Source: Candidatus Poribacteria bacterium (GTDB lineage Bacteria > Poribacteria > WGA-4E > JAJDTR01). Taken from it: a stretch of DNA of 64,000 bases. Position 1 is the stretch's first letter. The number at the start of each line of letters is the position of its first letter. Below are positions 1-64,000 of the stretch, one piece after another. Both the position numbers and the translations under genes were made by a program. The stretch is from positions 2,944,001-3,008,000 of the forward strand of contig CBDCTK010000002.1 in assembly GCA_965222225.1 (NCBI GenBank). The letters are read 5' to 3'. The notes under the pieces were generated by a model that did not search any database, was not told the origin of the DNA, and was given only the letters and a program-made list of their open reading frames with translations.

Positions 1-140
1 CAATATATACTAGTGTCATTGGTTTCTAGACGGATATCATGAAATTCCTAAATTTGCACTCATAAGGTGCGGAATATAGGTTACAGCATCAATTGGCTAT
101 TAAATCACTGGTAGGCGCGGTTTTCAACCGCGCCGTTCTT

Positions 141-2078
141 CTATAATGCGTTTGCCACCATCACCAAATCAAACACATTCACCACCCCATCCCCGTTCAC
201 ATCCGCCTCCAAACCATCCGTCCCCAACCCCTGCGCTACGAGTACCAAGTCAAGAATATCAACAATCCCGTCGCCGTTCAGGTCTGCCGGATTCACCGGT
301 TTCACCCGTAAGTACATCTCCCCGTCAAGATTCGGCAACTCGTGTTCCGTGTTTACCAAACCACTGGCTACGCCTTGCACTTCCTCTGGCAGAGCTATCA
401 CTTGCGGTTGCCCACTTCGATTATGGATTGCCCACCCGTTTGTAAATTCACGGATATAGAGTCCTTTAACATTGTTATAGGTTTGAGATTTCGCGCCTAT
501 AGGTTGGCCCAAATCTATATTCCAAAACTCGTACCAAAGTTCACCGTGTCCCGGTTTGATAAAATACACATAACCATCGGAGAGTGTAAGACTCAATGTG
601 GTAAAGGCGCGCATCCACCTAACATTCGCCGGGCTGTCAAGAGGCTCAAAAGGTAATTTCAAACCTTCCAGTGCGTTGATGCGAGGTTCTCGCAGGTTGG
701 ATTCGAGCCACTGGAGCGAATCGGCAATTTCCGAAAATAACAATTCCGCTGTCTCGGCGTCATGGTCGGACGGGACGATGGTTTCCATGAAACTGCCATT
801 TATGTGTGGTGCGTTGCGAGGCGCTATTCCCCTGTTCATATTGCCCATTACCAGAAAATCGGGGCGCACGTTTGACCTGATACGTTGCATGATAGCATCC
901 CGCGCCTGTTGCTCGGTGGCGTTGTCGATAAACGGGATATAGTTTTCGTCGTCGCCGAGCACGTTTCCAATTTCGCTCCACCAGTCAAGAAAAATGCCGT
1001 CGTAAAGACCACATTTCGAGACGGCGACCGCTTGTTGAACTATCATATCTTGGACGAGCGGATGCGTAAAGTTTATCACACGCCGCGGGCCATCATAGTA
1101 AACGTTGCCTTGATGATCGTGCACCCAAACCCAGTCGGGCGAATTCGGAGGCGGATAGCCGCCCCCTTCGTCACGCATCCTGATTTCCGCGATGGTAATC
1201 GTGTTCGGGTTGCGCGCCAAGAGCTCGTCGCGCTCGTTGACCGGTTTGGTCAGCGAACCTTTTACGCGCAGTTGCCACTTGCCGTCCGCATTGAATAAAT
1301 AATCGTAATAGAGGCCGATTCCAATAATAATCAGGTCATATTGCGAGTTGTGCTTGAAGGGACCGAAAATGGAAGGGAACGAACGATTTTCCAGACGGGG
1401 TGCCAGGGGTTCCGGCGGGAACTCGCAGGTCTGGTCATAATACAATGTTTCGATCGACAAGTGGTCAAGTATAGAGTGATCGATTATTAGGTTATCCTCG
1501 ATCTTCAGCACCTTTAGGTCTGTCAATCCGGCAAGCGGCGAGATGTCGGAAATACGGTTGCCATGCAACAACAACTTCTCCAGATTCGTCAAGTTGGCGA
1601 GCGGCGTCAAATCGGAAATACCATTGTAATGCATCTGAAGTATCCGCAGATTGGTTAATCTGCTAAGCGGGGATATGTCGGTAATGCCGTTTCCGTTTAG
1701 TATCAATATGTCCAAATTGCGGAGATTAGGGAGCGGAGCCAGGTCGGAAATTCGGTTCTCGCCCAACAACAACTCCTTCAGATTCGTCAAGTTGGCGAGC
1801 GGCGTCAAATCGGAAATACGGTTGCCATTCAAATCCAACAATCTCAAATTTGGCGCATGTTGCAGACCTTCGAGATTTTCAATCTCTCTATCCACCGCGT
1901 CTAGCCGCTCAAGCCGCCGCAAAGCTACTACCGTGATTCGTTCGGAATTGGCCCCAAGCGCCTCGGCAACGACAGCCCGTAGATTCGGGTCGGGGAATTG
2001 GACGACTTGGGCAAATGCGGGACCGCATAAGGTCATATAAAGCAAAAGATGAAGCATGATTTTCCGTCGAGAATTCAT
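141..2078 (-). CDS. Secreted internalin-like leucine-rich-repeat protein with putative glycoside-hydrolase-like domain and C-terminal dockerin/EF-hand domain
   Basis: Signal peptide, 22-aa LRRs (LxxLxLxxNxISDLTPL), central YDGIFLDWW motif and C-terminal DLNGDGIVDILDL/DVNGDGVVNVFDL. Start placed at 2078 after an AAGGAG RBS. Confidence 0.8.
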   Translation of the reverse strand: MNSRRKIMLHLLLYMTLCGPAFAQVVQFPDPNLRAVVAEALGANSERITVVALRRLERLDAVDREIENLEGLQHAPNLRLLDLNGNRISDLTPLANLTNLKELLLGENRISDLAPLPNLRNLDILILNGNGITDISPLSRLTNLRILQMHYNGISDLTPLANLTNLEKLLLHGNRISDISPLAGLTDLKVLKIEDNLIIDHSILDHLSIETLYYDQTCEFPPEPLAPRLENRSFPSIFGPFKHNSQYDLIIIGIGLYYDYLFNADGKWQLRVKGSLTKPVNERDELLARNPNTITIAEIRMRDEGGGYPPPNSPDWVWVHDHQGNVYYDGPRRVINFTHPLVQDMIVQQAVAVSKCGLYDGIFLDWWSEIGNVLGDDENYIPFIDNATEQQARDAIMQRIRSNVRPDFLVMGNMNRGIAPRNAPHINGSFMETIVPSDHDAETAELLFSEIADSLQWLESNLREPRINALEGLKLPFEPLDSPANVRWMRAFTTLSLTLSDGYVYFIKPGHGELWYEFWNIDLGQPIGAKSQTYNNVKGLYIREFTNGWAIHNRSGQPQVIALPEEVQGVASGLVNTEHELPNLDGEMYLRVKPVNPADLNGDGIVDILDLVLVAQGLGTDGLEADVNGDGVVNVFDLVMVANAL

Positions 2079-2379
2079 CAATTTCTCCTTTTCAATCACA
2101 GGCATTCCTATAGATTCAGCCAGTTCCTCCGTAACGCGAATGATTCTACCACACCTCCTGTTTCCCATCTATACAAAACGAGGTTTGAAGGGATGCTCGA
2201 TAGACCTTGAAACTACAATCACGGGACGGCGCGGGAGCATCCTCTACGGTTAATGATATCGGTTGACCAATAGGTGGAAAGCGGGTAAAATGGGTTTCGG
2301 TTACATCAGCAAAAACACACTGAGTTTCGCAACCCAATCTCTCCACAGCGGACTTTAATCTTAGCATACGAGACGACCT

Positions 2380-3843
2380 GTGCCTCGACCGAATATCATT
2401 CTCTTCCACGCCGAAAGCTGGGATGGCCGCATGCTCGGCTGTGCCGGACATCCGGCGCTCCGTCATGCCACGCCGAACGTCGACCGCATTGCGGAGTCCG
2501 GCGCCTTCTTCGAGAACGCCTACTGCACCCACCCCATCTGCTGCCCGTCGCGCGCCAATATGTGGTCGGGGCGGTACACGCACCATTGCGAGAGTTGGAA
2601 CAACTTCAAAGGGCTTGAGCCGGGGATGTGGTCGCTGCTCGGCGAACTCCCCAAAACCCACGTCGTCGGGAATTTCGGGAAGCTGGATTACATGTCGGGG
2701 AGTCACTCTCAATCGGCGCGGCTCGGGGCGTGGCTGGCTACCAGCGGAATCAACAAGCCGAACTTCGACAAGGACAAATCGCAGTGTTTCAGCGTGGAGC
2801 CGAGTGATGAAATACGCTGTCATCAGCGCGATTGGGATTACGTTGACGGGGCGGTGGACTTTCTGAAACAACGCCGGGAGGAGCCGTTTTTCCTGTGTAT
2901 CAGCCCGGGGCTCGCCCACGCGCCGTTCCGAACGAATCGCCATTGGCTGGACCGGATCCCGGAGGAGGCGGTCGATATCCCGGCTATGGACAGCACCGAC
3001 CATCCGGTTCGATTGTATCAGCGCATGACCAAGGCGTGGCGCTACGGGTTGGACGAATCGGTGGTGCGGCAGGTACGCCGAATCTACTTCGCCATGTGCG
3101 CCGAGGCGGATGCGCTCGTGGGACGGGTGTACGATGCGGTGCGGGCGCTCGGTTTGGCGGAGAACACGTACTTCGTCTTCGCGAGCGACCACGGTGAGTT
3201 GGCGTTGGAGCACCAAGAGTGGTACAAGATGTCTTTCTATGAAGGTTCCGTTCGCGTGCCGCTTATCGTCACGGGGCCCGGTGTTGAACGCGGACTTCGC
3301 TTATCGAATCTGGTGTCACTCATCGACATCTGCCCGACCTTCATGGAGATGGCGGGGCTGCCGCAGCCGGAAATGCTTGACGGCGAATCGCTGTTGCCGC
3401 TGGTCACCGGAGACACCATCGAGAGCCGCGACTCGGCTTATGCCTGTTTTACGGGCATCACGCTCAACACGTCGGGTTATATGCTGCGGAAAGGCGAGTG
3501 GAAATATGTGGCGTATGTCGACTATCCGGCTCAGTTGTTCAATATCGAAACCGATCCGGGGGAACTGGACGACGTGTGCACGGAGCGACCCGATATCGCT
3601 GCCCGGATGGATTCGGAGTTGCGCTCCATCGTGGATTATGAGCAGACGCATCGGGACCTGCTCGCATACAACAAGGAGGCGTTCCGGCAGTGGCGGCGTC
3701 AAGCCTTGCGGGGCTTGCACCTGGATCAGCGCTACGCGCTAGAGAACAACCCGTCAACCGACTATTGGAGGATTATGGACAACTGTTTCACGGGATATAA
3801 CGAGGATGACGAGGAATTGGTTAACCAGTGGTTGGAGGCGTGA
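2380..3843 (+). CDS. Formylglycine-dependent sulfatase (choline-sulfatase-like)
   Basis: PNIILF N-terminus, CCPSR motif, SDHGE, YEGSVRVPLI. Confidence 0.9.
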   Translation: MPRPNIILFHAESWDGRMLGCAGHPALRHATPNVDRIAESGAFFENAYCTHPICCPSRANMWSGRYTHHCESWNNFKGLEPGMWSLLGELPKTHVVGNFGKLDYMSGSHSQSARLGAWLATSGINKPNFDKDKSQCFSVEPSDEIRCHQRDWDYVDGAVDFLKQRREEPFFLCISPGLAHAPFRTNRHWLDRIPEEAVDIPAMDSTDHPVRLYQRMTKAWRYGLDESVVRQVRRIYFAMCAEADALVGRVYDAVRALGLAENTYFVFASDHGELALEHQEWYKMSFYEGSVRVPLIVTGPGVERGLRLSNLVSLIDICPTFMEMAGLPQPEMLDGESLLPLVTGDTIESRDSAYACFTGITLNTSGYMLRKGEWKYVAYVDYPAQLFNIETDPGELDDVCTERPDIAARMDSELRSIVDYEQTHRDLLAYNKEAFRQWRRQALRGLHLDQRYALENNPSTDYWRIMDNCFTGYNEDDEELVNQWLEA

Positions 3844-4034
3844 GAAGCAGTGGCCAGTGGCTAGTGAAGCGGAGATCCGCGCGTGATGGGAGGAAGAGGA
3901 CGAGGGGAAGGGTGGTAAAGCAGACAACGGGAAAACGAGTGAACGAGAAAACGGGAAGGGGGGAAGGTTGTAAGAGTGGAAGGAAGAAACCGAGTTTTGA
4001 GGAAAAAACTCGGTTTCAGCTTTCAGAGGCTGGT

Positions 4035-4071
4035 GGGATCTCTATCGCGCTCCCTATTCGGTCACTTGATC
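4035..4071. repeat. Covarying ~37-nt hairpin element inserted in a REP palindrome
   Basis: GGGATCTCTATCGC-gc-TC-cc-TATTC-gg-TC-ac-TTGATC splits ggctggtgg|gcagtgcgcaccctaca; compare the intact REP at 9898-9923. Confidence 0.85.
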
Positions 4072-4118
4072 GCAGTGCGCACCCTACAAATATACTCGAA
4101 TATTGCAGAGGAAATCAT

Positions 4119-4598
4119 ATGATTTCCGAATCTGAAGGGGTGGAGTCGCTGCGCGGGCGGCATTGGCAATTCACTGACATCGGACTTACGCCCAATCAGA
4201 CGCATCAACTCGCGGGGGTTTCCGGGGCGTGCCTCGAAATTGAGGCGGTCATTGACCCGGGCAGCGCGAGGGAGTGTCGGCTAGGGGTGCTATGCGGGGA
4301 CAATGACAGGGAGCAGACACCCATCGTTTATGACGCAGAGAGGAGGTCAATCTCACTGAAGGGAGTGAATGATGCTTTGGATTTGGCGGCGGGCGAATTT
4401 CTGAGGTTGCGGGTGTTTATCGACCGGTCGTTGGTGGAGGTGTTCGCGAATCGGCGCGTATGTCTGAGTGCGTGGTCGTATCCGCGTCAGGAGGAAGGAG
4501 GATTTGTGAGGTTGTCGGCTGTCGGGGGGCGTGCGCTGGTGAAGTCGATTGATGTTTGGGAGATGGGAGGAAAGCAGTGGTCTGTGGTCAGTGACTAG
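4119..4598 (+). pseudogene. Isolated GH32 C-terminal beta-sandwich domain (probable gene relic)
   Basis: LRLRVFIDRSLVEVFAN motif. No catalytic propeller is present upstream, and the longer ORF from 3828 only translates repeats. Confidence 0.65.
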
Positions 4599-4769
4599 TG
4601 GTGAAAGTGGGAAGGATGGAAGGGGAGGAAGACGGGAAGAATGTAAAACAGTGGGCAGTGGCTAGTGGTGAGAGCGGAAGGGAGGAAGAGGGAGATGCGG
4701 TGCTGGGTTTCACCGGGAGCCGTATCAATCAACCTACGGGCTGAGAATGAAAGTCGGAGGACATGACTA

Positions 4770-6014
4770 ATGAGAGAAACGGATTTTGTGTTGGACGGAA
4801 CCCTACGCTCGGATGGAGCATCAATTCGCGACGTAGGGTCGAATCATTTCAGATTGACGCTGGGGCGTGTACCCCAACCCACGATGGCTACGGCGCAGAT
4901 TCCGCCGCATCTCGGAAAGCATTATCCGGGGCGGCAGGAGGGTTGGGCAAACTGGGTGCGATTCGAGATTGCCCGCAACCCCAAGGGGAACGCACTTCGG
5001 CTTGATGTGGAATTCGACGCGCCCGAAGAGTGGGGCACATTTCGCTCGCAAAAGGAGGGCGGCGTGCCGTATCCGTTCACAAACTACGATCCGTGCTGGT
5101 CTTACGACGGGGAGGAGTGGAGGTATATCTCGTGGGAGGAGGATTTTGTTCCGGGACGCGCGGGGACGCTCATCTTTCCACCGTTCGAGCAGGATCGGGT
5201 GCTGGTTTGCACGCAGTTACCGATGACCGTTGAGGATGCGGAGGCGATGCTTGCGGAGTGGCAAGAACACCCGCATGTGGAGGTGCATATTCTCGGGGAG
5301 TCGATCGGGGGGCGGAAACTTCATCGCGTGACCATCACCGATCCGCAGGGAAACGTGCCGCCTTCACGCCGCTGGGTGCATCATGCCGCCAATCAGCATC
5401 CGGGCGAAGGGGTGTCGCAGTGGTACATCGCGGGAATGGTAAAGTGGTTCTTGAGCGATGAGGCGGCGGAGGCACGCTCTTGGACGATTGGGCATTTCAC
5501 GCTCATGATGAATCCCGACGGCGTCGACCATGGGTGGTGCCGCGTCAACGCGCAGGGGATTGATAGTAACCGGAATTTTCGGGTGGAGGGGTCTGATCAG
5601 GCGCTCCAGCCACATGAGGCGTTCATCTTCCAGCGAGATTTTGAGTCGCTCCTACACTCCGATGCTCCGGTGACGACGAGTTGGGCGATGCATTCGTCGC
5701 CATCGGCAAAACTGTCACCGATGTTGGTTGGTCGGGGACCGGAGTTGCGGGGCGTGTTGGGGCCTGACGAGGATTTCGGGGCGTTGTTGAAGGAGCGTGA
5801 TCCGAACAACTTGATTAACGACTATCGTGAGCATCATAGGGGAGTGACGCCGGAGTGCTTTTGGGACGGGGGACCGCATCATGCGTGGGGTATCACAACG
5901 TTTCTGGTTGAGGGAGGCGGAAAGGGTCTTAACAAAGCGCAGGCTATCGAGGCTGGGGGTATTCTTATGCGGGCGCTTACGGCGTATTATGCTGGGGATC
6001 AACTGAGCGGATAG
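4770..6014 (+). CDS. M14-family zinc carboxypeptidase-like protein
   Basis: QHPGE (HxxE), MNPDG, DSNRNF and a downstream His (AMHS). Confidence 0.8.
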   Translation: MRETDFVLDGTLRSDGASIRDVGSNHFRLTLGRVPQPTMATAQIPPHLGKHYPGRQEGWANWVRFEIARNPKGNALRLDVEFDAPEEWGTFRSQKEGGVPYPFTNYDPCWSYDGEEWRYISWEEDFVPGRAGTLIFPPFEQDRVLVCTQLPMTVEDAEAMLAEWQEHPHVEVHILGESIGGRKLHRVTITDPQGNVPPSRRWVHHAANQHPGEGVSQWYIAGMVKWFLSDEAAEARSWTIGHFTLMMNPDGVDHGWCRVNAQGIDSNRNFRVEGSDQALQPHEAFIFQRDFESLLHSDAPVTTSWAMHSSPSAKLSPMLVGRGPELRGVLGPDEDFGALLKERDPNNLINDYREHHRGVTPECFWDGGPHHAWGITTFLVEGGGKGLNKAQAIEAGGILMRALTAYYAGDQLSG

Positions 6015-6030
6015 CGAAGACGATAGAGAT

Positions 6031-6116
6031 GGTGGGCGGTGCCCACCCTACAGAGGTCGCGACCTGGAGAGGGATTTCTATCGCACTCCTTATTCAGTCG
6101 CTTGATCGCTCCTACA
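6031..6116. repeat. Two REP-like palindromes, the second split by a hairpin element (6071-6107)
   Basis: ggtgggcggtgcccaccctaca, then gtcgcgacctggaga[element]gctcctaca. Confidence 0.8.
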
Positions 6117-6181
6117 TAGGAAGAAAGGGTATCGGGGATTCGGTGACTGCCGATCCCGCCCTGCACAGAGGAGGTTTGGGA

Positions 6182-7522
6182 ATGAACACTGTATTTCAGA
6201 TTATACCGTGTCAGGTTCAATTCGGCGTTATAATGTTGGCGGCTCTGGTCGCGTATCTGCTGTTGGTTTCGGCGGGGTGTGTCGATGACATAGATAATCT
6301 GGCGGGACCGAAGCCTTTGGTCGTTACAGCGATTGACGGCGCGGCGTTGCAGAAGGCGATGGATCGGCATACGGGCAGGACGGTGCGTATCAGTGAGCCG
6401 ACGACGATAACCTGCTCCGTGTTGGAATCTGTCGTCGGCGATGAAATCTCGCGGCATGCGCTGCTGATTCCTCCGGGTATCGAGCTTGACCTGAACGGCA
6501 GCACGCTGACCCTCGATCTCCGTTCCAACTCGCACGGCGTCAGGCTCTCCAGCAATTCCGCCATTCGCAACGGGACAATCCGGGTCGTGCACAGCGAGGG
6601 CAAAGGGTCGCAGGCGATTTGGCATTCGGGCATCAGCGTGGGCGCTCCGTACGACGATGGCGGCACGCCCGCGAAGCCGAGTTATTTCTCCAAAGTGTCC
6701 AACTGGCGGATCGAGGATATCACCATCGATCAGCAGGTGGAGGCGTCCGCTATTCAACTGATGTCCGAGGCGTGTTTCGGCGTGATCCGACGCGTTCGGA
6801 TTCTTGATTCTTCGAAGGCGTTGATCGGCATTGGATTGGACTGGGGGAGCGTCGGGAAGGTGACCACGGCGGATGACCAGATTCCCCGTATGCGCGAGCT
6901 GTGGGAACGGGGTGAAATCTATAGCACGCACCCGCATGACATTCTGATTGAGGATATCCGTGTCGGGCATCTCACGCGGAATGTTGACGGCAACGACGCC
7001 GGAGTCCGCTGCTCGGCGTGTTACAATATCCAGATCCGAAACCTGCAGGTGGCGTCGGCGGCGACCGCGGTGGCGATTTTCGGCGGGGACTGCGGTTTTG
7101 AGTTTGCGCCAATATCACTTCGTCCGTTGGCTCACGCGGGATACGAGATTGATAGCGTGGTGATTGATACGGCGTTCCGTTACGGGATTGTGTTGAACGG
7201 GTTGGCGGACAATGTTTATCGGTCAAGCGAGAATTACGGTTATGAAACGCTGATTGATACGGCGCATCCCGGATTGAATCGCGTGGTGGTGAGTGACTGC
7301 CGGCTGAACGGCGGGGGCACGCCGAACAATCAGGGCATCTTTATCACGGCGGTTACGGAGGCGGAGGTGCGGAATGTAGTGGTGGAGGGGTTCGGGATGG
7401 GAGCGAGAATCAAGAATTGGGTGAACGGATTGCGTTTTGTGAATTGCGATTTGGCTCGGAATAATGAGCCGTATACGGTTCTTAGCACCGTCGAAGCGCC
7501 GAGGAATTTGGTGTTTGAATAA
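6182..7522 (+). CDS. Probable lipoprotein with right-handed beta-helix (pectin-lyase-like) fold
   Basis: GAGGAGG RBS, LVSAGC lipobox-like motif, repeated I-x-I-E-D-I / I-R-N beta-helix strands. Confidence 0.6.
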   Translation: MNTVFQIIPCQVQFGVIMLAALVAYLLLVSAGCVDDIDNLAGPKPLVVTAIDGAALQKAMDRHTGRTVRISEPTTITCSVLESVVGDEISRHALLIPPGIELDLNGSTLTLDLRSNSHGVRLSSNSAIRNGTIRVVHSEGKGSQAIWHSGISVGAPYDDGGTPAKPSYFSKVSNWRIEDITIDQQVEASAIQLMSEACFGVIRRVRILDSSKALIGIGLDWGSVGKVTTADDQIPRMRELWERGEIYSTHPHDILIEDIRVGHLTRNVDGNDAGVRCSACYNIQIRNLQVASAATAVAIFGGDCGFEFAPISLRPLAHAGYEIDSVVIDTAFRYGIVLNGLADNVYRSSENYGYETLIDTAHPGLNRVVVSDCRLNGGGTPNNQGIFITAVTEAEVRNVVVEGFGMGARIKNWVNGLRFVNCDLARNNEPYTVLSTVEAPRNLVFE

Positions 7523-7676
7523 TGGTGGCGAAGCCATTTTTAGTGATTTGAGATACTACACACCTTTCGCATCGCTCGTGCTTTCAAAGGCTGATCGGGA
7601 GTGCCCACCCTACAGGGTCGCGATCGGGAGATTGTTCCTACAGACAATCAAAGCGGACGGAAAAAAGCTATCGCAC

Positions 7677-7713
7677 GGGATCTCTATCGCACTCCTTGTT
7701 CAGTCGCCTGATC
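7677..7713. repeat. Covarying hairpin element
   Basis: GGGATCTCTATCGC-ac-TC-ct-TGTTC-ag-TC-gc-CTGATC. Confidence 0.85.
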
Positions 7714-7756
7714 GCTACTACAATCGAAACCCGAGTCCGCGTGCACGACGCTGTTG

Positions 7757-9652
7757 ATGAAATCCAACACTTCCGCTCAACTTAGGCTTAAAGTTGCCCT
7801 CCTCGTCGCGCTGTTAATTCCGCTAAACGCCGCGTTTCAGATGCAGCCGGGCTTGGCGCACATGTCGATGATCTCGCTGCTCTACAACGCGGTCACAATT
7901 CTGTTCGTTCTGGTGGCGTTCAGCCGTCTCATTGAGAAATTCCTTCCGAAACTTGCGCTTTCCCGCGCCGAGTTGCTCTCGCTTTATGTGTCGGTCTCCC
8001 TATCGACGTCAATTGGCGGGCACATGTGCGTGCAGATTCTGATCTCCGTCATCAGCTACGCCTTCGCGTTCGCGACGCCGGAGAACGACTGGCAGGCGCT
8101 GTTCTGGAACTACATTCCCGAGTGGCTGTCGGTCAGAGACAAGGGAGCGCTGGATAACCTGTATCGCGGGGACTCCACGCTGTACCTCGCGCCGCACATC
8201 AGGGCGTGGTCGCCGCCGATGTTCGTGTGGGGTTGTTTTCTGTTTGCGCTGTTTTCGGTGATGTTGGCTATCAACTTCATCCTGCGGAAACAGTGGACGG
8301 AAAACGAGAGGCTGAGCTATCCGCTTATTCAGTTGCCGCTGGAGATGACAAGCCGGAGGCGCAGCTTTTTCGGGAGCAAGGCGATGTGGATCGGCTTTGG
8401 CGTCGCCGCGTTTATTGATCTGCTCAACGGGTTCAACCATCTCTTTCCGCAGATACCGCGCATCGGTCTCACGCGCTCTAGGGAAAACGACCTCGCCGAC
8501 CTGTTTACCATCCATCCTTGGGATGCCATTGGCTGGTTGCCGGTGGGCATTTATCCGTTCGCTGTCGGCTTGGCGTTTTTCATTCCGCTGGATCTGTCGT
8601 TCTCGGTCTGGGTGTTTTACCTGTATTGGAAACTTCAGCGGGTCTTGGGGAGCGCTTTTGCTTTGCCGCACGGGTTTCCGTATGCCTCGGAGCAGTCGTT
8701 CGGCGCTTACGCCGGTATCGGGGTGATGGGGCTCTGGGCGGCAAGGAGGCATCTGGTTCAGGTCGCCAGAAAATGCTTGGGGGTGAGTTCGCGCGTCGAC
8801 GATGCCGATGAACCGCTGTCGTATCGCGGGACGGCAATCTGGCTGCTGGCGAGTTTGGCGTTCCTGTTCGCGTTCTGTCATCGGGCAGGGATGTCTTTCT
8901 GGGTAATCGCCCTATTCTTCGGGCTGTATTATATGTTGGCTATCGGGATTACGCGGGTGCGGGCGGAGCTCGGCTCGCCGGTGCATGATCAGCATTTTGC
9001 CGGGGCGGATGAGATGACGTATGCTTTTGCCGGCGCCAAGCCGCTCGGCACGAGCAATATGACGATGCTTTCTTACTTCTACTTCTTTAATCGGGCATAC
9101 GACTGCCTGCTGATGCCGCATCAGCTCGAAGGGCTGAAGATTGCCGAGCGGGCGGATATTCAGTATCGGCGGTTCGGGGGCGTCATGGTCTTTGCAACGG
9201 TGCTGGGTATCGCCACGTCGATCTGGGGGTATCTGCATTTTGCCTATCAGGGTGAGATTAACACCGGTTGGGCGGGCGAAGAGGCGTTCCAGCGGCTTGA
9301 GGGTTGGCTGGCGCATCCGTCGGGGACAAATGGATCGGTTATCACAGCGATCGGCGTCGGATTTTTGGTGTCGGTCGCGCTGACGCTGATGCGGGGGCAA
9401 TTTCTTTGGATGCCGTTGCACGCGGCTGGCTATGCCGTCACCACGACGTGGACGATGAATTTTTTCTGGTTCTCTATCTTCGTCAGCTTTGTGTTGAAAT
9501 GGCTGATTGTCAAGCACCGCGGGCTGCGGGGTTTTCGCAGGGCGGCGCCGTTTTTTCTGGGGTTGGTGCTTGGCGAGTTTGTGGTTACGACGTTTTGGGG
9601 GGTGTTCGGGATAGTCACGGGGCAGTCGACGTATATTACGATTGATATGTAG
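7757..9652 (+). CDS. Polytopic membrane protein, DUF6785/DUF6784-like (putative transporter)
   Basis: About 14 hydrophobic segments; LRKQWTENERLSYPL, RVRAELG and GLVLGE motifs. Confidence 0.7.
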   Translation: MKSNTSAQLRLKVALLVALLIPLNAAFQMQPGLAHMSMISLLYNAVTILFVLVAFSRLIEKFLPKLALSRAELLSLYVSVSLSTSIGGHMCVQILISVISYAFAFATPENDWQALFWNYIPEWLSVRDKGALDNLYRGDSTLYLAPHIRAWSPPMFVWGCFLFALFSVMLAINFILRKQWTENERLSYPLIQLPLEMTSRRRSFFGSKAMWIGFGVAAFIDLLNGFNHLFPQIPRIGLTRSRENDLADLFTIHPWDAIGWLPVGIYPFAVGLAFFIPLDLSFSVWVFYLYWKLQRVLGSAFALPHGFPYASEQSFGAYAGIGVMGLWAARRHLVQVARKCLGVSSRVDDADEPLSYRGTAIWLLASLAFLFAFCHRAGMSFWVIALFFGLYYMLAIGITRVRAELGSPVHDQHFAGADEMTYAFAGAKPLGTSNMTMLSYFYFFNRAYDCLLMPHQLEGLKIAERADIQYRRFGGVMVFATVLGIATSIWGYLHFAYQGEINTGWAGEEAFQRLEGWLAHPSGTNGSVITAIGVGFLVSVALTLMRGQFLWMPLHAAGYAVTTTWTMNFFWFSIFVSFVLKWLIVKHRGLRGFRRAAPFFLGLVLGEFVVTTFWGVFGIVTGQSTYITIDM

Positions 9653-9711
9653 CCAGTGGGGAAGGAAGGATGGTCAAGATTCCGAGTTGAAGGGTTGGTA
9701 ATTGTCTGAAT

Positions 9712-9839
9712 GGGATCTCTATCGGGATTTACTATCGCCTTCGCTATCCACTCAGTTGATCGGATTAAGGGATTTCTATGGAATCTCTATCGCAGTCATT
9801 ATCCATTCCTTTGATCGCTCATTATCCATTCGCTTGATT
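9712..9839. repeat. Cluster of nested covarying hairpin elements
   Basis: Copies at 9724-9761, 9780-9816 (inner) and 9769-9838 (outer), plus a 5' stub. Confidence 0.85.
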
Positions 9840-9901
9840 GGCACCGTCTTTTATCCCGCTTAAATGTACAAAGTCGAGCTAAGGCGTTATTACAAAAGGC
9901 T

Positions 9902-9923
9902 GGTGGGCAGTGCCCACCCTACA
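9902..9923. repeat. REP-like palindrome, GTAGGGTGGGCACTGCCCACC family
   Basis: GTAG plus hairpin. Other copies near 6031, 7600, 13127, 25842, 36403 and 44496. Confidence 0.85.
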
Positions 9924-10049
9924 GAAAACTACAGGAGATTGATTTCACTTGACATCGCGCCCTTTGTTCGCTTATCGTGTTTAGTTAAATTCACCTTATT
10001 TTGCAGTGATTCTGGGAAACGACACTATTCGTTTTAGAGGTACATTGTT

Positions 10050-13000
10050 TTGGCGAATCCTTTCTTCGATCAGCCCATCCTCAACTCGCCCTACGAGCCC
10101 CCAAGCCGTCATTGGGAGCTGGATGCGTCGGGACAGCCAACCCAGAATAGAATAGACAACCGAAGGCGGGCAGAATTCATCACGCCGGTGCCCAAGCCGA
10201 AGAAGCGAAGGCGATCCTCCTCTAAACAAACGGACATCATATTCGACGAAGGAAAGGGACTTTCAACTCAGCAGCAGCAGTACCACACGGCGATTATCAA
10301 TGAGGTGCGCCAATTCGTTGACCAGTGGCGAAACATCCCGAACTCGAACCAATGGCAGGTGACGCCCGAGACTGCGCTCTTGCTTCAGCATTGGCGGCAC
10401 CATCAATTCAGCGGTATCCGACCCTTTTTCTGCCAAGTCGAAGCCATGGAAACCGTCATCTGGCTCACCGAGGTTGCGCCGCGCATGAGTCAAGTCGGGA
10501 AGCGCTTCCTTGACCACCTCAAGAACGCCAACAACGACGCCAATCCGGAGCTATCACGGCTGGCGCTCAAGCTGGCAACGGGCGCCGGAAAGACCACGGT
10601 CATGGCGATGTTAATCGCTTGGCAGACAGTCAACGCCGCACGGCGTCCGCAGAGTGGAAGGTTCACGCGCGGTTTCCTTGTGGTTACCCCCGGCATCACC
10701 ATCAAGGACCGGCTGCGTGTGCTGCAGCCCAACGATCCGGACAGTTATTACCGGAGCCGCGAGTTGTTGCCAAGCGACATGCTTCCCGACTTGGAAAAGG
10801 CGAAGATTGTCATCACGAACTACCACGCCTTTAAGTTGCGCGAACGTACGGAACTCTCCAAGGGCGGCCGCGCACTGCTTCAAGGACGAGGGCAGCCCAT
10901 CACGACCCTGGAAACCGAGGGACAGATGCTGCAACGGGCGATGCCCGAACTCATGGGAATTAAGAATCTCATGGTTCTCAACGATGAAGCGCATCACTGC
11001 TACCGCGAGAAGCCGGGCGAGCCGGACGAGGAAAAACTCACGGCGGATGACAGGCAGGAAGCCAAGAAGAACGCGGAAGCAGCCCGCCTCTGGATTTCGG
11101 GGCTAGAGATGGTGGGCAAAAGGCTCGGCATCAACCGCGTGATGGATCTCTCGGCAACGCCGTTTTTCCTGCGCGGCTCAGGCTATGCCGAGGGCACCTT
11201 GTTCCCTTGGACGATGAGCGACTTCTCGCTCATGGATGCCATCGAATGCGGGATTGTCAAGCTGCCGCGGGTGCCGGTAGCGGACAATATCCCCGGCGGC
11301 GAGATGCCCAAGTTTCGCGAGTTGTGGAAAAACATAAGCGCCGACATGCCGAAGAAGGGGCGGGGCAAATCCAAAGATCTCGATCCGCTGAGTCTGCCGG
11401 CGGTACTCCAAACGGCGCTTGAGGCGCTGTACGGGCACTACGCCAACACCTTCGAACTCATGCAAAAGGCGAAGATAGATGTCCCGCCCTGCTTTATTGT
11501 CGTTTGCAACAACACGTCGACATCCAAGCTGGTCTACGACTACATTTCCGGTTTCCACCGTGAAAACGATGATGGCTCAACAACCTTGGTAGACGGGCGA
11601 CTCGAACTGTTTCGTAACTATGACGAGTACGGCAACCAGTACGCCCGACCGCGTACACTGTTAATCGACAGCGAACAGTTGGAATCCGGCGACGCACTAG
11701 ACAAAAACTTCCGCAAGATGGCGAGCGACGAGATTGAGCGCTTTCGGAGGGAGATTATCGAGCGCACCGGCAATCGCGAAGCGGCGGACAAAATCACGGA
11801 CCAAGAACTCCTGCGCGAAGTGATGAACACGGTAGGCAAACCGGGAACTCTCGGGGATTCGATTCGCTGCGTGGTTTCGGTGTCCATGCTCACCGAGGGA
11901 TGGGATGCCAACACCGTCAGCCACGTGCTCGGCGTTCGCGCTTTTGGTACACAGTTGCTCTGCGAGCAGGTTGTCGGTCGGGCGCTGCGCCGCCAATCCT
12001 ACGATCTCAATGATGCTGGTTTATTCGACGTGGAGTACGCAGACGTATTGGGGATACCCTTCGACTTTACAGCGAGACCCGTTCCTGTCATACCCAAGCC
12101 ACCTAAGCCAACTATTCAGGTGAAGGCGATGCGGCCCGAGCGGGATGCGCTTGAAGTTCGATTCCCGCGGGTAGCGGGTTATCGTGTAGAGTTGCCCGAG
12201 GAGCGGCTCAACGCCGAATACAACGACGACTCGGTGCTGACACTCACTCCAGAACTTGTCGGTCCGTCGATAACGAGGAACGAAGGAATTATCGGCGAGG
12301 GCGTCGATCTCAATCTGATTCACACCGGCGACCTCCGCCCCTCGACGCTATTGTTTAAGCTCACGCAGCGGTTAATCTTTACGAAGTGGCGGGATACGGG
12401 CGAAGAACCAAAACCCCATCTCTTTAATCAACTCAAGCGCATCACAAAGAGGTGGCTCGACGGTTATCTCGTCTGCAAGGGGGGAACCTATCCCGCCCAA
12501 CTCATGTACCAAGAGTTGGCTGACATGGCATGCGAGCGCATAACGGCTGCCATCACACGAAAGGAAATCGGCAGGCGTCCCGTCAAAACGGTGCTCGACC
12601 CCTACAACCCTACCGGCTCCACCGCCCACGTCAGTTTCAGCACCTCCAAGACAGACCGCTATAAAACGGATTCTCGCCGCTGCCACATCAACTGGGTCAT
12701 TCTTGATAGCGACTGGGAGGCGGAGTTCTGCCGCGTGGCGGAATCCCATCCGCGCGTCAAAGCCTACGTCAAGAATCACAACCTCGGTCTTGATGTGCCC
12801 TACCGTTACGGGTCGGCCACGCGGACGTACCTACCGGACTTTATCGTCCTCGTCGATGATGGGCACGGCGAGGACGACCTCTTGCGCCTCATCGTTGAGA
12901 TTAAAGGTTATCGCGGAGAGGACGCCAAGGACAAGAAATCCACGATGGAAACGTACTGGGTTCCCGGCGTAAATCTCCACGGCAGCTACGGGCGCTGGGC

Positions 13001-13106
13001 GTTTGCCGAATTCACGGATGTTTACGAGATTGAATCGGACTTTGAAGCCAAGGTGGAGGCAGAGTTCAACAAAATGATTGAGGAACACGTCAATCTGTGT
13101 AGTTAA
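10050..13106 (+). CDS. res: Type III restriction endonuclease Res subunit (BPTD_3080-like)
   Basis: ATGAGKT Walker A, DEAHH, LSATP, EGWD, EQVVGRALR and C-terminal YLPDF...VEIKG nuclease motif. Confidence 0.9.
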   Translation: MANPFFDQPILNSPYEPPSRHWELDASGQPTQNRIDNRRRAEFITPVPKPKKRRRSSSKQTDIIFDEGKGLSTQQQQYHTAIINEVRQFVDQWRNIPNSNQWQVTPETALLLQHWRHHQFSGIRPFFCQVEAMETVIWLTEVAPRMSQVGKRFLDHLKNANNDANPELSRLALKLATGAGKTTVMAMLIAWQTVNAARRPQSGRFTRGFLVVTPGITIKDRLRVLQPNDPDSYYRSRELLPSDMLPDLEKAKIVITNYHAFKLRERTELSKGGRALLQGRGQPITTLETEGQMLQRAMPELMGIKNLMVLNDEAHHCYREKPGEPDEEKLTADDRQEAKKNAEAARLWISGLEMVGKRLGINRVMDLSATPFFLRGSGYAEGTLFPWTMSDFSLMDAIECGIVKLPRVPVADNIPGGEMPKFRELWKNISADMPKKGRGKSKDLDPLSLPAVLQTALEALYGHYANTFELMQKAKIDVPPCFIVVCNNTSTSKLVYDYISGFHRENDDGSTTLVDGRLELFRNYDEYGNQYARPRTLLIDSEQLESGDALDKNFRKMASDEIERFRREIIERTGNREAADKITDQELLREVMNTVGKPGTLGDSIRCVVSVSMLTEGWDANTVSHVLGVRAFGTQLLCEQVVGRALRRQSYDLNDAGLFDVEYADVLGIPFDFTARPVPVIPKPPKPTIQVKAMRPERDALEVRFPRVAGYRVELPEERLNAEYNDDSVLTLTPELVGPSITRNEGIIGEGVDLNLIHTGDLRPSTLLFKLTQRLIFTKWRDTGEEPKPHLFNQLKRITKRWLDGYLVCKGGTYPAQLMYQELADMACERITAAITRKEIGRRPVKTVLDPYNPTGSTAHVSFSTSKTDRYKTDSRRCHINWVILDSDWEAEFCRVAESHPRVKAYVKNHNLGLDVPYRYGSATRTYLPDFIVLVDDGHGEDDLLRLIVEIKGYRGEDAKDKKSTMETYWVPGVNLHGSYGRWAFAEFTDVYEIESDFEAKVEAEFNKMIEEHVNLCS

Positions 13107-13195
13107 CCTGAGGGAAGCAGTTAGCTGTAGGGTGGGCACTGCCCACCATCTTCAAACCACAATCTCTCGGTCATTCGTCAGAAACTAGGTGAGTC

Positions 13196-14359
13196 ATGAG
13201 TGGTCGACGCTTACAAATAACATTGCAGCCTGACGTGTTGCGTTGGGCGCGAGAACGAGCCAAACTTCAGCCCGAAGAATTGGCGAACAAGATGGGCGTG
13301 AAACGGCATGAGCGCGTGTTGGAATGGGAGCGCGATGGGAAGATTAGCGTTGCACAGGTAGACAAACTCGCCAAATGCACCTATACGCCGTTGGGGTTTC
13401 TATATTCGAAAGAACCGCCTGACGAGCGCTTGCCAATCGCCGACTTCCGATCTCGAGAGGGCACTCCGCCACCTAGCCCCGACCTGCTTGATACCGTCTA
13501 TTTGATGCAGCGGCGGCAAGGATGGATGCGCGATGAACTTATTAAGGACGGCGTTGAGCCGCTGGATTTTGTCGGGGCTTACGGGTTGGATTCCCAGCCT
13601 CGGCACGTTGCAAGCGCCATGCGCGAGGCGCTCCAACTTCCCAATGGATGGGCACAGGCGGAAGGGACCAAAAGTGACGCTCTTAGGCGTCTGCGAAGCC
13701 GATTTGATGCCGCAGGCGTGTTGGTTTGTTTTAACGGCGTGGTGGGCAACAACACGCGCCGAAAGTTAGATCCAAAGGAATTTCAGGGTTTTGCGCTTGC
13801 TGATGAGTATGCCCCTCTTATCTTCGTGAATAATGCGGATTTCAGAGCTGCACAAATCTTCACCCTAGCTCACGAACTAGCTCATCTCTTCATTGCCAAG
13901 ACTGGTGTCTCTACTCTTGAAGCCCTTCAACCGTCCCCAGATGATACCGAGAAGTTCTGTGACAAAGCTGCGCCGGAATTTCTGGTGCCAGCGGAAGAAT
14001 TACGTGCGTTCTGGTCTCTGTCCGGAACGAATAATCCTTTGCAAGCTGTTGCTACCAAGTTCAAAGTGAGTTCCATTGTGGCCGCTCGCCGGGCGCTTGA
14101 CCTCAAGTTAATCAGTACGGATACTTTCTTCAACTTCTATAGAGCGAATGCCAAAGAATGGGACGGCAATCAGCCGCGTGAAGATGACGGTAGAAACTTC
14201 TGGAATACGCAGAAATGGCGGATAGGGCCCCGATTTTCCACAGCAATTGTACGAGCGGTCAAAGAAGAGCGCACGCTCTATCGCGAGGCGTACAACCTCA
14301 CCGGTCTGTGGGGAGACACCTTTGAAAACATTCCGGGAAAGATGGGGATGGTGTTGTGA
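13196..14359 (+). CDS. XRE-HTH + ImmA/IrrE zinc metallopeptidase
   Basis: N-terminal HTH and FTLAHELAH (HExxH). Confidence 0.88.
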   Translation: MSGRRLQITLQPDVLRWARERAKLQPEELANKMGVKRHERVLEWERDGKISVAQVDKLAKCTYTPLGFLYSKEPPDERLPIADFRSREGTPPPSPDLLDTVYLMQRRQGWMRDELIKDGVEPLDFVGAYGLDSQPRHVASAMREALQLPNGWAQAEGTKSDALRRLRSRFDAAGVLVCFNGVVGNNTRRKLDPKEFQGFALADEYAPLIFVNNADFRAAQIFTLAHELAHLFIAKTGVSTLEALQPSPDDTEKFCDKAAPEFLVPAEELRAFWSLSGTNNPLQAVATKFKVSSIVAARRALDLKLISTDTFFNFYRANAKEWDGNQPREDDGRNFWNTQKWRIGPRFSTAIVRAVKEERTLYREAYNLTGLWGDTFENIPGKMGMVL

Positions 14360-14918
14360 TGAACCGAGTGTGTAGGTTGGGTTGAACGGAAATCTCATGA
14401 AAAATTACATGCAGCAGTTGGGTTTCGCTATACTTTTTCACTCAAGCAGGGCATCGGAAAGTAGAGCGCTGCTTGGAAGCTTGATAGAACTTGGTTGTTG
14501 ACTGCTTAACCTAACCTATGCCGCTGGTCTTAGAGGTGGCACTTTTTAAAACATTTCTTATACGATGGATCAATCGGGGAAAATAGTGTACACTACATAA
14601 GAACATTCTCCGTTCTATGGATTTAGTAAGAAGCCCCTTGATGCCGACGAGAGCCTATTTAAAGTCGTGCATCAGCGCGCTATGTTGGAGCAGACAGCCG
14701 CAGAAGATTTAATGTGGAGCAAGAATTATGGTCGCAGCGAACTGGAGACCCCTAGACCACGGGAGTTTTGCCTTCGCTGCAGGGCAGCATATTCGTCGTA
14801 GGACAAAGGTATACCCGGGTAACAAAATGAGTTTTAGAATCCTTCGCAATATCAATGTTGTTGTTTGCCGTATTTTACATAAACCTGTCCCGGCTATTTC
14901 TTGGAAGATAAGGAGTCA

Positions 14919-15719
14919 ATGGTTCTTATGAAGCCACAGATCATAGCCTTCGAAAATCCACCAGTCAATGAAGTTGTGGTATCAACCTATTTTGATCCAC
15001 CATTATCTGACTTCCGCAACGAGCATATCGGCCTGTTCTGGGGAATAATAAAGGACGAATTTCCTAACGTGCACCAGCGGATTCCAGTGGGATTCGCACC
15101 AGAGGTCATTGATAACGAGTTTCCAATGCCCAGGTACTGGTTTATCTCGGAGAATGAAACAAACTTAATTCAGATTCAACAAAATGCCTTTATGTTTAAC
15201 TGGCGGCGTAGACACGAGGAGAGATATCCGCGCTTTCACAGGACTATCAAGCCGACATTTGACAAATACTACGGTATTTTCAGCGAATTTGCCCGAACGC
15301 AAGCCAACGTCACTGACCTTACTATTAGCCGTTGTGAATTGGGATACATTAATATTCTAGAAACGTTTGAGTTGTGGAAAGGACCGCAAGATACGACAAA
15401 GGTCATCCCGTCATTCTCGTTTCTAGAAGTTGGTATCAACAATGCCGTGCCTCAGGGATTCAATTCCAATTACATTTACAACGTAGAAACTGATTTGCAG
15501 ATTAACATTGGTATACGAGCTGTAACTAAAGTACAGGAACGAGGATCCCCGGTGCTGATATTTGAAATTAGAGCGATTGGTAACTTCGGGCAGGTTGCAC
15601 AACCAGCAACGGATGAATGGTTCGAGCGTGCTCATGGGGCCATTAAAAATTGCTTTCTTGGTATGACAAGTTCCGAGATTCAGAATCGCTTTTGGAAACC
15701 CGTGGAGGAAATGCAATGA
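14919..15719 (+). CDS. TIGR04255-family protein
   Basis: FENPPVNEVV N-terminus, RYWFIS...LIQIQ, YPRF, ELGYIN and WFERAH; AGGAG RBS. Confidence 0.8.
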   Translation: MVLMKPQIIAFENPPVNEVVVSTYFDPPLSDFRNEHIGLFWGIIKDEFPNVHQRIPVGFAPEVIDNEFPMPRYWFISENETNLIQIQQNAFMFNWRRRHEERYPRFHRTIKPTFDKYYGIFSEFARTQANVTDLTISRCELGYINILETFELWKGPQDTTKVIPSFSFLEVGINNAVPQGFNSNYIYNVETDLQINIGIRAVTKVQERGSPVLIFEIRAIGNFGQVAQPATDEWFERAHGAIKNCFLGMTSSEIQNRFWKPVEEMQ

Positions 15720-16555
15720 ATACGGAAGCAACTGCTACTGACGAAGATTATCGACTACTTGCATCCTTGATGGATTTCGGCTCCACTTCGACCTCAGACC
15801 CAAATTGGGACTGGATTCCGCCAAGTCCCCGTCCCATTTTCTTCGATACTGATGCTGAAACACATACCGATTGGTCGTTTAGTGGCGTTGTCGGTGAATC
15901 TTCTGACATAGTTACAGATGATTTGAACCGCCCAACTAGCCGGGAAAATATGTTGGCGGCCGAGCCTAAAGCACGGATGCCAAAGGTGCGGTTAACGAAA
16001 ATGTCCTATATTGTCCTATTCGGCGCATTACGTAGCAATGCGCAGTTCAATAATTCTGCTATGAGCAAGATGTTAGCGTGGAGCGACTGGACATCCGTTA
16101 ACCACAGACCTCCCCCATCCGTCTATGATATGACTGCCCTAACCGGTCTGCAAGTGCAATTAATGCCTAAAGCTACAGAAAAACAGAGAGAATTTCAGCA
16201 AGTTTGGCAAGCTTATAAGGTCCGAATCGAGTATTTGCGTAGCGAAGCCGAACTTGATGGTATCACTGTGAACGAGGCGTCCGAAAGGGATTTTTGGTCA
16301 TTCTTCAGATCAATGCCATTCTTACGCAAATCGGGCGTAATACTCATGGACAACGGTAATCTGCGCGCTGTTTGGCGCGGCGAACACAAAAGTCGACTGG
16401 GCCTTCAGTTTCTAGGAGATCAATCGGTAGAGTTTGTTATCTTCAAGCGCCGTCAGGCTGCCAAAGAGGTTTCGAGAGCGGCTGGGTTCGACACGCTAAA
16501 TGGGTTCAAGAAACAGATCCATGCTTTCGATCTCAAGACATTGGTGTACACATGA
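15716..16555 (+). CDS. Hypothetical protein (acidic, disorder-prone N-terminus; folded C-terminus)
   Basis: ATGA overlaps with both neighbouring genes; GGAGG RBS. Confidence 0.65.
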   Translation: MNTEATATDEDYRLLASLMDFGSTSTSDPNWDWIPPSPRPIFFDTDAETHTDWSFSGVVGESSDIVTDDLNRPTSRENMLAAEPKARMPKVRLTKMSYIVLFGALRSNAQFNNSAMSKMLAWSDWTSVNHRPPPSVYDMTALTGLQVQLMPKATEKQREFQQVWQAYKVRIEYLRSEAELDGITVNEASERDFWSFFRSMPFLRKSGVILMDNGNLRAVWRGEHKSRLGLQFLGDQSVEFVIFKRRQAAKEVSRAAGFDTLNGFKKQIHAFDLKTLVYT

Positions 16556-17028
16556 TCGGAGACGAACTGCCCGACGATGCGCACGTAGTCCGCTATGTCA
16601 AGTCATCGTGGATTAGCGACGAAGATGGTAGTATAGATGGTGAGGCATTCCGATTGAAATCAAATGAAAGCGGTCTCTCCGTTAACTGGTTGGAATGGTT
16701 TGGAAACTGTACCAAAGCACAGCAACTAAATGGGGTAAGGCGGCTCTACCGGTTGGAGATGCGAAAGAGCGGATGTCTAGCGGAATTAAATGTCGGTGCA
16801 ACAAAGCGATATGTTCTTAAACACACTGCCCTTAAGTTCATCCATGAGCCTTTGCCTGCCGAGAGTATCTATGAGGCAGATCCGTCACATAGTGAGATAA
16901 CAGGGCTACCACCGGGAGATTCTCTTCCGGCCGCACTGCTTGGCGACATGATCGCCGAATCCATATTAGCCACTCATCCGACATTACAACAGGTAATTGA
17001 CAAAATGACAGACATTGAAGACAGATGA
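16552..17028 (+). CDS. Hypothetical protein with possible ADP-ribosyltransferase/RES-like motif pattern
   Basis: VVRY ... AFRL ... GLSVNW ... DPSHSEI; translationally coupled to the upstream gene. Confidence 0.55.
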   Translation: MIGDELPDDAHVVRYVKSSWISDEDGSIDGEAFRLKSNESGLSVNWLEWFGNCTKAQQLNGVRRLYRLEMRKSGCLAELNVGATKRYVLKHTALKFIHEPLPAESIYEADPSHSEITGLPPGDSLPAALLGDMIAESILATHPTLQQVIDKMTDIEDR

Positions 17029-17151
17029 AACGTTTGAGCACACCAACATCACCACGCCCAAGTATTAAATTGTGAGAGTGGAGACCGAGTCCAACAAAAC
17101 AACTAAAGAATACGTTACTCGTTGCGTTGCAATGAACCCGTAGGAAGACCA

Positions 17152-17415
17152 ATGAACAGAGATGAAGTCTTGAAGGTGCTCCGAGCGCATAAAGCGATTC
17201 TTGCACAACGCTTTGGAATCACAAACCTCGCCTTATTCGGCTCAGTGGCGCGTAACGACATGTCCGATGACAGCGACATTGACATCTTGGTTCGTTTTGA
17301 CTGACCGGGAACCTCAAAAGCCTACTTCGGGATGCAGTTTTACTTGGAGGACCTGTTGGGTTGTCCCGTTGATTTGGTCACTGACAAGGCGTTGCGGGTG
17401 GAACTACGTCCCTAA
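17152..17415 (+). pseudogene. Minimal nucleotidyltransferase (MNT antitoxin) pseudogene
   Basis: LFGSVARND...SDIDILV, in-frame TGA at 17302-17304, then the frame continues as YLEDLLGCPVDLVT. No HEPN partner follows. Confidence 0.8.
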
Positions 17416-17533
17416 GGCAATCAATGTGTAGGAACGCTCAGGGAACCCACGGCTGACGTTCTTTCATTGGCACACGACCGTATTTGTCGGACACAGAACG
17501 GGAATTTATGAGCCACAAAGCTTTTTGTTGCCA

Positions 17534-17762
17534 AGTTCGACTTTGTACATTTAAGCGGGATAACGGACGGTGTCAATTAAGCGTTGAAGAAAAGCGGGGG
17601 AGATTTTAACTAGCTGGTCTTTTTGGTTGAACATTGAAAAAGTCGTCAGCGGTTTCTGATATTGTGCAACTTGTCAGGATCTCTATCGCCCTCACTGTGG
17701 GATCTTCTATCGCCTTCGTTATCCACTCAGTTGATCGTTCGGTTGATCCCGCGCTGGGGCTT
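17534..17762 (+). repeat. ~190-bp intergenic block with promoter-like motif and nested hairpin elements; homologous to 36156-36342
   Basis: Colinear similarity with 36156-36342. Its left end also occurs inverted at 9838-9880. Confidence 0.8.
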
Positions 17763-18910
17763 ACAATGGATTAGTTGTGCATAAATGCGGGACAACACCC
17801 GTCTCTTAACTCGCCACTCGCCACTCGCCACTAATTACTGTTTTTCCCACTGAACTATGCCTGCTAAACGCAAAAAGAATACAAAGACCAAGACCGTCGA
17901 AACACTCACACATCCTGACGATAAACGGGCCAACATCCCGACCGCTGAACTCCAGCCGGTGATGGAGGACGATGACCCCGTACCGGTCACCTACGAGCGC
18001 AACCGCGACCTCGATCCCCAATTCGTGTGGCGGGGCAAGGATGAACAGGACTGGTCGAATCTGGTGGTGCAGGCGCCACCGCTTTTCATCCAAGAAAAGG
18101 TGCATCCGAAGGTGCTGATTGACGACCTGATGCGCGACGCGCAGTCCGACCGGGAGGCGCCTAAGGAGCAACTCGACCTGTTCGCGGATTTCAACGGCTT
18201 GCCGAGCGAAGACGCCAAGACGGAGTTCTACCAGCACGACGCCAACTGGTCGAACCGGATGATTCTCGGCGACAGCTTGCGGGTGATGGCATCGCTGGCG
18301 GAGCGCGAAGGGCTGCGCGGAAAGGTGCAGTGCATCTACATCGATCCGCCCTACGGCATCAAGTTCAACTCCAACTTCCAGTGGTCCACCACCAGCCGCG
18401 ACGTTAAGGACGGCAAGGCTGATCACATCACACACGAGCCAGAGCAGGTGAAGGCGTTTCGGGACACCTGGCGCGACGGAATTCACTCCTACCTGACCTA
18501 TCTGCGAGACCGGCTGACTGTGGCGCGTGACTTGCTGACGGAGAGCGGTTCAATCTTTGTGCAGATCGGGGATGAGAATGTGCATCGGGTGAGAGGATTG
18601 ATGGATGAAGTATTTGGGGAAGAGAATTTCTTTGCACAGATCGCTTTTAGAAAGTCTTCTCCTCTTGGTTCTAAGGGGTTGATGGGGATTTATGATGTAT
18701 TGCTGTGGTATTCAAGGGAGCGAAGTGTATCTAAATATCGCCAATTGTTGGTTGATAAGTTATATGGCACAGACGCGCCATTTACTATGGGAGACTTGAA
18801 GTCCTCTGGGTATACCCCTTCGTGTACGTATGACTTTGAATTCAGGGGACAGACCATAAAACTGCAAAGAAAGAGTTGGCGAACGACTGCCGAAGGCATG
18901 AAAAATTTAA

Positions 18911-20159
18911 CGGAATTAGTAGCTTGTAGCTTTTAGACTGACGACAAACATAAAACTTGGTACCCTGTCGTAAATCTTTTCGTCACACGTAGATGTCCAT
19001 AGTGACTATTCTTCTCGTAGGAGTTTGCTATGGACATTTTGAATCTTATGAAAGAGTTTCCAAATCAAGAATCTTGTCTCAGATTTATAGAGGAAAAACG
19101 TTGGAAGGACGGTGTTTGCTGTATCCACTGTGGCAGTGAAAAAGTTGGACGCAAGAACAAAAACGACATTACTACTGGTTGGAATTGCTACGATTGTGAA
19201 TCTAGCTTTTCGGCTACAGCAGGAACCATCTTCCATGGTACCAAGATACCTCTCCAGAAATGGTTTTTGGCTATCTCAATTCTTTCCAATGCCAAGAAAA
19301 GCATATCGAGTTGTCAGCTTGCTCGTGACTTGGACATGAATCAAAAGTCCGCTTGGTATATGGCAATGCGCCTCCGTGAGAAAATGAGTGATAGTGATGA
19401 ATTGCTGAAAGGGATAGTTGAAGCGGACGAAACCTATGTCGGCGGCAAACCCAGAGCAAAATCTAAGAGAGGTAGAGGCACAAATAAATCTCCCGTCATC
19501 GGCGTAGTCGAGAGAGGCGGTCGGGTGGTTGCTAAATTCATGAAGGTTCTATCTGGTGAAAATATCAGAGAATTCATCCTTAGCAATGTCTCACCCGATG
19601 AGTCTATTCTTATGACTGATGAATTTCGCTCTTACAATAGTCTGGACGAAGATATCGAAAGACATGTTATCCATCACCAAGAGAGATATGTTTCTGAGGA
19701 CGGCGTAACTCACACCAACACCATCGAGTCGTTTTGGGCTTGTGTCAAGAGGTCATTCTACGGAACGCATCATCACTACAGCAAGAAGTGGCTGCCACTG
19801 TATATCATGGAGTCTTGCTGGAAATATAATCGCAGAAAAGATGATGAGATTTTCATAAGATTTTTTGATGAATGCTTCACCTGAGCCACATGAATTGTTT
19901 GGCTATCGGTATATTCTGTCAACGACAACATCATGGTGTGCTGAAAATCCCATAGTGTTGGAAATTAAAATCCCGCAGATAACCCGCAATGCTCCCGCGA
20001 GCATGTACAAACGCTTGGTCAACATGATATGCCTCCATTTCTCTCTTATAGAGATGTATTTTAGTGTGAATCAAGATTCCGAACACTGTCTAAAATGATT
20101 GTACATTAAGAAGAGAAAAGCAAGCAAATCGACCAAAAAGCAGTTAACTACTAAGTCCC
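18911..20159 (+). mobile_element. IS1595-family insertion sequence (1249 bp)
   Basis: 8-bp target duplication AAATTTAA at 18903-18910 and 20160-20167; imperfect terminal IRs CGGAATTAGTAGCT / GGGACTTAGTAGTT (reverse complement). Confidence 0.92.
19030..19884 (+). CDS. IS1595-family transposase
   Basis: Zn ribbon CxxC...CxxC, VEADETYVGG, MTDE and HTNTIESFW. Confidence 0.93.
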   Translation: MDILNLMKEFPNQESCLRFIEEKRWKDGVCCIHCGSEKVGRKNKNDITTGWNCYDCESSFSATAGTIFHGTKIPLQKWFLAISILSNAKKSISSCQLARDLDMNQKSAWYMAMRLREKMSDSDELLKGIVEADETYVGGKPRAKSKRGRGTNKSPVIGVVERGGRVVAKFMKVLSGENIREFILSNVSPDESILMTDEFRSYNSLDEDIERHVIHHQERYVSEDGVTHTNTIESFWACVKRSFYGTHHHYSKKWLPLYIMESCWKYNRRKDDEIFIRFFDECFT

Positions 20160-21517
20160 AAATTTAATTCTCGCAGATCGCCTCATTGACACCAAAGGAG
20201 AAATTCCAAGATACAAACAGATTGCCGCAGATTTCCCGATGCAAGAAATTAACAATTTGTGGGATGATACCTCCGGTGCCACGAATATGAAGTACGTTGT
20301 TGAAACCTCCAATAAAGTCATCCAGCGCTGCATCCTCATGACGACCGACCCGGGCGATCTCGTACTCGACCCCACCTGCGGCTCAGGCACCACCGCTTAC
20401 GTCGCCGAGGGTTGGGGCAGGCGCTGGATCACGATTGACACCTCTCGCGTAGCGCTTGCCTTAGCGCGTTCCCGCATCATGGGGGCGCGTTACGACTACT
20501 ACCTTCTCTCCGACAGCCGTGAGGGACAACTCAAAGAGGCGGAGATTGAAGGCAAAGCGCCCTCGGAAACCCCAACCTACGACGATATCCGTCAGGCGTT
20601 CGTGTACGAGCGAGTGCCGCACATCACGCTCAAGTCCATCGCCAACAACGCCGAGATTGATGTTATCTGGGAGCGGTATGAGGAGGAGCTGGCGCCGCTC
20701 CGCGCCGAGTTGTCGGAGGTTAGCGGTCAAGCGAAAACGCTTGAAGAGTGGGAGATTCCGCGCGAACGCCCCGATGATTGGAACCCCACCGCCGAGCCGC
20801 TGCTCGCCGCTTTCTGGGAACTGCGTCTCGCCCGCCAGAAAGAGATTGACGCCTCCATCGCCGCCAAAGCCGAGGTCGAATACCTTTACGACAAACCCTA
20901 CGAAGACAAAAAGAAGGTGCGCGTGGCGGGTCCCTTCACCGTGGAGAGCCTGTCGCCGCACCGCGTGCTGGGGGTTGACGAGGACGACGAACTGATTGAT
21001 AACCTCGCTGAAGATAAGCTCGGCTACGGCGAAGCTCAAGACTTCGCCACCGTAATCTTGGAGCACCTCAAGACCTCCGGCGTTCAGCAGGCGCATAAGG
21101 AGGACCGCATCTCTTTTACCAGTATCAAACCTTGGCCCGGCGCCCTCGTCTGTGCCGAGGGCAGATACGTCGAGCGAGACCCCGACTCCGGCGACGAAAA
21201 ACGCGCCGGTATCTTCATTGGCCCCGAATTTGGCACCGTCTCCCGTCCCGACCTCGTTGAGGCTGCCCGCGAGGCGGCGGACGCCGACTTTGACCTCCTG
21301 ATAGCTTGTGCTTTCTCCTACGAAGCGCACTCCACTGATCTCCACAAACTCGGTAAAATCCCGATACTCAAAGCGAGGATGAACGCCGATCTCCACATGG
21401 CTGCCGATCTCAGCAATACCGGTAAGGGGAATCTGTTTGTGATTTTCGGAGAGCCGGATATTACAGTGGCCAGTGGCCCGTGGCTAGTGACCAGTAAAGG
21501 AGAAAAATTTGCAAATT

Positions 21518-21790
21518 ATGAACAAGTTAAAAAGTTATCAAGACTTGGAAGTTTGGAAGAAATCAATCGAGTTGGCAGAGATGGTCTATCGAATCTCTGC
21601 GGAGTTTCCGCCGGAGGATCAAACGAGCGAATAGCGAGTGCGATAGAGATCTCTAACGGAGACATTTCTGATTCTGGCGCAGCGGTTGGGGATCGCCAAA
21701 GCCGAACAAATCAATCCCTTACTAGCCCTGGCGGGGGACATTGGACGGATGCTCAACGGTCTCAAACGCTCGCTGCGATCCAGAACTTGA
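21518..21790 (+). pseudogene. Four-helix-bundle (23S rRNA IVS protein/Avd-like) gene nested in the +1 frame of mod, core replaced by a hairpin element
   Basis: MNKLKSYQDLEVWKKSIELAEMVYRISAEFPPE...TETFLILAQRLG...IGRMLNGLKRSL*; flanked by inverted heptamer runs (21464-21495 and 21807-21831). Confidence 0.8.
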
Positions 21791-22187
21791 CCGACGCGGA
21801 CTTCCCGCTGGCACTGACCACTGGCGACTGGACACAAGTAACGGTGCACGGTGTTGATGTTTTTCATCCCAACACGGGGGAGATTCGGAGCGACAGCACG
21901 GACGGCATCGCCTGCTGGTTCATTGATACCGATTACAACGCGGAGAGTGTTTTTGTGCGTCACGCCTATTTCCTCGGCGCGAATGACCCGTACAAATCCC
22001 TCAAGACGACGCTGAAAGCGGAGATTAACCACGAGGCGTGGGAGACGCTCCACAGCGACACCTCGCGGCCGTTTGAGAAGCCGGCATCCGGGCGGATTGC
22101 CGTTAAGGTTATTAATCACCTTGGGGATGAGGTGATGAAGGTTTTTCGGGTGTAGGGACGCACCGAAACAGAGAATTTTCTTCAAAA

Positions 22188-22224
22188 GGGATCTCTATCG
22201 CCCTCGCTGTTCGCTCGGTTGATC
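22188..22224. repeat. Covarying hairpin element
   Basis: GGGATCTCTATCGC-cc-TC-gc-TGTTC-gc-TC-gg-TTGATC. Confidence 0.85.
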
Positions 22225-22265
22225 GGTTTCTTCCACTAACCACTGACCACTAGGCACTGCATTTC

Positions 22266-24338
22266 ATGGATTTTCGAATTGCCAACACCTTCACCGACAG
22301 CCTTGCCAAACTGACCGGGGTTGAGCAGAAGGCTGCCAAGACGGCGGCTTTCGACCTCCAGATGAATCCGGCGCAGCCAGGACTGCAATTCCACAAGCTG
22401 GCGAAGACCAAGGACCCGAACTTCTGGTCTGTACGCGTCAATAACGACGTGCGAATCATCGTGCATCGCAGCCAGAACAGCTTGGTGCTGTGCTACGTGG
22501 ATCACCACGACAACGCCTATCGGTGGGCGGAGCGGCGCAAGCTGGATGTTCATCCCCAAACCGGCGCTGCTCAATTGGTTGAAGTGCGGGAGACTATCTA
22601 AGAAATCACCGTTCCCGTCTACGCCCCAACCGAGACGGAGGTGCCACCTAAGCCGCCGCTCTTCGCGGAAATGCCCGATGACGATTTGCTGGGTTACGGC
22701 GTGCCTGAGGAGTGGCTGGAGGAGGTTCGCAAGGCCGACGAGGATAGCCTGCTGGTGTTGTCCGATCACTTGCCGAGAGAGGCGGCGGAGGCGTTGCTTG
22801 AGTTGGCTGTCGGCGGAACGCCGCCGATAATCCTGCCCGTTGTTACCGCCGCCGACCCGTTCGATCACCCCGATGCTCAGCGCCGTTTCCGTTTGATGGC
22901 AAACGTCGAGGAACTGGAGCGCGCGCTCGACTACCCTTGGGAGAAGTGGGCGGTGTTCCTTCACCCGGCGCAGCGGCAGGTGGTCGAAGGGGATTACAAT
23001 GGCGCGTTTCGAGTGGCTGGCTCAGCCGGTACCGGCAAGACCGTCGTGGCAATCCACCGCGCCGTATCTCTCGCACGCGCGAACCCGGACGCCAGGGTTC
23101 TACTCACCACCTTCTCCAAGATCTTGGCTGATGCGCTGCGGACAAAACTCAAACGGTTAATCTACAACGAACCGCGGCTTGCGGAACAGGTGGAAGTCGA
23201 CGCGGTGGACGCGGTTGGTGAGCGGCTGTATCGGGCGCATTTCGGCTCCCGGGAAATAGCAACCCAGGAACAGATACAGTCGATTCTGACCGACGTTCTC
23301 AAGGGCACGGAGACGAATCGTTTCAGTTTGCGATTCCTGCTTGGCGAATGGGAGAGCGTCGTTGACGCCTGGCAGTTGGATAGCTGGGAGGCGTATCGCG
23401 ATATCAGAAGGCTTGGGCGCAAAACACGTCTGCCGGTGGAGAGACGGTTTCTCCTTTGGTCCATTTTTGAACAGGTCAAGACCGGTCTTCGGGAACGCGG
23501 CTTGGTGACCCGTGCGGAATTGTTCAGTTTAACTGCGCAAAAACTCAAAGCGCGCCGGCATCCGCCGTTCGATTTCGTGGTTGTGGATGAGGCGCAGGAC
23601 GTTAGCGTTCCCCAACTGCGTTTCCTCGCCGCATTGGGCGGGGACCGCGCTAACAGTCTCTTTTTCGCAGGCGATCTTGGACAACGGATTTTCCAAACGC
23701 CGTTTTCGTGGAAAGCGCTGGGTGTCGATGTTCGGGGAAGATCTCAGACGCTTAAAATCAACTATCGAACGTCACATCAAATTCGGCAGCAGGCAGATCT
23801 GTTGCTGGGGTTGGAAGGCGCCGATGTCGATGGTAACGTTGAGGATCGACGCGGAACGATTTCGGCATTTAACGGCGAACCTCCGACAATCCACCGCTGT
23901 GAGAGCGAGCAGGACGAGGCGGAAATTGTCGGCGTATGGTTGCAGGAACGTCGGGACGAAGGCGTGGAAGCGGTGGAGATTGGGGTATTCGTGCGATCAA
24001 CGAGGGAGCTGGAGCGTGCGTGTGCGGCGGTGCGCGGTGCCGGGTTGCCGTATCGGGTGTTGGACGATGGGAGTACAACGGGTGACGACCCCGTATCCGT
24101 TAGCACAATGCACTTGGCGAAGGGCTTGGAGTTCCGCGCCGTAGCCGTCATGGCGTGTGACGACGAAGTCATCCCGCTACAGGAGCGGATAGAGACCGTT
24201 GCGGATGATGCGGACCTTGAGGAGGTCTACAACACGGAGCGGCACCTGTTATACGTCGCCTGTACACGGGCGCGGGATCATTTGCTCATCACGAGTGTTG
24301 AGCCGGCGTCGGAGTTTTTGGATGACTTGGAGATGTAG
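22266..24338 (+). pseudogene. UvrD/Rep superfamily-1 helicase with N-terminal RelE-like domain; single in-frame TAA
   Basis: GSAGTGKT, VDEAQD, NYRT, HLAKGLEF and YVACTRAR. TAA at 22599-22601 is in frame with the downstream ORF, so 22641-24338 could still be translated separately. Confidence 0.8.
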
Positions 24339-24764
24339 ACTGCCGCGGCAATTGTAGGAGCGATCTCCAAATCACGACAGGTCGAGAATCGGAAGTTGGT
24401 TTTCACTTGGATTTCCGAGGCATCAATTGGAGCGGATACTCCGGATGCAATTCATAGTCTCGGTGTTATCGGAAAATTCCTTTCAACCCAACCTACGGGC
24501 TGGCTCGCTATCCTCGGGTTGATCTCTATAGGAAACTCATCACTCTCCACTAGTCACTGCCTCCCCACTCCCCACTGTCTCTCCACACAATGTGCTTGAC
24601 TTTTGTCGCAAGCGCCGCTATGATGTTTACCAATACGCTAGCGCACGTTGACAACAGTAGTAGGGTGGCGCCGCCCGCCATTGCTTGTTCGGCACCATAA
24701 ATCCCTGCATCTTAACTCGCCACTCTCCACTAACCACTGCTCTTACCATGCAAGGGGTTCGTGT

Positions 24765-25628
24765 ATGAAAATCATTGATTCGGATATGCAGAAACAGTTT
24801 ATGAATGACGGTTTTTACGTCTTCAGAAATATGCTTGAGCCAGAACTGATCGATACGTTGAGGGGAATCACGGATGATGTGCTCGCGCAGCAGGAGGAGG
24901 CGCATTTCGAGCAGCAACGCGCGCCGGGCAGCATGGTGCTCATCGATTGGGAGATGGCGTACCGGCATGATGTGCTAGCTGAACTGATTGCTCACCCGAA
25001 AATGCTGAAGGGGCTGTCTGAACTGGGATTCGCGGAGCCGAAGTTTGGGCATGGGCGCATCATCAGCAAGCCGCCGCACAGCCCGCGATTGTTTTGGCAC
25101 GAGGACGGCAGGTTCTGGTACGATCCGGTCAGTTATACGCCGCAGCCCATCCAGTGTTTTCTGATGTACTATCTCGTGGACACCGCGCCGGAGAACGGGT
25201 GCTTGCGGGTGATTCCGGGATCGCATCTGAAGCGCCACGCGCTGCATGACCAAGTTCCAGTGCGGCATGCCGAAAAATTGAAAACGTATGCGGATCCGCA
25301 TCACATCGCTTTCCAACATGCGGAGGGAGAGATTGATGTGCCGGTGAAGGCGGGGGATGCGGTGATGGGCTACGGCACGCTGTTTCACTCCGCCCACGCC
25401 AACCAGACGAATCAACGCCGGACGGGGCTTACGATGTGGTATTATCCCGATTTCGTCGACCTGCCCGAGCACACCCAAGCTACAGTGGCGTCCTTGGAGA
25501 CCGACACCCAAGTCACGAGATGCTCGCCGGGGCAGAGGCAGCGTCTTATGGAGCCACTCAGGATTGTGTACGAAGGCGATGCCGAATCCATCCCGCAGCA
25601 GTGGACGCCGGGAGAGGATTTGAGATAG
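24765..25628 (+). CDS. Phytanoyl-CoA dioxygenase (PhyH)-family 2-oxoglutarate/Fe(II) dioxygenase
   Basis: WHED (HxD), ENGCLRVIPGSH, distal His (LFHSA) and RR. Confidence 0.88.
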   Translation: MKIIDSDMQKQFMNDGFYVFRNMLEPELIDTLRGITDDVLAQQEEAHFEQQRAPGSMVLIDWEMAYRHDVLAELIAHPKMLKGLSELGFAEPKFGHGRIISKPPHSPRLFWHEDGRFWYDPVSYTPQPIQCFLMYYLVDTAPENGCLRVIPGSHLKRHALHDQVPVRHAEKLKTYADPHHIAFQHAEGEIDVPVKAGDAVMGYGTLFHSAHANQTNQRRTGLTMWYYPDFVDLPEHTQATVASLETDTQVTRCSPGQRQRLMEPLRIVYEGDAESIPQQWTPGEDLR

Positions 25629-25801
25629 CGAAGTGGATGCCGCAGAACATGAGCACACTACGCCCGGTTATAGCTGCAGAAACCGAATCGACGCACGCCG
25701 CACGAGTTCCGGCACTCCCTTTGGGCACCTCTTGACCTAACTCCGTACTTTGAGCATAGCGTTCAATATTCATTTTATGTGACAACAAATATTTCTGACC
25801 C

Positions 25802-25830
25802 TTGAAAACTTAACATATGTAAGGTATAAT
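25802..25830 (+). promoter_or_regulatory. Sigma70-like promoter with palindromic spacer
   Basis: TTGAAA-N17-TATAAT with ACATATGT in the spacer; near-copy at 51702-51730. Confidence 0.55.
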
Positions 25831-25876
25831 TCACCGGTATATGTAGGGTGGGCACCGCCCACCATTCTTTCTACAG

Positions 25877-26043
25877 GATCAACTGCGATCAACCGAACGA
25901 TCAACTGAGTTGATAACGAAGGCGATAATAAATCCTACCTCTGTAGGAGGGGCATCTTGCCCCGACTAATCTTTAGCTGTGCGATTGGCATCTTTGACAG
26001 CGAAGGCGATAGAAGCTCCCTATAGTGTTCCCATAGAAATCCC
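25877..26043. repeat. Cluster of nested and partial hairpin elements (opposite orientation)
   Basis: Three stacked GATCAA starts (25877, 25887, 25899) and several GATAG/ATAG...TCCC stubs. Confidence 0.75.
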
Positions 26044-26693
26044 CACGAGGCGTATTTCCAATAATTCCTTGAGCTACACCGTAATAAAATTAATCCAAGA
26101 TTATTTCTTTAATCTCCTTATTTTGTGTCTGAGGGATGCGGGAAAGTTCACAATCTATTCGCACAAATTCGCAGTTTTTCGCAGACCGCGGAAATCCCTT
26201 CCAACCCGCGTCATTACAGGTTTCCCGGGCGAGTTTTACGATTCGCGAACATATGCGAGGTGCAGAATTGCAACTCCGAATCGAATGCCATCAGGCGAGA
26301 TCACAAAAAATGTGGACAGCGATTAAACAAAGGGAGAATGACTGCGTTAAAGTTCCCACAGCGAATCCCGTGCGACAGAGCTCTTCAAGAACCACCCCTA
26401 AAAACATGAGCGCACTTTAGCGCACTTTCGTGAGACAAACCGGAACCTACTCGAACCGGCGTCATTACGGGATTCCAATGCAATTTCTGTCGCTCGCGAA
26501 CAAGTGCGCTTTTGGACGAAGTGTCTCCGCTAATTCAGAACAACAACGGTAATTGCCGATCATGAGAAGCGATGCCGTAAAAGTCTTTAACATTCCTAAA
26601 CCCGTTAATACGCAAACAATCAATGCGCCGGCGACCAAAACAAACGCACATACTCGCTAACACAGCCGGAGGCATACTCCGCACGAGGTAGTT

Positions 26694-28292
26694 ATGACTG
26701 AAGAGAAGCGACCGAATATTCTGCTGATCCTGAACGATGACATGGGTTATTCCGACCTCGGCTGCTACGGCGGGGAGGTGCAGACGCCGAACCTTAACAG
26801 GCTTGCCAACCGCGGACTGCGATTCACGCAGTTCTACAACACGGCGCGTTGCTGCCCTTCGCGCGCATCGCTGTTGACGGGGCTGCACCCGCACCAAACA
26901 GGCGTTGGACACATGACGGCCGATGACGGACTGGAGGGTTATCGCGGGGATTTGAATCATCGTTGCGTGACGATTGCCGAGGCGCTTGGCGCGACGGGTT
27001 ACCGAACCTATATGAGCGGGAAGTGGCACATTTCGCGTCACATACAACCCGAGGGACCCAAACACAGTTGGCCGCGCCAGCGGGGTTTCGACCGATATTT
27101 CGGCATCCTCTCGGGCGCCGCGAATTACTGGAAGCCGCATTCACTCACCCGTGGGGACGATTGGGTTCCGCCCGACGAGCTCCCGGACGAATTCTTCTTG
27201 ACCGACGCGATCAGCGATGAAGCATCGGGATTCATTCGAGACCATCACGCAAAATCACCCGATGACCCCTTCTTTAGCTACGTCGCCTACACGTCGCCGC
27301 ATTGGCCGTTGCACGCGCACGAGGAGGATATCGCGCGTTATGAGGGTCGATTCTCCGCCGGTTGGGATGCGCTGCGTGAGGAACGCCTGCTGCGTATGCG
27401 GGAGATGGGCATCTTGGAGGATTGCTGGGAATTGAGTGATCGAGATGCGTCGCAACCTCCGTGGTCGGATGCGGGGCATAAGGAGTGGAATCTGCGGCGT
27501 ATGGAGGTTTACGCAGCGCAGATTGACCGCATGGATCAGGGGATTGGGCGGATCATCAGCACGTTGGAAGCCACCGGACAACTGGAAAACACGCTGATTC
27601 TCTTCTTGGTGGACAACGGCGGGTGCGCTGCAGAATTGGGCGGGCCCAACACGCGTATCAGGCGAGATTGGCCCGTCTCACCGCCGCTGACACGCGATGG
27701 GAGACCGGTCAGCACGGGGAACGACCCGACAATTATGCCGGGACCGGAAACGACATATCAAAGCTACGGCGTGCCGTGGGCGAACTTGTCAAATACGCCG
27801 TTCCGCGAATACAAGCACTGGGTGCATGAGGGCGGCATCAGCACGCCGTTTATCGCGCATTGGCCCGAGCACATCACAGGCGCGGGCGAGTTTCGGCATC
27901 AGCCGGGACAGTTGACGGATGTGATGGCAACGTGTCTCGAGGTCGCCGGCGCGGCGTATCCGGGGGAGAACGATGGGAATCCGGTTTATCCGCTAGAGGG
28001 CACGAGTTTGACCCCCATTTTTGATAACCGGGACAACGGGGTGGGCGTGTTGTATTGGGAGCACGAGGGGAATAGAGCGGTGCGGCGAGAGAATTGGAAG
28101 CTGGTCACAAAGTATCCGGGGGATTGGGAGTTGTATGACATGGAGGCGGACCGCACGGAGTTGGAGGATTTGAGCGGGAAGTGCTCGGACATCGTGAAGG
28201 AGTTGAGCGGGTTGCACGCTGATTGGACGGATCGGTGTCAGGTTCAGCCGTGGAGGGATATTTTGGAGTCGCGGGATCAAGCGACTGGATAA
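26694..28292 (+). CDS. Arylsulfatase (AtsA-like)
   Basis: DDMGYSD, CCPSR, GKWH, PHWPLH and HEGGISTP. The stop codon lies inside a hairpin element (28275-28325). Confidence 0.92.
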   Translation: MTEEKRPNILLILNDDMGYSDLGCYGGEVQTPNLNRLANRGLRFTQFYNTARCCPSRASLLTGLHPHQTGVGHMTADDGLEGYRGDLNHRCVTIAEALGATGYRTYMSGKWHISRHIQPEGPKHSWPRQRGFDRYFGILSGAANYWKPHSLTRGDDWVPPDELPDEFFLTDAISDEASGFIRDHHAKSPDDPFFSYVAYTSPHWPLHAHEEDIARYEGRFSAGWDALREERLLRMREMGILEDCWELSDRDASQPPWSDAGHKEWNLRRMEVYAAQIDRMDQGIGRIISTLEATGQLENTLILFLVDNGGCAAELGGPNTRIRRDWPVSPPLTRDGRPVSTGNDPTIMPGPETTYQSYGVPWANLSNTPFREYKHWVHEGGISTPFIAHWPEHITGAGEFRHQPGQLTDVMATCLEVAGAAYPGENDGNPVYPLEGTSLTPIFDNRDNGVGVLYWEHEGNRAVRRENWKLVTKYPGDWELYDMEADRTELEDLSGKCSDIVKELSGLHADWTDRCQVQPWRDILESRDQATG

Positions 28293-28415
28293 GGAGCGCG
28301 ATAGCCAATCCCGATAGAGATTCCCTTGCTCCGACTGACTTATGTGCAATGGAGTGACCGGAAAATGATTCGATAGAGATTCACTAGTCACTAACCACTG
28401 CTTTTTGAGGTTGCC

Positions 28416-29564
28416 ATGCCTACACTTGACTGGATTACCGTAAAAGGATTTAAGAGTATCAAGTCTATTGAGGAGTTGGATCTCCGTCCAATCAACGTCT
28501 TAATTGGATCGAACGGCGCCGGAAAGTCGAACTTCATGGAGGTTTTTTCGCTCCTTAACGCCATACGCCTAGGTGGGTTACGGGATTACGTTATGCGGTG
28601 CGGTGGCGCCGACAAGATACTTCATTTCGGCTCCAAGGCAACTCCGTATCTGAGCGTTCGAATCCATTTTGAGAATGAAAAAAGAAGGTACAGAGATTAC
28701 ATTATAAAGTTAGCGCCGGATAATGCCGATGGCATGTTTCCTTCAAGTGAACTGGTCTTTACTACGGACAAACAGGACATTGATGATGAGGTTGATGGGG
28801 CTGGTTTCGACCTTAAGGGGCGGGATGGCGAGGCGGGAATTTATAGCTCAGAGGAACGATCGGGCGCAATTCCTTTCATTCGCAAACACCTTTCTCACTG
28901 GCGGTTGTACCATTTCCAAGATACAAGCGCGTCGTCGCCCATAAAGAAAACCGTGGCGCTAAACGACAATCGTTTCTTGCGAAATGACGGCTCGAATCTT
29001 GCCGCCTTCTTGTATTATCTGCGCGAAATACATGGACGCTCGTACGACATGATACGGCGCACGGTACAGCTCGTTGCCCCATTTTTCGACGACTTTTTCC
29101 TTGAACCGCAGGCGTTAAATGAAGATACGATTCGGCTCGAATGGCGGCATCGGGGGTCAGACAGCTATTTTGACGCCTCTGCACTTTCCGACGGATCGCT
29201 GCGGTTCATCGCTCTAGCGACATTGCTGCTGCAACCGAGAGAACTGCGTCCTTCGGTGATTCTATTGGATGAACCGGAACTGGGCTTGCACCCCTCCGCG
29301 ATCACGATTCTAGCGTCCCTTATCAAGCAAGTTTCTACAGAAACTCAGATTGTGGTTGCCACCCAGTCTCCCCTGCTTTTGGATCATTTCGAGCCCGAAG
29401 ATGTGCTCGTTGCCGAACGTGTGGAGGGAGTAACCCAATTCACCAGACTGGATGGAGAGAAACTGAAGATTTGGCTTGAGGACTATAGCCTCGGTCAACT
29501 CTGGGAGAAGAATGAGTTTGGTGGTCGGCCGGCTCCGGAGGACGTAGGTCGGGAGTCAGTGTAA
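28416..29564 (+). CDS. ABC-type (AAA_21-like) ATPase
   Basis: GSNGAGKS, LSDGS signature, LLDEPELGLHP and ATQS. Confidence 0.88.
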   Translation: MPTLDWITVKGFKSIKSIEELDLRPINVLIGSNGAGKSNFMEVFSLLNAIRLGGLRDYVMRCGGADKILHFGSKATPYLSVRIHFENEKRRYRDYIIKLAPDNADGMFPSSELVFTTDKQDIDDEVDGAGFDLKGRDGEAGIYSSEERSGAIPFIRKHLSHWRLYHFQDTSASSPIKKTVALNDNRFLRNDGSNLAAFLYYLREIHGRSYDMIRRTVQLVAPFFDDFFLEPQALNEDTIRLEWRHRGSDSYFDASALSDGSLRFIALATLLLQPRELRPSVILLDEPELGLHPSAITILASLIKQVSTETQIVVATQSPLLLDHFEPEDVLVAERVEGVTQFTRLDGEKLKIWLEDYSLGQLWEKNEFGGRPAPEDVGRESV

Positions 29565-30268
29565 TGACGAGATTGCTCGTTCATGTTGAGGGCCAAACCG
29601 AGGAAAGTTTCGTTAATGAAGTCCTCAAGATTCATCTATGTACTCAGAGATTTGCAGATGTCAATCCACGCATTGTTGGCAATGCACGTCAGCGGAGTCA
29701 ACGTGGTGGGGTTCAAAAGTGGACCACGGCGCGAAAGGACATCACGAATCATTTGAAGCAAGATCTAAGGTGCATTGTCACCACAATGGTGGATTACTAC
29801 GGGATGCCGCAAACAGGTTCGAGGGCATGGCCCGGACGCTCTGAAGCCAATGAACTCGCGTTTCCTAACAATGCGGAGACGGTTGAAAAGGCGCTTGCAA
29901 CCGATGTCTGCGAACAGATGGGGTCGGACTTCAACCCAGAGCGATTCGTTCCGTATGTCATGATGCACGAGTTTGAAGCCATGCTCTTTAGCGATTGCGA
30001 AAGATTCGCAGAAGGTATTGGTGAGCCTGAACTGGCGCCGAAGTTCCAGGAGATTCGAGCGAAGTTCGGGTGTCCGGAAGAGATTGATGATTCGCCCGAA
30101 ACGGCGCCATCCAAACGTATCGTGTCGCTTGTTCCCGGATATCAAAAGCCGGTATTGGGAATTTTGGCAGCGTTGGAGATTGGTCTTGGGGCAATTCGGT
30201 CGGTGTGTCCGCATTTTCGCAGTTGGTTGGCGCGGTTGGAAGGCATACCACGGCGTATGGCTGTGTAG
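29564..30268 (+). CDS. DUF4276-family (TOPRIM-like) protein
   Basis: VHVEGQTEE, DYYG, HEFEAMLF and PSKRI; TAATG coupling to the ATPase. Confidence 0.82.
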   Translation: MTRLLVHVEGQTEESFVNEVLKIHLCTQRFADVNPRIVGNARQRSQRGGVQKWTTARKDITNHLKQDLRCIVTTMVDYYGMPQTGSRAWPGRSEANELAFPNNAETVEKALATDVCEQMGSDFNPERFVPYVMMHEFEAMLFSDCERFAEGIGEPELAPKFQEIRAKFGCPEEIDDSPETAPSKRIVSLVPGYQKPVLGILAALEIGLGAIRSVCPHFRSWLARLEGIPRRMAV

Positions 30269-30391
30269 GCGGGGCGGTGGAGTTCTGCAGAACAGTCATT
30301 AGATCGCACTCAGAGTTATCTATCATCTAGGCATTGAGCTACGAAAGCTTTTCAGGTATGATTCGTCCCATTCTATAGTAGGAGATTATCC

Positions 30392-31387
30392 ATGGCTAGC
30401 GCAGAACAACTCAAAGCGTTACTGCAGTCGCACTTGGACAGCGACGATGAGCGTTTCTTCTCGGTTGCCATGCAGGTCGCTGCCCATGAAGCAAGACTGG
30501 GACACGGAAAACTCGCCAAAGATTTGCGAGCGATGATTGATGCGGCCAAGAGTCTACCCACCTCCGGACCATCTTTGCCGGGAAGTCGTCCACGCGGCGA
30601 ATTAGGGAATCTCCTAGAGGTATCCTACCCGAAGACCCGACTGGGAGACATGATCCTTGGCGTCTCTCTTAGAAATCAGATTCAGCGTGTCATCCGGGAA
30701 CAACGCCATGCGGATAAAATCTTAGAGCATGGATTGTCACCACGACGTAAACTGTTGTTCGTAGGTCCCCCCGGCACCGGCAAAACTCTAACCGCGTTTG
30801 TCATTGCGTCAGAACTAGGTATTCCCCTTCTACAGGTTCGGCTTGACGGGCTCATTACCAAATTCATGGGGGAAACTGCAGCCAAGCTACGGCAGGTGTT
30901 CGATTTTACGTACCGGACACGAGGCGTTTACCTATTTGACGAATTCGACGCTATTGGTTCACAGCGCGGACTGACTAACGATGTGGGTGAAATCCGTCGA
31001 GTGCTGAACAGCTTCCTGCAAATGATAGAACAGGACTGTTCTCATAGTCTCATCGTCGCCGCTACCAACCATGCCGAAATCCTTGATCGAGCGCTCTTCC
31101 GACGTTTTGACGATGTCCTGCACTACGAACTCCCGGACGAGGGGCAAATCACAAGTTTGTTGAAGACACGCTTAGCTCGCACCGCCACCAAAAGAGTCCG
31201 TTGGCGAAGTCTTGGTGACGATGGCTTGGGACTCAACTATGCGGAAGTGACACGGGCTGCAAACGAGGTGCTGAAAGAGGCACTGATTCAACAAACCTCA
31301 CAAATCGGCGAGACGGAGATTCGGGCGATGATTAATGAAAGGAAGAAAATTGCCGATAAGCTTAGCGCGGACAAATGCCGGGAATAG
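30392..31387 (+). CDS. ietA: AAA+ ATPase (IetA-like)
   Basis: GPPGTGKT, FDEFD, ATNH and LFRRFD; directly upstream of an S8 protease. Confidence 0.82.
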   Translation: MASAEQLKALLQSHLDSDDERFFSVAMQVAAHEARLGHGKLAKDLRAMIDAAKSLPTSGPSLPGSRPRGELGNLLEVSYPKTRLGDMILGVSLRNQIQRVIREQRHADKILEHGLSPRRKLLFVGPPGTGKTLTAFVIASELGIPLLQVRLDGLITKFMGETAAKLRQVFDFTYRTRGVYLFDEFDAIGSQRGLTNDVGEIRRVLNSFLQMIEQDCSHSLIVAATNHAEILDRALFRRFDDVLHYELPDEGQITSLLKTRLARTATKRVRWRSLGDDGLGLNYAEVTRAANEVLKEALIQQTSQIGETEIRAMINERKKIADKLSADKCRE

Positions 31388-31426
31388 GAACAGCATCCGC
31401 GGAAGCATCGAGTGACCGACAGAGAC

Positions 31427-33934
31427 ATGGCAAACGGAAATGACAAGAAGCATCGACACTTTATCCTCCACGCAACGGCGGCTACGGAGGCGTATCGTTC
31501 ACCGCCGCGAATCGTGGAGGATGAGGACGTTTCGGAGCGTGATCGAGTGCAGCACGCAGGGAGGCTACAGAGGCACATGAGTAGGGTGCGTGTGGTCGCG
31601 GACGCAGCCCGGCAGGCACAGCAAGAAGCCGGAATGGAGCCAGGTATTCAAATCAAATTCGAGAGTTTCCCCGGAATTGAGCTTGCCTTTGAAAAATTGG
31701 CACGAGAACATATGGGAATTGAACTGCTGAGTGTCCATGACGACCATACAAACGCGCCGTTTCGCGCCACTGTCTTCGTACCGGACGGTAAACTCAGTCA
31801 CTTTGAAAACCTTGTCCGCGACTATCTGGCGGAGAAGAAAGATAGTATGGGCCGCTCCCGTGATAACAGATTACTGATTGACACAATTCAAGAAATTCGG
31901 GCAGCAACCCTGCAGGAACTTTGGACAGACACTGACGATGTGTTTCCCACGGTTGACGAGGGACCGTTGTGGTGGGAAGTGTGGCTGCCCATTAGAGGGA
32001 ATCGATTAACAACCCTTCAGCGCTTTCATAGGTGTGCCGAAGCACAAGAAATGCAGGTGGCTCAAGGAGAACTTCCTTTTCCAGAGCGTACCGTGCTGTT
32101 GGTGCGAGCCTCGCTTGAGCAAATGCAAGGTTCCATGACCATCCTCAATAACATTGCTGAACTACGGCGTGCGAAAGAGACAGCGGAGTTCTTTGATGTC
32201 ATGCCAATTGATGAACAACGCGCGTGGGTGGACGATTTGCTGACCCGGACCCGGTATCCGTCTGAAGAAGAAAATGTACCTTATGTCTGCCTACTGGATA
32301 CAGGCGTTAATCGTGGTCACCCGTTACTTACCCCTGCTCTTGCTGCTGAGGATTTACATACGGTCGACCCCGCGTGGGGAGTTGATGACACCCACGGTCA
32401 TGGGACACAGATGGCAGGACTTGCACTTACGGGCGATTTGACAGAACTCCTCACGGGTAGCGATCCAGTGGAACTCAATCATCGTCTCGAGTCGGTGAAG
32501 TTGCTACAGCAGAATGGCGCAACTGGAGACGATCCCCATTATCATGGGCGCCTGACGATAGGAGCAGTGGCGCGTCCCGAAATTACCGATCCGCTACGCC
32601 GGCGTGTCTTCGGAATGGCTATCACAACCCGAGACAATCGCGACAGAGGGAAGCCGTCTGCATGGTCGGCTGTGCTTGATTTACTAGCGGCAGATGTCGA
32701 CGGAAATGGAGCGAATCCACGTCTGTTGATTGTATCTGCCGGGAACGTAGACGACTTGAATGCCTGGTCTCGCTATCCGCATAGCAACGACTCGGATGGA
32801 TTACACGACCCTGCTCAGGCTTGGAATGCCCTCACCGTCGGGGCATACACGAATCTCGTGCGAATCACTGACTCCGACGCAACTGGTTACACACCAATTG
32901 CTCCGGCCGGAGGACTCAGCCCGTACAGCACGACCTCACTGACATGGCAAAAACATTGGCCACTGAAGCCCGATGTCGTATTTGAAGGAGGCAATGTCGC
33001 AAAGGACTCCCTTAGCGCTTCTTGGATGCGTAGCCTAAGCCTTTTAACCACGGACCATGAATCTACAAGTCGGATTTTCACGACAGCCCGCGCTACGAGC
33101 GCTGCCACCGCGCTTGCTTCCCGGTTCGCTGCGCAAATAATGGCGGTTTATCCCAATCTGCGGCCTGAAACGTTACGGACCCTCATTGTACATTCGGCAG
33201 AATGGACGACCGGCATGAAGCGTACGTTCATGCCCGCACACGGCAACTGGTCAAAGAACGACTATCTGCGTCTCGTGCGGCGATGTGGGTTCGGCGTTCC
33301 CGACCTTGACCGCGCTCTTTGGACCGTTGCGAACTCTTTAACGATGGTCATTGAAGAAAGTTTGCAACCATTCAAACAAGGGATGAGCAGTGAAGCTGTA
33401 TTCCGTGATATGCATTTCCACCATCTGCCTTGGCCTATCGACATACTTGAGGGACTCGGAGAAACAGAGGTCGAAATGCGTGTCACGCTCTCCTATTTCA
33501 TTGAGCCCAACCCATCGCAAAGGGGAGTTAATTCACGTTACCGATATGGTTCTCACGGCCTTCGCTTTGATGTGAAGCGGCCGCTGGAAACGACTAGCAG
33601 CTTTCGTAGACGAGTTAATGCGGCCGCGGAAGCAGCGGATAACGGTAGCAGTCAGACTGATTACGATTCACCGTGGCTAATTGGAGTACAAGGGCGTCAT
33701 AGGGGATCGATTCACGGCGATATCTGGCGAGGCACCGCAGCAGATCTTGCGAGCCAAGGCGTTATTGCGGTCTATCCCGCGGCAGTATGGTGGAAATCAC
33801 GAACCAAACTTGAGCGATTCGATCAATCCGCAAGGTATTCTCTAGTCGTCAGCATCAGGTCACCAGAGGTCAAAGTGGATCTCTACGCTGCCGTCGCGAA
33901 TCAAGTCGCGCCAGAGATCCAAGTGGAAATCTAA
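31427..33934 (+). CDS. ietS: S8 subtilisin-like serine protease (IetS-like)
   Basis: LDTG, HGHGT, SAGN, KPDV and ATSAAT catalytic motifs; no signal peptide. Confidence 0.82.
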   Translation: MANGNDKKHRHFILHATAATEAYRSPPRIVEDEDVSERDRVQHAGRLQRHMSRVRVVADAARQAQQEAGMEPGIQIKFESFPGIELAFEKLAREHMGIELLSVHDDHTNAPFRATVFVPDGKLSHFENLVRDYLAEKKDSMGRSRDNRLLIDTIQEIRAATLQELWTDTDDVFPTVDEGPLWWEVWLPIRGNRLTTLQRFHRCAEAQEMQVAQGELPFPERTVLLVRASLEQMQGSMTILNNIAELRRAKETAEFFDVMPIDEQRAWVDDLLTRTRYPSEEENVPYVCLLDTGVNRGHPLLTPALAAEDLHTVDPAWGVDDTHGHGTQMAGLALTGDLTELLTGSDPVELNHRLESVKLLQQNGATGDDPHYHGRLTIGAVARPEITDPLRRRVFGMAITTRDNRDRGKPSAWSAVLDLLAADVDGNGANPRLLIVSAGNVDDLNAWSRYPHSNDSDGLHDPAQAWNALTVGAYTNLVRITDSDATGYTPIAPAGGLSPYSTTSLTWQKHWPLKPDVVFEGGNVAKDSLSASWMRSLSLLTTDHESTSRIFTTARATSAATALASRFAAQIMAVYPNLRPETLRTLIVHSAEWTTGMKRTFMPAHGNWSKNDYLRLVRRCGFGVPDLDRALWTVANSLTMVIEESLQPFKQGMSSEAVFRDMHFHHLPWPIDILEGLGETEVEMRVTLSYFIEPNPSQRGVNSRYRYGSHGLRFDVKRPLETTSSFRRRVNAAAEAADNGSSQTDYDSPWLIGVQGRHRGSIHGDIWRGTAADLASQGVIAVYPAAVWWKSRTKLERFDQSARYSLVVSIRSPEVKVDLYAAVANQVAPEIQVEI

Positions 33935-34085
33935 GATGGATTTCAGAATTGCCAATACTTCCACAAACAGTTTCGCCATCCCCTCCAGAAATGAGTGGAA
34001 GATCTAAGCAGCCTGCCTTCGACCTTCAAATATATTAGAAGTAAATGGTGCTGCTAAAGATTCGATCAAAAACAGGAGTCGCGTA

Positions 34086-35645
34086 ATGAAAACACACGGG
34101 GACACCGAGGCCACGGAGACACGGATTTCGACACTCCCAAATGTTCGGATTTCGGCGGAGAATTTCGGTCCTATCGTGAACGGCAGTATAGATCTGCGGC
34201 CCCTGACGGTGTTGGTTGGTCCCAGCAACACTGGCAAGACCTACTTCGCCACGCTCATTTACGCACTTCACAAGATTCTCCCCGACTTCTCGCTGCTTCC
34301 AGTTATGTATCAACACCTTTATCGTTTTGTGCAGGATTTGGGCAATTCCAAAACGGCAACGGCGGTCGCCTACCCGTGGGAAGCCGCGCTTCAAGATGTA
34401 GTCGAAAAACTTGAGACCAACGGGTGGCGGTTCATGTTCACGGACTTGCCCGAGCCCGTGCGCGAGCGATGGCAGACTGTTCTCAAGGACCACGAGTTGC
34501 TGGGCGAGGATTTGAAATCCGAACTGCAACGCTGTTTCGGCCTTCAGTTCGTTTCCGAGTTGGTGCGGCTGTCGACGAATTCAAACAGTGCTCAGCTTTC
34601 ATTGAATGTCAGTGAAGAATGTCAGTCCCTTTGGAATTTTGACATGAAAGTCTCGGCATCGGGTATTACTACAGATGGAGGACAAATCCAAGACATGGAG
34701 CTCTTCCCTGATGGCGGGGCTGTTCCCAACCGCTGGGGATACAGGAAATTTCGAGAGTTGACAAAAAAGACCGTCGAAGAATTCTTTGACGAATTCCTGT
34801 ATTCCGCCACTTGGAATGACAGACGAGGTGAATCGCATTACCTGCCCGCTGCGCGGAGCGGAATCATGCTGAGCCATCGCCTCATTTCAAGTTCCTTGTT
34901 GACAAACGCACCCCGCGCAGGACTGGACCCATTTCCGGAGATTCCGACGTTTTCAGGCGCGGTGGCGGATTTCCTGAAACAACTTATCCTTTACGAAGAG
35001 GAACGTACAGCCGACGATCTCATGAAAGACCTTGCCGATGTGCTTGAACGTGATGTGCTTGACGGGCAGATACGGGTCAACAGGGCTTCAGCGGGAGGGT
35101 ATCCGGATTTCGTGTATCAGCCACAGAAAACGAAGGAAATCATCCGCTTGGCTCGTGCGTCGTCCATGGTGACCGAACTGGCGCCCGTTGTGCTACTCCT
35201 CCGCAACGTCATTGCCCGCGGCGATATGCTCATCATTGATGAACCCGAGGCGCATCTTCATCCCGCAGCTCAAACCCAGATGGCGAAGGCTCTAGGGCGC
35301 TTAGTACGCGCCGGGGTGCGGGTGGTGGTTACAACGCACAGCGACTGGTTGCTTATGGAGATTGGAAACCTAATACGTGAGGGCGACCTGGAGGAAAAGA
35401 TTGGTGAGCCAATCAATGAGCAAGCCCTTCCAAGTTCGCTCCAGCCGAGCGACGTGGGAGTCTGGCTGTTCCGCGACGATGGGACTTCGTCGGCCTCGAA
35501 GGTGGAAGAAATCCCGTTTGACCGTATCGAAGGCGTGGAACCTAGGGAGTATGAAGATGTCGCTGAGACGCTTTACAACCGCTCAGCAGGCTTGCAGAAC
35601 CGACTCGCAGAAACCGTGAAAGAGGTCGGTTGCCGAGATGAATGA
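34086..35645 (+). CDS. ABC-type (AAA_15/AAA_21-like) ATPase
   Basis: ENFGPI, GPSNTGKT, YLPAARSG, IIDEPEAHLHP and TTHS. Confidence 0.85.
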   Translation: MKTHGDTEATETRISTLPNVRISAENFGPIVNGSIDLRPLTVLVGPSNTGKTYFATLIYALHKILPDFSLLPVMYQHLYRFVQDLGNSKTATAVAYPWEAALQDVVEKLETNGWRFMFTDLPEPVRERWQTVLKDHELLGEDLKSELQRCFGLQFVSELVRLSTNSNSAQLSLNVSEECQSLWNFDMKVSASGITTDGGQIQDMELFPDGGAVPNRWGYRKFRELTKKTVEEFFDEFLYSATWNDRRGESHYLPAARSGIMLSHRLISSSLLTNAPRAGLDPFPEIPTFSGAVADFLKQLILYEEERTADDLMKDLADVLERDVLDGQIRVNRASAGGYPDFVYQPQKTKEIIRLARASSMVTELAPVVLLLRNVIARGDMLIIDEPEAHLHPAAQTQMAKALGRLVRAGVRVVVTTHSDWLLMEIGNLIREGDLEEKIGEPINEQALPSSLQPSDVGVWLFRDDGTSSASKVEEIPFDRIEGVEPREYEDVAETLYNRSAGLQNRLAETVKEVGCRDE

Positions 35646-36117
35646 GATTCTTGAGAACATCAAGGAAAATGTGGGTGAAGAAAACTTAAGTGAGTCGTGC
35701 GAAGAAAATGACTGCATAGCTTCCTTAGAAGCTGTGCCTTTGCCTCGAGTCGTGGTAGATGCAAACAAGGCGTTCCCGGCTCATAAAATTGGAGGCAAAC
35801 GATGCGACTGCATTGTTTTTTTCATGAATGCTGCCGAAGACCGGTTAGTTACAGTCCCGATTGAACTCAAGGGAGGCAGTGTCGATGCATCGGAGGTGTT
35901 TGAGCAATTGCAACAGGGAGCGAGTTTCGCCGATCGCTTCGTACCGAGAAACCACAACTCTATCTGTTCTCCGATTCTGATCCATGGGCAGGGCATTCAC
36001 AAAAGTCAACAGAAGAAACTTAACCGCGCTAAAGTTCGATTTCGTGGGGCTGACTGCACCATAGAGAGAGATCGCTGTGATCGTCCTAGGAATCTGGCGA
36101 ATGCCCTGTCGAGGTGA
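35638..36117 (+). CDS. Small hypothetical protein, possible PD-(D/E)XK nuclease
   Basis: KRCDC...IELKGG...EQLQ; overlaps the ATPase stop. Confidence 0.55.
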   Translation: MNEILENIKENVGEENLSESCEENDCIASLEAVPLPRVVVDANKAFPAHKIGGKRCDCIVFFMNAAEDRLVTVPIELKGGSVDASEVFEQLQQGASFADRFVPRNHNSICSPILIHGQGIHKSQQKKLNRAKVRFRGADCTIERDRCDRPRNLANALSR

Positions 36118-36155
36118 CCTGTGGATTCAAACCGATGTCCAACTGTTCTGAGGCA

Positions 36156-36342
36156 GACTTCGTACATTTAAGTAATATAACAGACGATTTCAATCTAACG
36201 TTGAGGAAAAGCGGCGGAGATTTTAATTATCTGGTTTTCTTGGTTGACTATTGAAAAACTTGCGAACAGTTCCTGATACTATGCAACCTGTAAGATTTCT
36301 ATCGCCTTCACTACTCGTTCGGTTGATCCCGCTCTGGGGCTT
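36156..36342 (+). repeat. Second copy of the ~190-bp promoter + hairpin block
   Basis: Colinear with 17539-17762; hairpin element at 36292-36328. Confidence 0.8.
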
Positions 36343-36570
36343 TGGTGTGAGGTAGCTTAGAATTACTATACACCTTTCGTGCCGCTGGCGCTTTCAAAGG
36401 CTGGTGGGCAGTGCCCGCCCTACAGGAGTTGTAAGTTCTCTAAAATGACAGTACATCAATGGCGTGAGTTAAAGTCGCGATTCGGAGATCGCTCCTACAG
36501 ACAGGACGTGGAATGAAGGACCTATTTCCGATTTGAGGATTGCAGATTTTCTTTGGAGTGGAGGTTTTAA

Positions 36571-37965
36571 GTGGGTAACAGATACCTTGTGCTTGATACG
36601 CGCGTCACGGAGAGGGCGCAGAATGCAAAGCTGGTCGTTATGGCGGCGGAGAAGGATGCGCGCAACCCTCTCTTTGGCGAGGATAAGCCGTGGGAGCAGC
36701 GTTTCGACAATCTATACCCGAACGCGATGTATGACCGGCAGGAAGAGTTGTATAAATGCTGGTACAGCCCCTTCATCGCGGATCTATCCGCCAAGAGCAT
36801 CGGTTTGGCGGAGCGGCAGGCGAGGGAGTATAACCCTCCGAAGGGGCGTGAGATGGGGTTGTGCTACGCCACGTCCGAGGACGGGATTGTGTGGGATAAG
36901 CCGGAACTCGGACTTGTCGAATTTGAGGGGAGCACGAAGAATAACCTCGTCATCCGCACCGTGCACGGATCGGGCGTTCTGAAGGAACATCGCGAACAGG
37001 ATCCGGCGAAACGCTACAAGATACTCACCTCCTGCGGACGGAAGGGTTTGGGCGTCTCGTATTCGCCGGACGGGGTTACGTGGGAGCCGCCATCTTTGTG
37101 TCCGACGATTAATCCCTATCGGGTTGACGGCACGCATTATAATGTCCTGTGGGTCGAGGAGTTGGGGGAGTACGTCGGGTTTACGCGGATGCGCGACCCG
37201 TGCGACGATGGTCTCAAAGAGGTGATGGAGCGCCACGGCGCATGGCCGCCGCGGCAGGTGGGACGAACCACAAGCAAGGACTTCCTGAATTGGACGCAAG
37301 CCACGGCGGTCATGCAGGGAACGGACGAGAATCTACAGATATACTCCATGCCCGTCTTTCGCCACGGGAGCGTGTATCTCGGTCTGCCGGTCATCCATAA
37401 CCAACGGACGGATAGGGCTTGGACGGAGTTGGCGTGGAGCCCGGACACGGTTGAATGGCGTTTCGTGTGCCCCGGCTCGCCGCTCATACCAAACAGCGAT
37501 GAGATCGGCAGCTACGACTGGGGGTGCGCCTATTCGTCTGCCTATCCAATCGTTCTGGAGGACGAAATTCGTCTCTATTACGGCGCGAGCAACTGGCTGC
37601 ATTTCGGTTGGCGCGACGGGTTTTTCTGCTTGGCGCGGCTGCGCCCGGACGGGTTCGCGGGATACGAGCAGGTCTCCGCGAAGAGGCCCGCGGTTGTCAC
37701 ATCCAAGCCGATGGCAATCACGGGAAGTGAACTTCATCTGTGTGCGGATGTTTACGGCGTCGGCTCGGTGAAGGTGCGCTTGTTGAATAAAGCCGATGAA
37801 GGGGTGATTGCCGAGAGCCAGCCGATAGGTGAAACCGTAACCGACGGCGTTGTAACGTGGCAGAATAGCTTTTCATTCAGCTCCGTCAAGGGAGAAGATT
37901 TACGCATCGAGTTCAGCATGAACGGCGCGAAGTTGTATTCGTTCGGGTTTGATTTGAAACCGTGA
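36571..37965 (+). CDS. Five-bladed beta-propeller glycoside-hydrolase-like protein (GH32/GH43-like)
   Basis: YATSEDGIVWDKP, LAWSPD, RLYYG, ARLRPDGF and a C-terminal beta-sandwich. Confidence 0.7.
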   Translation: MGNRYLVLDTRVTERAQNAKLVVMAAEKDARNPLFGEDKPWEQRFDNLYPNAMYDRQEELYKCWYSPFIADLSAKSIGLAERQAREYNPPKGREMGLCYATSEDGIVWDKPELGLVEFEGSTKNNLVIRTVHGSGVLKEHREQDPAKRYKILTSCGRKGLGVSYSPDGVTWEPPSLCPTINPYRVDGTHYNVLWVEELGEYVGFTRMRDPCDDGLKEVMERHGAWPPRQVGRTTSKDFLNWTQATAVMQGTDENLQIYSMPVFRHGSVYLGLPVIHNQRTDRAWTELAWSPDTVEWRFVCPGSPLIPNSDEIGSYDWGCAYSSAYPIVLEDEIRLYYGASNWLHFGWRDGFFCLARLRPDGFAGYEQVSAKRPAVVTSKPMAITGSELHLCADVYGVGSVKVRLLNKADEGVIAESQPIGETVTDGVVTWQNSFSFSSVKGEDLRIEFSMNGAKLYSFGFDLKP

Positions 37966-38271
37966 AGTGAGTTTTGGTATTGTAGTTTATATTGCGGGGT
38001 GATTAGGGGGATAGGATTGGAAGGATGGAAGAGCGGAAGGGCGGAAGATTTCGTTTCATGCCGTCCTCGAAATGGAACGTTTAGAGCGTGTTAAGTTATG
38101 GATCAATTTATGGCCCTGTGTTGCTCCTACGGGGGAGAGGTCGCGATTCGGAGATCGCTCCTACAGAAGACGCGCAATAAAGTGTTGAAGTTTATATTGT
38201 GAAAAGGGGAAATTGTCATGTCGGCTAAACATCTCAATAACAGACGGAACAAAGGTAACGGAGGCTATCGG

Positions 38272-39141
38272 ATGCGAAACTACACCTTAAGCACAATTGC
38301 CATGCTCGGCATGGCGTTTAACCTACTCCTATCATTCTCGACGGCGCACGCTCAAGGGGTTGCCGATCCCGTGCTCTACTTTGACCCACTCGAAACCGAT
38401 CAGAAAGGAGGTGACAAAGTTTGGAGAAATGCGGGCACCGCCGGCGGAGAATTGGAGAGGACCGGCAGCCCGCGCTTGGAAGAGGGCGTCATCGAGATTA
38501 AATCTATCGGATTTAAACAAGATACCAAATGGTATACCGCGGATAAATCCGGTTCGACGTTCAGCAATGCGGCGCCAGGGGGTGATGTCCCTGTTGTCAA
38601 CCTTGAAGACTTCACGATGGGACTGCTAATGAGGATTAATGGCGGCTTAATCGCACAAGAGCACCATCTTGTCGGGCTGCAGGCGAACCCAAAAGAGCAG
38701 ATCCAAAATGTGCGGATCTGGCTAGACCAAAACGGCGGAGGTTTCGATAACGTTAGCATTGCCCAGGGCGCTATCGGTGCACGCGCCGATCTTAGGGTCG
38801 GTCAGACGCAGATGACTTTCGCGCAAGGCAAGTGGCACTGGACGCATCTGGTGTTTGAAAGCGGGGATAGTCTCACCGGTTACATCAATGGCGAGAAAGT
38901 TTCCGAGAGTCGGACGGGGGTGAAGTGGAGCGATAAGCATGATATGAACTTGCACGCCATCTTCGCTCATAGCCGGCCCGAGGCGGTCCGGACCTGAAAT
39001 TGTTCGATATCTATCTACCGGGTGTATGACCGGGCGCTCAGTTCTGCGGAAATTGAGCAAAATGTTCGAGGGTCGTTCGCGGTTGAGCCGACGGGGAAAT
39101 TGGCGACCACGTGGGGTACGCTGAAGAGCCAGTTTGAATAG
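38272..39141 (+). CDS. Secreted LamG/concanavalin-like protein with in-frame TGA (Sec or nonsense) and KLATTWG C-terminus
   Basis: Signal peptide and WHWTHLVF...YINGE. After TGA 38995-38997 the frame continues NCSISIYRVYDRALS...AVEPTGKLATTWGTLK. Confidence 0.75.
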
Positions 39142-39320
39142 TGATGGCAAGCCATATCGTAGTCGTTCTTGGCTTTTGTAGAGAATTACGATCGTTATTC
39201 TTTACAGCGAAATCGCCGAATTAGGCGGATTTGACGCACAAGAATTAGTTTCAAGGCAAACGAAGTTGTTGCAAATGGGTTTTAAACAGGCTCTAAACCG
39301 AACGAGGAGGTCCAACTTTC

Positions 39321-40010
39321 GTGATTAGCGTGGATGAAGCCAATGTCCGGTTGGCGGAAGAGGGCTACTGTGTGTTGGAAGGGTTATTGGATCCGGCGGA
39401 AGCGGATCGACTCGGCGAATTGTCGCGTCCCCGGATGAAGGCGCCCGAGCCGAATTTCTATCATCTGGGAGGTGCGCTCAACGACGTGCCTCAACTCGCG
39501 TCCCTGTGTCTGCATCCGACAATCCTTGAGATTGCGGAACATGAACTCGGCGAGGGGTTTATACTTGCCAACAACGTGGATGTCACACTGACCGAACCCG
39601 GAGCCCCGTCGCAGCCGTTGCATGCGGACGTTCCGTTGTCTTGGATGCCTCAACCGTGGCCCTCGTTTCCCACCGCATTACAGGTGTTCTGGATGCTTAC
39701 CGATTACACACCGGACAACGGAGCAACGGTTGTTGTGCCTTTCAGTCATCACGCGCGGCGGCCCCCGACGCGAGCCCACTATCCGCAGGAACTTCCGGTG
39801 CTCGGCAGCAAAGGATCCGCGTTCCTCATGCGCCCCGGTGTCTGGCACCGACGCGGTGAGAATACCAGCCAAGACCGACATCGAGGTACGGTCAACATCT
39901 TCTACCTGCCGCGGTACATCCACCGCCCCAAAGATACATGGCCTCTGGTGAAGCAAAGCGTCTACGAACGGCTGCCGGCGCGTTTACAAGAAATGACGAG
40001 TTCTGTCTGA
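39321..40010 (+). CDS. PhyH-family dioxygenase
   Basis: QPLHAD, DNGATVVVPFSH and WHRRG. Confidence 0.85.
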   Translation: MISVDEANVRLAEEGYCVLEGLLDPAEADRLGELSRPRMKAPEPNFYHLGGALNDVPQLASLCLHPTILEIAEHELGEGFILANNVDVTLTEPGAPSQPLHADVPLSWMPQPWPSFPTALQVFWMLTDYTPDNGATVVVPFSHHARRPPTRAHYPQELPVLGSKGSAFLMRPGVWHRRGENTSQDRHRGTVNIFYLPRYIHRPKDTWPLVKQSVYERLPARLQEMTSSV

Positions 40011-40088
40011 TATCAACAATCGAGAGTATGCTGCCGCGTCAATTCCATTTTGTTCGTTGCCACGTGGTAGAAGAGTTGCTATTGGATT

Positions 40089-40260
40089 TCTATAGTCATT
40101 GTGATTAAGAATTACACATATGGGATTCGCTCGGATCGGTTTGTAGTAGCACAATTTATTGCGCGTCTTCTGTAGGAGTGAGTTCTACTCGCGACAATGG
40201 GTCGCGATCGGGAGATCGCTCCTACAGAAATGTGAAATTCTTAGTTGTAATGACTATAGA
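40089..40260. mobile_element. MITE-like element with ~30-bp terminal inverted repeats enclosing REPs
   Basis: TCTATAGTCATTGTGATTAAGAATTACACA versus the reverse complement of 40231-40260, TCTATAGTCATTACAACTAAGAATTTCACA. Confidence 0.55.
40201..40226. repeat. REP-like palindrome, GTAGGAGCGATCTCCGAATCGCGAC family
   Basis: Other copies near 7617, 24354, 36474, 38140 and 50396; interrupted copies at 6056, 44402 and 56445. Confidence 0.8.
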
Positions 40261-40348
40261 GAAATAGTATACGCATCACTTTTCGAATTCATGATTGAAG
40301 AGGAATCACTATCGATCAGTCGTAACCTGTAACGAGGAGTTTTATTTG

Positions 40349-41881
40349 ATGTCAATTAACGAGAGTATGCTGCTGCTTGACGAGGCTCTGATTGACGCGG
40401 AGAGCGGCATTGAACGGGAGGTTCACCCCGGGAAGAAAAGCGATTTTGTCATGGAGCCTGACAGGGATAAGCCGTGGGAGTATTCCGGACCCGGGATGAG
40501 CAAACGCATTCATCTATACGGCACGACGCTTTACGACGATCTCATGGAGAAATACCGGATGTGGTATTTCGCCCGAATGGGACCGCACTGGCGCCAAGAG
40601 GCGGGCAACTATCAGATTCCGGGCTTGTATGTGCCTCGTACCGACGAGAAACCGTACAATTGCAACGGCGTGACTCAGGACAAGTATGGGCGATCCTTTG
40701 TGGACAATGATCGGGGCGACCTGACCTGCTATGGGGAGAGCGATGACGGTATCAATTGGGTCAAACCGAATCTCGGCATTTTTACCTTCGACGGCAGCCC
40801 CGACAACAACATTATTTGGGATCTTCACGGGGCCTCGGTGTTCATCGACCGGGAAGAAGCGGATCCGAACAAGCGATACAAGGCTATCGGTTTTTGCCGC
40901 CGCTACCGCAACATCTTCCTCATCACATCGCCGGACGGTATCCATTGGGATGACAAGGACAATATCGAGCCTGTCTCGGATCGCGGGAATGAGGGCACGT
41001 TCAATGTGATTTGGGATCCCCACAGCAAAATATTCCGAGCGTATTCGATTGTTCGGTTCGATGACAAAGACAAACGCCGAGTCATTTGCTATACCGAAAG
41101 CCCCGCTCTCGAAGGACCATGGAAGGACTCGCTGCCCATGCTAGAGCCGACGCATTGGGACGACGAGGTCGGACGCCGCAAATACGGTGCACTGCGCGCC
41201 GAATTCCACAATCTGTCCGGTTTTCGGTACAACAACCTATATCTCGGCTTGGTGGGAGCGCTGTACGTGACGGCGGAGCAGATTCCCGGACAAAAGAATC
41301 AGATGCCGTGCGATGGGCCAATCGATTCGCAAATCGTGTACAGCCGTGACGGGATAAATTGGGCGCACGCCGACCGCGAACGGACGGCGGTCATTCCTCG
41401 CGGCGAAGGAGACGCCTTTGACCGGGGCATGATTATCGGAACCGCCAAGGAGCCGATAATCAAGGGAGACGAGGTTCACTGGTACTACACGGGCTGCGAG
41501 CACACGCACGGCGAGGCCGATATGGAAAAGCGTGTCAAGCGCTTGGCGCGCGCCACGTGGCAACGGCACCGGTTCGTCGCGCTGAGCGCACAAGACGACG
41601 GTGTGGTCACAACCAAGACGGTGCCTCTGCCTGAAGATGCGGCTGGTTTGGAAGTAAATGCAGACGCCGAAGGCGGGCAGGTGTGCGTGGAGCTTTGCGG
41701 AGCGGATGGACGGGTTTTGGACGGGTTCTCTCGGGAGGAATGTCTCCCGTTGAACAGTGATAACCTGCGGTGGCGGGTCGGATGGAAAGCCGGCGATATT
41801 TCAACAATCCACGGGGATGTGAAACTTCGGTTCCTACTGAATCGGAGCAAGATATACAGTTTCACATTTCGTAATCGGTAA
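40349..41881 (+). CDS. Beta-propeller glycoside-hydrolase-like protein (paralog 1)
   Basis: ESDDGINWVKP, SPDGIHW and YSRDGINW repeats; GAGGAG RBS. Confidence 0.72.
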   Translation: MSINESMLLLDEALIDAESGIEREVHPGKKSDFVMEPDRDKPWEYSGPGMSKRIHLYGTTLYDDLMEKYRMWYFARMGPHWRQEAGNYQIPGLYVPRTDEKPYNCNGVTQDKYGRSFVDNDRGDLTCYGESDDGINWVKPNLGIFTFDGSPDNNIIWDLHGASVFIDREEADPNKRYKAIGFCRRYRNIFLITSPDGIHWDDKDNIEPVSDRGNEGTFNVIWDPHSKIFRAYSIVRFDDKDKRRVICYTESPALEGPWKDSLPMLEPTHWDDEVGRRKYGALRAEFHNLSGFRYNNLYLGLVGALYVTAEQIPGQKNQMPCDGPIDSQIVYSRDGINWAHADRERTAVIPRGEGDAFDRGMIIGTAKEPIIKGDEVHWYYTGCEHTHGEADMEKRVKRLARATWQRHRFVALSAQDDGVVTTKTVPLPEDAAGLEVNADAEGGQVCVELCGADGRVLDGFSREECLPLNSDNLRWRVGWKAGDISTIHGDVKLRFLLNRSKIYSFTFRNR

Positions 41882-41898
41882 ACGGGGAGTTCCATTTG

Positions 41899-43431
41899 AT
41901 GTCAATTAACGAGAGTATGCTGCTGCTCGACGAGGCACTGATCGACGACGAGAGCGGCATTGAACGAGAGATCCAGCCCGGGAAGAAAAGTGCATTTGTC
42001 ATGGAGCCTGACAGGGATAAATCGTGGGAGTATGGCGGGGCTGGAATGGGCAAATGCGTTTGCATTTACGGAACGACGCTTTACGATGATCTCATGGGGA
42101 ACTACCGGATGTGGTACGCCGGTCGAATGGGACCGCACTGGCGCTATGAGGGCAGCAACTATCAGATTCCCGGCTTGTACGTGCCTCGCACCGACGAGAA
42201 ACCGTACAATTACAACGGCGTAACTCAGGACAAATACGGACGAACTTTTGTGGACAATGACCGCGGCGACCTGACCTGCTATGCGGAGAGCGACGACGGA
42301 ATCAACTGGGTCAAACCAAATCTCGGCATTTTTACCTTTGACGGCAGTCCTGACAACAATATCATCTGGGATCTTCACGGCGCCTCGGTGCTTATCGACC
42401 GTGAAGAGCCGAATCCGGACAAAAGGTACAAGGCTATCGGCTTTTGTCGCCGCTACCGGAATATATTTCTCATCACGTCACCGGACGGCATCCGCTGGGA
42501 CGACAAGGACAACATCGAGCCTGTCGCACTTCGTGAGAACGAGGGCACGTTCAATGTGATTTGGGATCCTCATAGCCGGATATTTCGGGCGTATTCGATT
42601 GTTCGGTTCAATGACAGTGACAAGCGCCGGGTTATCTGTTATACTGAAAGTCCTTCTCTCGAAGGGCCTTGGAAGGACTCGCTGCCCATGCTGGAGCCCA
42701 CCCACTGGGACGATGAGATCGCGCGCCGAAAATTCGGCGCTCTGCGTGCGGAATTTCACAATCTGTCCGCCTTTCGTTACAATAACCTGTATCTCGGCTT
42801 GGTGGGCGCTCTGTATGTGACAGGGGAGCAGATTCCCGGAGAGAAGAACCAGATGCCGTGTAACGGACCGATTGATTCGCAAATCGTGTACAGCCGGGAT
42901 GGGATAAATTGGGCGCACGCCGACCGGGAGCGGACGCCGGCAATTCCTCGCGGCGACGCGGGCTCATTCGACAGCGGCATGATCGCCGGAACCGCCAAGG
43001 AGCCGATAATAAAGGGAGACGAGGTTCACTGGTACTACACCGGTTGTGATTACACGCACGGCGAAGTTGATCTGGACAAGAAGATGACCCGCGTGGGACG
43101 CGCCACGTGGCAACGGCACCGGTTCGTCGCGCTGAGCGCACAAGATGACGGTATGGTTACCACCAAGCCGGTGGCTTTACCTGCTGATGCGGATCATTTG
43201 GAAGTGAACGCGGATGCCGGAGGCGGGCAGGTGCGAGTCGAACTTTGCGGCGCGGATGGAAGGGCTTTGGAGGGGTTCTCTCGGGAGGAATGTCTCCCGT
43301 TGAGCACCGATGACCCGCGGTGGCGGGTCAGATGGAACGCCGCCGATATTTCAACAATCCACGGGGATGTGAAACTTCGGTTCCTACTGAATCGGAGCAA
43401 GCTGTACAGTTCCACATTCCGTAAGGGGTAA
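41899..43431 (+). CDS. Beta-propeller glycoside-hydrolase-like protein (paralog 2, tandem duplicate)
   Basis: Colinear and highly similar to 40349-41881. Confidence 0.72.
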   Translation: MSINESMLLLDEALIDDESGIEREIQPGKKSAFVMEPDRDKSWEYGGAGMGKCVCIYGTTLYDDLMGNYRMWYAGRMGPHWRYEGSNYQIPGLYVPRTDEKPYNYNGVTQDKYGRTFVDNDRGDLTCYAESDDGINWVKPNLGIFTFDGSPDNNIIWDLHGASVLIDREEPNPDKRYKAIGFCRRYRNIFLITSPDGIRWDDKDNIEPVALRENEGTFNVIWDPHSRIFRAYSIVRFNDSDKRRVICYTESPSLEGPWKDSLPMLEPTHWDDEIARRKFGALRAEFHNLSAFRYNNLYLGLVGALYVTGEQIPGEKNQMPCNGPIDSQIVYSRDGINWAHADRERTPAIPRGDAGSFDSGMIAGTAKEPIIKGDEVHWYYTGCDYTHGEVDLDKKMTRVGRATWQRHRFVALSAQDDGMVTTKPVALPADADHLEVNADAGGGQVRVELCGADGRALEGFSREECLPLSTDDPRWRVRWNAADISTIHGDVKLRFLLNRSKLYSSTFRKG

Positions 43432-43444
43432 ACCAAGGAGTGAG

Positions 43445-44272
43445 ATGATGGAAAACAAACAGAACTCCGGATCGCAGCCGGGGTATGTGCAGGCAGGGAA
43501 GATTGATCTCTCTGGGAAGGTGGCGTTGGTCACCGGCGGCGGGCGCGGTATCGGCGCCACGATTTCGTTAGTGCTGGCGCAGGCGGGCGCGGATATCGCC
43601 ATCAACTATAGCAAAAGCCGTGAGGAGTCCGAGAGGATTCAGGGCAAGATCGAAGCAATGGGTCGGCGCGCCGTTACGATTGGCGCGGATGTCGGGGATA
43701 CCGGACAGTGCAGGGAATTGGCTCAAGGGGCAATTGAGGCGTTCGGGAGAGTGGATATCCTAGTGAACAACGCGGGGATGGGGCAGCCGCACAAGATTGT
43801 CGATACTCCCGACGAGGAATGGGACCGCGTGATGAACGTCAATGCTCGCGCCATGTTTGCGCTTGCCCGCGAACTGCTGCCGGGCATGATGGAGCGGAAG
43901 TTTGGGCGCGTCGTCTCGATTTCGTCAAATATCGCGGTGTACGGGCGAGGCGGCGGCTCTTTCGCCACTTACGGCGCGTCGAAGGCGGCGATGATTGCGC
44001 TGACCAAGGGGATTGCCCATGAGGGTGGACCTTATGTCACGGCAAACGCTATCTGCCCGGGGCCGACGAATAAAGATTTGGCGGAAGACAGAGCGACGCC
44101 GATAGCGATTCAGGAGGATGAACCGTTGAGTTGGCTCGGGATCCCGTTTTTGGTCGGTCGGAGAGGGACGGCGGAGGATGTCGCTCATGCCGTGAGTTTT
44201 TTCGCGTCGGACGCCGCGGAGTTTGTCACCGGGCAAACGTTGCATGTGAGCGGGGGGTTGTTCATGCCGTAG
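43445..44272 (+). CDS. Short-chain dehydrogenase/reductase (FabG-like)
   Basis: TGGGRGIG, NNAG and YGASK. Confidence 0.9.
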   Translation: MMENKQNSGSQPGYVQAGKIDLSGKVALVTGGGRGIGATISLVLAQAGADIAINYSKSREESERIQGKIEAMGRRAVTIGADVGDTGQCRELAQGAIEAFGRVDILVNNAGMGQPHKIVDTPDEEWDRVMNVNARAMFALARELLPGMMERKFGRVVSISSNIAVYGRGGGSFATYGASKAAMIALTKGIAHEGGPYVTANAICPGPTNKDLAEDRATPIAIQEDEPLSWLGIPFLVGRRGTAEDVAHAVSFFASDAAEFVTGQTLHVSGGLFMP

Positions 44273-44409
44273 GCGGCACAGCCGCGGGACGGCGCTTTGT
44301 GGAAGAGTAGGAGTGGAAGGATGGAGGATTTCCTTCCACGCTGTCCCGCTTCTGGTGTCGGAAGGTCGGGAGTCGGAATTCCCTCCTACGGGTGGCACAT
44401 GGTAGGAGC

Positions 44410-44446
44410 GATTAACCGACCGAATAGGAAGGGCGATAGAGTTCCC
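44410..44446. repeat. Hairpin element inserted in a REP
   Basis: gtaggagc[GATTAA-cc-GA-cc-GAATA-gg-AA-gg-GCGATAGAGTTCCC]ctccgaatcacgac. Confidence 0.8.
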
Positions 44447-44541
44447 CTCCGAATCACGACAGCCAAATAATTGGGTTTCGCTAGGCTCAAAGGTTGGTGG
44501 GCAGTGCCCACCCTACGAATGAACAAAGTCGAGATTAGGAT

Positions 44542-45333
44542 GTGCGCGTGAGTAATGCGATGGAAAGTTGGGGGGAGTTCGCCGTTGAGGTAAGGGGGCA
44601 GGCGTTGACGTGTTTGTTGGCGGAACCCAGCGAACTGTCAGACCGTCCGGCGCTGCTGTTGAATTTTGCGACGGACAGAGCGACTACGCTGAAAATGGAG
44701 CCTTATAGCATCACGCCCCGGATGTTCCTTGACGCGGGGCACCGCGCTCTGAGTTTTGGCCTGCCGTGTCACGGCGATCGGGCGGTTCCGGGTCAACCCA
44801 AAGGGATTGCGGGGTTCTGTGCGGAATGGGTGCGCGGCACGGACGTGTTCGCGGGATGTGTCGAAGAGGGGCATGCCGTTATTGATGCGCTGATTGAGCG
44901 CAAGCTTGCCGAACCCGACCGCATCTTTGTTTCCGGCAACTCGCGCGGAGGCTATTGCGCCTTACGTTTGATGGCGGCGGACGAGCGGATCAGAGCCGCG
45001 GCGGCGTTTTCCCCGGTGACGGATTGGCGGGTGTTGAAGGAGTTCGCGTCAGTCAAGAATGCGCCTGAGGTCGCGGATTTGGCGTTGACCTGTTTTTCCG
45101 CCGCGCTTGTTGGACGCACTGTCTGGACGGCAATCGGGAATTGCGACGCGCGGGTTGGAACGGATGCGTGTCTCCGGTTTGCGGAAGCCGTTCTCAGAGC
45201 GGAAGCGGAGGAAGGGTGTTCGTCCTCACAGTTCGTCGTGCACGTCGTGCCGGAGAGGGATCATCAGTTATCCGCCGATTGGCGGCGGCGCGGCGGGGAG
45301 TTTTTGTTGGAGTTACCGAGCGGAGAAGAGTAG
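44542..45333 (+). CDS. Alpha/beta-fold hydrolase
   Basis: GNSRGG nucleophile elbow, D (CDARV) and H (DHQL). Confidence 0.75.
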   Translation: MRVSNAMESWGEFAVEVRGQALTCLLAEPSELSDRPALLLNFATDRATTLKMEPYSITPRMFLDAGHRALSFGLPCHGDRAVPGQPKGIAGFCAEWVRGTDVFAGCVEEGHAVIDALIERKLAEPDRIFVSGNSRGGYCALRLMAADERIRAAAAFSPVTDWRVLKEFASVKNAPEVADLALTCFSAALVGRTVWTAIGNCDARVGTDACLRFAEAVLRAEAEEGCSSSQFVVHVVPERDHQLSADWRRRGGEFLLELPSGEE

Positions 45334-45404
45334 GATTGGAAGGGGGGAAGGATGGAAGAATCCCTTTCATACCATCCGCTGGGGCGGAATGTCGGGAATC
45401 GGAC

Positions 45405-45606
45405 GGGATCTCTATCGATCAAATGAGCGAATAGCGAATGCGATAGAGATCCCAAGGCGATAGCAAATCCGGCTCCTTATTCAGTCGTCTGATGGTCTGG
45501 ATTTGTCAATCCAGCAGTATCAAGCAATTAGGGAGTTTCAGGGAATAGCGATTGTGCGAGATTTTCTATGGGAACGCTATCGCGCTCATTATCCATTCGC
45601 TTGATC
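45405..45606. repeat. Cluster of hairpin elements including an opposite-orientation nested copy
   Basis: Outer 45405-45493, inner 45417-45453, further copy 45558-45606. Confidence 0.8.
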
Positions 45607-45826
45607 GTTGGGTTTCGCTGGGCTCAACCCAACCTATGAACTGTCGCCCTAATAGCGCTTTTAGAGGCTAGTGGGCAGTAAGAGAGGAAATCGACGATTT
45701 GATGATCGTCGATCCCACCCTACAAGGGACTATGGCGTCGGAAGGTCGGGAATCGGAATTCCCTCCTAACAGGGGGCGCGAGATATATCATGTCTATCTA
45801 TGTGTGAATACTCTCTAGGAGTTAAT

Positions 45827-46867
45827 ATGAGCATGAATAGCGAAAGATTATATACCCCGCTTCCGTTTAAGGCGAAGCGTGCCGCAAGTTGGAATCGTGA
45901 AGGATATAACAGGGACGGGAAAATATTTCCCGCCTCTCAAGCAAGCGTTCTCGCGGACATTCCCGGACCGGGGATGATTGTTCACATCTGGTTCGCCCTT
46001 AGTAATGCTTACAACGCTGTTGAGCCGCTTTTTCTGCGGAAGAACAGCTTGGAGTTCTATTGGGATGACAACGAATTCCCTAGCGTGCGGGTGCCGTTCG
46101 GTGACTTCTTTGGAGTCGGGCATGGGACGATTCGGAGTTATTCCTCAGCGTTGTTCGAGATGTCGGTGAATCCCGGTGCGTCAACAGCCGCGTTTAACTG
46201 CTGGGTGAAGATGCCGTTTCGCAAACGCGCCAGAGTGGTCGTCAATAACGAATCCGATGTGGAGATTCGACTCTTTTACTACTTTGATTACCAGGAAATG
46301 GAGAGTCTGCCCGAAAAGTTATACTATTTCCATTCGGGTTGGAGGGCGGAAATGCCGCGTCCGGCGACGCCGTTGATTGACGGGAAGGAGGGCCCCAACC
46401 TCACCGGTGATGACAATTACTGTATCTTGGATACGAGGGGCGAGGGAAATTTTTTGGGATGCAGCCTGAGCGTAGACAACTTCAGCGGCGGTTGGTGGGG
46501 AGAAGGGGATGACATGTTCTTCATTGATGACGAACCGTTTCCCGGCTCACTGCATGGAACCGGCAGCGAGGATTATTTCAACCAAGCGTGGGGCATGCAG
46601 AATTGCTGCTATCCGTATGCGGGGACACCGTTGTTCAACACCGATCACCTGAATTGGGAGGGTCAATGGTCGATGTACCGCTATCATATTCAGGATCCGA
46701 TTCCGTTCACTAAATCGCTGCGAGCCACGATAGAGAACGGTCACAACAACCATCGAAGCGACGATTATTCATCGACGGCGTATTGGTATCAGTATCCGAT
46801 TGTCGAAGCGCTGGAGCTGCCGGAGGTGGAGAAACGCTTGCCCAGACAGCATGAATACCCGAGTTGA
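45827..46867 (+). CDS. DUF2961 / GH172-family glycoside hydrolase
   Basis: GPGMIVHIW, PFGDFFG, WWGEGD, GTGSEDYF and AYWYQ. Confidence 0.88.
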   Translation: MSMNSERLYTPLPFKAKRAASWNREGYNRDGKIFPASQASVLADIPGPGMIVHIWFALSNAYNAVEPLFLRKNSLEFYWDDNEFPSVRVPFGDFFGVGHGTIRSYSSALFEMSVNPGASTAAFNCWVKMPFRKRARVVVNNESDVEIRLFYYFDYQEMESLPEKLYYFHSGWRAEMPRPATPLIDGKEGPNLTGDDNYCILDTRGEGNFLGCSLSVDNFSGGWWGEGDDMFFIDDEPFPGSLHGTGSEDYFNQAWGMQNCCYPYAGTPLFNTDHLNWEGQWSMYRYHIQDPIPFTKSLRATIENGHNNHRSDDYSSTAYWYQYPIVEALELPEVEKRLPRQHEYPS

Positions 46868-46908
46868 GTTGGCAATGATAAAGATGTGTAACGAATTGGA
46901 GGCAGTTC

Positions 46909-48273
46909 ATGGAGCTCTTTTTCGCGACAGTGCTGATGGCGACCATGGCAGGTAACCTGCCCGGAAACCACAGCCAGAACCACATATCCGAACGCGGATT
47001 GCGCCTGCTCTTTTGGGAGCAGGAGGACATTGCCGACCCTTTCGGCAGGATTGAGTTTGGCGCTGAGCCGTTGCAAAATCTTGGGGCCGCGTCCGGCTAC
47101 CCTCACATGCAGTATGGCTGCCAAGCGCCCAGAGCCGAGGGCGGCAGTTTCATCTATGGGTGGCGGGTTCAGAATTGGAGCGATTCGAGCAATCGGGTGC
47201 TTGAGGTCGTTCGATGCGCAACGGAAGACGGACTAACGTTTTTCGATGAACAGGTCGTCTTTTCTCACGGTCAAACCGCTTGGCAGGGGTTCGCAAATAT
47301 CGTTCGTCGTCCGGACGACGGAGCGATATTCCTCTTTTCTTGGGCTGAAGCCCGCCTGTATGTTTTCGGCAGCGATGATGGGGAGAATTTCGCGTTGTTG
47401 ACAAAAGAGGCGTATGTGGGTCACGACGCGATGTGTGTCACCTGGTATTCACCCTTTGGTCAGTTTCTCAATTACCAGACGGTGACACAACCTTACCCGA
47501 AGCGCTATCCTGACAATATTGGAGCCTACCGCCGTGTGCTTTCTTTCCTGCGGTCGGCGGACGGCGTCAACTGGGAATCCTTTTCTCCATCGTTTCTCGG
47601 GAGCCAAGAGCTGTGGCTTCCAGATTCAGCCGATCCTGCGGATCTCGAGTTCTATCGATGTGTGGTGTTTCCCTATCTGGGGCGCTACGCCATGCTACTT
47701 GCCGATTACATGCCACCCCCCGCGGAAGCCAACTCGCGGCGCGCCACCTCGAAGCACGGACCGTCTTATATGGCGGAATGGGCGATTAGCCGAGACGGGC
47801 TAAACTGGAAGCGCACATTTCGAGACACGAACGCATACATGTTTCAGTTCTGGCTGGCAATCCAGGGGCCGCTGGTTCGCGATGGGGTGCTCCGATTCTA
47901 TCATCCGGAGGGTAGAATCGCGGGTCTGCCCTCGGATCGAATCTTCTATGCGACCTGCCGCGCGAACGGTGAATTTTCAACCCCGCCCTTTTCGATGCCG
48001 GCGGGGGGACTGTTTCTCAATGCCTACGCCATGTATCGCGCGGTGGAGCGTCCAAATGGACAGGCTTACATCATGGCGGAGTTGCGTGATGCGGAGGGAG
48101 GAGTGATTGCAGGATATGAACGAACGAAGTGTCTTTTCGAGGATTGTGACGGGAGGGAGTTGCCGTTGGTTTGGGAGGGAAAGAACGGCAGCGAACTCGC
48201 CGGGAAACAAGTGAGGGTGCGTTTGTTCCTGCGAGATGCCAAAATTTATGGCATCACATCAGCCGCCAAATGA
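46909..48273 (+). CDS. Secreted beta-propeller glycoside-hydrolase-like protein
   Basis: SDDG, SADGVNW and SRDGLNW repeats, and a C-terminal sandwich like the paralogs. Confidence 0.62.
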   Translation: MELFFATVLMATMAGNLPGNHSQNHISERGLRLLFWEQEDIADPFGRIEFGAEPLQNLGAASGYPHMQYGCQAPRAEGGSFIYGWRVQNWSDSSNRVLEVVRCATEDGLTFFDEQVVFSHGQTAWQGFANIVRRPDDGAIFLFSWAEARLYVFGSDDGENFALLTKEAYVGHDAMCVTWYSPFGQFLNYQTVTQPYPKRYPDNIGAYRRVLSFLRSADGVNWESFSPSFLGSQELWLPDSADPADLEFYRCVVFPYLGRYAMLLADYMPPPAEANSRRATSKHGPSYMAEWAISRDGLNWKRTFRDTNAYMFQFWLAIQGPLVRDGVLRFYHPEGRIAGLPSDRIFYATCRANGEFSTPPFSMPAGGLFLNAYAMYRAVERPNGQAYIMAELRDAEGGVIAGYERTKCLFEDCDGRELPLVWEGKNGSELAGKQVRVRLFLRDAKIYGITSAAK

Positions 48274-48290
48274 GGCTTGGGTTCTCAAGG

Positions 48291-48404
48291 GATCAAGCGA
48301 CCGAACAGGGAGCGCGATAGCAATCCCATAGAGATTCTCCCAACCCGACCCGCGAGGAGATCTCTATCGGAGTTCTATCGCAGTCATTATTCATTCCTTT
48401 GATC
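48291..48404. repeat. Two hairpin elements in opposite orientations
   Basis: GATCAA-gc-GA-cc-GAACA-gg-GA-gc-GCGATAG and CTATCGC-ag-TC-at-TATTC-at-TC-ct-TTGATC. Confidence 0.85.
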
Positions 48405-48524
48405 CTCCTACGATTACGCACACGCGCAACATAAATGTCAACAATATCTAGTAACTTATTGTGTTTCAATGTTGAGCCTTTGGCTCTTTCACAGTATATG
48501 GTAATACAATTTACGAGGTGAAAT

Positions 48525-49394
48525 ATGGCAAGAATAAACCGAGCAATCGAGTTGCTTGAGCAGGGACAGCCGCTTTACTACACTTCACCCGGGGAACGCA
48601 GCTACGAGGGAGGCATTGAAGCCGTAGGGACATGGGCGGATTATCTCATGTATGATATGGAGCACGGTGTGTATGACATCCCCGCGCTTGAGGATTTCAT
48701 GCGCGGTCTCGTCGCAGGGGGACCGACGCGAAGCGGACACCGCACGCCGACGGTGATTGTGACGCTGCCGACCGACGGCACGAATGAGGATGTCGTGCGT
48801 TCGAATGCGTGGATGATTAAGCAGGTGTTGGCGATAGGTGTCCACGGGATTCTGCTGTGTCATGCGGAAACCGCGGGCGCGGCAAAGGCGCTGGTGGAGT
48901 CGGCACGTTACCCGTTCCAGACGATTGGCGTCGGCGAGGGACTGGATGTCGGACGCCGCGGGGCGGGCGGACAGGGAAGAGCGGCGGAGATTTGGGGCGT
49001 GTCGGTGCAAGAGTACCTCGAACTGGCGGATCCCTGGCCGTTAAATCCGAAGGGCGAGTTAATGTTGGGGTTGAAGGTCGAAAATCAGCGGGCGCTTGCC
49101 AACGTTGAAGCGAGCACAAGCGTGCCCGGCATCGCTTTCGCGGAATGGGGACCGTCCGATATGGGGATGTCGTTCGGGTCTGCACCACCGCACAACGCGC
49201 CGTACCCCGACGATATGCGAAATGCGCGATCGCGAGTCAAGGCGGCCTGCGATGCCGTGAATATCGCCTTTTTGAACAGAACGGCTCCAGACGACGTCAC
49301 CGAGATGATTGACGAGGCGGTCAAAATTGGCGCGGGAGGCGAGGAAGCCGCCGAGATTGGCAGGAAGTACACTAAGCGCACCATGCCGTGGTAG
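48525..49394 (+). CDS. HpcH/HpaI aldolase family protein
   Basis: DMEHG, KQVLAIGVHG, KVE and WGPSDM. Confidence 0.8.
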   Translation: MARINRAIELLEQGQPLYYTSPGERSYEGGIEAVGTWADYLMYDMEHGVYDIPALEDFMRGLVAGGPTRSGHRTPTVIVTLPTDGTNEDVVRSNAWMIKQVLAIGVHGILLCHAETAGAAKALVESARYPFQTIGVGEGLDVGRRGAGGQGRAAEIWGVSVQEYLELADPWPLNPKGELMLGLKVENQRALANVEASTSVPGIAFAEWGPSDMGMSFGSAPPHNAPYPDDMRNARSRVKAACDAVNIAFLNRTAPDDVTEMIDEAVKIGAGGEEAAEIGRKYTKRTMPW

Positions 49395-49452
49395 GACGCG
49401 GTGTGACCGTTGGTTCTGTACGTACTGATTTTCACAACATCGGAGAACTTGC

Positions 49453-50359
49453 ATGGTATTTCCAAAACATGGATTATCGCTTAGAGGTCCCACAGCTTAC
49501 GGGATTCTCGCTTTGGTTCTCTTGATGGGCGCTTGCTTTTCAAGCTGCGATCAACTTCAACGTGTCATTGAATTCGCGGCATCGGAAACGTCTGACGGCG
49601 CAGCTACGGTCAAAATCGGCTTTATTCACAGCCCGCCCGACCCGGGAACAACTCGGAATGGCGCCGAATTGGATGTTGCTCTTGCGAACGAAGCCGAGGG
49701 CGGCGGTGCTCACAGAAACAGGCGACACCTACTCGGAAGGACTATCGACCGCCTTCAACGAACATTTCACCGCGGGAGGCGGCACAATTGCGGTTCACCG
49801 GTTTTATGACACGGGCGCAACAGATTTCACGGAGCAATTGACGGCAATTGCCGCGGTTGAGCCGCCGGTTGATGTCGTTTTCCTCGCCGGCTTTGGCTCC
49901 GAGTTTCCGGTTGCCGTCAAGCAGGCGAAATCCGCCGATTTCGGTATTCGTGCAACCTTCCTCGGCGGCGATGGCTGGGATCGTCCGGACCTAGTTGAAA
50001 TAGGCGGGATGGCGGTTGAAGGGAGTTTTTTTGTGAATCACTTTTCGTCCGGCGGTGACCCGGAACGGTTAAGCGAAGAGGGACGGAAATTTGTAGCCGC
50101 CTATACGGAGATGTTTGGTGTCGCGCCCGACGGGCCTGCGGCGCTTGGATATGATTCCGCCACGATTGTTATTCAAGCGATGCGGCGAGCAACCGACGCA
50201 ACGCCCGCATCAATTCGCGATGAAATTGAGGCGACGCAGGATTACAGCGGCGCAATAACGCTGTCGCATTTCGACGAAAATCGGTATGCCATCAAAAGCG
50301 CGGTCATCAACACCGTGAAAGACGGGGGAATTCAGTTCTATCAAGCGATTGAACCGTGA
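49453..50359 (+). pseudogene. Branched-chain amino acid ABC substrate-binding lipoprotein, internally deleted and frameshifted
   Basis: The N-terminus (VKIG...NGAEL.VALAN) is joined out of frame near 49695 to the C-terminal lobe (AAVL...FLGGDGWD...ALGYD). Confidence 0.75.
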
Positions 50360-50450
50360 TTGTTGTGGGAGGGGATTTCGCTTCCCGTCAATACGTCGCG
50401 ATTCGGAGATCGCTCCTACCGTGCTCGTTATTCACTCGGTTGATGCCAAC

Positions 50451-51362
50451 TTACGTGTTGAGGGCGCTGACGCCGAATTCGGTGTCAAAGTCACGCCAGA
50501 TTTCGGGCGGGATGGGCGCGGTGGCGGCTTCATACCCCTCCTCGACCTGCCGTTTGTCCGCGGGACCGAACATAACGATGCCGTCGATGGGCGCGGCGAG
50601 GCAGAACTGCACCGCCAAGTGACGGATGTTCACGCTCCGCGTTTGACACCATTTCCACATGGCGTGCGCCCTAGGCTTGGCGTCGGGATTCTCTTTTCTT
50701 GCACGGCGGAGTTCATCCTCTCGATTTGGCTCTTCACCGGAGAGTGCGCCCATCCCCATGGGGCTCGCGAGGATTATTCCGACATCATGTTTCCGTGCCA
50801 GCGGCAGCGTGGTTTGGGCAGCCGATTGCTCCAGCAGGGTGTAGTCCAGGAAGGTCAAAACGATGTCGATATGTCCGGTTTCGATGGCGCGTTGATGAAA
50901 TTCGTGTTGACGCACACCGAGACCGAGGTGCCGGATGAGCCCTTCCTCTTTCATCTTTATCAATTCGTCCAAAGCGTGACCGGGGGCGAGGGGATTCTCA
51001 ATGTCAATCGGATCGTGGATTAGGACGGAATCCAGATAGTCCGTCTTGAGGTCCGCGAGGCTGTTCTCCACGCTGCAGCGCGTCGCCGAGGCGGAGAAGT
51101 CTTTCCTGCCCGCTTCCGTCGGCGGACTCACCTTGGCTTGCAGGTAGACTTTCTGGCGCAAGCCACCCTCCAAGGCTTTCCCCCAGCGATCTTCCTGTCT
51201 TCTGGGGTAGGTGTCGATGTAATTGATGCCCAAGTCAATCGCGCGATGAACCGCGTCAATCGTCTCGCGTTCCGAGCCATTAGCCAACCACGCAGCGCCC
51301 AGCCCAAGGGATGCGGGCCGCATCTCGGTGCGCCCCATTCGCCGCGTTTCCAGTCCTGCCAT
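50451..51362 (-). CDS. Aldo/keto reductase
   Basis: LGLG, GINYIDT, SLADLKTDYLD.VLIHD and GLIRHLGLG. Confidence 0.88.
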   Translation of the reverse strand: MAGLETRRMGRTEMRPASLGLGAAWLANGSERETIDAVHRAIDLGINYIDTYPRRQEDRWGKALEGGLRQKVYLQAKVSPPTEAGRKDFSASATRCSVENSLADLKTDYLDSVLIHDPIDIENPLAPGHALDELIKMKEEGLIRHLGLGVRQHEFHQRAIETGHIDIVLTFLDYTLLEQSAAQTTLPLARKHDVGIILASPMGMGALSGEEPNREDELRRARKENPDAKPRAHAMWKWCQTRSVNIRHLAVQFCLAAPIDGIVMFGPADKRQVEEGYEAATAPIPPEIWRDFDTEFGVSALNT

Positions 51363-52005
51363 GCTATCTCCCGAGTTGCCATTTTGTCGTTATAGAATAT
51401 CCATAGGGTGACCGATCCGCCGCCGTTCACGAGCCAATTTTGTTGAGGAATGCGTCACGGGCTGCCTGCGTCACTATAGCGCGGATTCGGTAATTGAATC
51501 AAGGGAAAAGTTTGAGTGAGTTGGGAACGCAGATCTGCGTTACGTTCAATCATGGGATGGCACAGGTGTCGTCCCTTGCAATTTCGTGTGAGTAGGGGGG
51601 CGTGTCACGATTGCCAGTAGGAGGAAGTTCCGAATCCCTTTAATCAGTTTGGGGTCAAATGGTTCTACTTTTCTAGGCTAATGTAACATACGATTTTTAG
51701 ATTGGAAGCTTAACATATGTGCGGTATATTTTAAGTAGAAATCAGGTGGTTGTGTCAGACAAATTGACGCTACCGAGATTTCGATAGGAGAAATAGGTTT
51801 CAAGATTGCCTGAAATCTATTTGTTTGGATTTACGCCGTTGAACGCTTGAAGCCCTGTAGTTCGGAGATTCATCGCCGAGAACGCGTCCCGAGACGCCAT
51901 AAGAATCGGGCAACTACAGGCTAAAATGCGTAAGTCCCATTATTACTACAACTTACTTTGTATAGGGACATACCGCCCTTGCAAAACAGATAAAGGAGAT
52001 TTATC

Positions 52006-52461
52006 ATGCCAGATAATCCTGTAGAGAAACGAGTAAACCAAACCACCGATGATTGGACAGCCGAGGCGTTCACCAGATACGAAGGTCACGAGGTGTCTGG
52101 TCCCATGACGTACAGCAAAACGAAGCACGACTGGGAAATTACCAACACCAGCGGTGAAGATTTGGAAATTGATTGGGAATGCCAGCATGAAGTCACACGG
52201 GAAAATGACGCCAATTTCAATGAGCGAATGACACGCCATGATGAATTTGTTGAATTCCCGGCTGGTGCCACACTACGATATCAATGGCCGCATTTAGTAA
52301 ATAGTAACGACTGGTTCACATTGACAGGTAGATTTTTTGTTCGGCATTACACCGAAGTCAGGGTCTTCAAGCAAGCCGCTGGTGCGCCTAGACAGAACCG
52401 TGGCAGTATAAAGGCGGGTGAACTGGTACACGATTTCACAATTGACGGCGATGACGATTAG
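52006..52461 (+). CDS. Hypothetical acidic beta-rich protein
   Basis: AAGGAG RBS and a clean 151-aa ORF. Confidence 0.55.
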   Translation: MPDNPVEKRVNQTTDDWTAEAFTRYEGHEVSGPMTYSKTKHDWEITNTSGEDLEIDWECQHEVTRENDANFNERMTRHDEFVEFPAGATLRYQWPHLVNSNDWFTLTGRFFVRHYTEVRVFKQAAGAPRQNRGSIKAGELVHDFTIDGDDD

Positions 52462-52563
52462 AGCGCTCTTGTTCCGTACTTTACGCCAGGGATTTATATA
52501 GAATAGTGGTGCCATTGCCCGTATTTTGAACGCTTGTCCAAAATTTGAGCACGTTAGACTGCC

Positions 52564-52728
52564 TTATAGTCTTACAGCAGGTCTTTGCATCGCCATTTTT
52601 GTAAATTCCTTGGTGAACTGTCGATAATCACGACACTTTTCTTCGAATGCATGATTCGAGCGTTCTTCGGCGCGCGCAATACGTTTGAGTTTAGCTCGTT
52701 CTTTGGAACGGCGTTTTCCGATTCCCAT
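52564..52728 (-). CDS. Small basic 54-aa protein
   Basis: AAGGAGGTGA RBS, then MGIGKRRSKERAKLKRIARAEERSNHAFEEKCRDYRQFTKEFTKMAMQRPAVRL*. Confidence 0.55.
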   Translation of the reverse strand: MGIGKRRSKERAKLKRIARAEERSNHAFEEKCRDYRQFTKEFTKMAMQRPAVRL

Positions 52729-52967
52729 TGTATATCACCTCCTTCCTTTGGGAGATTCAGGTTATGATGGGATGCAACAGGTGGGCCGGTACCCACCTGT
52801 TGCACTTTATCCCTCCATTTTCCCTATTATACCATCCCCGATATCCTTCCGAAATCTTTTTGGGTCACCGTTGGCATGAAATTTGTCACGTTATGATTTG
52901 GCGAAACCTTGACAAAAGATTGACTTCTTTGTTGGCATGCCTTATATCATATGTGTAGAAGGAGGAA

Positions 52968-53877
52968 ATGGAGGGCACATGCCATAACAAGCACGTTGCA
53001 TTAGTCGATTTAATTCGCCGGTTTCCCGATGATGAGGCAGCTAAAAAGCGGTTGGTGAGGTGTCGTTGGCCCATGACATTCGTTGTGCATATTGTGACAG
53101 CCAGAATGTGAATGGGAAGGCGAAGCACGCCTACTATGCCTTATCGTTGTCGCTATTGCGGTAAACATCTCTCGGTCAAGACCAATTCGATCGTGCACTC
53201 GTCCAACATAGACTATCGCTAGCTATCTGCTGTGCAGTCGTCCAAAAGGCGTATCTAGCATGAATCTGCACCGGTATCTGGGGATTACACAGAAATCGGC
53301 GCGGTACATGCTACATCGTATACGAAAGGGAGGGAAACGACACACCAGGAATTCTGTGGCGAATTGGAAGCGTGCGAGACTTTTGTCGACGGCAAAGAGA
53401 CAAACAAGCACGCCAACAAAAAGTTGTGCGCTGGACGTGGTACCGTCGTCAATATTCCAGTTGCTGGCATGAAAGAGCGAGGGACGAAACGGATTCAAGC
53501 TGAAGGTAGTAGGCGCAACAGACTGCAGCACGTTCTAGGGATTTGTCTTGAAGAATATCACGAAATATACCACTATCTATACTGATGAGGCGAGAGCCTA
53601 TATTGGCTTGCCACATAAGCATGAGACCGTCAGGTATTCTATCGGCAACTATGTGAAGGAGGAAGCCAACACGAACGGAATGAAATCGTTCTGGGGGATA
53701 TTCAAACGGGGATACGTCGGCGTCTACCACAAGATGAGCTCTAAACATCTGCACCGATACATTACCGAGTTTCAAGAACGCTACTTCTACCGAGCGCTAC
53801 ATACCGAACAACGGATGGAGGAGCTGGTTAGAAGAAGCGCAAAGAAGCAACTCAAATATGCCAATCTAATTGCTTAA
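52968..53877 (+). pseudogene. Degraded IS1595-family transposase
   Basis: Fragments in several frames: RRFPDDEAA...RCAYC, LGITQKSARYMLHRIR, EACETFVDG, IYTDE, NTNGMKSFW and KHLHRYITEF. Confidence 0.85.
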
Positions 53878-54078
53878 GCCTGAAATACTTGAGGGCAAAC
53901 TCTTTGACACGCCGTTGCCTGTAGGGAAAAGCCCCTCACTTCAAACGAATGTACCATTCGGATATAGTTAATGGCGCAATAGAAATCGTGATTGGATTTA
54001 TCCTAGTCGTAGTAAGGTTAATCATCTTAGGTTGGCTCTATGACGAATTACCATCTTAGCTATAGAAGGAGGCAAGAC

Positions 54079-54588
54079 ATGAAGGGCGTATTCCTTATAC
54101 TAGCTGTGTTCCTGCTTGCTAGTTGTGGCCAGGAGCATGACGCCGATCTTGATGACGGTACGCCACGTGTGCGACTAGTAAAGGGTAACGAGGTGTTGTT
54201 TCATATTCTTTGGGACCGCCCGCTCCAAGTAGAACAGGTTATTGAAGTTCAGTTTAATGAGCGCATTCAAGACTCTGGAACCCTAGAATGGAAGTCAACA
54301 GCAACTCGCTATTTGTTCTACTTCCCAGCGGGCGCGGTTATATCCGAACCGGTTCGTTTGGACTTGAACAGATGGCATACCTACCGAGTAAAGATACTAC
54401 CAGCGCATATCCGAAATGCGTACACACTACCGGCGCCGGCATGGATGGCGACCGAGACAAGTGCGAGGGTGGGTGGCGGGATAGGCTTGCGAGAGCAAAA
54501 CGATATTATTCCCGAAGGTTATGACTTCAAGCCCTACAAACTAGGATTCCCGTCATCGCTCTCCTTCTACCCACCGACACGGCATTGA
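54079..54588 (+). CDS. Hypothetical lipoprotein
   Basis: AAGGAGG RBS and MKGVFLILAVFLLASC lipobox. Confidence 0.7.
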   Translation: MKGVFLILAVFLLASCGQEHDADLDDGTPRVRLVKGNEVLFHILWDRPLQVEQVIEVQFNERIQDSGTLEWKSTATRYLFYFPAGAVISEPVRLDLNRWHTYRVKILPAHIRNAYTLPAPAWMATETSARVGGGIGLREQNDIIPEGYDFKPYKLGFPSSLSFYPPTRH

Positions 54589-54798
54589 CATGTATTGAAG
54601 TGCCAACGCTAATTTAGACCACAAATCAGCAAAGTTAATACAAGTTTTGCTGTTCAAATCCCCGTGGTGTCACGGCACGACTTAAACGCGGCAGCAATCT
54701 TGTTGTAATGACTGTAACGAAAAACCCAGGAATTTCAATAGGCGGCAACTTGGCTTAATTAGGAAAGATGTCTATTGTTTTGCCATCAAGATTGACTA

Positions 54799-55920
54799 TC
54801 ATTCTTTCGCGAGAGGCCCCTGTTTCACGCGTCCCCACGTGGTAGCGGCTTTGCCGTAGGGTTGCACGGTCAGAATTGTAGCGCGGTAGATGCCTTGGGG
54901 GGTGTGGACGGTGCCTGCCTGCCTTTCGTGGAGCGCATAGGTTGCTGCGTACAGCTCGGATTGATGAGTTACGAGCGCACTAACTGTAAGCCACTGCAGA
55001 CCTGCGGGAATCCATGTGTCCGAGCGTGCATCAAACATGTAGACGCCGTGATCGTAAAGTCCGGCAAACAGACGGCCGCGGTTTACAGCCAGGCTTGTTA
55101 AACTGGGAGCGTAGTCTAGATACCCATCGGAATCGCTTGGAAGCCCTACGATGCGATACTCCCAAGGGAAAGGGAGTCCTTCTTCGTTCCATCGTGCAAA
55201 GCCTTTGCCTCCGGCGACGTATAATCGATCATTGAACACCGCCCAGTCGTGCGCCGGGTGGTGTCCGAAACGGGGAATAGATTCCCACGTGTGGCCGTTG
55301 TCAGGGGAACGGAACATGCTGCCATCCGATTCGCTCCAGAGATAACCATCGAACTCAGTCATCGACAAGATACTACGGGCTATTGGCCAGTCGGGCGCTC
55401 CCCACGCGTCTTGGCGCACTATCCAGTCGTCTATTACGCCGTGCCATGTCTCACCTCGGTCGGTCAATGTATACGTACCCAAGCACGTCACAGTGATGAC
55501 TGTGCCAGAACTGGTGACGAGGATTTGCTCAACGCGTCCGTATTGGTCGAGTTCTTCGTATAGGGGCAATCCGTCGTTTATGGGCTTCCATGTCTCGCCG
55601 AGATTGTCGGAGCGAACTACGCCGTTGCCATGTGTTCCTGCATACACGGTATTTTGATGGATTGCAATTGCAGTACACGTGTGTTTAACTTCGCTTGAAC
55701 CCCAGGTGTAACCGTCATCGAGGGAGATGTATACGCCATTCCATGTCCCGGCGTAGAGTCGGCGTCCATCGGTTTCAAGTGCGTTCACGCGCCCCATGGG
55801 CTGCACGACAGTCAGTTGAGTCCACTCGGCGCGGATATTCGCATCCGATTCGTTCGCCAGCATAGTCGTTGTTACTAAGAAAATGAAAGCGGTTCGCATT
55901 AAACGTCGAGTCCATATCAT
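54799..55920 (-). CDS. Secreted BNR/Asp-box beta-propeller protein with K-x-ATTWG C-terminus
   Basis: SLDDGYTW, SDNLGETW, TDRGETW and SPDNGHTW; ends VQPYGKAATTWGRVK. Confidence 0.75.
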   Translation of the reverse strand: MIWTRRLMRTAFIFLVTTTMLANESDANIRAEWTQLTVVQPMGRVNALETDGRRLYAGTWNGVYISLDDGYTWGSSEVKHTCTAIAIHQNTVYAGTHGNGVVRSDNLGETWKPINDGLPLYEELDQYGRVEQILVTSSGTVITVTCLGTYTLTDRGETWHGVIDDWIVRQDAWGAPDWPIARSILSMTEFDGYLWSESDGSMFRSPDNGHTWESIPRFGHHPAHDWAVFNDRLYVAGGKGFARWNEEGLPFPWEYRIVGLPSDSDGYLDYAPSLTSLAVNRGRLFAGLYDHGVYMFDARSDTWIPAGLQWLTVSALVTHQSELYAATYALHERQAGTVHTPQGIYRATILTVQPYGKAATTWGRVKQGPLAKE

Positions 55921-56272
55921 TGGATTTCCTCCCTAAGAACTGATGGCTATCGGATTGACTGCGTTAGTAGAGTGTGCGCAAGTTATGTACCACTCCCATA
56001 AGCTGCCCCGACTTGGCACTACCCCGCGAATTTCATCAAACTCGTCTGCCGATGTGTCATGGAGACGCAATGGCGTTTCGTGCTTTCGTATCCAACAAGT
56101 GAACGCCAATGTTCATTTTTTGTGCAAGAGGGGCGTTGGCTGTTCTCGCTACAGTGCTTGTGTCTTACAAATCTGGTAGAGCATCAGTGTTGTCCCACCC
56201 TCCTGTTGGTAATACCATTTCTTAAAATGATAGGGCATCAATGATGTGAATTTCGGAGAAAAGCTATCGCAC

Positions 56273-56533
56273 GGGATTTGCTATCAAGACTTCCTATCGC
56301 CTTCACTATTCGTTCAGTTGATCGGTTGGAAAGGGATCTCTATGGGAGTTCTATCGCGCTCCTTATCCAGTCGCTTGATCGCAGTGCGCACCCTACAGGA
56401 TTGTCCAGAGAAGAAACCGAGTTTTGAAGAAAAAACTCGGTTTCGTCGCGAGCTGGAGAGGGATCTACTATCGGGATTAGCTATCGCCTTCGCTAGCCAC
56501 TCAGTTGATCCCTCGTTGTCCACTCGGTTGATC
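56273..56533. repeat. Largest cluster of hairpin elements (at least 4 copies) interleaved with REP halves
   Basis: Copies end at TTGATC near 56323, 56380, 56510 and 56533. The palindrome aagaaaccgagttttgaagaaaaaactcggtttc is shared with 3984-4018. Confidence 0.85.
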
Positions 56534-56722
56534 TCCTACAGAACCGGGCGTGCAGTGAATGAGGTGCAATTGTTCTGCAGCAACAGGAGATTGTTGTTGA
56601 CCGAAAATTGCCTACCGGGTAAAATGGTACGAGTAATTTAAAAAGGATTTGGATTCTTTGTGGCGACTTTCAAGACGATATTTCGCGACGTATTCAACTA
56701 TCAACTCCAAGGAGATTGATTT

Positions 56723-57703
56723 ATGGCACTGTCACCTGAATTGTGCAAGAAGATGTACAAAGATATGTGGCGCATTCGGCTCTTCGAGGAGGAGGCGCAT
56801 CGCCAAACAAGTCTCGGCAGCGTAGTGGGCGCGCTCCACATGTATTGCGGGGAAGAGGCGGTCGCGGTCGGTGTTTGCGGCAATCTACGAGATGACGATT
56901 ATGTTTTGGGCACGCATCGCAGCCACGGACATTGCATAGCCAAGGGCGCCAAGCCGAACCAAATGATGGCGGAGTTGTTCGGCAAAGCCACGGGCACCTG
57001 CGCCGGAAAGGGCGGTTCGATGCACATCGCGGATTTCTCGCTCAACATGCTGGGCGCCAACGGTATCGTGGGCGCGGGTATTTCGCCCGCCACCGGCGCC
57101 GCACTCGCCAGCAAGATGCGCGGGACGGATCAGGTGTCGGTCTGTTTCTTCGGCGACGGCGCTGCCGCGCGAGGCACCTTCCACGAGGGCATCGGGTTCG
57201 GCGCATTGTGGAAGCTCCCGGTGGTTTACGTCTGCGAGAACAACCAATATCAGCAGTGGGTGCCGCGGTCGAATGTGGCTGTTCTGGATTCGGTCGCCGA
57301 TATGGCGGGGTCGTATGCCATTCCCGGCATATCCATTGATGGGCAAGACATTGTCGAGGTTTATGAAGTGGTTGGTCAAGCGGTCGAACGCGCCCGCAAG
57401 GGCGGGGGGCCCACGTTGGTCGAAGCGAAAACCTACCGCTTCCACGGGCACAGCTTGGGCGATGAGGAGCAGTACCGCTCCAGCGATGAAGTTGAAACGT
57501 GGAAGAACGATCGCGACCCGATTACGCTCTTCCGCACGGTGATGATGCACAAGAACTGGTTGACCGAGGACGAGGACGCGGCAATTCAGGAAGAGGCCAA
57601 AGACGAGATTTTGAACGCGGTGAAGTTCGCCGAGGAAAGCCCGTACCCGACGGTTGCCAATGTTACCACGGATGTGCTCGCTGCCGAGCAGGAGGTGGCA
57701 TAA
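56723..57703 (+). CDS. 2-oxoacid/acetoin dehydrogenase E1 alpha subunit (PdhA/AcoA-like)
   Basis: GEEA, THRSHGH, GGSMH, GDGA...ENNQY TPP motif and YRFHGHS. Confidence 0.92.
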   Translation: MALSPELCKKMYKDMWRIRLFEEEAHRQTSLGSVVGALHMYCGEEAVAVGVCGNLRDDDYVLGTHRSHGHCIAKGAKPNQMMAELFGKATGTCAGKGGSMHIADFSLNMLGANGIVGAGISPATGAALASKMRGTDQVSVCFFGDGAAARGTFHEGIGFGALWKLPVVYVCENNQYQQWVPRSNVAVLDSVADMAGSYAIPGISIDGQDIVEVYEVVGQAVERARKGGGPTLVEAKTYRFHGHSLGDEEQYRSSDEVETWKNDRDPITLFRTVMMHKNWLTEDEDAAIQEEAKDEILNAVKFAEESPYPTVANVTTDVLAAEQEVA

Positions 57704-58674
57704 TGAAGACGTTGACCTTCAGCAGGGCGCTGTGCGAGGCGCTGCACGAGGAGATGGAACGTGACGAGTCCGTATTCGTCATGGGTGAAGATGTCATCAC
57801 GCACGGGGGACCTTACAAGGTGACCGACGGGATTGCGGAGCGTTTCCCGGAACGGATATTCGAAACGCCGATTGCCGAGGCGGGGATAGTCGGATTGGGG
57901 GTCGGCGCCGCGATGGCGGGTATGAGTCCCGTCGTCGAGATCATGTACATGGACTTTGTGACGTGCGCCATGGACGAAGTGGTCAACCAAGCGGCGAAGA
58001 TGCGCTACATGACCGGGGGTCAAGCCAGCGTTCCGATGGTTATCCGCCTTCCGTGCGGCGTCGGTCGATTGCTCGCGGCGCAGCACTCGCAGATTATGGA
58101 ATCTTGGTTTATGCACGTGCCCGGGTTACAAGTGGTTGTGCCTTCAACGCCAAGCGACGCCAAAGGATTGCTCAAATCCGCGGTGCGCAGCGAGGATCCG
58201 GTGATGTTCTTCGAGTACAAGCGCATCTATGCCTCTAGGGGCGAGGTGCCGGACGGGGAACATATCGTGCCCATCGGCAAAGCGCACATCAGTCGTGAAG
58301 GCGAGGACGCGACCATCGTCGCCATTGGGCCAATGGTGCAGAAATCGCTCGAAGCGGCGGTGCTGCTGGAGGATGACGGCTACGACGTTGAGGTTGTCGA
58401 TGTGAGATCGCTGTCGCCGTTGGATACAGAGACCATCTGCGAGTCGGTGCGTCGGACGGGGCACGCCGTGGTGTGCGGAGAGGACTCCAGCTTTGCCGGG
58501 GCGGTTTCCGAGATTGCGGCGATGATTGGCGAGAACTGCTTTGAATCGCTCAAGGCGCCGGTCACGCGAATCGGGAGCCCACATGTGCCGATGCCGTTTA
58601 GCTCGGAGCTCGTCAAGCACGTTGTGCCCGAGGTTCCAAACATCACCGAGGCTGTCAACCGTGTAATGGCATAG
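57703..58674 (+). CDS. 2-oxoacid/acetoin dehydrogenase E1 beta subunit
   Basis: GEDV, TPIAE, QHSQ and RSLSPLD; TAATG coupling. Confidence 0.92.
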   Translation: MKTLTFSRALCEALHEEMERDESVFVMGEDVITHGGPYKVTDGIAERFPERIFETPIAEAGIVGLGVGAAMAGMSPVVEIMYMDFVTCAMDEVVNQAAKMRYMTGGQASVPMVIRLPCGVGRLLAAQHSQIMESWFMHVPGLQVVVPSTPSDAKGLLKSAVRSEDPVMFFEYKRIYASRGEVPDGEHIVPIGKAHISREGEDATIVAIGPMVQKSLEAAVLLEDDGYDVEVVDVRSLSPLDTETICESVRRTGHAVVCGEDSSFAGAVSEIAAMIGENCFESLKAPVTRIGSPHVPMPFSSELVKHVVPEVPNITEAVNRVMA

Positions 58675-58724
58675 CGGGATTTCTCCGAAATCCCATCTGT
58701 GCACATCGCAGGAAAGGAGAACTC

Positions 58725-60101
58725 ATGGCAGTACAGTTCCGTCTAGCGGCGTTTGGTCACACGATGGAAACAGGCCGCGTCGTTGAGTGGCACATCGCCG
58801 AAGGGAGCAGAATTGAAGAGGGGCAACCCTTGGTTTCGATTGAGACAGACAAAACTGTCGTCGAGGTGGAGTCGCCGGTGAGCGGCGTGCTGCTGCGCAT
58901 CGTGGGTCAAGCCGATGGCGAGTACGATGTCGGTGAAACTTTGGCGTGGATTGGCGAGGAGGGCGAGAAGGTGCCGGACGCCCCCGCCGCACCGCCCAAA
59001 ACTCCAACGGTCGATCGCCCGGCAGAGTCACGGGCGACTCCGGTGGCGCTGCGGTTGGCGCAACGGCACGGGATAGACGCCGAATCGCTCCCCGGCACGG
59101 GACCGGGTGGACGGGTGACCAAGGAGGATGTGCAGCGGGCTATCGACGCGGGCGGAGCGATGCCGGAAAGCGTTGCGGACGAGAAGCCAGCCGCCAGCAC
59201 TGCGGAGCAATCCAGCACTTCGGCTGCCGATAGACCTTCGGGGGGGCGTGTAACTCCCGTCGCACTGCGGCTTGCGCAACGGCACGGCATAGATGCCGGA
59301 TCGCTCCCCGGTACGGGACCGGGAGGACGGGTGACCAAGGAGGATGTGCAGCGGGCTATCGACGCGGGCGCGGCGAGTCCGGAAAAACCGGCGGACGAGA
59401 GATCTGCCTCCGAGGTTGAAGTCATTCCGCTTAGCGGCATCCGCCGCACGACGGCCGAGCGACTCGGCGCGATCTGGTCGCAAGCGCCGCATGTTACCGA
59501 AGGTATCGAAGTCGATTTCAGCGCCATCCAAAGCCTTCGAGCATCGCATGAGGAGGCGTGGCGCCAGACTCACGGGATTGCGCCGTCAATCAATGACTTC
59601 GTGCTGAAAGCCACCGCCGAGGCGTTGAAATCTCATCCTCGGCTCAACGCGGCGCTGATTGACGGGGCGGTACACCAGTACCGCGAGGTCAACCTTGGGG
59701 TAGCGGTTGATATCCCGGACGGCTTGGTGGTGCCAGTGGTTCGAGGCGCCCAAGCTCTCGGCATTGTGGAGATTGCGACGCAGGCCAGAGCACTTGCAGA
59801 GCGTGCGCGAGAGGGGAAACTAAGAGTTGACGATTATGCGGACGGCACGTTCACTGTCACCAACCTCGGCGGGCTTGGGGTGGACTGGTTCACGCCGGTG
59901 CTCAATCCGCCGCAGTGCGCTATTTTGGGGGTGGGGCGGGTGCGGCGGGTTGCCGTGTTTGCCGGTGAGTCGATTGTGGCGCGGGATATCGGGACTCTGG
60001 TGCTCACTTTTGATCATCGTGCGATAGATGGTGCGCCGTGTGCGCGTTTTCTCGGGGAGTTGCGGGGGCTTATTGAGGCGCCGGAGGGGTTGCTGCCTTG
60101 A
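58725..60101 (+). CDS. Dihydrolipoamide acyltransferase E2 (one lipoyl domain, two E3/E1-binding domains)
   Basis: ETDKT lipoyl-Lys, duplicated TPVALRLA...GTGPGGRVTKEDV and DHRAIDG. Confidence 0.92.
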   Translation: MAVQFRLAAFGHTMETGRVVEWHIAEGSRIEEGQPLVSIETDKTVVEVESPVSGVLLRIVGQADGEYDVGETLAWIGEEGEKVPDAPAAPPKTPTVDRPAESRATPVALRLAQRHGIDAESLPGTGPGGRVTKEDVQRAIDAGGAMPESVADEKPAASTAEQSSTSAADRPSGGRVTPVALRLAQRHGIDAGSLPGTGPGGRVTKEDVQRAIDAGAASPEKPADERSASEVEVIPLSGIRRTTAERLGAIWSQAPHVTEGIEVDFSAIQSLRASHEEAWRQTHGIAPSINDFVLKATAEALKSHPRLNAALIDGAVHQYREVNLGVAVDIPDGLVVPVVRGAQALGIVEIATQARALAERAREGKLRVDDYADGTFTVTNLGGLGVDWFTPVLNPPQCAILGVGRVRRVAVFAGESIVARDIGTLVLTFDHRAIDGAPCARFLGELRGLIEAPEGLLP

Positions 60102-60293
60102 ATGACATTTTTTGACTTACGGTGCTGTTGAACTGCTAGTCGTTACATTTCACTCATAATTATTCCGCATTGTTTTTTGGGCCATAGACGTAATTTTCAT
60201 GACTTGAAGTAATGATCATTGACAAATACGGAAAAACTCATATAATTTTGGGGTGTCATAAGATGTTTTAACCTATAATTAGGAGAGACTAAG

Positions 60294-60761
60294 TTGAATC
60301 CGCAGCAGCAGAGACAGGGAGGGCTACACAAACTTACTCCCAGTGAACGAAAATCGCTGGAAAAATCAGTATGGCAATTAGTCTTCAAAATTACGTCTCG
60401 CTCAAAACCAACATCGGCGAAACTTGAAAATAGTGCAGTTGAATATCTTAGGAACAACGGCGAACTGGAAGATGCTGCTGTTGAATATCTTAAGGATGAA
60501 GGTGAACTTGGGACTGCCGCTGTTGGATACCTCAAAGATGCCGGATGGGACGAAGTGAGAGTGTTGGGAACAAGGGAAATCAACTCCGCGGAGTATTTAG
60601 TCGCAGAAGCAGGGAATTACACGTATATTCTTGAATCAAAGAGGTACTTGTATACTCTATCCCGCCCAGGACAATACCTTGGAAATATGGGGTTTTCGTC
60701 ATGTGAAATCATAGATTCTGATGGTGATGTAGTCGACTTCTGGACGGAGGATACAGAATGA
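60294..60761 (+). CDS. Hypothetical protein with three 14-aa tandem repeats
   Basis: LENSAVEYLRNNGE / LEDAAVEYLKDEGE / LGTAAVGYLKDAGW; AGGAG RBS and ATGA overlap with the next gene. Confidence 0.55.
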   Translation: MNPQQQRQGGLHKLTPSERKSLEKSVWQLVFKITSRSKPTSAKLENSAVEYLRNNGELEDAAVEYLKDEGELGTAAVGYLKDAGWDEVRVLGTREINSAEYLVAEAGNYTYILESKRYLYTLSRPGQYLGNMGFSSCEIIDSDGDVVDFWTEDTE

Positions 60762-61489
60762 TATACTACCACTCCAACCCACCACGGGCAGGTCATTATA
60801 AATGTCTCGTTGTCGATCCGCCTTGGGATCAGGGTAAAACTGGAAAGCGTTCGGTTCGCCCCAATCAAGGTACAGCGTTGCCTTATCCAACAATGACTTG
60901 CAAGGAAATTGCTAGTCTTCCTATCAATGCTTGGGATGCAGATCATGCTTTTCTATGGTTATGGGCAACAAACAGTCGTTCGCATTCGAGTGGCAAACCA
61001 ATTCTCCTTCAAGCTTTTGAATTAATGGAGAATTGGGGATTCCGTTATTATACAACCATCACGTGGAACAAAACGACTGGTCCGTGCCCTTTCGGGCCTT
61101 ATCAAATTATTTCAGAACATTGCCTATTCGGGTATCGTGGCAAATGTGTTTTCCCAAAGGAATCGTTAGGAAAAATGCAAACTGTGTTTTCGGCCTCGGT
61201 CAAGCGCCATAGCGAGAAACCTACGCGTATGTATAACGATATACGGCGCCATTTTCACGCTCCACGGCTAGATGTATCTGCTAGAAAAAGACATCCTGGA
61301 TTTGATGCATGGGGTAATCAGAGGGAAGACAGTTGCGCATTTATTTTAAACTTGCCGATCCAATACCTACTCAAATTGAATCCCTCATTACTGACTCTGG
61401 AAAATGGCATGCCAAGAAACAACATTACCGCATCAATCACTCGAACCTCGTTATGCAACTATTTGAATGTGGCTTTCTTCTTGGACTAA
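60758..61489 (+). CDS. MT-A70-family adenine methyltransferase (C-terminus probably aberrant)
   Basis: VDPPW, YPTM, LWLWATN, WGFRY, EHCLFG, HSEKP and WGNQ. Confidence 0.8.
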   Translation: MIYYHSNPPRAGHYKCLVVDPPWDQGKTGKRSVRPNQGTALPYPTMTCKEIASLPINAWDADHAFLWLWATNSRSHSSGKPILLQAFELMENWGFRYYTTITWNKTTGPCPFGPYQIISEHCLFGYRGKCVFPKESLGKMQTVFSASVKRHSEKPTRMYNDIRRHFHAPRLDVSARKRHPGFDAWGNQREDSCAFILNLPIQYLLKLNPSLLTLENGMPRNNITASITRTSLCNYLNVAFFLD

Positions 61490-61984
61490 ACGGACCAAAT
61501 CAAGGCAGAATCAATCAGTTTATGAAAGAGAAGTTCTCACTTCATGAGGATGAATCCACTTAACATACCCAGGCCTCCGACAAGTGCACAGTCGTTGGGT
61601 TTCAGCGGCATTTTGTAACAAGAAGGCTACCGAAAAGTAGAACTGTCCTTAGAAGTTTGATACGGGTGTGTTGTTGGCTGCTCAACTCAGCCTTCGGACT
61701 GAGATGCAGTTCCGCTGGGGGAGGAATATTATTGCCACTAAGGACTAGGAAGTTGAGAGAATTGGATTTGCGACTGCGAAACAGGTTATCAACTGGGCGA
61801 AAATTCAGCACATTAACGCCAAGAAAGAAGAAGCACATCTACTACACTCTATTCGAGTTAACAGTGTTATCTGAATTACTTGCGGCCAATGATTGTTGCG
61901 AATTACGCTTGACAATACGACGATTTGGGGACCAGACTATTTGAGCGAATATTCGCACTTCAACTACGAAATAGGAAACAACCA

Positions 61985-62395
61985 ATGCTAAATATCAGAG
62001 CGATGTGGTTTCTTGCATCTGTTATTTGGATTATGTGCTTCGGCGGTTGCGCGACAAGAAATTCAATGCTTAGTGCACCTCTTGGCGCAGGTCGTTCACA
62101 AACATTTAATTCAGCATATGACACAGTTGTCAAAGCAGTTCGCGATGCTGTCATTGCATCTGGATTTGCTATTGACACAACTTCCGAATTTGGCAATGAG
62201 ACTTTCGTGATGGTTGCGAAAAAAGATGCCTCAGGATGGAGTTGGGGTGAATTAGTCCGAGTGACGATTCAGGGAGTTAGTGAAGACGAAACCATAGTTA
62301 GGGTGTATACAGCAAGGAGATTGGCAACCAACATTACTGCCAGAGGTGACTGGGCGGATACGGTGTTTGCAAACATTGCATTGGAGCTAAGATAG
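61985..62395 (+). CDS. Hypothetical lipoprotein
   Basis: Hydrophobic leader ending FGGC; SWGELVRV motif. Confidence 0.6.
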   Translation: MLNIRAMWFLASVIWIMCFGGCATRNSMLSAPLGAGRSQTFNSAYDTVVKAVRDAVIASGFAIDTTSEFGNETFVMVAKKDASGWSWGELVRVTIQGVSEDETIVRVYTARRLATNITARGDWADTVFANIALELR

Positions 62396-62508
62396 GATTG
62401 TTCCATGACGGGGATTGCTTGTGAGGAAACTCCCTTGCTGGGCAGAGTTGCTAAACTAGAGCGTACCTACATCGCAGACTTTCTCAATTCATCCATCGTC
62501 TTCCGAAA

Positions 62509-63561
62509 CTAGAGCAGGTAGGATACCGCCATTGATAGCGTGGGGCCGACCTCGAAAGCATCGCCATCGTCTGACAGGACTCGGCTTTGAATCGGGAATA
62601 TCACGTTCAGCCGGATGGGAACGCCAAATCTCGGATCGGGCGTCACGCCGAACTGTAGGGCATTGAAAATCAGACCGGAGTTGATGTCGCGGTTTCCGTC
62701 CCAGTAGGCGAAAGATTGGAATAGTCCCAGATGGCTCGCATGCAGTGCCAGCCAATCCTCGACTTGATATCGTATACCTACGGTTTCAGTGACATCCACG
62801 GAGCCGCGATAGGTCTTGTCGTTCTCGTAAAATGGGAAGTGACCGTGTATCGAGGCGTTGAGCGAGAGTGCCCCGGACAACGGGGTTTCGTAGTGTAACG
62901 CCGCTATCGGATCGAATGTGCCGGCGCCGAACTGGATGTGAAGGTGTTTTAAGCCGGCGTCTCCCAGTTTGAACGGATCCGCCTCTGTCGCCCCGACCGG
63001 TATACTGGTCCCGAGCGACACCATCAAGATATCGTCGTCGCGCAGTAGGTTTGCGAGTTTGCGCGAAACGAGCAGGTGCGCATCCGCAAATCCGCGGTAC
63101 ACCTCGTTGCGATGGTGGATTTCTTGGTTACCGAGGATTGCGCGGCGTTCTTCCAACGTCACGGGCGCAATCTCGTCAATGAAGGCGTCCTGATTCTTGA
63201 TGTCGTAGGGCAAACTCAACGCGACATCCCAATCAGCCGTGTGGCGATAGGCGATATCAAGTTGAAAGCGTAAAAAATCCAAGGAAACGCGATGACGATG
63301 CAGCGGAACTTGAATCACCTCACCTGTTGAGGAAAGCCCCTTTGTCTCCAGGTGTCCACCGTCGGCATCAAATCCCCGTAGCAGGTTGAGGGAAAACCGG
63401 AATTTTCCGATGTCTTCAGAAGTCGAACCGACTCCACCAATCCCGCTCCGCGGAATCACAGGATTACTTCACGCGCCGCAGGACTCTTGCGCGTACGAGA
63501 GCGGTGAGAGAAGCTGGAAACTTGCCAGGATTATAGTTAAGAAAAGTTTGATTCTTCGCAT
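62509..63561 (-). CDS. Secreted/outer-membrane beta-barrel-like protein with N-terminal CxxU (candidate selenoprotein)
   Basis: MRRIKLFLTIILASFQLLSPLSYAQESCGA-TGA-SNPVIP is in frame with the 316-aa ORF. A hairpin follows the UGA, and the C-terminus is an amphipathic strand ending VSYLL. Confidence 0.75.
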
Positions 63562-63727
63562 AGGAAAGTCGATTTACAATGTCCGTTATACTGCTAAAAT
63601 ATACAAAGTCATCAAACGTGCTTCGTACGGTTCTCACCATCACTATAGGAATCGGTACACCCCGCTATATGTAGCGGATCCTGCTACATATAAAACCATC
63701 GAAAGTCTAAGGATATTGTTGCCGTGT

Positions 63728-63958
63728 TTATTCGCGGGTGTTTTGGGAGATTCCCATGAAATCCTTCCAGTCAATTCCTAGATTTCGAATAGCAGAACGG
63801 ATTGTACCTATTTTTAAATCATTAGCCCCATGAACTGGATTAACCACAGTCTTGTTAGCGAAAGGATTATACCATTTGCGGTGGGATCCACGCCTGGGAG
63901 TGTGCCTGCTTTCGCAACCAAGCGCCTTCAGTCTTCGAGCTACCTCTTGATATTTCAC
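63728..63958 (-). CDS. hicA: HicA-family toxin
   Basis: RGSH, VNPVHG.DLKIGTIRSAIRNLGI. Confidence 0.85.
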   Translation of the reverse strand: MKYQEVARRLKALGCESRHTPRRGSHRKWYNPFANKTVVNPVHGANDLKIGTIRSAIRNLGIDWKDFMGISQNTRE

Positions 63959-64000
63959 AGGATTGTAGCCTTTGGTTCTAAATTAGAAACTGTAGCTTGA

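Follow-up and report, generated by a model that had tools for sequence, protein, structure and literature searches.

We describe E, an element of 37–38 nt in the 5.7-Mb genome of a sponge-symbiont Candidatus Poribacteria bacterium, which is found inside REP palindromes and other hairpin-capable DNA without duplication of the target. In all appearance, E is a mobile element of a new kind that is very small and targets hairpins. A first-pass annotation of the window (the whole stretch of 64,000 nt that was analysed, to which the positions below refer) had placed E in REP palindromes with no clear target duplication, and this observation was confirmed by both orthologous and paralogous empty sites. 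A literature search, in sources available in part, returned no description of E.

E is written here on the F strand, which is the reverse of the strand used in the first-pass annotation. Its consensus reads GATCAA-nn-GA-nn-GRATA-nn-GA-nn-GCGATAG-(A/T)RATCCC, and about 990 copies are present in the genome. The core pattern matched 16 times in the window, compared with 0.22 matches expected by chance, and 594 times genome-wide, compared with a single match for the reversed control. Apart from GATC, the ends of the element (GATCAA and GATCCC) show no inverted repetition. The copies are dispersed and do not form a regular array with unique spacers as in CRISPR. We found no Rfam match at an E-value of 1 or less between positions 3500 and 10500 of the window, and no match to E in viral contigs.

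The 990 copies contain 460 distinct hairpin cores. Among 482 distinct copies, four stem positions covaried strongly, while the remainder was constant. The Watson–Crick fraction at these positions was 0.68–0.89, as against 0.30–0.48 in shuffled data, with three to four pair types per position. On the F strand, G·T pairs outnumbered A·C pairs (237 vs 51). Thermodynamic folding yielded no significant hairpin for either strand (−0.8 to −3.6 kcal/mol, with non-significant z-scores), so it is the covariation on which the structural claim rests. The folded F strand would define the element, with 2 bp, a tandem G·A/A·G, 2 bp and a GRATA loop, and the constant GATCAA and GCGATAG..TCCC segments would flank this hairpin. 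Compensatory stem variation in a short, high-copy hairpin, which is a trait of REP/REPIN–RAYT systems, was thus found in E.

The copies of E and the intact REPs of the window that bear on the insertions are given below; a caret marks a junction, and G005 is a sister species.

4035..4071, minus strand: E splitting REP-A 17 nt after the start of GTAG, at the second of the GCG^CAC sites; exact empty paralogues exist, and the net insert is 35 nt (ATCAA..GATCC).
5997..6033, plus strand: E-like copy with no CCC tail, lying over the 3' end of the ORF at 4770-6014; common to G005.
6071..6107, minus strand: E in REP-B (GTAGGAGCGA^..^TCTCC); 35-nt insert whose boundary slides by 2 nt; the orthologous G005 site is empty.
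7677..7713, minus strand: E adjoining GTAGTAGC.., followed by an orphan E 3' piece.
9725..9816, minus strand: E at 9725-9761 and again at 9780-9816, with nested pieces; G005 shares one copy.
9898..9923, minus strand: intact REP-A2 (GTAGGGTGGGCACTGCCCACCAGCC).
24354-24368, plus strand: intact REP-B.
36484..36498, minus strand: intact REP-B head (GTAGGAGCGATCTCC).
38150-38164, 40211-40225 and 50405-50419, minus strand: other intact REP-B copies.
44410..44446, plus strand: E in REP-B; 34-nt insert (TAACCG..GTTCCC) at GCGAT^CTCC with no slide; the orthologous G005 site is empty.
56344..56380, minus strand: REP-A filled by E at the 17-nt site, with more E 3' pieces behind it.
56456..56534, minus strand: REP-B filled at 56460-56530 by an E that itself holds another E (56474-56510) behind its G24; the REP lacks about 3 nt.

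In F orientation, the locus at 4035-4071 reads gtagggtgcgcactgc^GATCAAGTG..GAGATCC^caccagcc, which is a split REP-A. The first-pass annotation was right that a REP is split here. The intact form that it assigned to 9898-9923 turned out to be a sister variant (REP-A2) and not the identical REP; exact empty REP-A paralogues exist elsewhere. REP-B has the form GTAGGAGCGATCTCC..TCGCGAC. Its proposed splitting at 6071, 44410 and 56460 was borne out, in two cases by empty G005 orthologues, and the intact copies expected near 36474, 38140 and 40201 were located at 36484-36498, 38150-38164 and 40211-40225, with others at 24354 and 50405. The E-like copy at 5997..6033 abuts a REP-A2 of opposite orientation.

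Filled and empty sites were compared with the sister species and between paralogues, and the net gain per insertion was 33–36 nt with no target duplication. Two orthologous empty sites of G005 fall within the window, and neither comparison showed a duplication (0/2). The length differences between G000 and G005 loci peaked at 32–37 nt, a class that held 33 of the 181 locus pairs. Exact empty paralogues exist for 157/990 E copies, with a modal insert of 35–36 nt. Duplication of the target was seen in 0/45 distinct clean contexts.

The two junctions behave differently. At the left (F 5') junction, the target supplied the first 1–4 nt of GATC in all 45 clean contexts, and the insert included G1 in none of them. 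The target ended in G in 17 contexts, in GA in 25, in GAT in 2 and in GATC in 1; where the overlap was G alone, the next target base was C or T without exception (17/17). The boundary of the insert moves with the target (G^ATCAA, GA^TCAA, GAT^CAA), and the tail shortens in step. The catalogue of clean junctions finds pure insertions only and under-counts events with target loss, so the regularity of the overlaps may be exaggerated. At the right (TCCC) end, E overlapped the target by 0–2 nt, and 1–3 target nucleotides were lost at some sites; approximately 3 nt were lost in 13 of the 14 filled REP-C copies. The junction slide was 0 in 27/45 contexts. The merging of the TTGATC (F 5') end with the target, noted in the first pass, therefore held in every clean context, and microhomology is obligatory at this end, with the opposite end less exact. 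The description of the GGGA end as ragged was correct for the variable overlap and the target loss, but E's own TCCC end is otherwise well defined.

Inside REPs, E inserts are nearly all full length, and 5'-truncated inserts are rare. Orphans made up 190/434 of the 3' pieces of E and 216/417 of the 5' pieces. The remainder of the element was found downstream of 201/417 5' pieces, compared with 51/417 in the control, with a modal gap of 34–36 nt. In four public sequencing runs, inspected as Logan contigs, the 15 joints listed out of 242 were cross-joins between repeat copies. No skip of 33–37 nt was among these joints, and neither a free E strand nor an RNA or a polymorphic allele was visible in the contigs, which is a neutral result.

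The targets of E comprise GTAG-type REPs, CRISPR repeats, terminator-like hairpins, E itself and some unique sites. A GTAG lay at most 20 nt upstream of 273/990 copies, as compared with 1437 of 20000 random non-ORF G positions. This 3.8-fold excess next to GTAG heads bears out an enrichment in REPs over random intergenic positions, for which the first pass had proposed a test. Counted from the start of GTAG, G1 sat most often at nt 10 (106 copies), with 39 copies at nt 9 and 36 at nt 17. GTAG stood 5–7 nt before E in only 58/990 copies, where it was part of a variant or of the host REP. The CRISPR repeat proper of this genome is also 37 nt long but differs in sequence from E, which interrupts it.

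Around the junction, position 1 was G in 493/536 cases and position 0 was C or G in 483/536. E inserts at a 3' end R-S-G or R-S-G-A within hairpin-capable DNA, including its own stem. The reconstructed empty sites folded better than random intergenic 50-mers (−10.3 vs −8.5 kcal/mol). The non-REP targets and the R-S-G(A) preference go beyond what the first-pass annotation had described.

The orientation of the insertions is strongly biased. E was co-oriented with the GTAG strand of the REP at a ratio of 252:35, and nested copies had the same orientation in 57 cases and the opposite one in 17, in keeping with the polarised insertion proposed earlier. A new E enters whichever strand bears the GTAG head of the REP. 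The F strand lay on the C-rich strand in 551/788 copies (70%), a preference that the REPs also have, and this bias was present in REP, nested and other contexts alike. The direction of genes had no influence on the orientation of E. Across the genome, 97 copies of REP-A are intact; one REP-A site held 6 different inserts in 6 copies, and again 5 different inserts in 7 copies. Many different genomic E copies propagate.

The absence of duplication, the identity at the left junction, the looser right end, the polarity and the GTAG enrichment exclude DDE-type transposition of E and fit a single-strand process, as the first-pass annotation had favored. E also differs from MITEs and other DDE transposons in having neither terminal inverted repeats nor a fixed-length duplication. 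The explanation that fits best, which we put forward tentatively, is that E is a non-autonomous mobile element moved by polar, single-strand, microhomology-dependent insertion. The site of insertion would be single-stranded DNA at the replication fork; breaks or nicks in REP hairpins, as proposed in the first pass, are a hypothetical starting point. At the left junction, the 3' end of the target may pair with the terminus of either a discrete E strand or its complement, and primed copying or splinted strand transfer would run from the GATC end to the TCCC end. The donor ends would be set by a trans-acting, hairpin-recognising protein. Points against this explanation include that none of the enzymes profiled below follows the distribution of E, that the hairpin taken alone is thermodynamically weak, that copying from the GATC end implies a template complementary to the structure-bearing strand, and that truncated inserts, which are expected of abortive copying, are rare in REPs.

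It is rather unlikely, but deserves weight, that a Y1/HUH single-strand transposase of the RAYT or IS200/IS605 type recognises the E hairpin, cuts guide-specified sites and pastes the strand 3' of R-S-G(A) at the fork, which would make E REP-like, with GATC substituting for GTAG. The lack of duplication and the short motif 5' of the insertion are what such an enzyme would give. The hairpin of E combines conserved unpaired or mismatched bases with freely varying pairs, its strand and its replication-strand bias match those of the GTAG REPs, and GTAG directly precedes some E copies both here and in genus g4. Some REP families have been reported inside small palindromes, according to the available part of PMC3733652. 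The excerpt of PMC3479197 states that the dinucleotide cut by the E. coli RAYT is set by two bases of its 5' tetranucleotide; applied to E, this rule would have G^A, the left boundary of the element, specified by T3-C4 of GATC. Known Y1 transposases cut at fixed positions, however, whereas the boundary of E shifts with the target and target bases are lost at times.

The comparison with REPs and REPINs points both ways. REPs and E are both short (20–40 nt), high-copy, mostly intergenic hairpins with covarying stems, and their strand bias in this genome is the same. E has no GTAG or CGTC head but starts with GATCAA, and its stem contains only four Watson–Crick pairs around the tandem G·A pair. 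It nests inside REPs with boundaries that adapt to the target, and no Y1 gene has E as its cognate flanking repeat. The IS200/IS605 'peel and paste' elements and their miniature derivatives, whose mechanism is outlined in the excerpt of PMC3479197, resemble E in the lack of duplication, insertion 3' of a short motif, hairpin dependence and replication-orientation bias. They have two different subterminal hairpins, whereas E has one, is far shorter (37 nt) and lacks fixed cleavage positions. Elements of this type insert, with exact ends, 3' of a fixed tetra- or pentanucleotide; E showed no duplication and a preference for R-S-G(A), but its junction slides and its right end loses 0–3 nt. TnpB was not found in the genome.

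The distribution of the candidate enzymes bears on the same question. E is abundant in two Poribacteria genera (g1 and g4), one of which has 530–1200 pattern matches per genome; a search of 91 genomes of the order did not find it in 73. Profiles of two of the five Y1 families (Y1a and Y1e), the AbiA reverse transcriptase and the multi-copy tyrosine recombinase were run over these 91 genomes, and none of the four profiled enzymes followed the distribution of E. Five Y1_Tnp genes are present in the genome, and E as a cognate flanking repeat was found for none of them. Y1a, which is IS200-like, is present in 59/91 genomes, including 28/44 family-f2 genomes without E, and is missing in 2/4 g4 genomes; it is flanked by another hairpin repeat. 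The Y1e-type RAYT adjoins an E copy, but its intact orthologues in five relatives are flanked by GTAG REPs and not by E. Y1c is flanked by REP-B, and Y1b and Y1d have no E pair. Y2_Tnp gave no match in the genome, but its control was also without any match. Nicking by a RAYT at C^T was rejected as the source of the target nick, as the REP-A, REP-A2 and REP-C sites are G^C.

Hitch-hiking would require only a few primary events, after which E-bearing REPs or larger repeats were mobilised by RAYTs, or empty REPs were overwritten from filled ones through short-patch recombination or copy-choice between REP copies. The constancy of site and orientation within each REP family agrees with this, as do the recurrence of identical composites (e.g., REP-A with both sites filled, at a 41-nt period) and the +33 junction common to 13 REP-C copies. 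The E variants at one REP site differ by compensatory pairs (6/6 and 5/7 distinct), the 45 distinct contexts include unique sequence, CRISPR repeats and E itself, and the sister species has the orthologous REP-B sites in empty form. Hitch-hiking, which could explain only part of the copy number, is improbable as the general route.

Target-primed and template-switch insertions, such as those of non-LTR retroelements and microhomology-mediated templated insertions, lack a fixed duplication and have polar junctions, one with microhomology and the other inexact. The junctions of E share all these properties, but no co-distributed reverse transcriptase was found, the inserts are nearly all full length, and the ends of the 37-nt donor unit are defined. 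We consider true target-primed reverse transcription, in which E would be copied via RNA at a nick, very unlikely. The polar pattern, the F 5' microhomology, the F 3' pyrimidine tail and some orphan 3' pieces would suit it, and one reverse transcriptase gene is present. This gene, the only RVT_1 match in the genome, is of the AbiA type (PADLOC E-value 4.2e-76) and occurs in only 5/9 g1 and 1/4 g4 genomes; where it is absent (4/9 and 3/4, respectively), E is found in hundreds of copies. Orphan 5' pieces are as common as 3' ones, truncated inserts are rare in REPs, and hundreds of differing copies would each need transcription and exact trimming.

Class C group II introns, which insert after terminators, and integron cassettes, which use attC, prefer hairpin-forming DNA targets. 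E likewise prefers hairpin DNA, but it lacks the features of an intron or cassette as well as a core site of the integron type. The REP-targeting insertion sequences of the IS110 family (ISPa11, ISPpu9/10, IS621) and the IS3 family (IS1397, ISKpn1) enter a fixed REP position in a single orientation, flanked by 2-bp direct repeats or by none, as given in the available part of PMC1525189; these are kilobase elements that encode their own transposase, whereas E is 37 nt long and also enters non-REP hairpins and itself. A site-specific recombinase acting on folded DNA, either IS110-type (bridge-RNA) or a tyrosine recombinase, could draw on this precedent, on that of attC and on the 12 tyrosine-recombinase matches in the genome, including five paralogues of 80–88% identity, but it is barely credible: the IS110 transposase domain (PF01548) was not found in the genome (the control matched in 6/14 genomes), a shared core dinucleotide would give a 2-nt slide everywhere while 27/45 contexts have none, close relatives of the multi-copy recombinase also occur in the E-free genomes G053, G035 and G051, and E copies near the recombinase genes show no constant arrangement.

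Two further candidates were rejected. Cas1–Cas2 was considered as an integrase since E is abundant beside cas1; E lies inside the repeats in both orientations and with no repeat-length duplication. A circular 35-nt intermediate, or recombination at a shared core, does not agree with the two insert registers, which are not circular permutations of each other, or with the slide of 0 in 27/45 contexts.

The junction rule of E predicts that 2 or more nucleotides are shared and that the left end is fixed, with more freedom at the right end. A new mode of moving DNA is conceivable but doubtful. In this mode, a 37-nt hairpin strand would be written into hairpin DNA that is stalled or nicked at the replication fork through end-pairing of at least 2 nt, either without a transposase of a known family or with an unrecognised hairpin-binding enzyme. 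If this were true, E would be a hyper-parasite of REP/RAYT systems and CRISPR arrays.

With a net gain of 35 nt, E would rank among the smallest mobile units described, and yet, by its numbers per genome, it is a very successful one. Its targets are selfish and defence repeats (REPs, CRISPR repeats and E itself), which makes it a natural system for layered genomic parasitism and for the attack on hairpin DNA at the fork. The nesting of E repeats gives rise to breaks when Poribacteria genomes are assembled, and the CRISPR repeats broken by E may leave spacers disabled in these sponge symbionts.

The hairpin element reported in the first-pass annotation proved to be real and abundant. Its core pattern had 16 matches in the window against 0.22 expected, and 594 matches in the whole 5.7-Mb genome against one for the reversed control. 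A relaxed architecture search of the genome yielded 990 copies. On strand F, the reverse complement of the strand first read, the element (E) has the form 5'-GATCAA-n1n2-GA-n3n4-GRATA-n4'n3'-GA-n2'n1'-GCGATAG-(A/T)RATCCC-3' and a length of 37 nt, with a common 38-nt tail variant. Covariation was calculated for 482 distinct copies, chosen solely by the constant positions of E. Watson–Crick pairing at the four variable pairs was seen in 68–89% of cases, as compared with 30–48% in shuffled controls (at most 54% over 200 shuffles), and three to four pair types occurred at each variable stem position. Non-canonical pairs on F were mostly G·T (237) and rarely A·C (51). The constant internal GA/GA makes a tandem G·A pair if F is the folded strand and a TC/TC mismatch if it is the other; tandem G·A pairs are stable. 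The excess of G·T over A·C and the tandem G·A reading together identify F as the strand under structural constraint. Energy models gave no significant hairpin for E (−0.8 to −3.6 kcal/mol, z-scores not significant), and the proposed structure rests on covariation. There were 460 distinct 17-nt cores among the 990 copies; therefore, many different copies have been propagated with the pairing kept. Genome-wide, 26-nt derivatives without the inner stem-loop (GATCAAGCGA-GTGCGATAGAAATCCC) occurred at least four times, and period-38 tandem arrays (GCGATAGTCTTGTAGGATCAA..) put GTAG immediately 5' of E. In another recurring arrangement, E on one strand runs straight into its own head in reverse complement (..TTGATCGATAGAGATCCC), giving a long inverted repeat.

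Filled sites were compared with their empty orthologues in the sister species G005, which has ~89% identity to the host in genes. In G005, the REP-B sites that E splits at window positions 6071 and 44410 were intact, the net inserts being 35 and 34 nt, respectively. Over 1.2 Mb of G005, 181 anchorable locus pairs, some of which match paralogues instead of orthologues owing to their repetitive flanks, gave length differences with peaks at 0 (55 pairs, shared copies), 32–37 nt (33), and 67–72 nt (10). An empty paralogue, defined by exact 11 + 11 nt spanning the junction, was found for 157 of the 990 copies, with a modal insert of 35–36 nt. Orthologous and paralogous sites collapsed to 45 distinct clean target contexts, a catalogue that detects pure insertions only. 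As the annotation had anticipated, neither kind of empty site revealed a target duplication.

The reported merging of the TTGATC end with the target was seen as an overlap at the left junction in all 45 contexts. The first G of E was never part of the insert (0/45); the target ended in G (17), GA (25), GAT (2), or GATC (1), and the insert completed GATCAA. When only G was shared, the E tail was 1–2 nt short and the next target base was C or T in 17/17 contexts. The tail shortens as the left overlap shrinks, and the total of shared bases is therefore usually two, so that the 37-nt type adds a net 35 nt and the 38-nt type a net 36 nt. The right (GGGA) end, described earlier as ragged, was indeed less exact than the left, with 1–3 target bases lost in some insertions according to mismatch-tolerant comparisons. 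The tail was complete when GA was shared. For filled REP-C, 13 of 14 copies were +33 with the loop CAT replaced. One and the same REP-A site held six different inserts in six copies, and five different inserts in seven copies; these insertions were therefore independent.

The target preference was derived from 536 copies anchored solely on CAA..GCGATAG. Position 1 was G in 493 and position 2 was A in 520, while of the two bases upstream of position 1, the nearer was C or G in 483 and the farther G or A in 444, and the preference is thus R-S-G(A). The suspected enrichment in REPs, the GTAG-headed palindromes of this genome, was evident: 273/990 copies had a same-strand GTAG within the 20 nt upstream, versus 1437/20000 random non-ORF G positions. 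Distances from the GTAG start to the first G of E were sharply peaked, at nt 10 (106 copies), nt 9 (39), and nt 17 (36). The nt-17 copies occupy the second GCG|CAC site of REP-A, and the nt-9 copies sit in REP-B, where the junction likewise follows nt 10. Intact and filled REPs numbered 97 and 22 for REP-A, 25 and 7 for REP-A2, 105 and ~12 for REP-B, and 14 and 13 for REP-C. E was also its own target. The exact remainder was located 25–260 nt downstream for 201/417 5' pieces versus 51/417 in the control, with a modal gap of 34–36 nt, and the reciprocal test on 3' pieces gave 244/434 versus 58. CRISPR repeats beside cas1 were split by E in both orientations at the following locus, outside the window:

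G000:C2:2702874-2709700 (host contig CBDCTK010000002.1), cas1 (Pfam E-value 1.4e-69), then cas2/cas4-like ORFs and a CRISPR array.

A 37-nt sequence (GTAGCAACCATTGCCSCGAYGAAAAGSGGACTGAAAG) serves as the repeat of this array, several repeats are E-split, and the locus holds ~25 E copies in 4 kb. A ~130-nt unit in four repeats lies between these copies. Further targets were terminator-like hairpins and unique sequence. Reconstructed empty sites folded at −10.3 kcal/mol versus −8.5 kcal/mol for random intergenic DNA, a modest difference (P ~7e-13). At window 3983–4020, a terminator-like hairpin (AAACCGAGTTTTGAGGAAAAAACTCGGTTTC), itself repeated, recurs elsewhere in the order, in other genera and at 97–100% identity, E-free genomes included. 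At window 5997–6033, an E-like copy without the CCC tail abuts a REP-A2 of opposite orientation and supplies the last codons and stop of the ORF at 4770–6014. This copy is common to G005, and the gene end differs in more distant relatives.

Insertion was polarised, as proposed, with F co-oriented with the GTAG head of the REP at 252:35. Nested copies had the orientation of the host E in 57 cases, the opposite one in 17, and an unclear one in 7. F was on the locally C-rich strand for 551/788 copies (168:55 in REPs, 194:77 when nested, and 189:105 elsewhere), and the REP families had the same bias. With crude gene calls, E showed no preference as to the direction of the flanking genes. The cumulative GC skew of the whole contig was irregular, with several sign changes, which indicates either rearrangement or joins made at repeats during assembly; therefore, only local skew was used, and leading and lagging strands are not named with confidence.

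The junctions, the lack of duplication, and the polarity exclude DDE transposition, and they agree with a polar process on single strands. Copy-in or splinted strand transfer that depends on microhomology is ranked first, as a tentative choice. It is the polar microhomology model of the first-pass annotation, extended from REPs to any hairpin-forming target. The left junction would form where at least 1 nt pairs, both ends together usually sharing 2 nt, and the right junction would be closed less exactly. The donor would be a discrete unit, its ends set by something reading the E hairpin. Putative parts of this scheme are its setting at the replication fork, the direction in which synthesis runs, a protein acting in trans, and any contribution from nicked REP hairpins. 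RAYT/IS200-like HUH transposition comes second and is rather unlikely; it would need unusually flexible cut sites. According to PMC3479197, RAYT, the Y1 HUH transposase of REPs, cuts at a dinucleotide that two of the GTAG bases specify. Conversion among REP copies, or hitch-hiking on them, is improbable as the main source of copies, and would act as a contributor. True reverse transcription is more doubtful still, and site-specific recombination is the least credible. A junction slide of 0 in 27/45 contexts disfavours recombination at a shared core dinucleotide.

In a species-representative genome collection, all 80 matches listed, of at least 125 stretches, belonged to Candidatus Poribacteria genomes. 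The order was surveyed for pattern matches over 91 genomes. E was present in 10/10 genomes of genus g1 (529–1216 matches each) and in 4/4 of g4, a genus of another family (184–202 each), where the E tail is GCGATAGTCTT... G059 had 19 matches, G010, G041, and G043 had 1–3 each, and E was found in 0/73 of the remaining genomes. None of the four candidates profiled over the 91 genomes was co-distributed with E. These were a Y1e-type RAYT, Y1a, an AbiA-type reverse transcriptase, and a tyrosine recombinase family; the coordinates of the last three, and of Y1c, are as follows:

G000:C2:3080255-3080752, Y1a, intact IS200-like Y1 transposase, 157 aa.
G000:C2:3088793-3089350, Y1c, RAYT-type Y1 with an internal TAG stop and inverted REP-B copies either side.
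G000:C2:4499563-4501572, AbiA-type defence reverse transcriptase, 670 aa (PADLOC E-value 4.2e-76).
G000:C2: 460216, 1313884, 3335583, 3989320, 4161168, and others, tyrosine recombinases, 316–328 aa.

The Y1e-type RAYT was rejected as the mover. Here it is a fragment beside E copies; in relatives, where orthologues are intact, ordinary GTAG REPs flank the gene, and the E copies beside Y1e are therefore insertions into those REPs. Y1a was found in 59/91 genomes, including 28/44 E-free genomes of family f2, and was missing in 2/4 of g4. On either side it has inverted CCTGT-CGCCCC..GGGGCTT hairpin repeats, parts of a longer composite unit (..CTGCTACATACCTGT | CCCGCTGGGGCTTTTAGAGGCTGGTGCGCAGTGCGCACCCTACA), and E fills one of these flanks. 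Y1c is probably a decayed remnant of the REP-B RAYT. The AbiA-type enzyme, the genome's single reverse transcriptase, was present in only 5/9 g1 genomes and 1/4 g4 genomes; it is patchy in relatives, with stop codons in several orthologues. The tyrosine recombinase family (five paralogues at 80–88% identity, two at ~57%, and three fragments) has close relatives in E-free genomes, with up to 10 matches in G053. A domain search of the genome found neither IS110 nor TnpB domains.

Insertion sequences with REPs as fixed-position targets are known from PMC1525189, and PMC3733652 places some REP families in small palindromes. No account of a GTAG-less, 37-nt element nesting in REPs, CRISPR repeats, and itself with the junction rule of E turned up in a surface-level literature search. 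E is set outside the REP/RAYT family: neither a GTAG head of its own nor a cognate RAYT flanked by E was found when both were looked for. We file E with the miniature hairpin elements, REP-like and single-strand, of which it would be a novel variant.

Follow-up and report, generated by a model that had tools for sequence, protein, structure and literature searches.

A dispersed 37-nt hairpin element with hypervariable, covarying stems in a Candidatus Poribacteria relative

Compensatory stem changes have been reported in REPINs (PMC3116915), and the REP criteria given in PMC6006769 call for a G+C-rich basal stem with 7–20 full pairs. The same work (Quentin et al. 2018, PMC6006769) describes class 3 and subclass 2.6 TnpA-Y1 genes with non-GTAG secondary structures at high copy number, about 600 in one Acidobacterium; these repeats adjoin IS200-like Y1 genes with a Y-x3-Q motif. 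Di Nocera et al. 2013 (PMC3733652) present CGTC-tagged REPs as palindromic, abundant and lacking a dedicated transposase. Here we describe a 37-nt element with 1073 copies in the genome of a sponge symbiont, a Candidatus Poribacteria relative. We lean towards reading it as a REP-like, non-coding, non-autonomous single-strand DNA element with a Y1/HUH transposase as its candidate mover.

The element was initially noticed in a stretch of 64,000 nt (hereafter the window). A pattern search tolerating up to 3 mismatches to the 37-nt consensus returned 21 matches on both strands, while 0 of 100 shuffles of the window gave any consensus match (expected 0). The preliminary description, made from the letters of this stretch, had listed more than 20 copies. 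Every full copy on that list was recovered, but some of its starts (9769, 17677, 45405 and part of 56273-56533) proved to be partial heads or head-less hairpin units, and two copies, 5997(-) and the degenerate 50409..50445(+), had been overlooked. Its statement that the window holds no mobilising gene was upheld. The copies and related units, with all full and degenerate copies taken from the window pattern search, are as follows:

4035..4071, + strand: full copy, 0 mismatches; consensus on +, structured GA strand on -
5997..6033, - strand: full copy, 1 mismatch; consensus on -; absent from the preliminary list
6071..6107, + strand: full copy
7677..7713, + strand: full copy, 2 mismatches
9725..9761, + strand: full copy with an extra partial head upstream (9712-9724)
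9780..9816, + strand: full copy
9817..9841, + strand: head-less hairpin-plus-tail unit directly after the tail of 9780..9816; tandem or nested form
17677..17699, + strand: 5' part of an outer copy, its loop interrupted by copy 17700-17736; 3' part at 17737-17748
17700..17736, + strand: full copy nested in another copy; half of a non-GTAG REP comes after
21617..21653, - strand: full copy
22188..22224, + strand: full copy
25899..25935, - strand: full copy, 2 mismatches
28275..28311, - strand: full copy
36292..36328, + strand: full copy
44410..44446, - strand: full copy, 2 mismatches
45417..45453, - strand: full copy
45570..45606, + strand: full copy
48291..48327, - strand: full copy, head-to-head pair with 48368-48404
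48368..48404, + strand: full copy, partner of 48291..48327 in the head-to-head pair
50409..50445, + strand: degenerate copy, 3 mismatches; absent from the preliminary list
56287..56323, + strand: full copy with two extra heads upstream (56266-56286)
56344..56380, + strand: full copy inside a GTAG-tagged REP, whose right arm comes after the tail
56474..56510, + strand: inner copy of a nested pair, in another GTAG-tagged REP
56511..56533, + strand: outer copy of the nested pair, hairpin and tail; head at 56461-56473

The consensus is quasi-palindromic, with invariant blocks and GATC at each end. Pairing of its four variable dinucleotides, A–D, gives two stems of 2 bp each, separated by invariant GA/GA mismatches. 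On the strand reading GATCAA...GCGATAG (the GA strand), an outer invariant 3-bp helix (ATC with GAT) is followed by a 2 x 2 internal loop and then, moving inward, by the first 2-bp variable stem, the tandem GA/GA mismatch, which is invariant, the other variable stem, also of 2 bp, and finally the GRATA loop. Of the 42 dinucleotide pairings in the 21 window copies, 35 are perfect, and the seven exceptions comprise five G·T pairs on the GATCAA strand, one G·T on the other strand and one mismatch; A and B each take 6 values. The preliminary count had been 39 of 46 perfect pairings, with five of seven exceptions being wobbles on that strand and at least six values each for A and B.

The same pairing holds genome-wide. 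Of the 1073 copies, 884 have both stems paired. Full pairing of the outer stem is seen in 947 (1000 shuffles: mean 303, maximum 347) and of the inner stem in 983 (mean 412, maximum 456), with 21 outer and 15 inner paired types. Among 4292 cells, 3584 are Watson-Crick and 150 are other than Watson-Crick, A·C or G·T; non-Watson-Crick cells on the T-rich strand include 474 A·C, equivalent to G·T on the GA strand, versus 84 G·T. An 87-copy alignment from several genomes had 98.0% of cells paired versus 79.1% in shuffles (0 of 500 reaching the observed value), with 136 double-change cells versus 28.3; slid controls were 16–48% paired. RNAalifold recovered the identical fold unaided. Together with the covariation, the one-sided wobbles bear out the proposal that the structure is selected on the GATCAA...GCGATAG strand. 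The 1073 copies comprise 650 distinct 30-mers and 264 A/B/C/D combinations; nearly every cell of an 8 x 6 table of common outer and inner types is occupied, and mutual information is 0.44 bit between the two stems versus 1.6–1.7 bit within a stem. Because stem types combine so freely, a few clonal subfamilies, an explanation that the preliminary description had considered, do not account for the covariation. The stabilisation by tandem G-A pairs that it had invoked did not appear in nearest-neighbour folding: across six strands, with DNA and RNA parameters, the hairpin was no more stable than shuffles (best z-score -1.42).

The element was present in 17 of the 151 genomes examined, including two g3 genomes with ~190–200 copies each, and was not found in genus g4 (38 genomes) or g6 (57 genomes); it is restricted to a few Poribacteria lineages. 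Since several MAGs, assembled independently, contain hundreds of copies apiece, the element is not an assembly artefact, a concern raised at the outset. Recent bursts are evident, with one variant represented by 45 identical 30-mers. The element is not itself a CRISPR repeat: 499 of its 729 clusters are single copies with irregular spacing, and the one array that holds 20 copies is a genuine CRISPR array built on another repeat.

The element is, or formerly was, mobile. Downstream of the IS200-like Y1 gene lies a REP that is filled with the element in three related genomes (G000, G010 and G019) and intact in three (G031, G115 and G082) as well as in other genera, and self-nesting occurs at fixed places; both observations support the mobility proposed initially. 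At another place, copy 9725..9761 of the window, G019 has the same copy with the same stems. Comparison of filled with empty REPs, based on the one polymorphic site and nested copies, showed insertion at a defined place, with two target bases replaced and no duplication; insertion junctions are not clean, and several nesting positions occur. Of 1073 copies, 76 have another head ending 8 nt upstream, 104 have one ending 12 nt upstream, and 42 have a reverse head directly after the tail. Within 14 nt after the tail, the REP-tag complement is found in 240 copies versus the tag itself in 22. Copies occupy the feet or loops of other REPs as well as CRISPR repeats, and also occur within one another; the preferred landing sites are in other DNA hairpins, at the 5' foot or in the loop, whether these belong to REPs, to CRISPR repeats or to the element's own head.

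By crude ORF calls, on which all genic and intergenic counts rest and which cover 81% of the genome, 941 of 1070 chromosomal copies lie outside genes. In co-directional spacers (n=633), 339 copies have the GA strand as sense and 294 as antisense; a further 152 copies lie in divergent and 156 in convergent spacers. Orientation follows GC skew, which is patchy in this genome with its minimum at dnaA, with an odds ratio of 3.7–4.5 (p 1e-25 to 1e-31). The bias was unchanged in the 605 of 1070 copies that are neither nested nor adjoining a REP tag (3.77) and persisted in 755 de-clustered copies (3.64). The GA strand is commoner on the C-rich strand, which by the usual rule is the leading-strand template. 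For three families of GTAG-tagged REPs in this genome, the GTAG-strand odds ratios are 0.12–0.39, a bias like that of the GA strand. The orientation of the element is therefore tied to the replication strand and independent of the transcription strand, supporting the single-strand DNA reading put forward in the preliminary description; the element is not an RNA gene.

An HUH/RAYT-type nuclease, one of two candidates initially proposed as mover, is the best remaining: the genome has five Y1_Tnp matches. None can be demonstrated as cognate, however, because each of the three Y1 classes in the genome carries its own, different REP. The best Y1 match scored 65.8 bits on the IS200 model (cut-off 55), and its HUH and Y-x3-Q motifs align to the solved ISDra2 and IS608 transposases. 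An IS200-like Y1 protein of 157 aa (G000:C2:3080255-3080728) is a tentative, weakly preferred mover. Two C-terminal remnants of its gene adjoin copies of the element, each of the nine genomes searched in the genus contains remnants of the family, and its REP and the element have a common motif order: TCTAT, CGC at the 5' foot and TTG after the hairpin. The 151 genomes include 94 with homologues of it, among them 21 of the 38 from g4 and 42 of the 57 from g6, and the two element-bearing g3 genomes gave no match to the protein. In every genus the gene is flanked by a different REP, and the adjoining 37-nt copies are insertions therein. The flanks of the three Y1 classes (29, 18 and 26 loci) contained other REPs and no REPtron with the element as its own repeat; copies at these flanks are nested in the REPs of those loci. 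A correlation of presence with RAYT/TnpA genes, also suggested at the outset, was not seen: Y1 classes were found in 94, 82, 34 and 30 of the 151 genomes, and none tracks the element. Several Y1/REP systems coexist in Poribacteria; among the papers searched, none reported this.

The element could be a minimal single-hairpin transposon of a new kind that parasitises other DNA hairpins (REPs, CRISPR repeats and itself), its enzyme recognising the tandem sheared G·A pairs and the GRATA loop with no canonical REP tag. We consider this doubtful; such a mover could come from a Y1 class with a new specificity, or it could be an enzyme that has so far gone unrecognised. Or the element could be a hitch-hiker on other REPs, having no enzyme of its own and spreading mainly inside REP hairpins mobilised by the RAYT-type enzymes of the genome. 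Such hyperparasitism would fit the location of copies, which lie next to each Y1 class examined and within or next to REPs from at least four families; it would also fit the 240 REP-tag complements within 14 nt of a tail and a strand bias equal to that of the GTAG REPs. Yet the element outnumbers each host REP family (1064 versus 96–229), its un-nested, tag-free copies keep the same orientation bias, and fixed-position self-nesting points to recognition of the element itself, which together make this account unlikely.

Tandem G·A pairs are common RNA protein-binding motifs, and a functional RNA hairpin (a protein-binding site, stabiliser or terminator) selected in transcripts at many loci would agree with wobbles of G·U type confined to one strand, with the strong covariation and consensus fold, and with the mostly intergenic copies. 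We nevertheless judge it quite improbable: the GA strand is sense in just 339 of 633 co-directional spacers, 152 copies sit between divergent genes, orientation tracks GC skew, predicted stability is marginal, there is no Rfam match, and copies nest, have inserted into REPs and CRISPR repeats, include 45 identical ones and show an insertion polymorphism. A double-stranded site for a symmetric DNA-binding protein, without a hairpin, would explain the quasi-palindromic layout, invariant blocks and terminal GATC, but a dimer predicts conserved symmetric positions where these are hypervariable and covarying, and the strand asymmetry of the wobbles (474 versus 84) would be meaningless in a duplex; this explanation is highly improbable. 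Retrons occur as single loci, unlike these thousand dispersed copies, and a retron-like product of reverse transcription or other templated synthesis, the other candidate named initially, is scarcely credible even though the element is a small structured single strand and its duplicated heads could stem from template jumps. The sole RT match in the genome is weak (27.5 bits, in a 679-aa frame) with no element copy within 2.5 kb, and nothing resembling a retron locus was found.

For the favored REP-like, non-autonomous element, we propose that a Y1/HUH single-strand DNA transposase would act in trans at the replication fork, reading the invariant unpaired or mismatched bases plus the flanks and requiring of the four variable pairs pairing alone. 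Since these would merely have to be paired, copies might still transpose after compensatory changes, and stems would drift through G·T intermediates. HUH-type enzymes attract interest as sequence-specific tools for single-strand DNA. The thousand natural variants map fixed versus pairing-only bases of a 37-nt single-strand DNA substrate, and this specificity map is usable for whichever HUH-type enzyme handles the element; if the minimal-transposon reading were true, the hypervariable stems would be a natural library of the bases that the enzyme ignores. As the element further illustrates, CRISPR arrays and other repeats are open to colonisation by short repeats, with a bearing on the decay of REP landscapes and CRISPR loci in uncultured symbionts.

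The preliminary description had not recognised a described family, and as far as Rfam is concerned this stands: the window gave no match at gathering score, and a 401-base stretch with several copies gave only matches with E 0.77–0.98, far below gathering. CGTC-tagged REPs, as presented in PMC3733652, resemble the element in abundance and in having no dedicated transposase, but the element has no CGTC tag. Compared by description, the Poribacteria IS200-like Y1 protein with its non-GTAG REP resembles class 3 and subclass 2.6 as given in PMC6006769; the CnGA foot described there was not seen as a fixed feature here.

The IS200/IS605 ends and their miniatures are likewise irregular, transposase-read hairpins on single-strand DNA, inserted beside a defined short sequence without target-site duplication and with a link to the replication fork. 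Unlike them, the element has one hairpin per unit, no distinct left and right ends and no gene, and its strand bias is opposite in sign to the IS608 paradigm if that bias reflects insertion preference. The Nostoc SDR elements of Elhai et al. 2008 are reportedly 21–27 nt long, with a shared hairpin, mobile and nesting within each other, which would make them alike as short hairpin elements, although in another phylum and with another sequence; we know of no report of conserved tandem G·A in them.

REP/REPIN-RAYT systems differ from the element in several respects. On neither strand does the element have GT[AG]G 0–2 nt 5' of its foot (consensus and 87-row alignment), and on the GA strand ATAG lies 3' of the hairpin; the element does not flank any Y1 gene as that gene's own REP; its stems are hypervariable, in contrast to the near-uniformity usual for a REP family in any one genome; and its pairs (3 + 2 + 2, with a 2 x 2 internal loop at each of the two breaks) depart from the REP criteria as set out in PMC6006769. 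The likenesses are the form of a short, imperfect palindrome that numbers from hundreds to a thousand, lies mostly between genes and is single, paired or clustered; compensatory stem changes; Y1/HUH genes in the genome; a patchy presence among relatives; and a strand bias equal to that of the genome's GTAG REPs.

The dispersed repeat reported in the preliminary description is real. Searching the window with its consensus pattern, with up to three mismatches allowed, returned 21 matches on both strands and none in 100 shuffles, in agreement with the more than 20 copies in two orientations originally counted. The list of start positions held only in part: the extra starts proved to be partial heads (the 5′ part of the element) or head-less hairpin units, and copies at 5997 (minus strand) and 50416 (plus strand) had been overlooked. 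The flanks contribute a 7-nt head, and the unit is therefore 37 nt long, with an information content of ~1.8 bits at fixed positions against ~0.4 bits at the eight variable positions. Among the window copies, 35 of the 42 dinucleotide pairs match perfectly and five of the seven exceptions are G·T wobbles on the GATCAA...GCGATAG strand (hereafter the GA strand; its complement is the T-rich strand), which bears out the reported covariation and its strand-specific wobbles.

The assembly (5.70 Mb, two contigs, G+C 0.50) carries 1073 copies, which comprise 650 distinct 30-mers and 264 stem combinations, one variant being present in 45 identical copies. Pairing was tallied over 4292 cells, that is, paired positions of the variable dinucleotides.

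Pairing of variable positions in the genome
Watson–Crick cells: 3584 of 4292
A·C on the T-rich strand (equal to G·T on the GA strand): 474 of 4292
G·T on the T-rich strand: 84 of 4292
Other cells: 150 of 4292

Both variable stems are fully paired together in 884 of the 1073 copies. Shuffling the 3′ halves gave means of 303 copies with a paired outer stem and 412 with a paired inner stem, against 947 and 983 observed. Covariation produced by a few clonal subfamilies had been named as a possible objection. Such subfamilies exist but fail to account for it: 21 outer and 15 inner paired stem types occur, nearly all combinations of the common types are present, and mutual information is 0.44 bit between the stems versus 1.6–1.7 bit inside one stem. 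In an alignment of 87 copies (21 from the window and 66 from other metagenome-assembled genomes, MAGs), 98.0% of cells are paired versus 79.1% after shuffling, a value that none of 500 shuffles reached; double-change cells number 136 versus 28.3 in shuffles, and slid controls give 16–48% pairing. RNAalifold, run unguided, recovers the same fold.

Layers of the fold recovered by RNAalifold, from outermost to innermost
Layer 1: invariant 3-bp helix, ATC with GAT
Layer 2: AA/GC internal loop
Layer 3: variable 2-bp stem
Layer 4: invariant GA/GA mismatch
Layer 5: second variable 2-bp stem
Layer 6: GRATA loop

The proposed stabilization of the hairpin by tandem sheared G·A pairs found no backing in the energy models, in which none of six strands folded as DNA or six folded as RNA clearly beat shuffles (best z-score −1.42). 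Strong covariation with marginal folding energy indicates that pairing of the variable stems is under selection, probably in a protein-bound state.

Scanning one genome per species for the exact pattern located the element in at least 128 stretches. Among the 80 matches listed, all belong to MAGs of Candidatus Poribacteria generated in several projects, bar one labelled Clostridium; this recurrence across projects excludes the assembly or adapter artefact that the preliminary description had raised as a concern. The Clostridium-labelled match (L023:101-127) is a single copy with two perfectly paired stems in A+T-rich DNA on an 11-kb contig, and could reflect chance, a binning error or transfer. 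In a survey of 151 sampled genomes of the phylum, a sample whose related members are not independent, the element was present in all eight other genomes of the window’s genus (529–1216 copies each, up to one mismatch), in all four genomes of a genus of another family (~185–205 copies each) and, in a few copies each, in four further genomes. The pattern search detected it in none of the 38 and 57 sampled genomes of the two largest genera. A covariance model, with up to 45 candidates scored per genome under strict filters, gave the same distribution and found no diverged relatives in these genera (0/38 and 0/56). The viral contigs searched yielded no matches, and the suggested Rfam comparison matched no family.

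We then asked on which nucleic acid the element acts. Gene context was taken from crude open reading frames (ORFs) covering 81% of the DNA, and 941 of 1070 chromosomal copies lie outside them. In co-directional spacers so defined, 339 copies have the GA strand in the sense direction and 294 in the antisense direction, and 152 copies occupy divergent spacers versus 156 in convergent ones. This near-equal placement makes a transcript-level role a poor fit. Orientation instead tracks local GC skew, the T-rich form lying on the G-rich strand (odds ratios 3.7–4.5, p 1e-25 to 1e-31). The trend persists among 605 un-nested copies with no adjacent REP tag (odds ratio 3.77) and when each cluster is represented by one copy (3.64); the gene-strand majority in 40-kb neighbourhoods had no explanatory power as its cause. 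The main dnaA match, at 2.61 Mb, coincides with the cumulative skew minimum, which suggests that the usual polarity applies. Skew along the chromosome contig is patchy, with many sign changes rather than two clean arms, which points to numerous inversions or assembly joins. In three GTAG-tagged REP families of the same contig, the GTAG strand lies on the C-rich strand (odds ratios 0.12, 0.21 and 0.39), the side on which the GA strand of the element also lies; the element therefore has the strand logic of ordinary REPs. In the IS608 paradigm, as set out in PMC6006769, the active strand is expected on the lagging-strand template, whereas the structured strand of the element is enriched on the opposite one. 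A candidate explanation for this opposite bias is that copies are lost preferentially from the lagging-strand template.

Evidence of insertion comes from a hairpin REP downstream of an IS200-like Y1 transposase gene. This REP is intact in three related genomes (G031, G115 and G082) and in other genera, while in the window’s genome and two relatives (G010 and G019) the 37-nt element is inserted just 5′ of the REP stem. Comparison of filled and empty REPs shows two bases replaced and no duplication. The junction rule is drawn from this one polymorphic site together with nested copies. Genome-wide, the stem of the same REP immediately follows the tail (the 3′ part of the element) in 43 copies; 240 copies have the complement of the GTAG tag no more than 14 nt past their tail, compared with 22 that have the tag itself there. 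Upstream of the conserved 7-mer of the unit, a second head terminates at a distance of exactly 8 nt in 76 copies and 12 nt in 104; in 42 copies the tail is directly followed by a reverse-oriented head, and in 158 the copy is directly followed by a head-less hairpin and tail, which belong to the outer copy of a nested pair. Single copies make up 499 of the 729 clusters, and neighbours up to 300 nt apart are head-to-head in 57 cases and tail-to-tail in 21. Within the window, copies or halves of GTAG-tagged palindromic REPs occur at 9925-9950 and 56381-56399, one of them enclosing a 37-nt element.

A CRISPR array on the chromosome contig (2705762-2707995), with its own distinct 37-nt repeat, has been invaded by 20 element copies forming one cluster. 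It contains a repeated composite of two inverted element copies around a ~125-nt core, and both element and composite sit at the edges of the CRISPR-repeat hairpin. The 14-bp hairpin of that repeat flanks the composite on two sides, an arrangement that raised the CRISPR adaptation machinery as a possible integrator; no such duplication accompanies the REP insertion. Since the empty REP site lacks GATC, excision as a GATC restriction fragment was discarded. Flank-to-flank pairing, expected for insertion at hairpin tips, was not convincing against the control (mutually complementary runs of at least 5 in 52 copies versus 29, and of at least 6 in 13 versus 11). Comparison of a 20-kb part of the window with five same-genus genomes yielded no clean empty sites, the intergenic DNA being too diverged, and one shared orthologous copy.

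Candidate mobilizing enzymes were examined in the window’s genome, which has five Y1_Tnp matches and one weak reverse transcriptase match. The best Y1 protein (157 aa) aligns its HUH and Y-x3-Q motifs with the solved ISDra2 and IS608 transposases and reaches 65.8 bits with the IS200 model (cut-off 55) versus 30.6 with the REP-transposase model (cut-off 80). Its gene is flanked by inverted element copies. As a cognate REP-associated transposase (RAYT) it was rejected, as its flanking REP differs and holds element insertions: at 29 loci of other genomes, the constant flank of IS200-like Y1 genes is a different, non-GTAG hairpin REP with 37-nt copies inserted within, and 94 of 151 genomes, some of them from genera without the element, encode homologues. 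Two further Y1 classes (82/151 and 34/151 genomes) are flanked by lineage-varying GT[AG]G-tagged REPs. The same result held for the GTAG-REP-associated class (18 loci) and for the other class, which comprises two subclasses (26 loci): the element copies there are nested in those flanking REPs, and both classes were set aside. A 247-aa Y1-like protein, matched in 30/151 genomes and in just 3/8 of the window’s genus, was also dropped. No Y1 class tracks the element, and the Y1 flanks examined at these loci revealed no REPtron (a RAYT gene flanked by its own REP) belonging to it.

The IS200-like class is nonetheless a weak favourite as mover, because the class or its remnants occur in all nine genus genomes searched, its REP has a similar orientation trend (odds ratio 2.07, non-significant), and its REP shows the same motif order around the hairpin, as judged by eye from the flanks. 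Short N- or C-terminal remnants of the IS200-like Y1 gene lie on the chromosome contig at 3946492-3946536, 3625886-3625930, 4995674-4995814 and 2170508-2170549, and two C-terminal remnants adjoin element copies. More broadly, in Poribacteria (the window’s genome and loci L135-L268) at least three Y1/HUH classes stand side by side, each flanked by its own REP arrays: one non-GTAG hairpin REP and several GT[AG]G-tagged ones, with lineage-variable stems and compensatory changes.

The window also carries other mobile or repeated DNA.

Further features of the window
17533-17680: ~125–150-nt repeat, directly upstream of an element cluster
~9835-9880: start fragment of this repeat, inverted
17857-18936: N6/N4 DNA methylase gene, piece 1 (profile positions 1-113)
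19030-19884: IS1595-family transposase gene (DDE_Tnp_IS1595, 126 bits), interrupting the methylase gene
20239-22155: methylase gene, piece 2 (profile positions 139-218)

The IS1595-family element is multi-copy in related genomes (90–98% identity). The ~125–150-nt repeat is a possible MITE-like family, with many copies in five related genomes at 80–91% identity.

A literature search for REPs or RAYTs described from Poribacteria yielded no paper. Nostoc has small dispersed repeats, reportedly nested, that count among the nearest relatives of the element. The nearest described sequences are atypical hairpin repeats located next to IS200-like ‘class 3’ Y1 genes (PMC6006769). Compensatory changes are reported for REPIN hairpins (PMC3116915), and CGTC-tagged REPs are said to lack a dedicated transposase (PMC3733652). 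Set beside these systems, the element is a mobile, REP-like hairpin of single-strand DNA whose design is unusual and informative, behaving as a REP but departing from the REP family in three defining features: tag, stem and cognate REPtron.

Follow-up and report, generated by a model that had tools for sequence, protein, structure and literature searches.

What is a four-helix-bundle (4HB) gene doing inside a DNA methyltransferase gene? In the window, the 64,000-nucleotide stretch of a Candidatus Poribacteria contig analysed here, the mod gene of a type III-like restriction-modification system carries a long segment between its EPDI and VHGVDVF motifs, whose +1 frame resembles a 4HB gene. A reading of the letters and their open reading frames (hereafter the sequence-only reading) had proposed an intervening sequence (IVS)-like mobile cassette lodged in a protein gene, either tolerated as an in-frame insert, removed at the RNA level, or dual-coding. 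The first of these options is the best supported, and we give a probability of roughly three in four to the view that mod holds a decayed selfish cassette of the IVS type and tolerates it by being read through.

The host gene and the insertion site

The host was assigned as a type III-like Mod on an N6_N4_Mtase domain and a nearby Res helicase-nuclease, both of which were found (Table 1). In the window its coding sequence is interrupted, from approximately 18921 to 20185, by an IS1595-family element whose transposase ORF (19030-19884) matches PF12762 at 126.4 bits and PF12760 at 29.2 bits. The sequence-only reading had missed this break. When intact Mods were used as tblastn queries, homology ended at 18915-18921 and restarted, according to the query used, at 20164-20212; with P0002, the closest Mod, it restarted at 20185. 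The C-terminal part of mod shares 81-91% identity with intact Mods of 1034-1082 aa, and its ORF, from 20239 to 22155, runs across the cassette segment without a stop, just as the sequence-only reading had stated. Apart from N6_N4_Mtase, a Pfam scan of this 638-aa ORF returned Methyltransf_25 at 18.6 bits, below the 27-bit cut-off.

The distance from EPD to GVDVF is 130 residues (390 nt) in the window and 15-16 residues (mostly 45-48 nt) in insert-free homologues. The window Mod frame therefore holds approximately 114 extra residues, close to the ~110 claimed at the outset. In the AlphaFold model of a cassette-free Mod, the insertion site is a strand-turn-strand with a local pLDDT of 69-81; the mean pLDDT of this C-terminal model is 54, and the local hairpin alone was used.

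Table 1. Coordinates of the cassette, its parts and the surrounding genes in the window
Feature	Position	Strand	Evidence
Res subunit gene, type III-like restriction-modification system (context)	10050..13106	+	1018-aa ORF; ResIII and RE_endonuc Pfam domains
mod, N-terminal part (methyltransferase motif IV side, DPPY)	17857..18921	+	PF01555 positions 1-113 of 221
IS1595-family insertion splitting mod, ends approximate	18922..20184	+	Pfam matches; break in Mod homology
mod, C-terminal part (motif I and C-terminal domain), contains the cassette	20185..22155	+	PF01555 positions 139-218 of 221
Probable decayed IVS-like 4HB cassette, predicted to be translated through in the Mod frame	21464..21831	+	alignment to intact cassettes
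Left arm: tandem heptamers, CAGTGGC type; Mod frame SGPWLV	21464..21495	+	TRF; inverted repeat I1
Shine-Dalgarno-like AAGGAG; ATG of the 4HB frame (21518) 15 nt further on	21497..21502	+	sequence
4HB remnant, N-terminal 38 codons (helix 1), up to the first TAG	21518..21634	+	translation; profiles
36-nt small dispersed repeat in place of the central 132 nt of the 4HB gene	21616..21651	+	blastn-short; alignment
4HB remnant, C-terminal 44 codons (end of helix 3, helix 4) and TGA stop	21656..21790	+	translation; profile
Right arm: inverted heptamers CACTGAC / CACTGGC; Mod frame ALTTGDW	21812..21830	+	inverted repeat I1; terminal stem

A remnant gene between inverted heptamer arrays

The features that had been described between 21464 and 21831 are present as claimed, including the AAGGAG ahead of the +1-frame gene. 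The left arm has a period of 7, 4.6 copies and the consensus CAGTGGC in TRF, and it is paired both in the minimum free energy structure and in the consensus structure. Together with the right array it forms inverted repeat I1, with 19-nt arms that are 84% complementary. Folded as RNA, the window segment forms a long terminal stem, equalled in 2 of 100 shuffles, and fold z-scores of -3.1 (window segment) and -4.8 were obtained; the suggestion that the bracketing heptamers could pair was thus borne out. A Rfam search of window positions 17000-25000, with E up to 1, matched zero families.

The family assignment of the +1 frame was upheld by the profile search that had been proposed as a check, in which this frame, with both stops read as X, reached 32.9 bits against TIGR02436 (cut-off 24). 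The implied intact gene was not. The N-terminal remnant covers profile positions 1-23 (1-31 of NF008911) and the C-terminal remnant positions 68-108 of 109, leaving positions 24-67 lost. Alignment with intact relatives showed that ~132 nt have been exchanged for ~36 nt, a dispersed repeat with 310 blastn-short matches in this genome and a structured consensus (GGGATCAA..GATCCC) with compensatory changes. Both in-frame TAG stops (21632-21634 and 21644-21646) lie inside this repeat, and the sequence-only reading had passed over them with ellipses in its translation. Given the two stops and the exchange, the +1 frame of the window is a remnant and not a gene, and an uninterrupted ORF of ~110-125 codons over the four helices is absent. 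As neither the 4HB gene nor mod is intact in the window, no function is claimed for this copy.

Relatives at the Mod site keep two frames open

Relatives of the segment were sought at 91 Mod loci, all placed by loose EPD / GVDVF anchor motifs. The cassette is absent from 51 of them, and 29 full-length cassettes, distributed across many phyla, occupy the same Mod site. The Mod frame is in frame and stop-free in 27 of the 29, the 4HB frame is open over the whole profile in 28, and both frames are open in 26. Dual coding, the third option of the sequence-only reading, therefore applies to the relatives and fails in the window. Intact relatives match the full PF05635 profile at 133.4 and 135.6 bits (cut-off 33.8, E ~1e-39). 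Among 28 aligned cassettes, 25 have an ATG at the canonical column and 25 a purine-rich, Shine-Dalgarno-like motif. One locus (L055) has a second, standalone 4HB gene between res and mod, beside a HamA-helicase pair.

Deletion derivatives of the cassette were found at nine loci. They have at least six different lengths, and all nine are multiples of three without a stop; Mod is whole in eight of the nine, including Mods of 1034-1064 aa.

Conservation follows the 4HB frame

Selection was analysed on 26 ORFs over 122 codons. Diversity at the three 4HB codon positions was 0.327, 0.265 and 0.526, and this pattern was repeated in 8/8 segments along the gene. Mean residue identity was 0.58 for the 4HB frame; the Mod frame (0.362) was level with the untranslated third frame (0.361). 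Substitutions thus track the 4HB codon phase, a pattern which indicates purifying selection on the 4HB gene in the relatives. A 4HB gene that is intact, and apparently under such selection, in most relatives is a nested gene in another frame.

The Mod frame contains no stop in 26/26 ORFs, a count that overstates independence since the cassette copies are related by descent, and the third frame contains 3-12. After synonymous resampling, the Mod frame was stop-free in 7.9% of trials. The idea that 4HB genes inherently possess an open -1 frame was rejected, since the standalone PF05635 genes of the relatives (n = 24) all have 5-18 stops in the frame equivalent to the Mod frame.

Filled and empty sites, and a wide range of hosts

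In one genome of the genus (G008), the cassette lies inside a gene encoding a 2781-aa LysM/M28 protein and has 82-84% nucleotide identity to the Mod copies of the genus. Orthologues of this protein in 20 other genomes searched are 2058-2580 aa long, with the two flanks adjacent, which corresponds to an empty site. In the Mod tree, cassette-bearing and cassette-free Mods are interleaved, with at least eight changes of the cassette-free state across well-supported branches; this is a quick tree with many unresolved forks, and recombination within mod could mimic repeated gain. A single ancient insertion in Mod followed by vertical descent was rejected on this quick tree, in which the cassette-free and deleted forms and types A and B are intermingled and require these changes. 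Filled and empty sites, together with the interleaved tree, suggest that the cassette moves. No recognisable transposase is encoded in the cassette, so that the word mobile is used here on comparative evidence.

A profile of the off-frame peptide matched 480 representative proteins at E <= 0.001. The 38 long matches scanned comprised 5 N6_N4 Mods, 20 Eco57I/MmeI-type enzymes, 2 histidine kinases, 2 proteins with DUF1156, 1 with nSTAND1 and 8 without a Pfam family. The peptide occurs in type IIG methylases, in histidine kinases and in one DnaE-family polymerase. The last is the host at one of nine Planctomycetota loci examined at the DNA level, where the 4HB ORF is intact in 8/9 and the host frame open in 8/9. 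Proteins of at most 2000 residues gave 172 matches; among the 120 listed, 99 had PF01555 and 21 no Pfam family, and no other host family was seen in this list, which Mods crowd.

Most of the identified hosts belong to restriction systems: among the 30 long hosts to which Pfam assigned a family, 25 are DNA methyltransferases of this kind. Along with the purifying selection on the 4HB frame and the standalone 4HB gene between res and mod in L055, this bias is what one would expect if the 4HB protein were a recruited partner or regulator of a restriction-modification or defence enzyme, its nesting coupling the expression of the two, and the cassette were domesticated instead of selfish. We consider this explanation unlikely. 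The 4HB gene has been deleted in frame, with Mod kept whole, in 8/9 derivative loci, 51/91 Mod loci lack the cassette altogether, and unrelated hosts carry it as well (histidine kinases, the DnaE-family polymerase and the LysM/M28 giant protein). Inverted heptamer flanks are moreover common to standalone members of the 4HB family, which points to an element rather than a subunit.

The terminal stem and the fate of the transcript

The consensus terminal stem has 21 pairs, with 93.9% of cells paired versus 28-62% when the partners are slid. It contains 28 double-change cells, compared with 10.6 in shuffles, and this value was matched in 0/500. A conserved stem with compensatory changes could also serve to cut the cassette out of the mod transcript, as RNase III does with S23p-bearing 23S IVSs according to the account in PMC4990558; in that case the cassette would escape translation altogether, and the openness of the Mod frame would be a coincidence. 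Such a fate is improbable. RNase III cuts without rejoining the RNA, so that the mod message would be destroyed. The host frame has 0 stops in 26/26 ORFs, against 5-18 in standalone genes, and the deletion derivatives are in frame in 9/9 cases. Removal at the RNA level, as envisaged by the sequence-only reading, thus found no support.

RNA was represented by Logan contigs of four metatranscriptome runs, in which some bins are without cover. Three contigs bridge the left junction (X20, 21277-21582; X22, 21432-21701; X23, 21426-21646). Over a stretch that measures 116 letters in the window, one contig has 212, a length matching the intact variant. None of the contigs of these four runs, in which cover is incomplete, has a joint that skips 21464-21831. 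These contigs are counted neither for nor against any reading because of the incomplete cover and possible DNA carry-over.

That the segment is an ordinary lineage-specific Mod domain or linker, its +1-frame 4HB likeness being a by-product, can practically be dismissed: many Mod homologues (1034-1113 aa) do contain the segment and AlphaFold gives high confidence to parts of the insert, but relatives give a full-length PF05635 match in the +1 frame (E ~1e-39), substitutions fall in the 4HB codon phase while Mod-frame conservation equals that of the third frame, and the element recurs in unrelated proteins and is polymorphic as an insertion. The alignment with Mod homologues, suggested beforehand as a refuting test, accordingly returned the segment as the same cassette and not as a Mod domain, in keeping with its absence from most Mod loci. 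In the AlphaFold model of the window's C-terminus, pLDDT exceeds 90 for the first ~50 insert residues; the candidate interpretation of this part as a true folded domain was set aside because the Mod frame displays no residue-level selection there.

Proposed organisation and origin

Returning to a selfish cassette tolerated by read-through, we propose that the element comprises a PF05635/TIGR02436 four-helix-bundle (S23p/Avd-like) gene with its own putative ribosome-binding site, bracketed by inverted heptamer arrays predicted to pair into a stem of ~20-30 bp. Its seat is a beta-hairpin turn within the C-terminal domain of Mod, a type III-like methyltransferase. In this cassette lineage, stops are avoided in the frame that starts one base ahead of the 4HB frame, and the length is divisible by three; a ribosome on mod would for this reason read straight through. 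Mod would gain a loop of ~115-150 residues, the sequence of which is apparently not selected in itself. We infer that the host protein is probably made with this loop, and that the 4HB protein may be translated from inside the host mRNA. In the window copy, the middle third of the 4HB gene has been exchanged for the 36-nt dispersed repeat, leaving the gene dead, and the IS1595 element has split mod since then.

A wider reading, which we regard as an even bet, is that S23p/4HB cassettes form a widespread, gene-carrying mobile class specialised for protein genes. Members would settle in linkers or at the turns of hairpins and leave an alternative frame clear of stops, the host being made with an extra loop and the Avd-like protein being produced from the host mRNA; the IVSs of rRNA would then be a special case. 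As a bolder extension, the 4HB protein and the terminal stem may help to copy the cassette, perhaps through an RNA intermediate. The only RVT_1 match in the genome is weak (27.5 bits) and located ~1.5 Mb from the cassette.

Comparison with known elements

The closest likeness is with 23S IVSs carrying an S23p ORF. In the Coxiella IVS, as PMC4990558 describes it, the layout is the same, with the S23p ORF in the loop and heptameric repeats beside the ORF. Among the IVSs of Coxiella, Leptospira and others, the same source gives further shared features: the PF05635 family, terminal inverted repeats forming a long stem, tandem heptamers, orientation on the host sense strand, a comparable size (428-444 nt, versus 459-486 nt for the cassette between the Mod anchors), and a sporadic distribution with horizontal spread. 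Shared family and architecture, along with the filled and empty sites and the interleaved Mod tree, favour the IVS-like mobile cassette in a protein gene that had been put forward. The host differs, however, being the ORF of a PF01555 methyltransferase instead of a 23S rRNA helix. Unlike 23S IVSs, the cassette has a length divisible by three and leaves an alternative frame without stops, the host is predicted to be translated through it, and excision by RNase III appears unnecessary and is unsupported.

Rickettsia palindromic elements and similar repeats are short, geneless sequences that lie in frame in genes, are translated and are tolerated in surface loops. The cassette resembles them as selfish DNA in coding sequence that is stop-free in the host frame (27/29 full-length copies and 9/9 derivatives), but it carries, in another frame, a conserved 122-codon gene that has start signals of its own. 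Inteins, for their part, lie in the host frame, splice out of the protein, carry homing endonuclease genes and occupy conserved hosts including polymerases. Inteins with a homing endonuclease and the cassette have in common a gene-carrying selfish insert, filled and empty alleles and a patchy distribution among homologues. The cassette, by contrast, has its gene in a frame other than that of the host and specifies a host-frame peptide that shows no conservation, and the Pfam scan of the 638-aa ORF revealed neither a Hint nor an intein domain. Inteins splice out and palindromic repeats are geneless; the cassette would represent a different way to inhabit a gene, with its own gene in one frame and the other frame left open for the host. 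The intact relatives found in many bacteria suggest that this is a little-known way for selfish DNA to inhabit protein genes.

These observations have several consequences. The origin and mobility of S23p-bearing IVSs have been unclear since their discovery, as stated in PMC4990558, and cassettes lodged in protein genes, where filled and empty sites are clear, offer tractable cases for how S23p elements move. For annotation, hundreds of database proteins contain an off-frame 4HB translation that resembles a low-complexity linker, with the nested gene left uncalled. The bias towards restriction-modification methyltransferases may bear on the regulation or the parasitism of defence genes. Our literature search, which covered articles without their supplements, returned nothing on 4HB/S23p cassettes inside coding sequences.

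PF05635 has also been linked to Avd in PMC10053308, as that source presents it. Like the Avd of diversity-generating retroelements (DGR), the cassette protein has a related four-helix-bundle fold, and intact relatives match PF22296 (bAvd) weakly; their scores, 31.9 and 25.2 bits, nevertheless fall below the 40-bit cut-off, and the neighbouring ORFs that were scanned contained no reverse transcriptase domain.

As for the small dispersed repeats and heptamer arrays of cyanobacteria, we know of no gene-carrying cassettes nested in coding sequences described in that work. Like them, the locus has tandem arrays of heptamers, together with a 36-nt dispersed repeat that is structured and shows compensatory changes.

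A decayed cassette in a split mod gene

The plus strand of the window carries a type III-like restriction-modification locus. Among named records a Candidatus Poribacteria MAG comes closest, with 94% identity across the C-terminal region. The sequence-only reading had placed a cassette with a four-helix-bundle (4HB) gene inside mod, which holds, but it overlooked that mod itself is interrupted. With intact Mods as tblastn queries, homology stops at 18915-18921 (already at 18747 with the more distant query P0021) and restarts at 20164-20212; mod is therefore split by an insertion sequence of about 1.26 kb. Since the upstream res is still open, the Res subunit may now be without its methylase partner.

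Features of the mod locus and of the dispersed repeat (window positions)
Feature	Position	Strand	Remarks
res	10050-13106	+	ResIII and RE_endonuc domains; full open frame retained
IrrE-like HTH/M78 peptidase gene	13196-14359	+	downstream of res
mod, N-terminal piece	17857-18936	+	PF01555 profile positions 1-113
IS1595-family element	18922-20184		inside mod
IS1595-family transposase ORF	19030-19884		between mod pieces; PF12762, 126.4 bits
mod, C-terminal piece	20239-22155	+	PF01555 profile positions 139-218
Dispersed repeat, copy in the cassette	21616-21651		within the cassette
Dispersed repeat, a further copy	45417-45451		G000:C2:2989417-2989451 in the source genome

The Mod frame is indeed free of stops through 21464-21831, and the claimed inverted heptamer runs were recovered as a period-7 array (consensus CAGTGGC, 4.6 copies, 21464-21495) facing 21812-21830, with 19-nt arms of 84% complementarity. 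AAGGAG lies at 21497-21502, upstream of the ATG at 21518. The place and kind of the nested gene were thus rightly seen, but the gene is here a remnant. Its +1 frame (the 4HB frame) encodes a 38-residue helix-1 peptide, then TAG (21632), three codons and a second TAG (21644), and resumes for 44 residues to TGA at 21788. The proposed profile search did yield TIGR02436 at 32.9 bits (cut-off 24), albeit with stops read as X and covering only profile positions 1-23 and 68-108. Alignment with intact cassettes showed that about 132 nt have been exchanged for about 36 nt, and this segment is a single unit of a small repeat dispersed through the genome. In the window both genes are ruined: the 4HB gene is dead, and the mod around it is split by an IS.

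The dispersed repeat, 36-38 nt long with consensus GGGATCAA..GATCCC (also written GGGATCAA..CGAGCGAATAGCGAGTG..GATAGAGATCCC), had 310 hits by blastn-short across the 5.7 Mb of the genome and none in Rfam. Variants of its inner hairpin are visibly compensatory, and the paired changes point to a hairpin containing a tandem G-A mismatch. Nesting of copies is frequent, as is a spacing of 60-100 nt.

Around mod, three ORFs without a Pfam match accompany the IrrE-like gene between res and mod (13196-17028). Short heptamer tandem arrays (ACTCGCC, CCACTAA and CTCCCCA at 17809-17832, 22233-22252 and 24561-24576) lie just outside gene ends, including directly 5′ of the mod start and 3′ of its stop. On the 3′ side (22266-24338) come a small ORF, whose match to a HigB-like toxin stays under the threshold (24.2 bits, cut-off 27), and a UvrD-like helicase of 565 aa; this may be a further defence module.

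Cassettes in Mod genes of relatives

The cassette is common among Mod genes: in many phyla, homologues with a length of 1034-1113 aa span the query region in full together with the insert, whereas those of 898-929 aa lack it. We compared 91 Mod loci at the DNA level (the window, 11 from relatives and 79 from named genome records; L026 and L037 belong to one genome), anchored on the flanking motifs GEPD and GVDV. A full-length cassette was present in 29, either type A (486 nt, flanks read as SGQWLV and FPLSLTT) or type B (459 nt, ASEEWLV and SPLTT). Nine loci hold deletion derivatives of 210-390 nt, two an unrelated coiled-coil-like insert, and 51 no insert, with 15-37 residues from anchor to anchor.

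Of the 29 full-length cassettes, 27 keep the Mod frame in register and free of stops (L030 and L054 are frameshifted), 28 have the 4HB frame open across the whole profile (L061 has a stop at codon 78), and 26 have both open. Against PF05635, intact nested ORFs score 133-136 bits over profile positions 1-106; the canonical ATG column holds ATG in 25 of 28 aligned cassettes, and a purine-rich motif lies upstream of it in 25 of 28. We infer that both products, Mod with its insert and the 4HB protein, are translated. In all nine deletion derivatives the 4HB gene is destroyed, and each has a length that is a multiple of three and no stop in the Mod frame.

The insertion site, in a model of the cassette-free Mod C-terminus, is a four-residue turn between strands 88-93 and 98-109, with local pLDDT of 69-81 in a model that is poor as a whole (mean 54). 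Judging from the sequences, this turn is tolerant of insertions in general: L052 and L053 carry there an unrelated, charged and coiled-coil-like insert of 75 aa, and other Mod homologues have acidic or Ser/Thr-rich loops of 21-37 residues. Three Mod proteins (P0111, P0073 and P0054) show extra short in-frame inserts resembling translated heptamer arrays (SGEWRV, SGQWPV, SGLWPV) at three other positions (alignment A1 columns 530-560, 605-620 and 770-800), with no gene inside. L055 has a second, standalone PF05635 gene (2382-2747) between a DUF1016/YhcG nuclease gene and mod, and a Hachiman-like HamA and helicase pair downstream (6066-10086).

Frame under selection

The frames were compared in 26 ORFs of exactly 122 codons each. 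Nucleotide diversity at 4HB codon positions 1, 2 and 3 was 0.327, 0.265 and 0.526, a codon-phase profile typical of purifying selection acting on the 4HB protein. Residue identity averaged 0.58 in the 4HB frame; for the Mod frame and the untranslated third frame the means were equal, at 0.362 and 0.361. This pattern recurs in all eight segments and inside types A and B taken separately. Stops are absent from the Mod frame in 26 of 26 ORFs and number 3-12 in the third frame, while 24 standalone PF05635 genes of relatives have 5-18 in the equivalent frame (none stop-free), counts that are non-independent trials because cassette copies are related by descent. Synonymous resampling from the genes' own codon pool left the Mod frame stop-free in 7.9% of trials (mean 2.45 stops). 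Despite the relatedness of the copies, the pattern indicates that the host frame must stay open, the sequence it spells being apparently irrelevant.

In a model of the C-terminus of the window's Mod (mean pLDDT 73), confidence drops under 50 for 40 residues at the centre of the insert and is surprisingly high for the insert segments on either side. We do not take these segments for a selected fold, since Mod-frame identity only matches that of the third frame.

IVS-like architecture

The window cassette RNA folds with a terminal stem around everything (-133.9 kcal/mol, z = -3.1; z = -4.8 for one intact relative), and this long-range stem is kept in the consensus fold of 28 aligned cassettes. 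Over its 21 pairs, in a structure taken from the same sequences as those scored, 93.9% of cells are paired versus 28-62% with partners slid, and double-change cells number 28 versus 10.6 ± 4.1 in shuffles (reached in 0 of 500). A published account of the Coxiella 23S intervening sequence (IVS) gives the same layout: an element of 428-444 nt that has a terminal stem of 28 bp, carries heptameric repeats in tandem ahead of its S23p ORF and is excised by RNase III (PMC4990558). The cassette is like an S23p-bearing IVS in anatomy but does not reside in rRNA, the defining IVS feature; its effect on the host resembles that of an in-frame palindromic repeat, and it does not qualify as an intein or a DGR Avd.

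Standalone family members in relatives are nearly all flanked by inverted short-tandem-repeat arrays, whose sequence differs at each locus. The source genome has two other 4HB loci, both intergenic (C2:4881900-4882400, L001/L002; C2:3663100-3663700, L003), one frameshifted and each with its own inverted arrays.

Other host genes and mobility

A profile of 27 host-frame peptides, searched against 1.84 billion 50%-identity representatives, matched 480 proteins at E <= 0.001 and 151 at E <= 1e-10. The Pfam scan covered 38 matches of at least 624 aa among the 150 listed: 20 Eco57I/MmeI-type enzymes, five N6_N4 Mods, two histidine kinases (insert directly ahead of the matched HATPase_c core), two DUF1156 proteins, one nSTAND1 + PBP protein and eight without a Pfam family. 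Each insert peptide inspected starts with the heptamer-coded SGQW or SEEW kind and ends with the PL.T..H kind.

The profile also matched 67 of 401 Planctomycetota genomes (93 matches, hand count), mostly with stops and short frames, as standalone genes read off-frame, a built-in control. Twelve had no stop, in open frames of 448-1616 aa. At nine loci checked in DNA, the nested ORF is intact in eight and the host frame open in eight, L172 failing both; hosts include an N6_N4 Mod, three Eco57I/MmeI-type enzymes and a DnaE-family polymerase (1360-aa frame), with the cassette between its NTPase and finger domains and a second DnaE-family gene in the genome. Residence in coding genes is thus exposed as a broad habit, and apparently one not yet described, of an already known family of selfish elements; no cassette with a 4HB/S23p gene inside a coding sequence was found in the freely accessible articles searched.

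In a quick maximum-likelihood tree of Mod flanks (82 rows, nine short rows dropped), all cassette states are interleaved: well-supported branches force at least eight changes of the cassette-free state, and types A, B and decayed occur together in one 7-row clade with 100% support. Recombination between alleles may account for part of this. A type A cassette also lies in G008, one genome of the genus, inside an open frame of 2781 aa that has LysM and Peptidase_M28 domains; the cassette shows 82-84% nucleotide identity to the Mod copies of three others (G003, G005 and G007). Orthologues of this host, present in 20 of 20 other genomes searched, measure 2058-2580 aa, and in those checked the two site flanks lie 9-18 nt apart. 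DNA alignment showed about 30 nt of linker replaced, in frame, by about 630 nt of cassette and expanded heptamer arrays. These arrays are much longer (L118:1300-1440) and include a duplicated unit of about 45 nt; the canonical ATG is ACG, the 4HB frame being open nonetheless for 125 codons.
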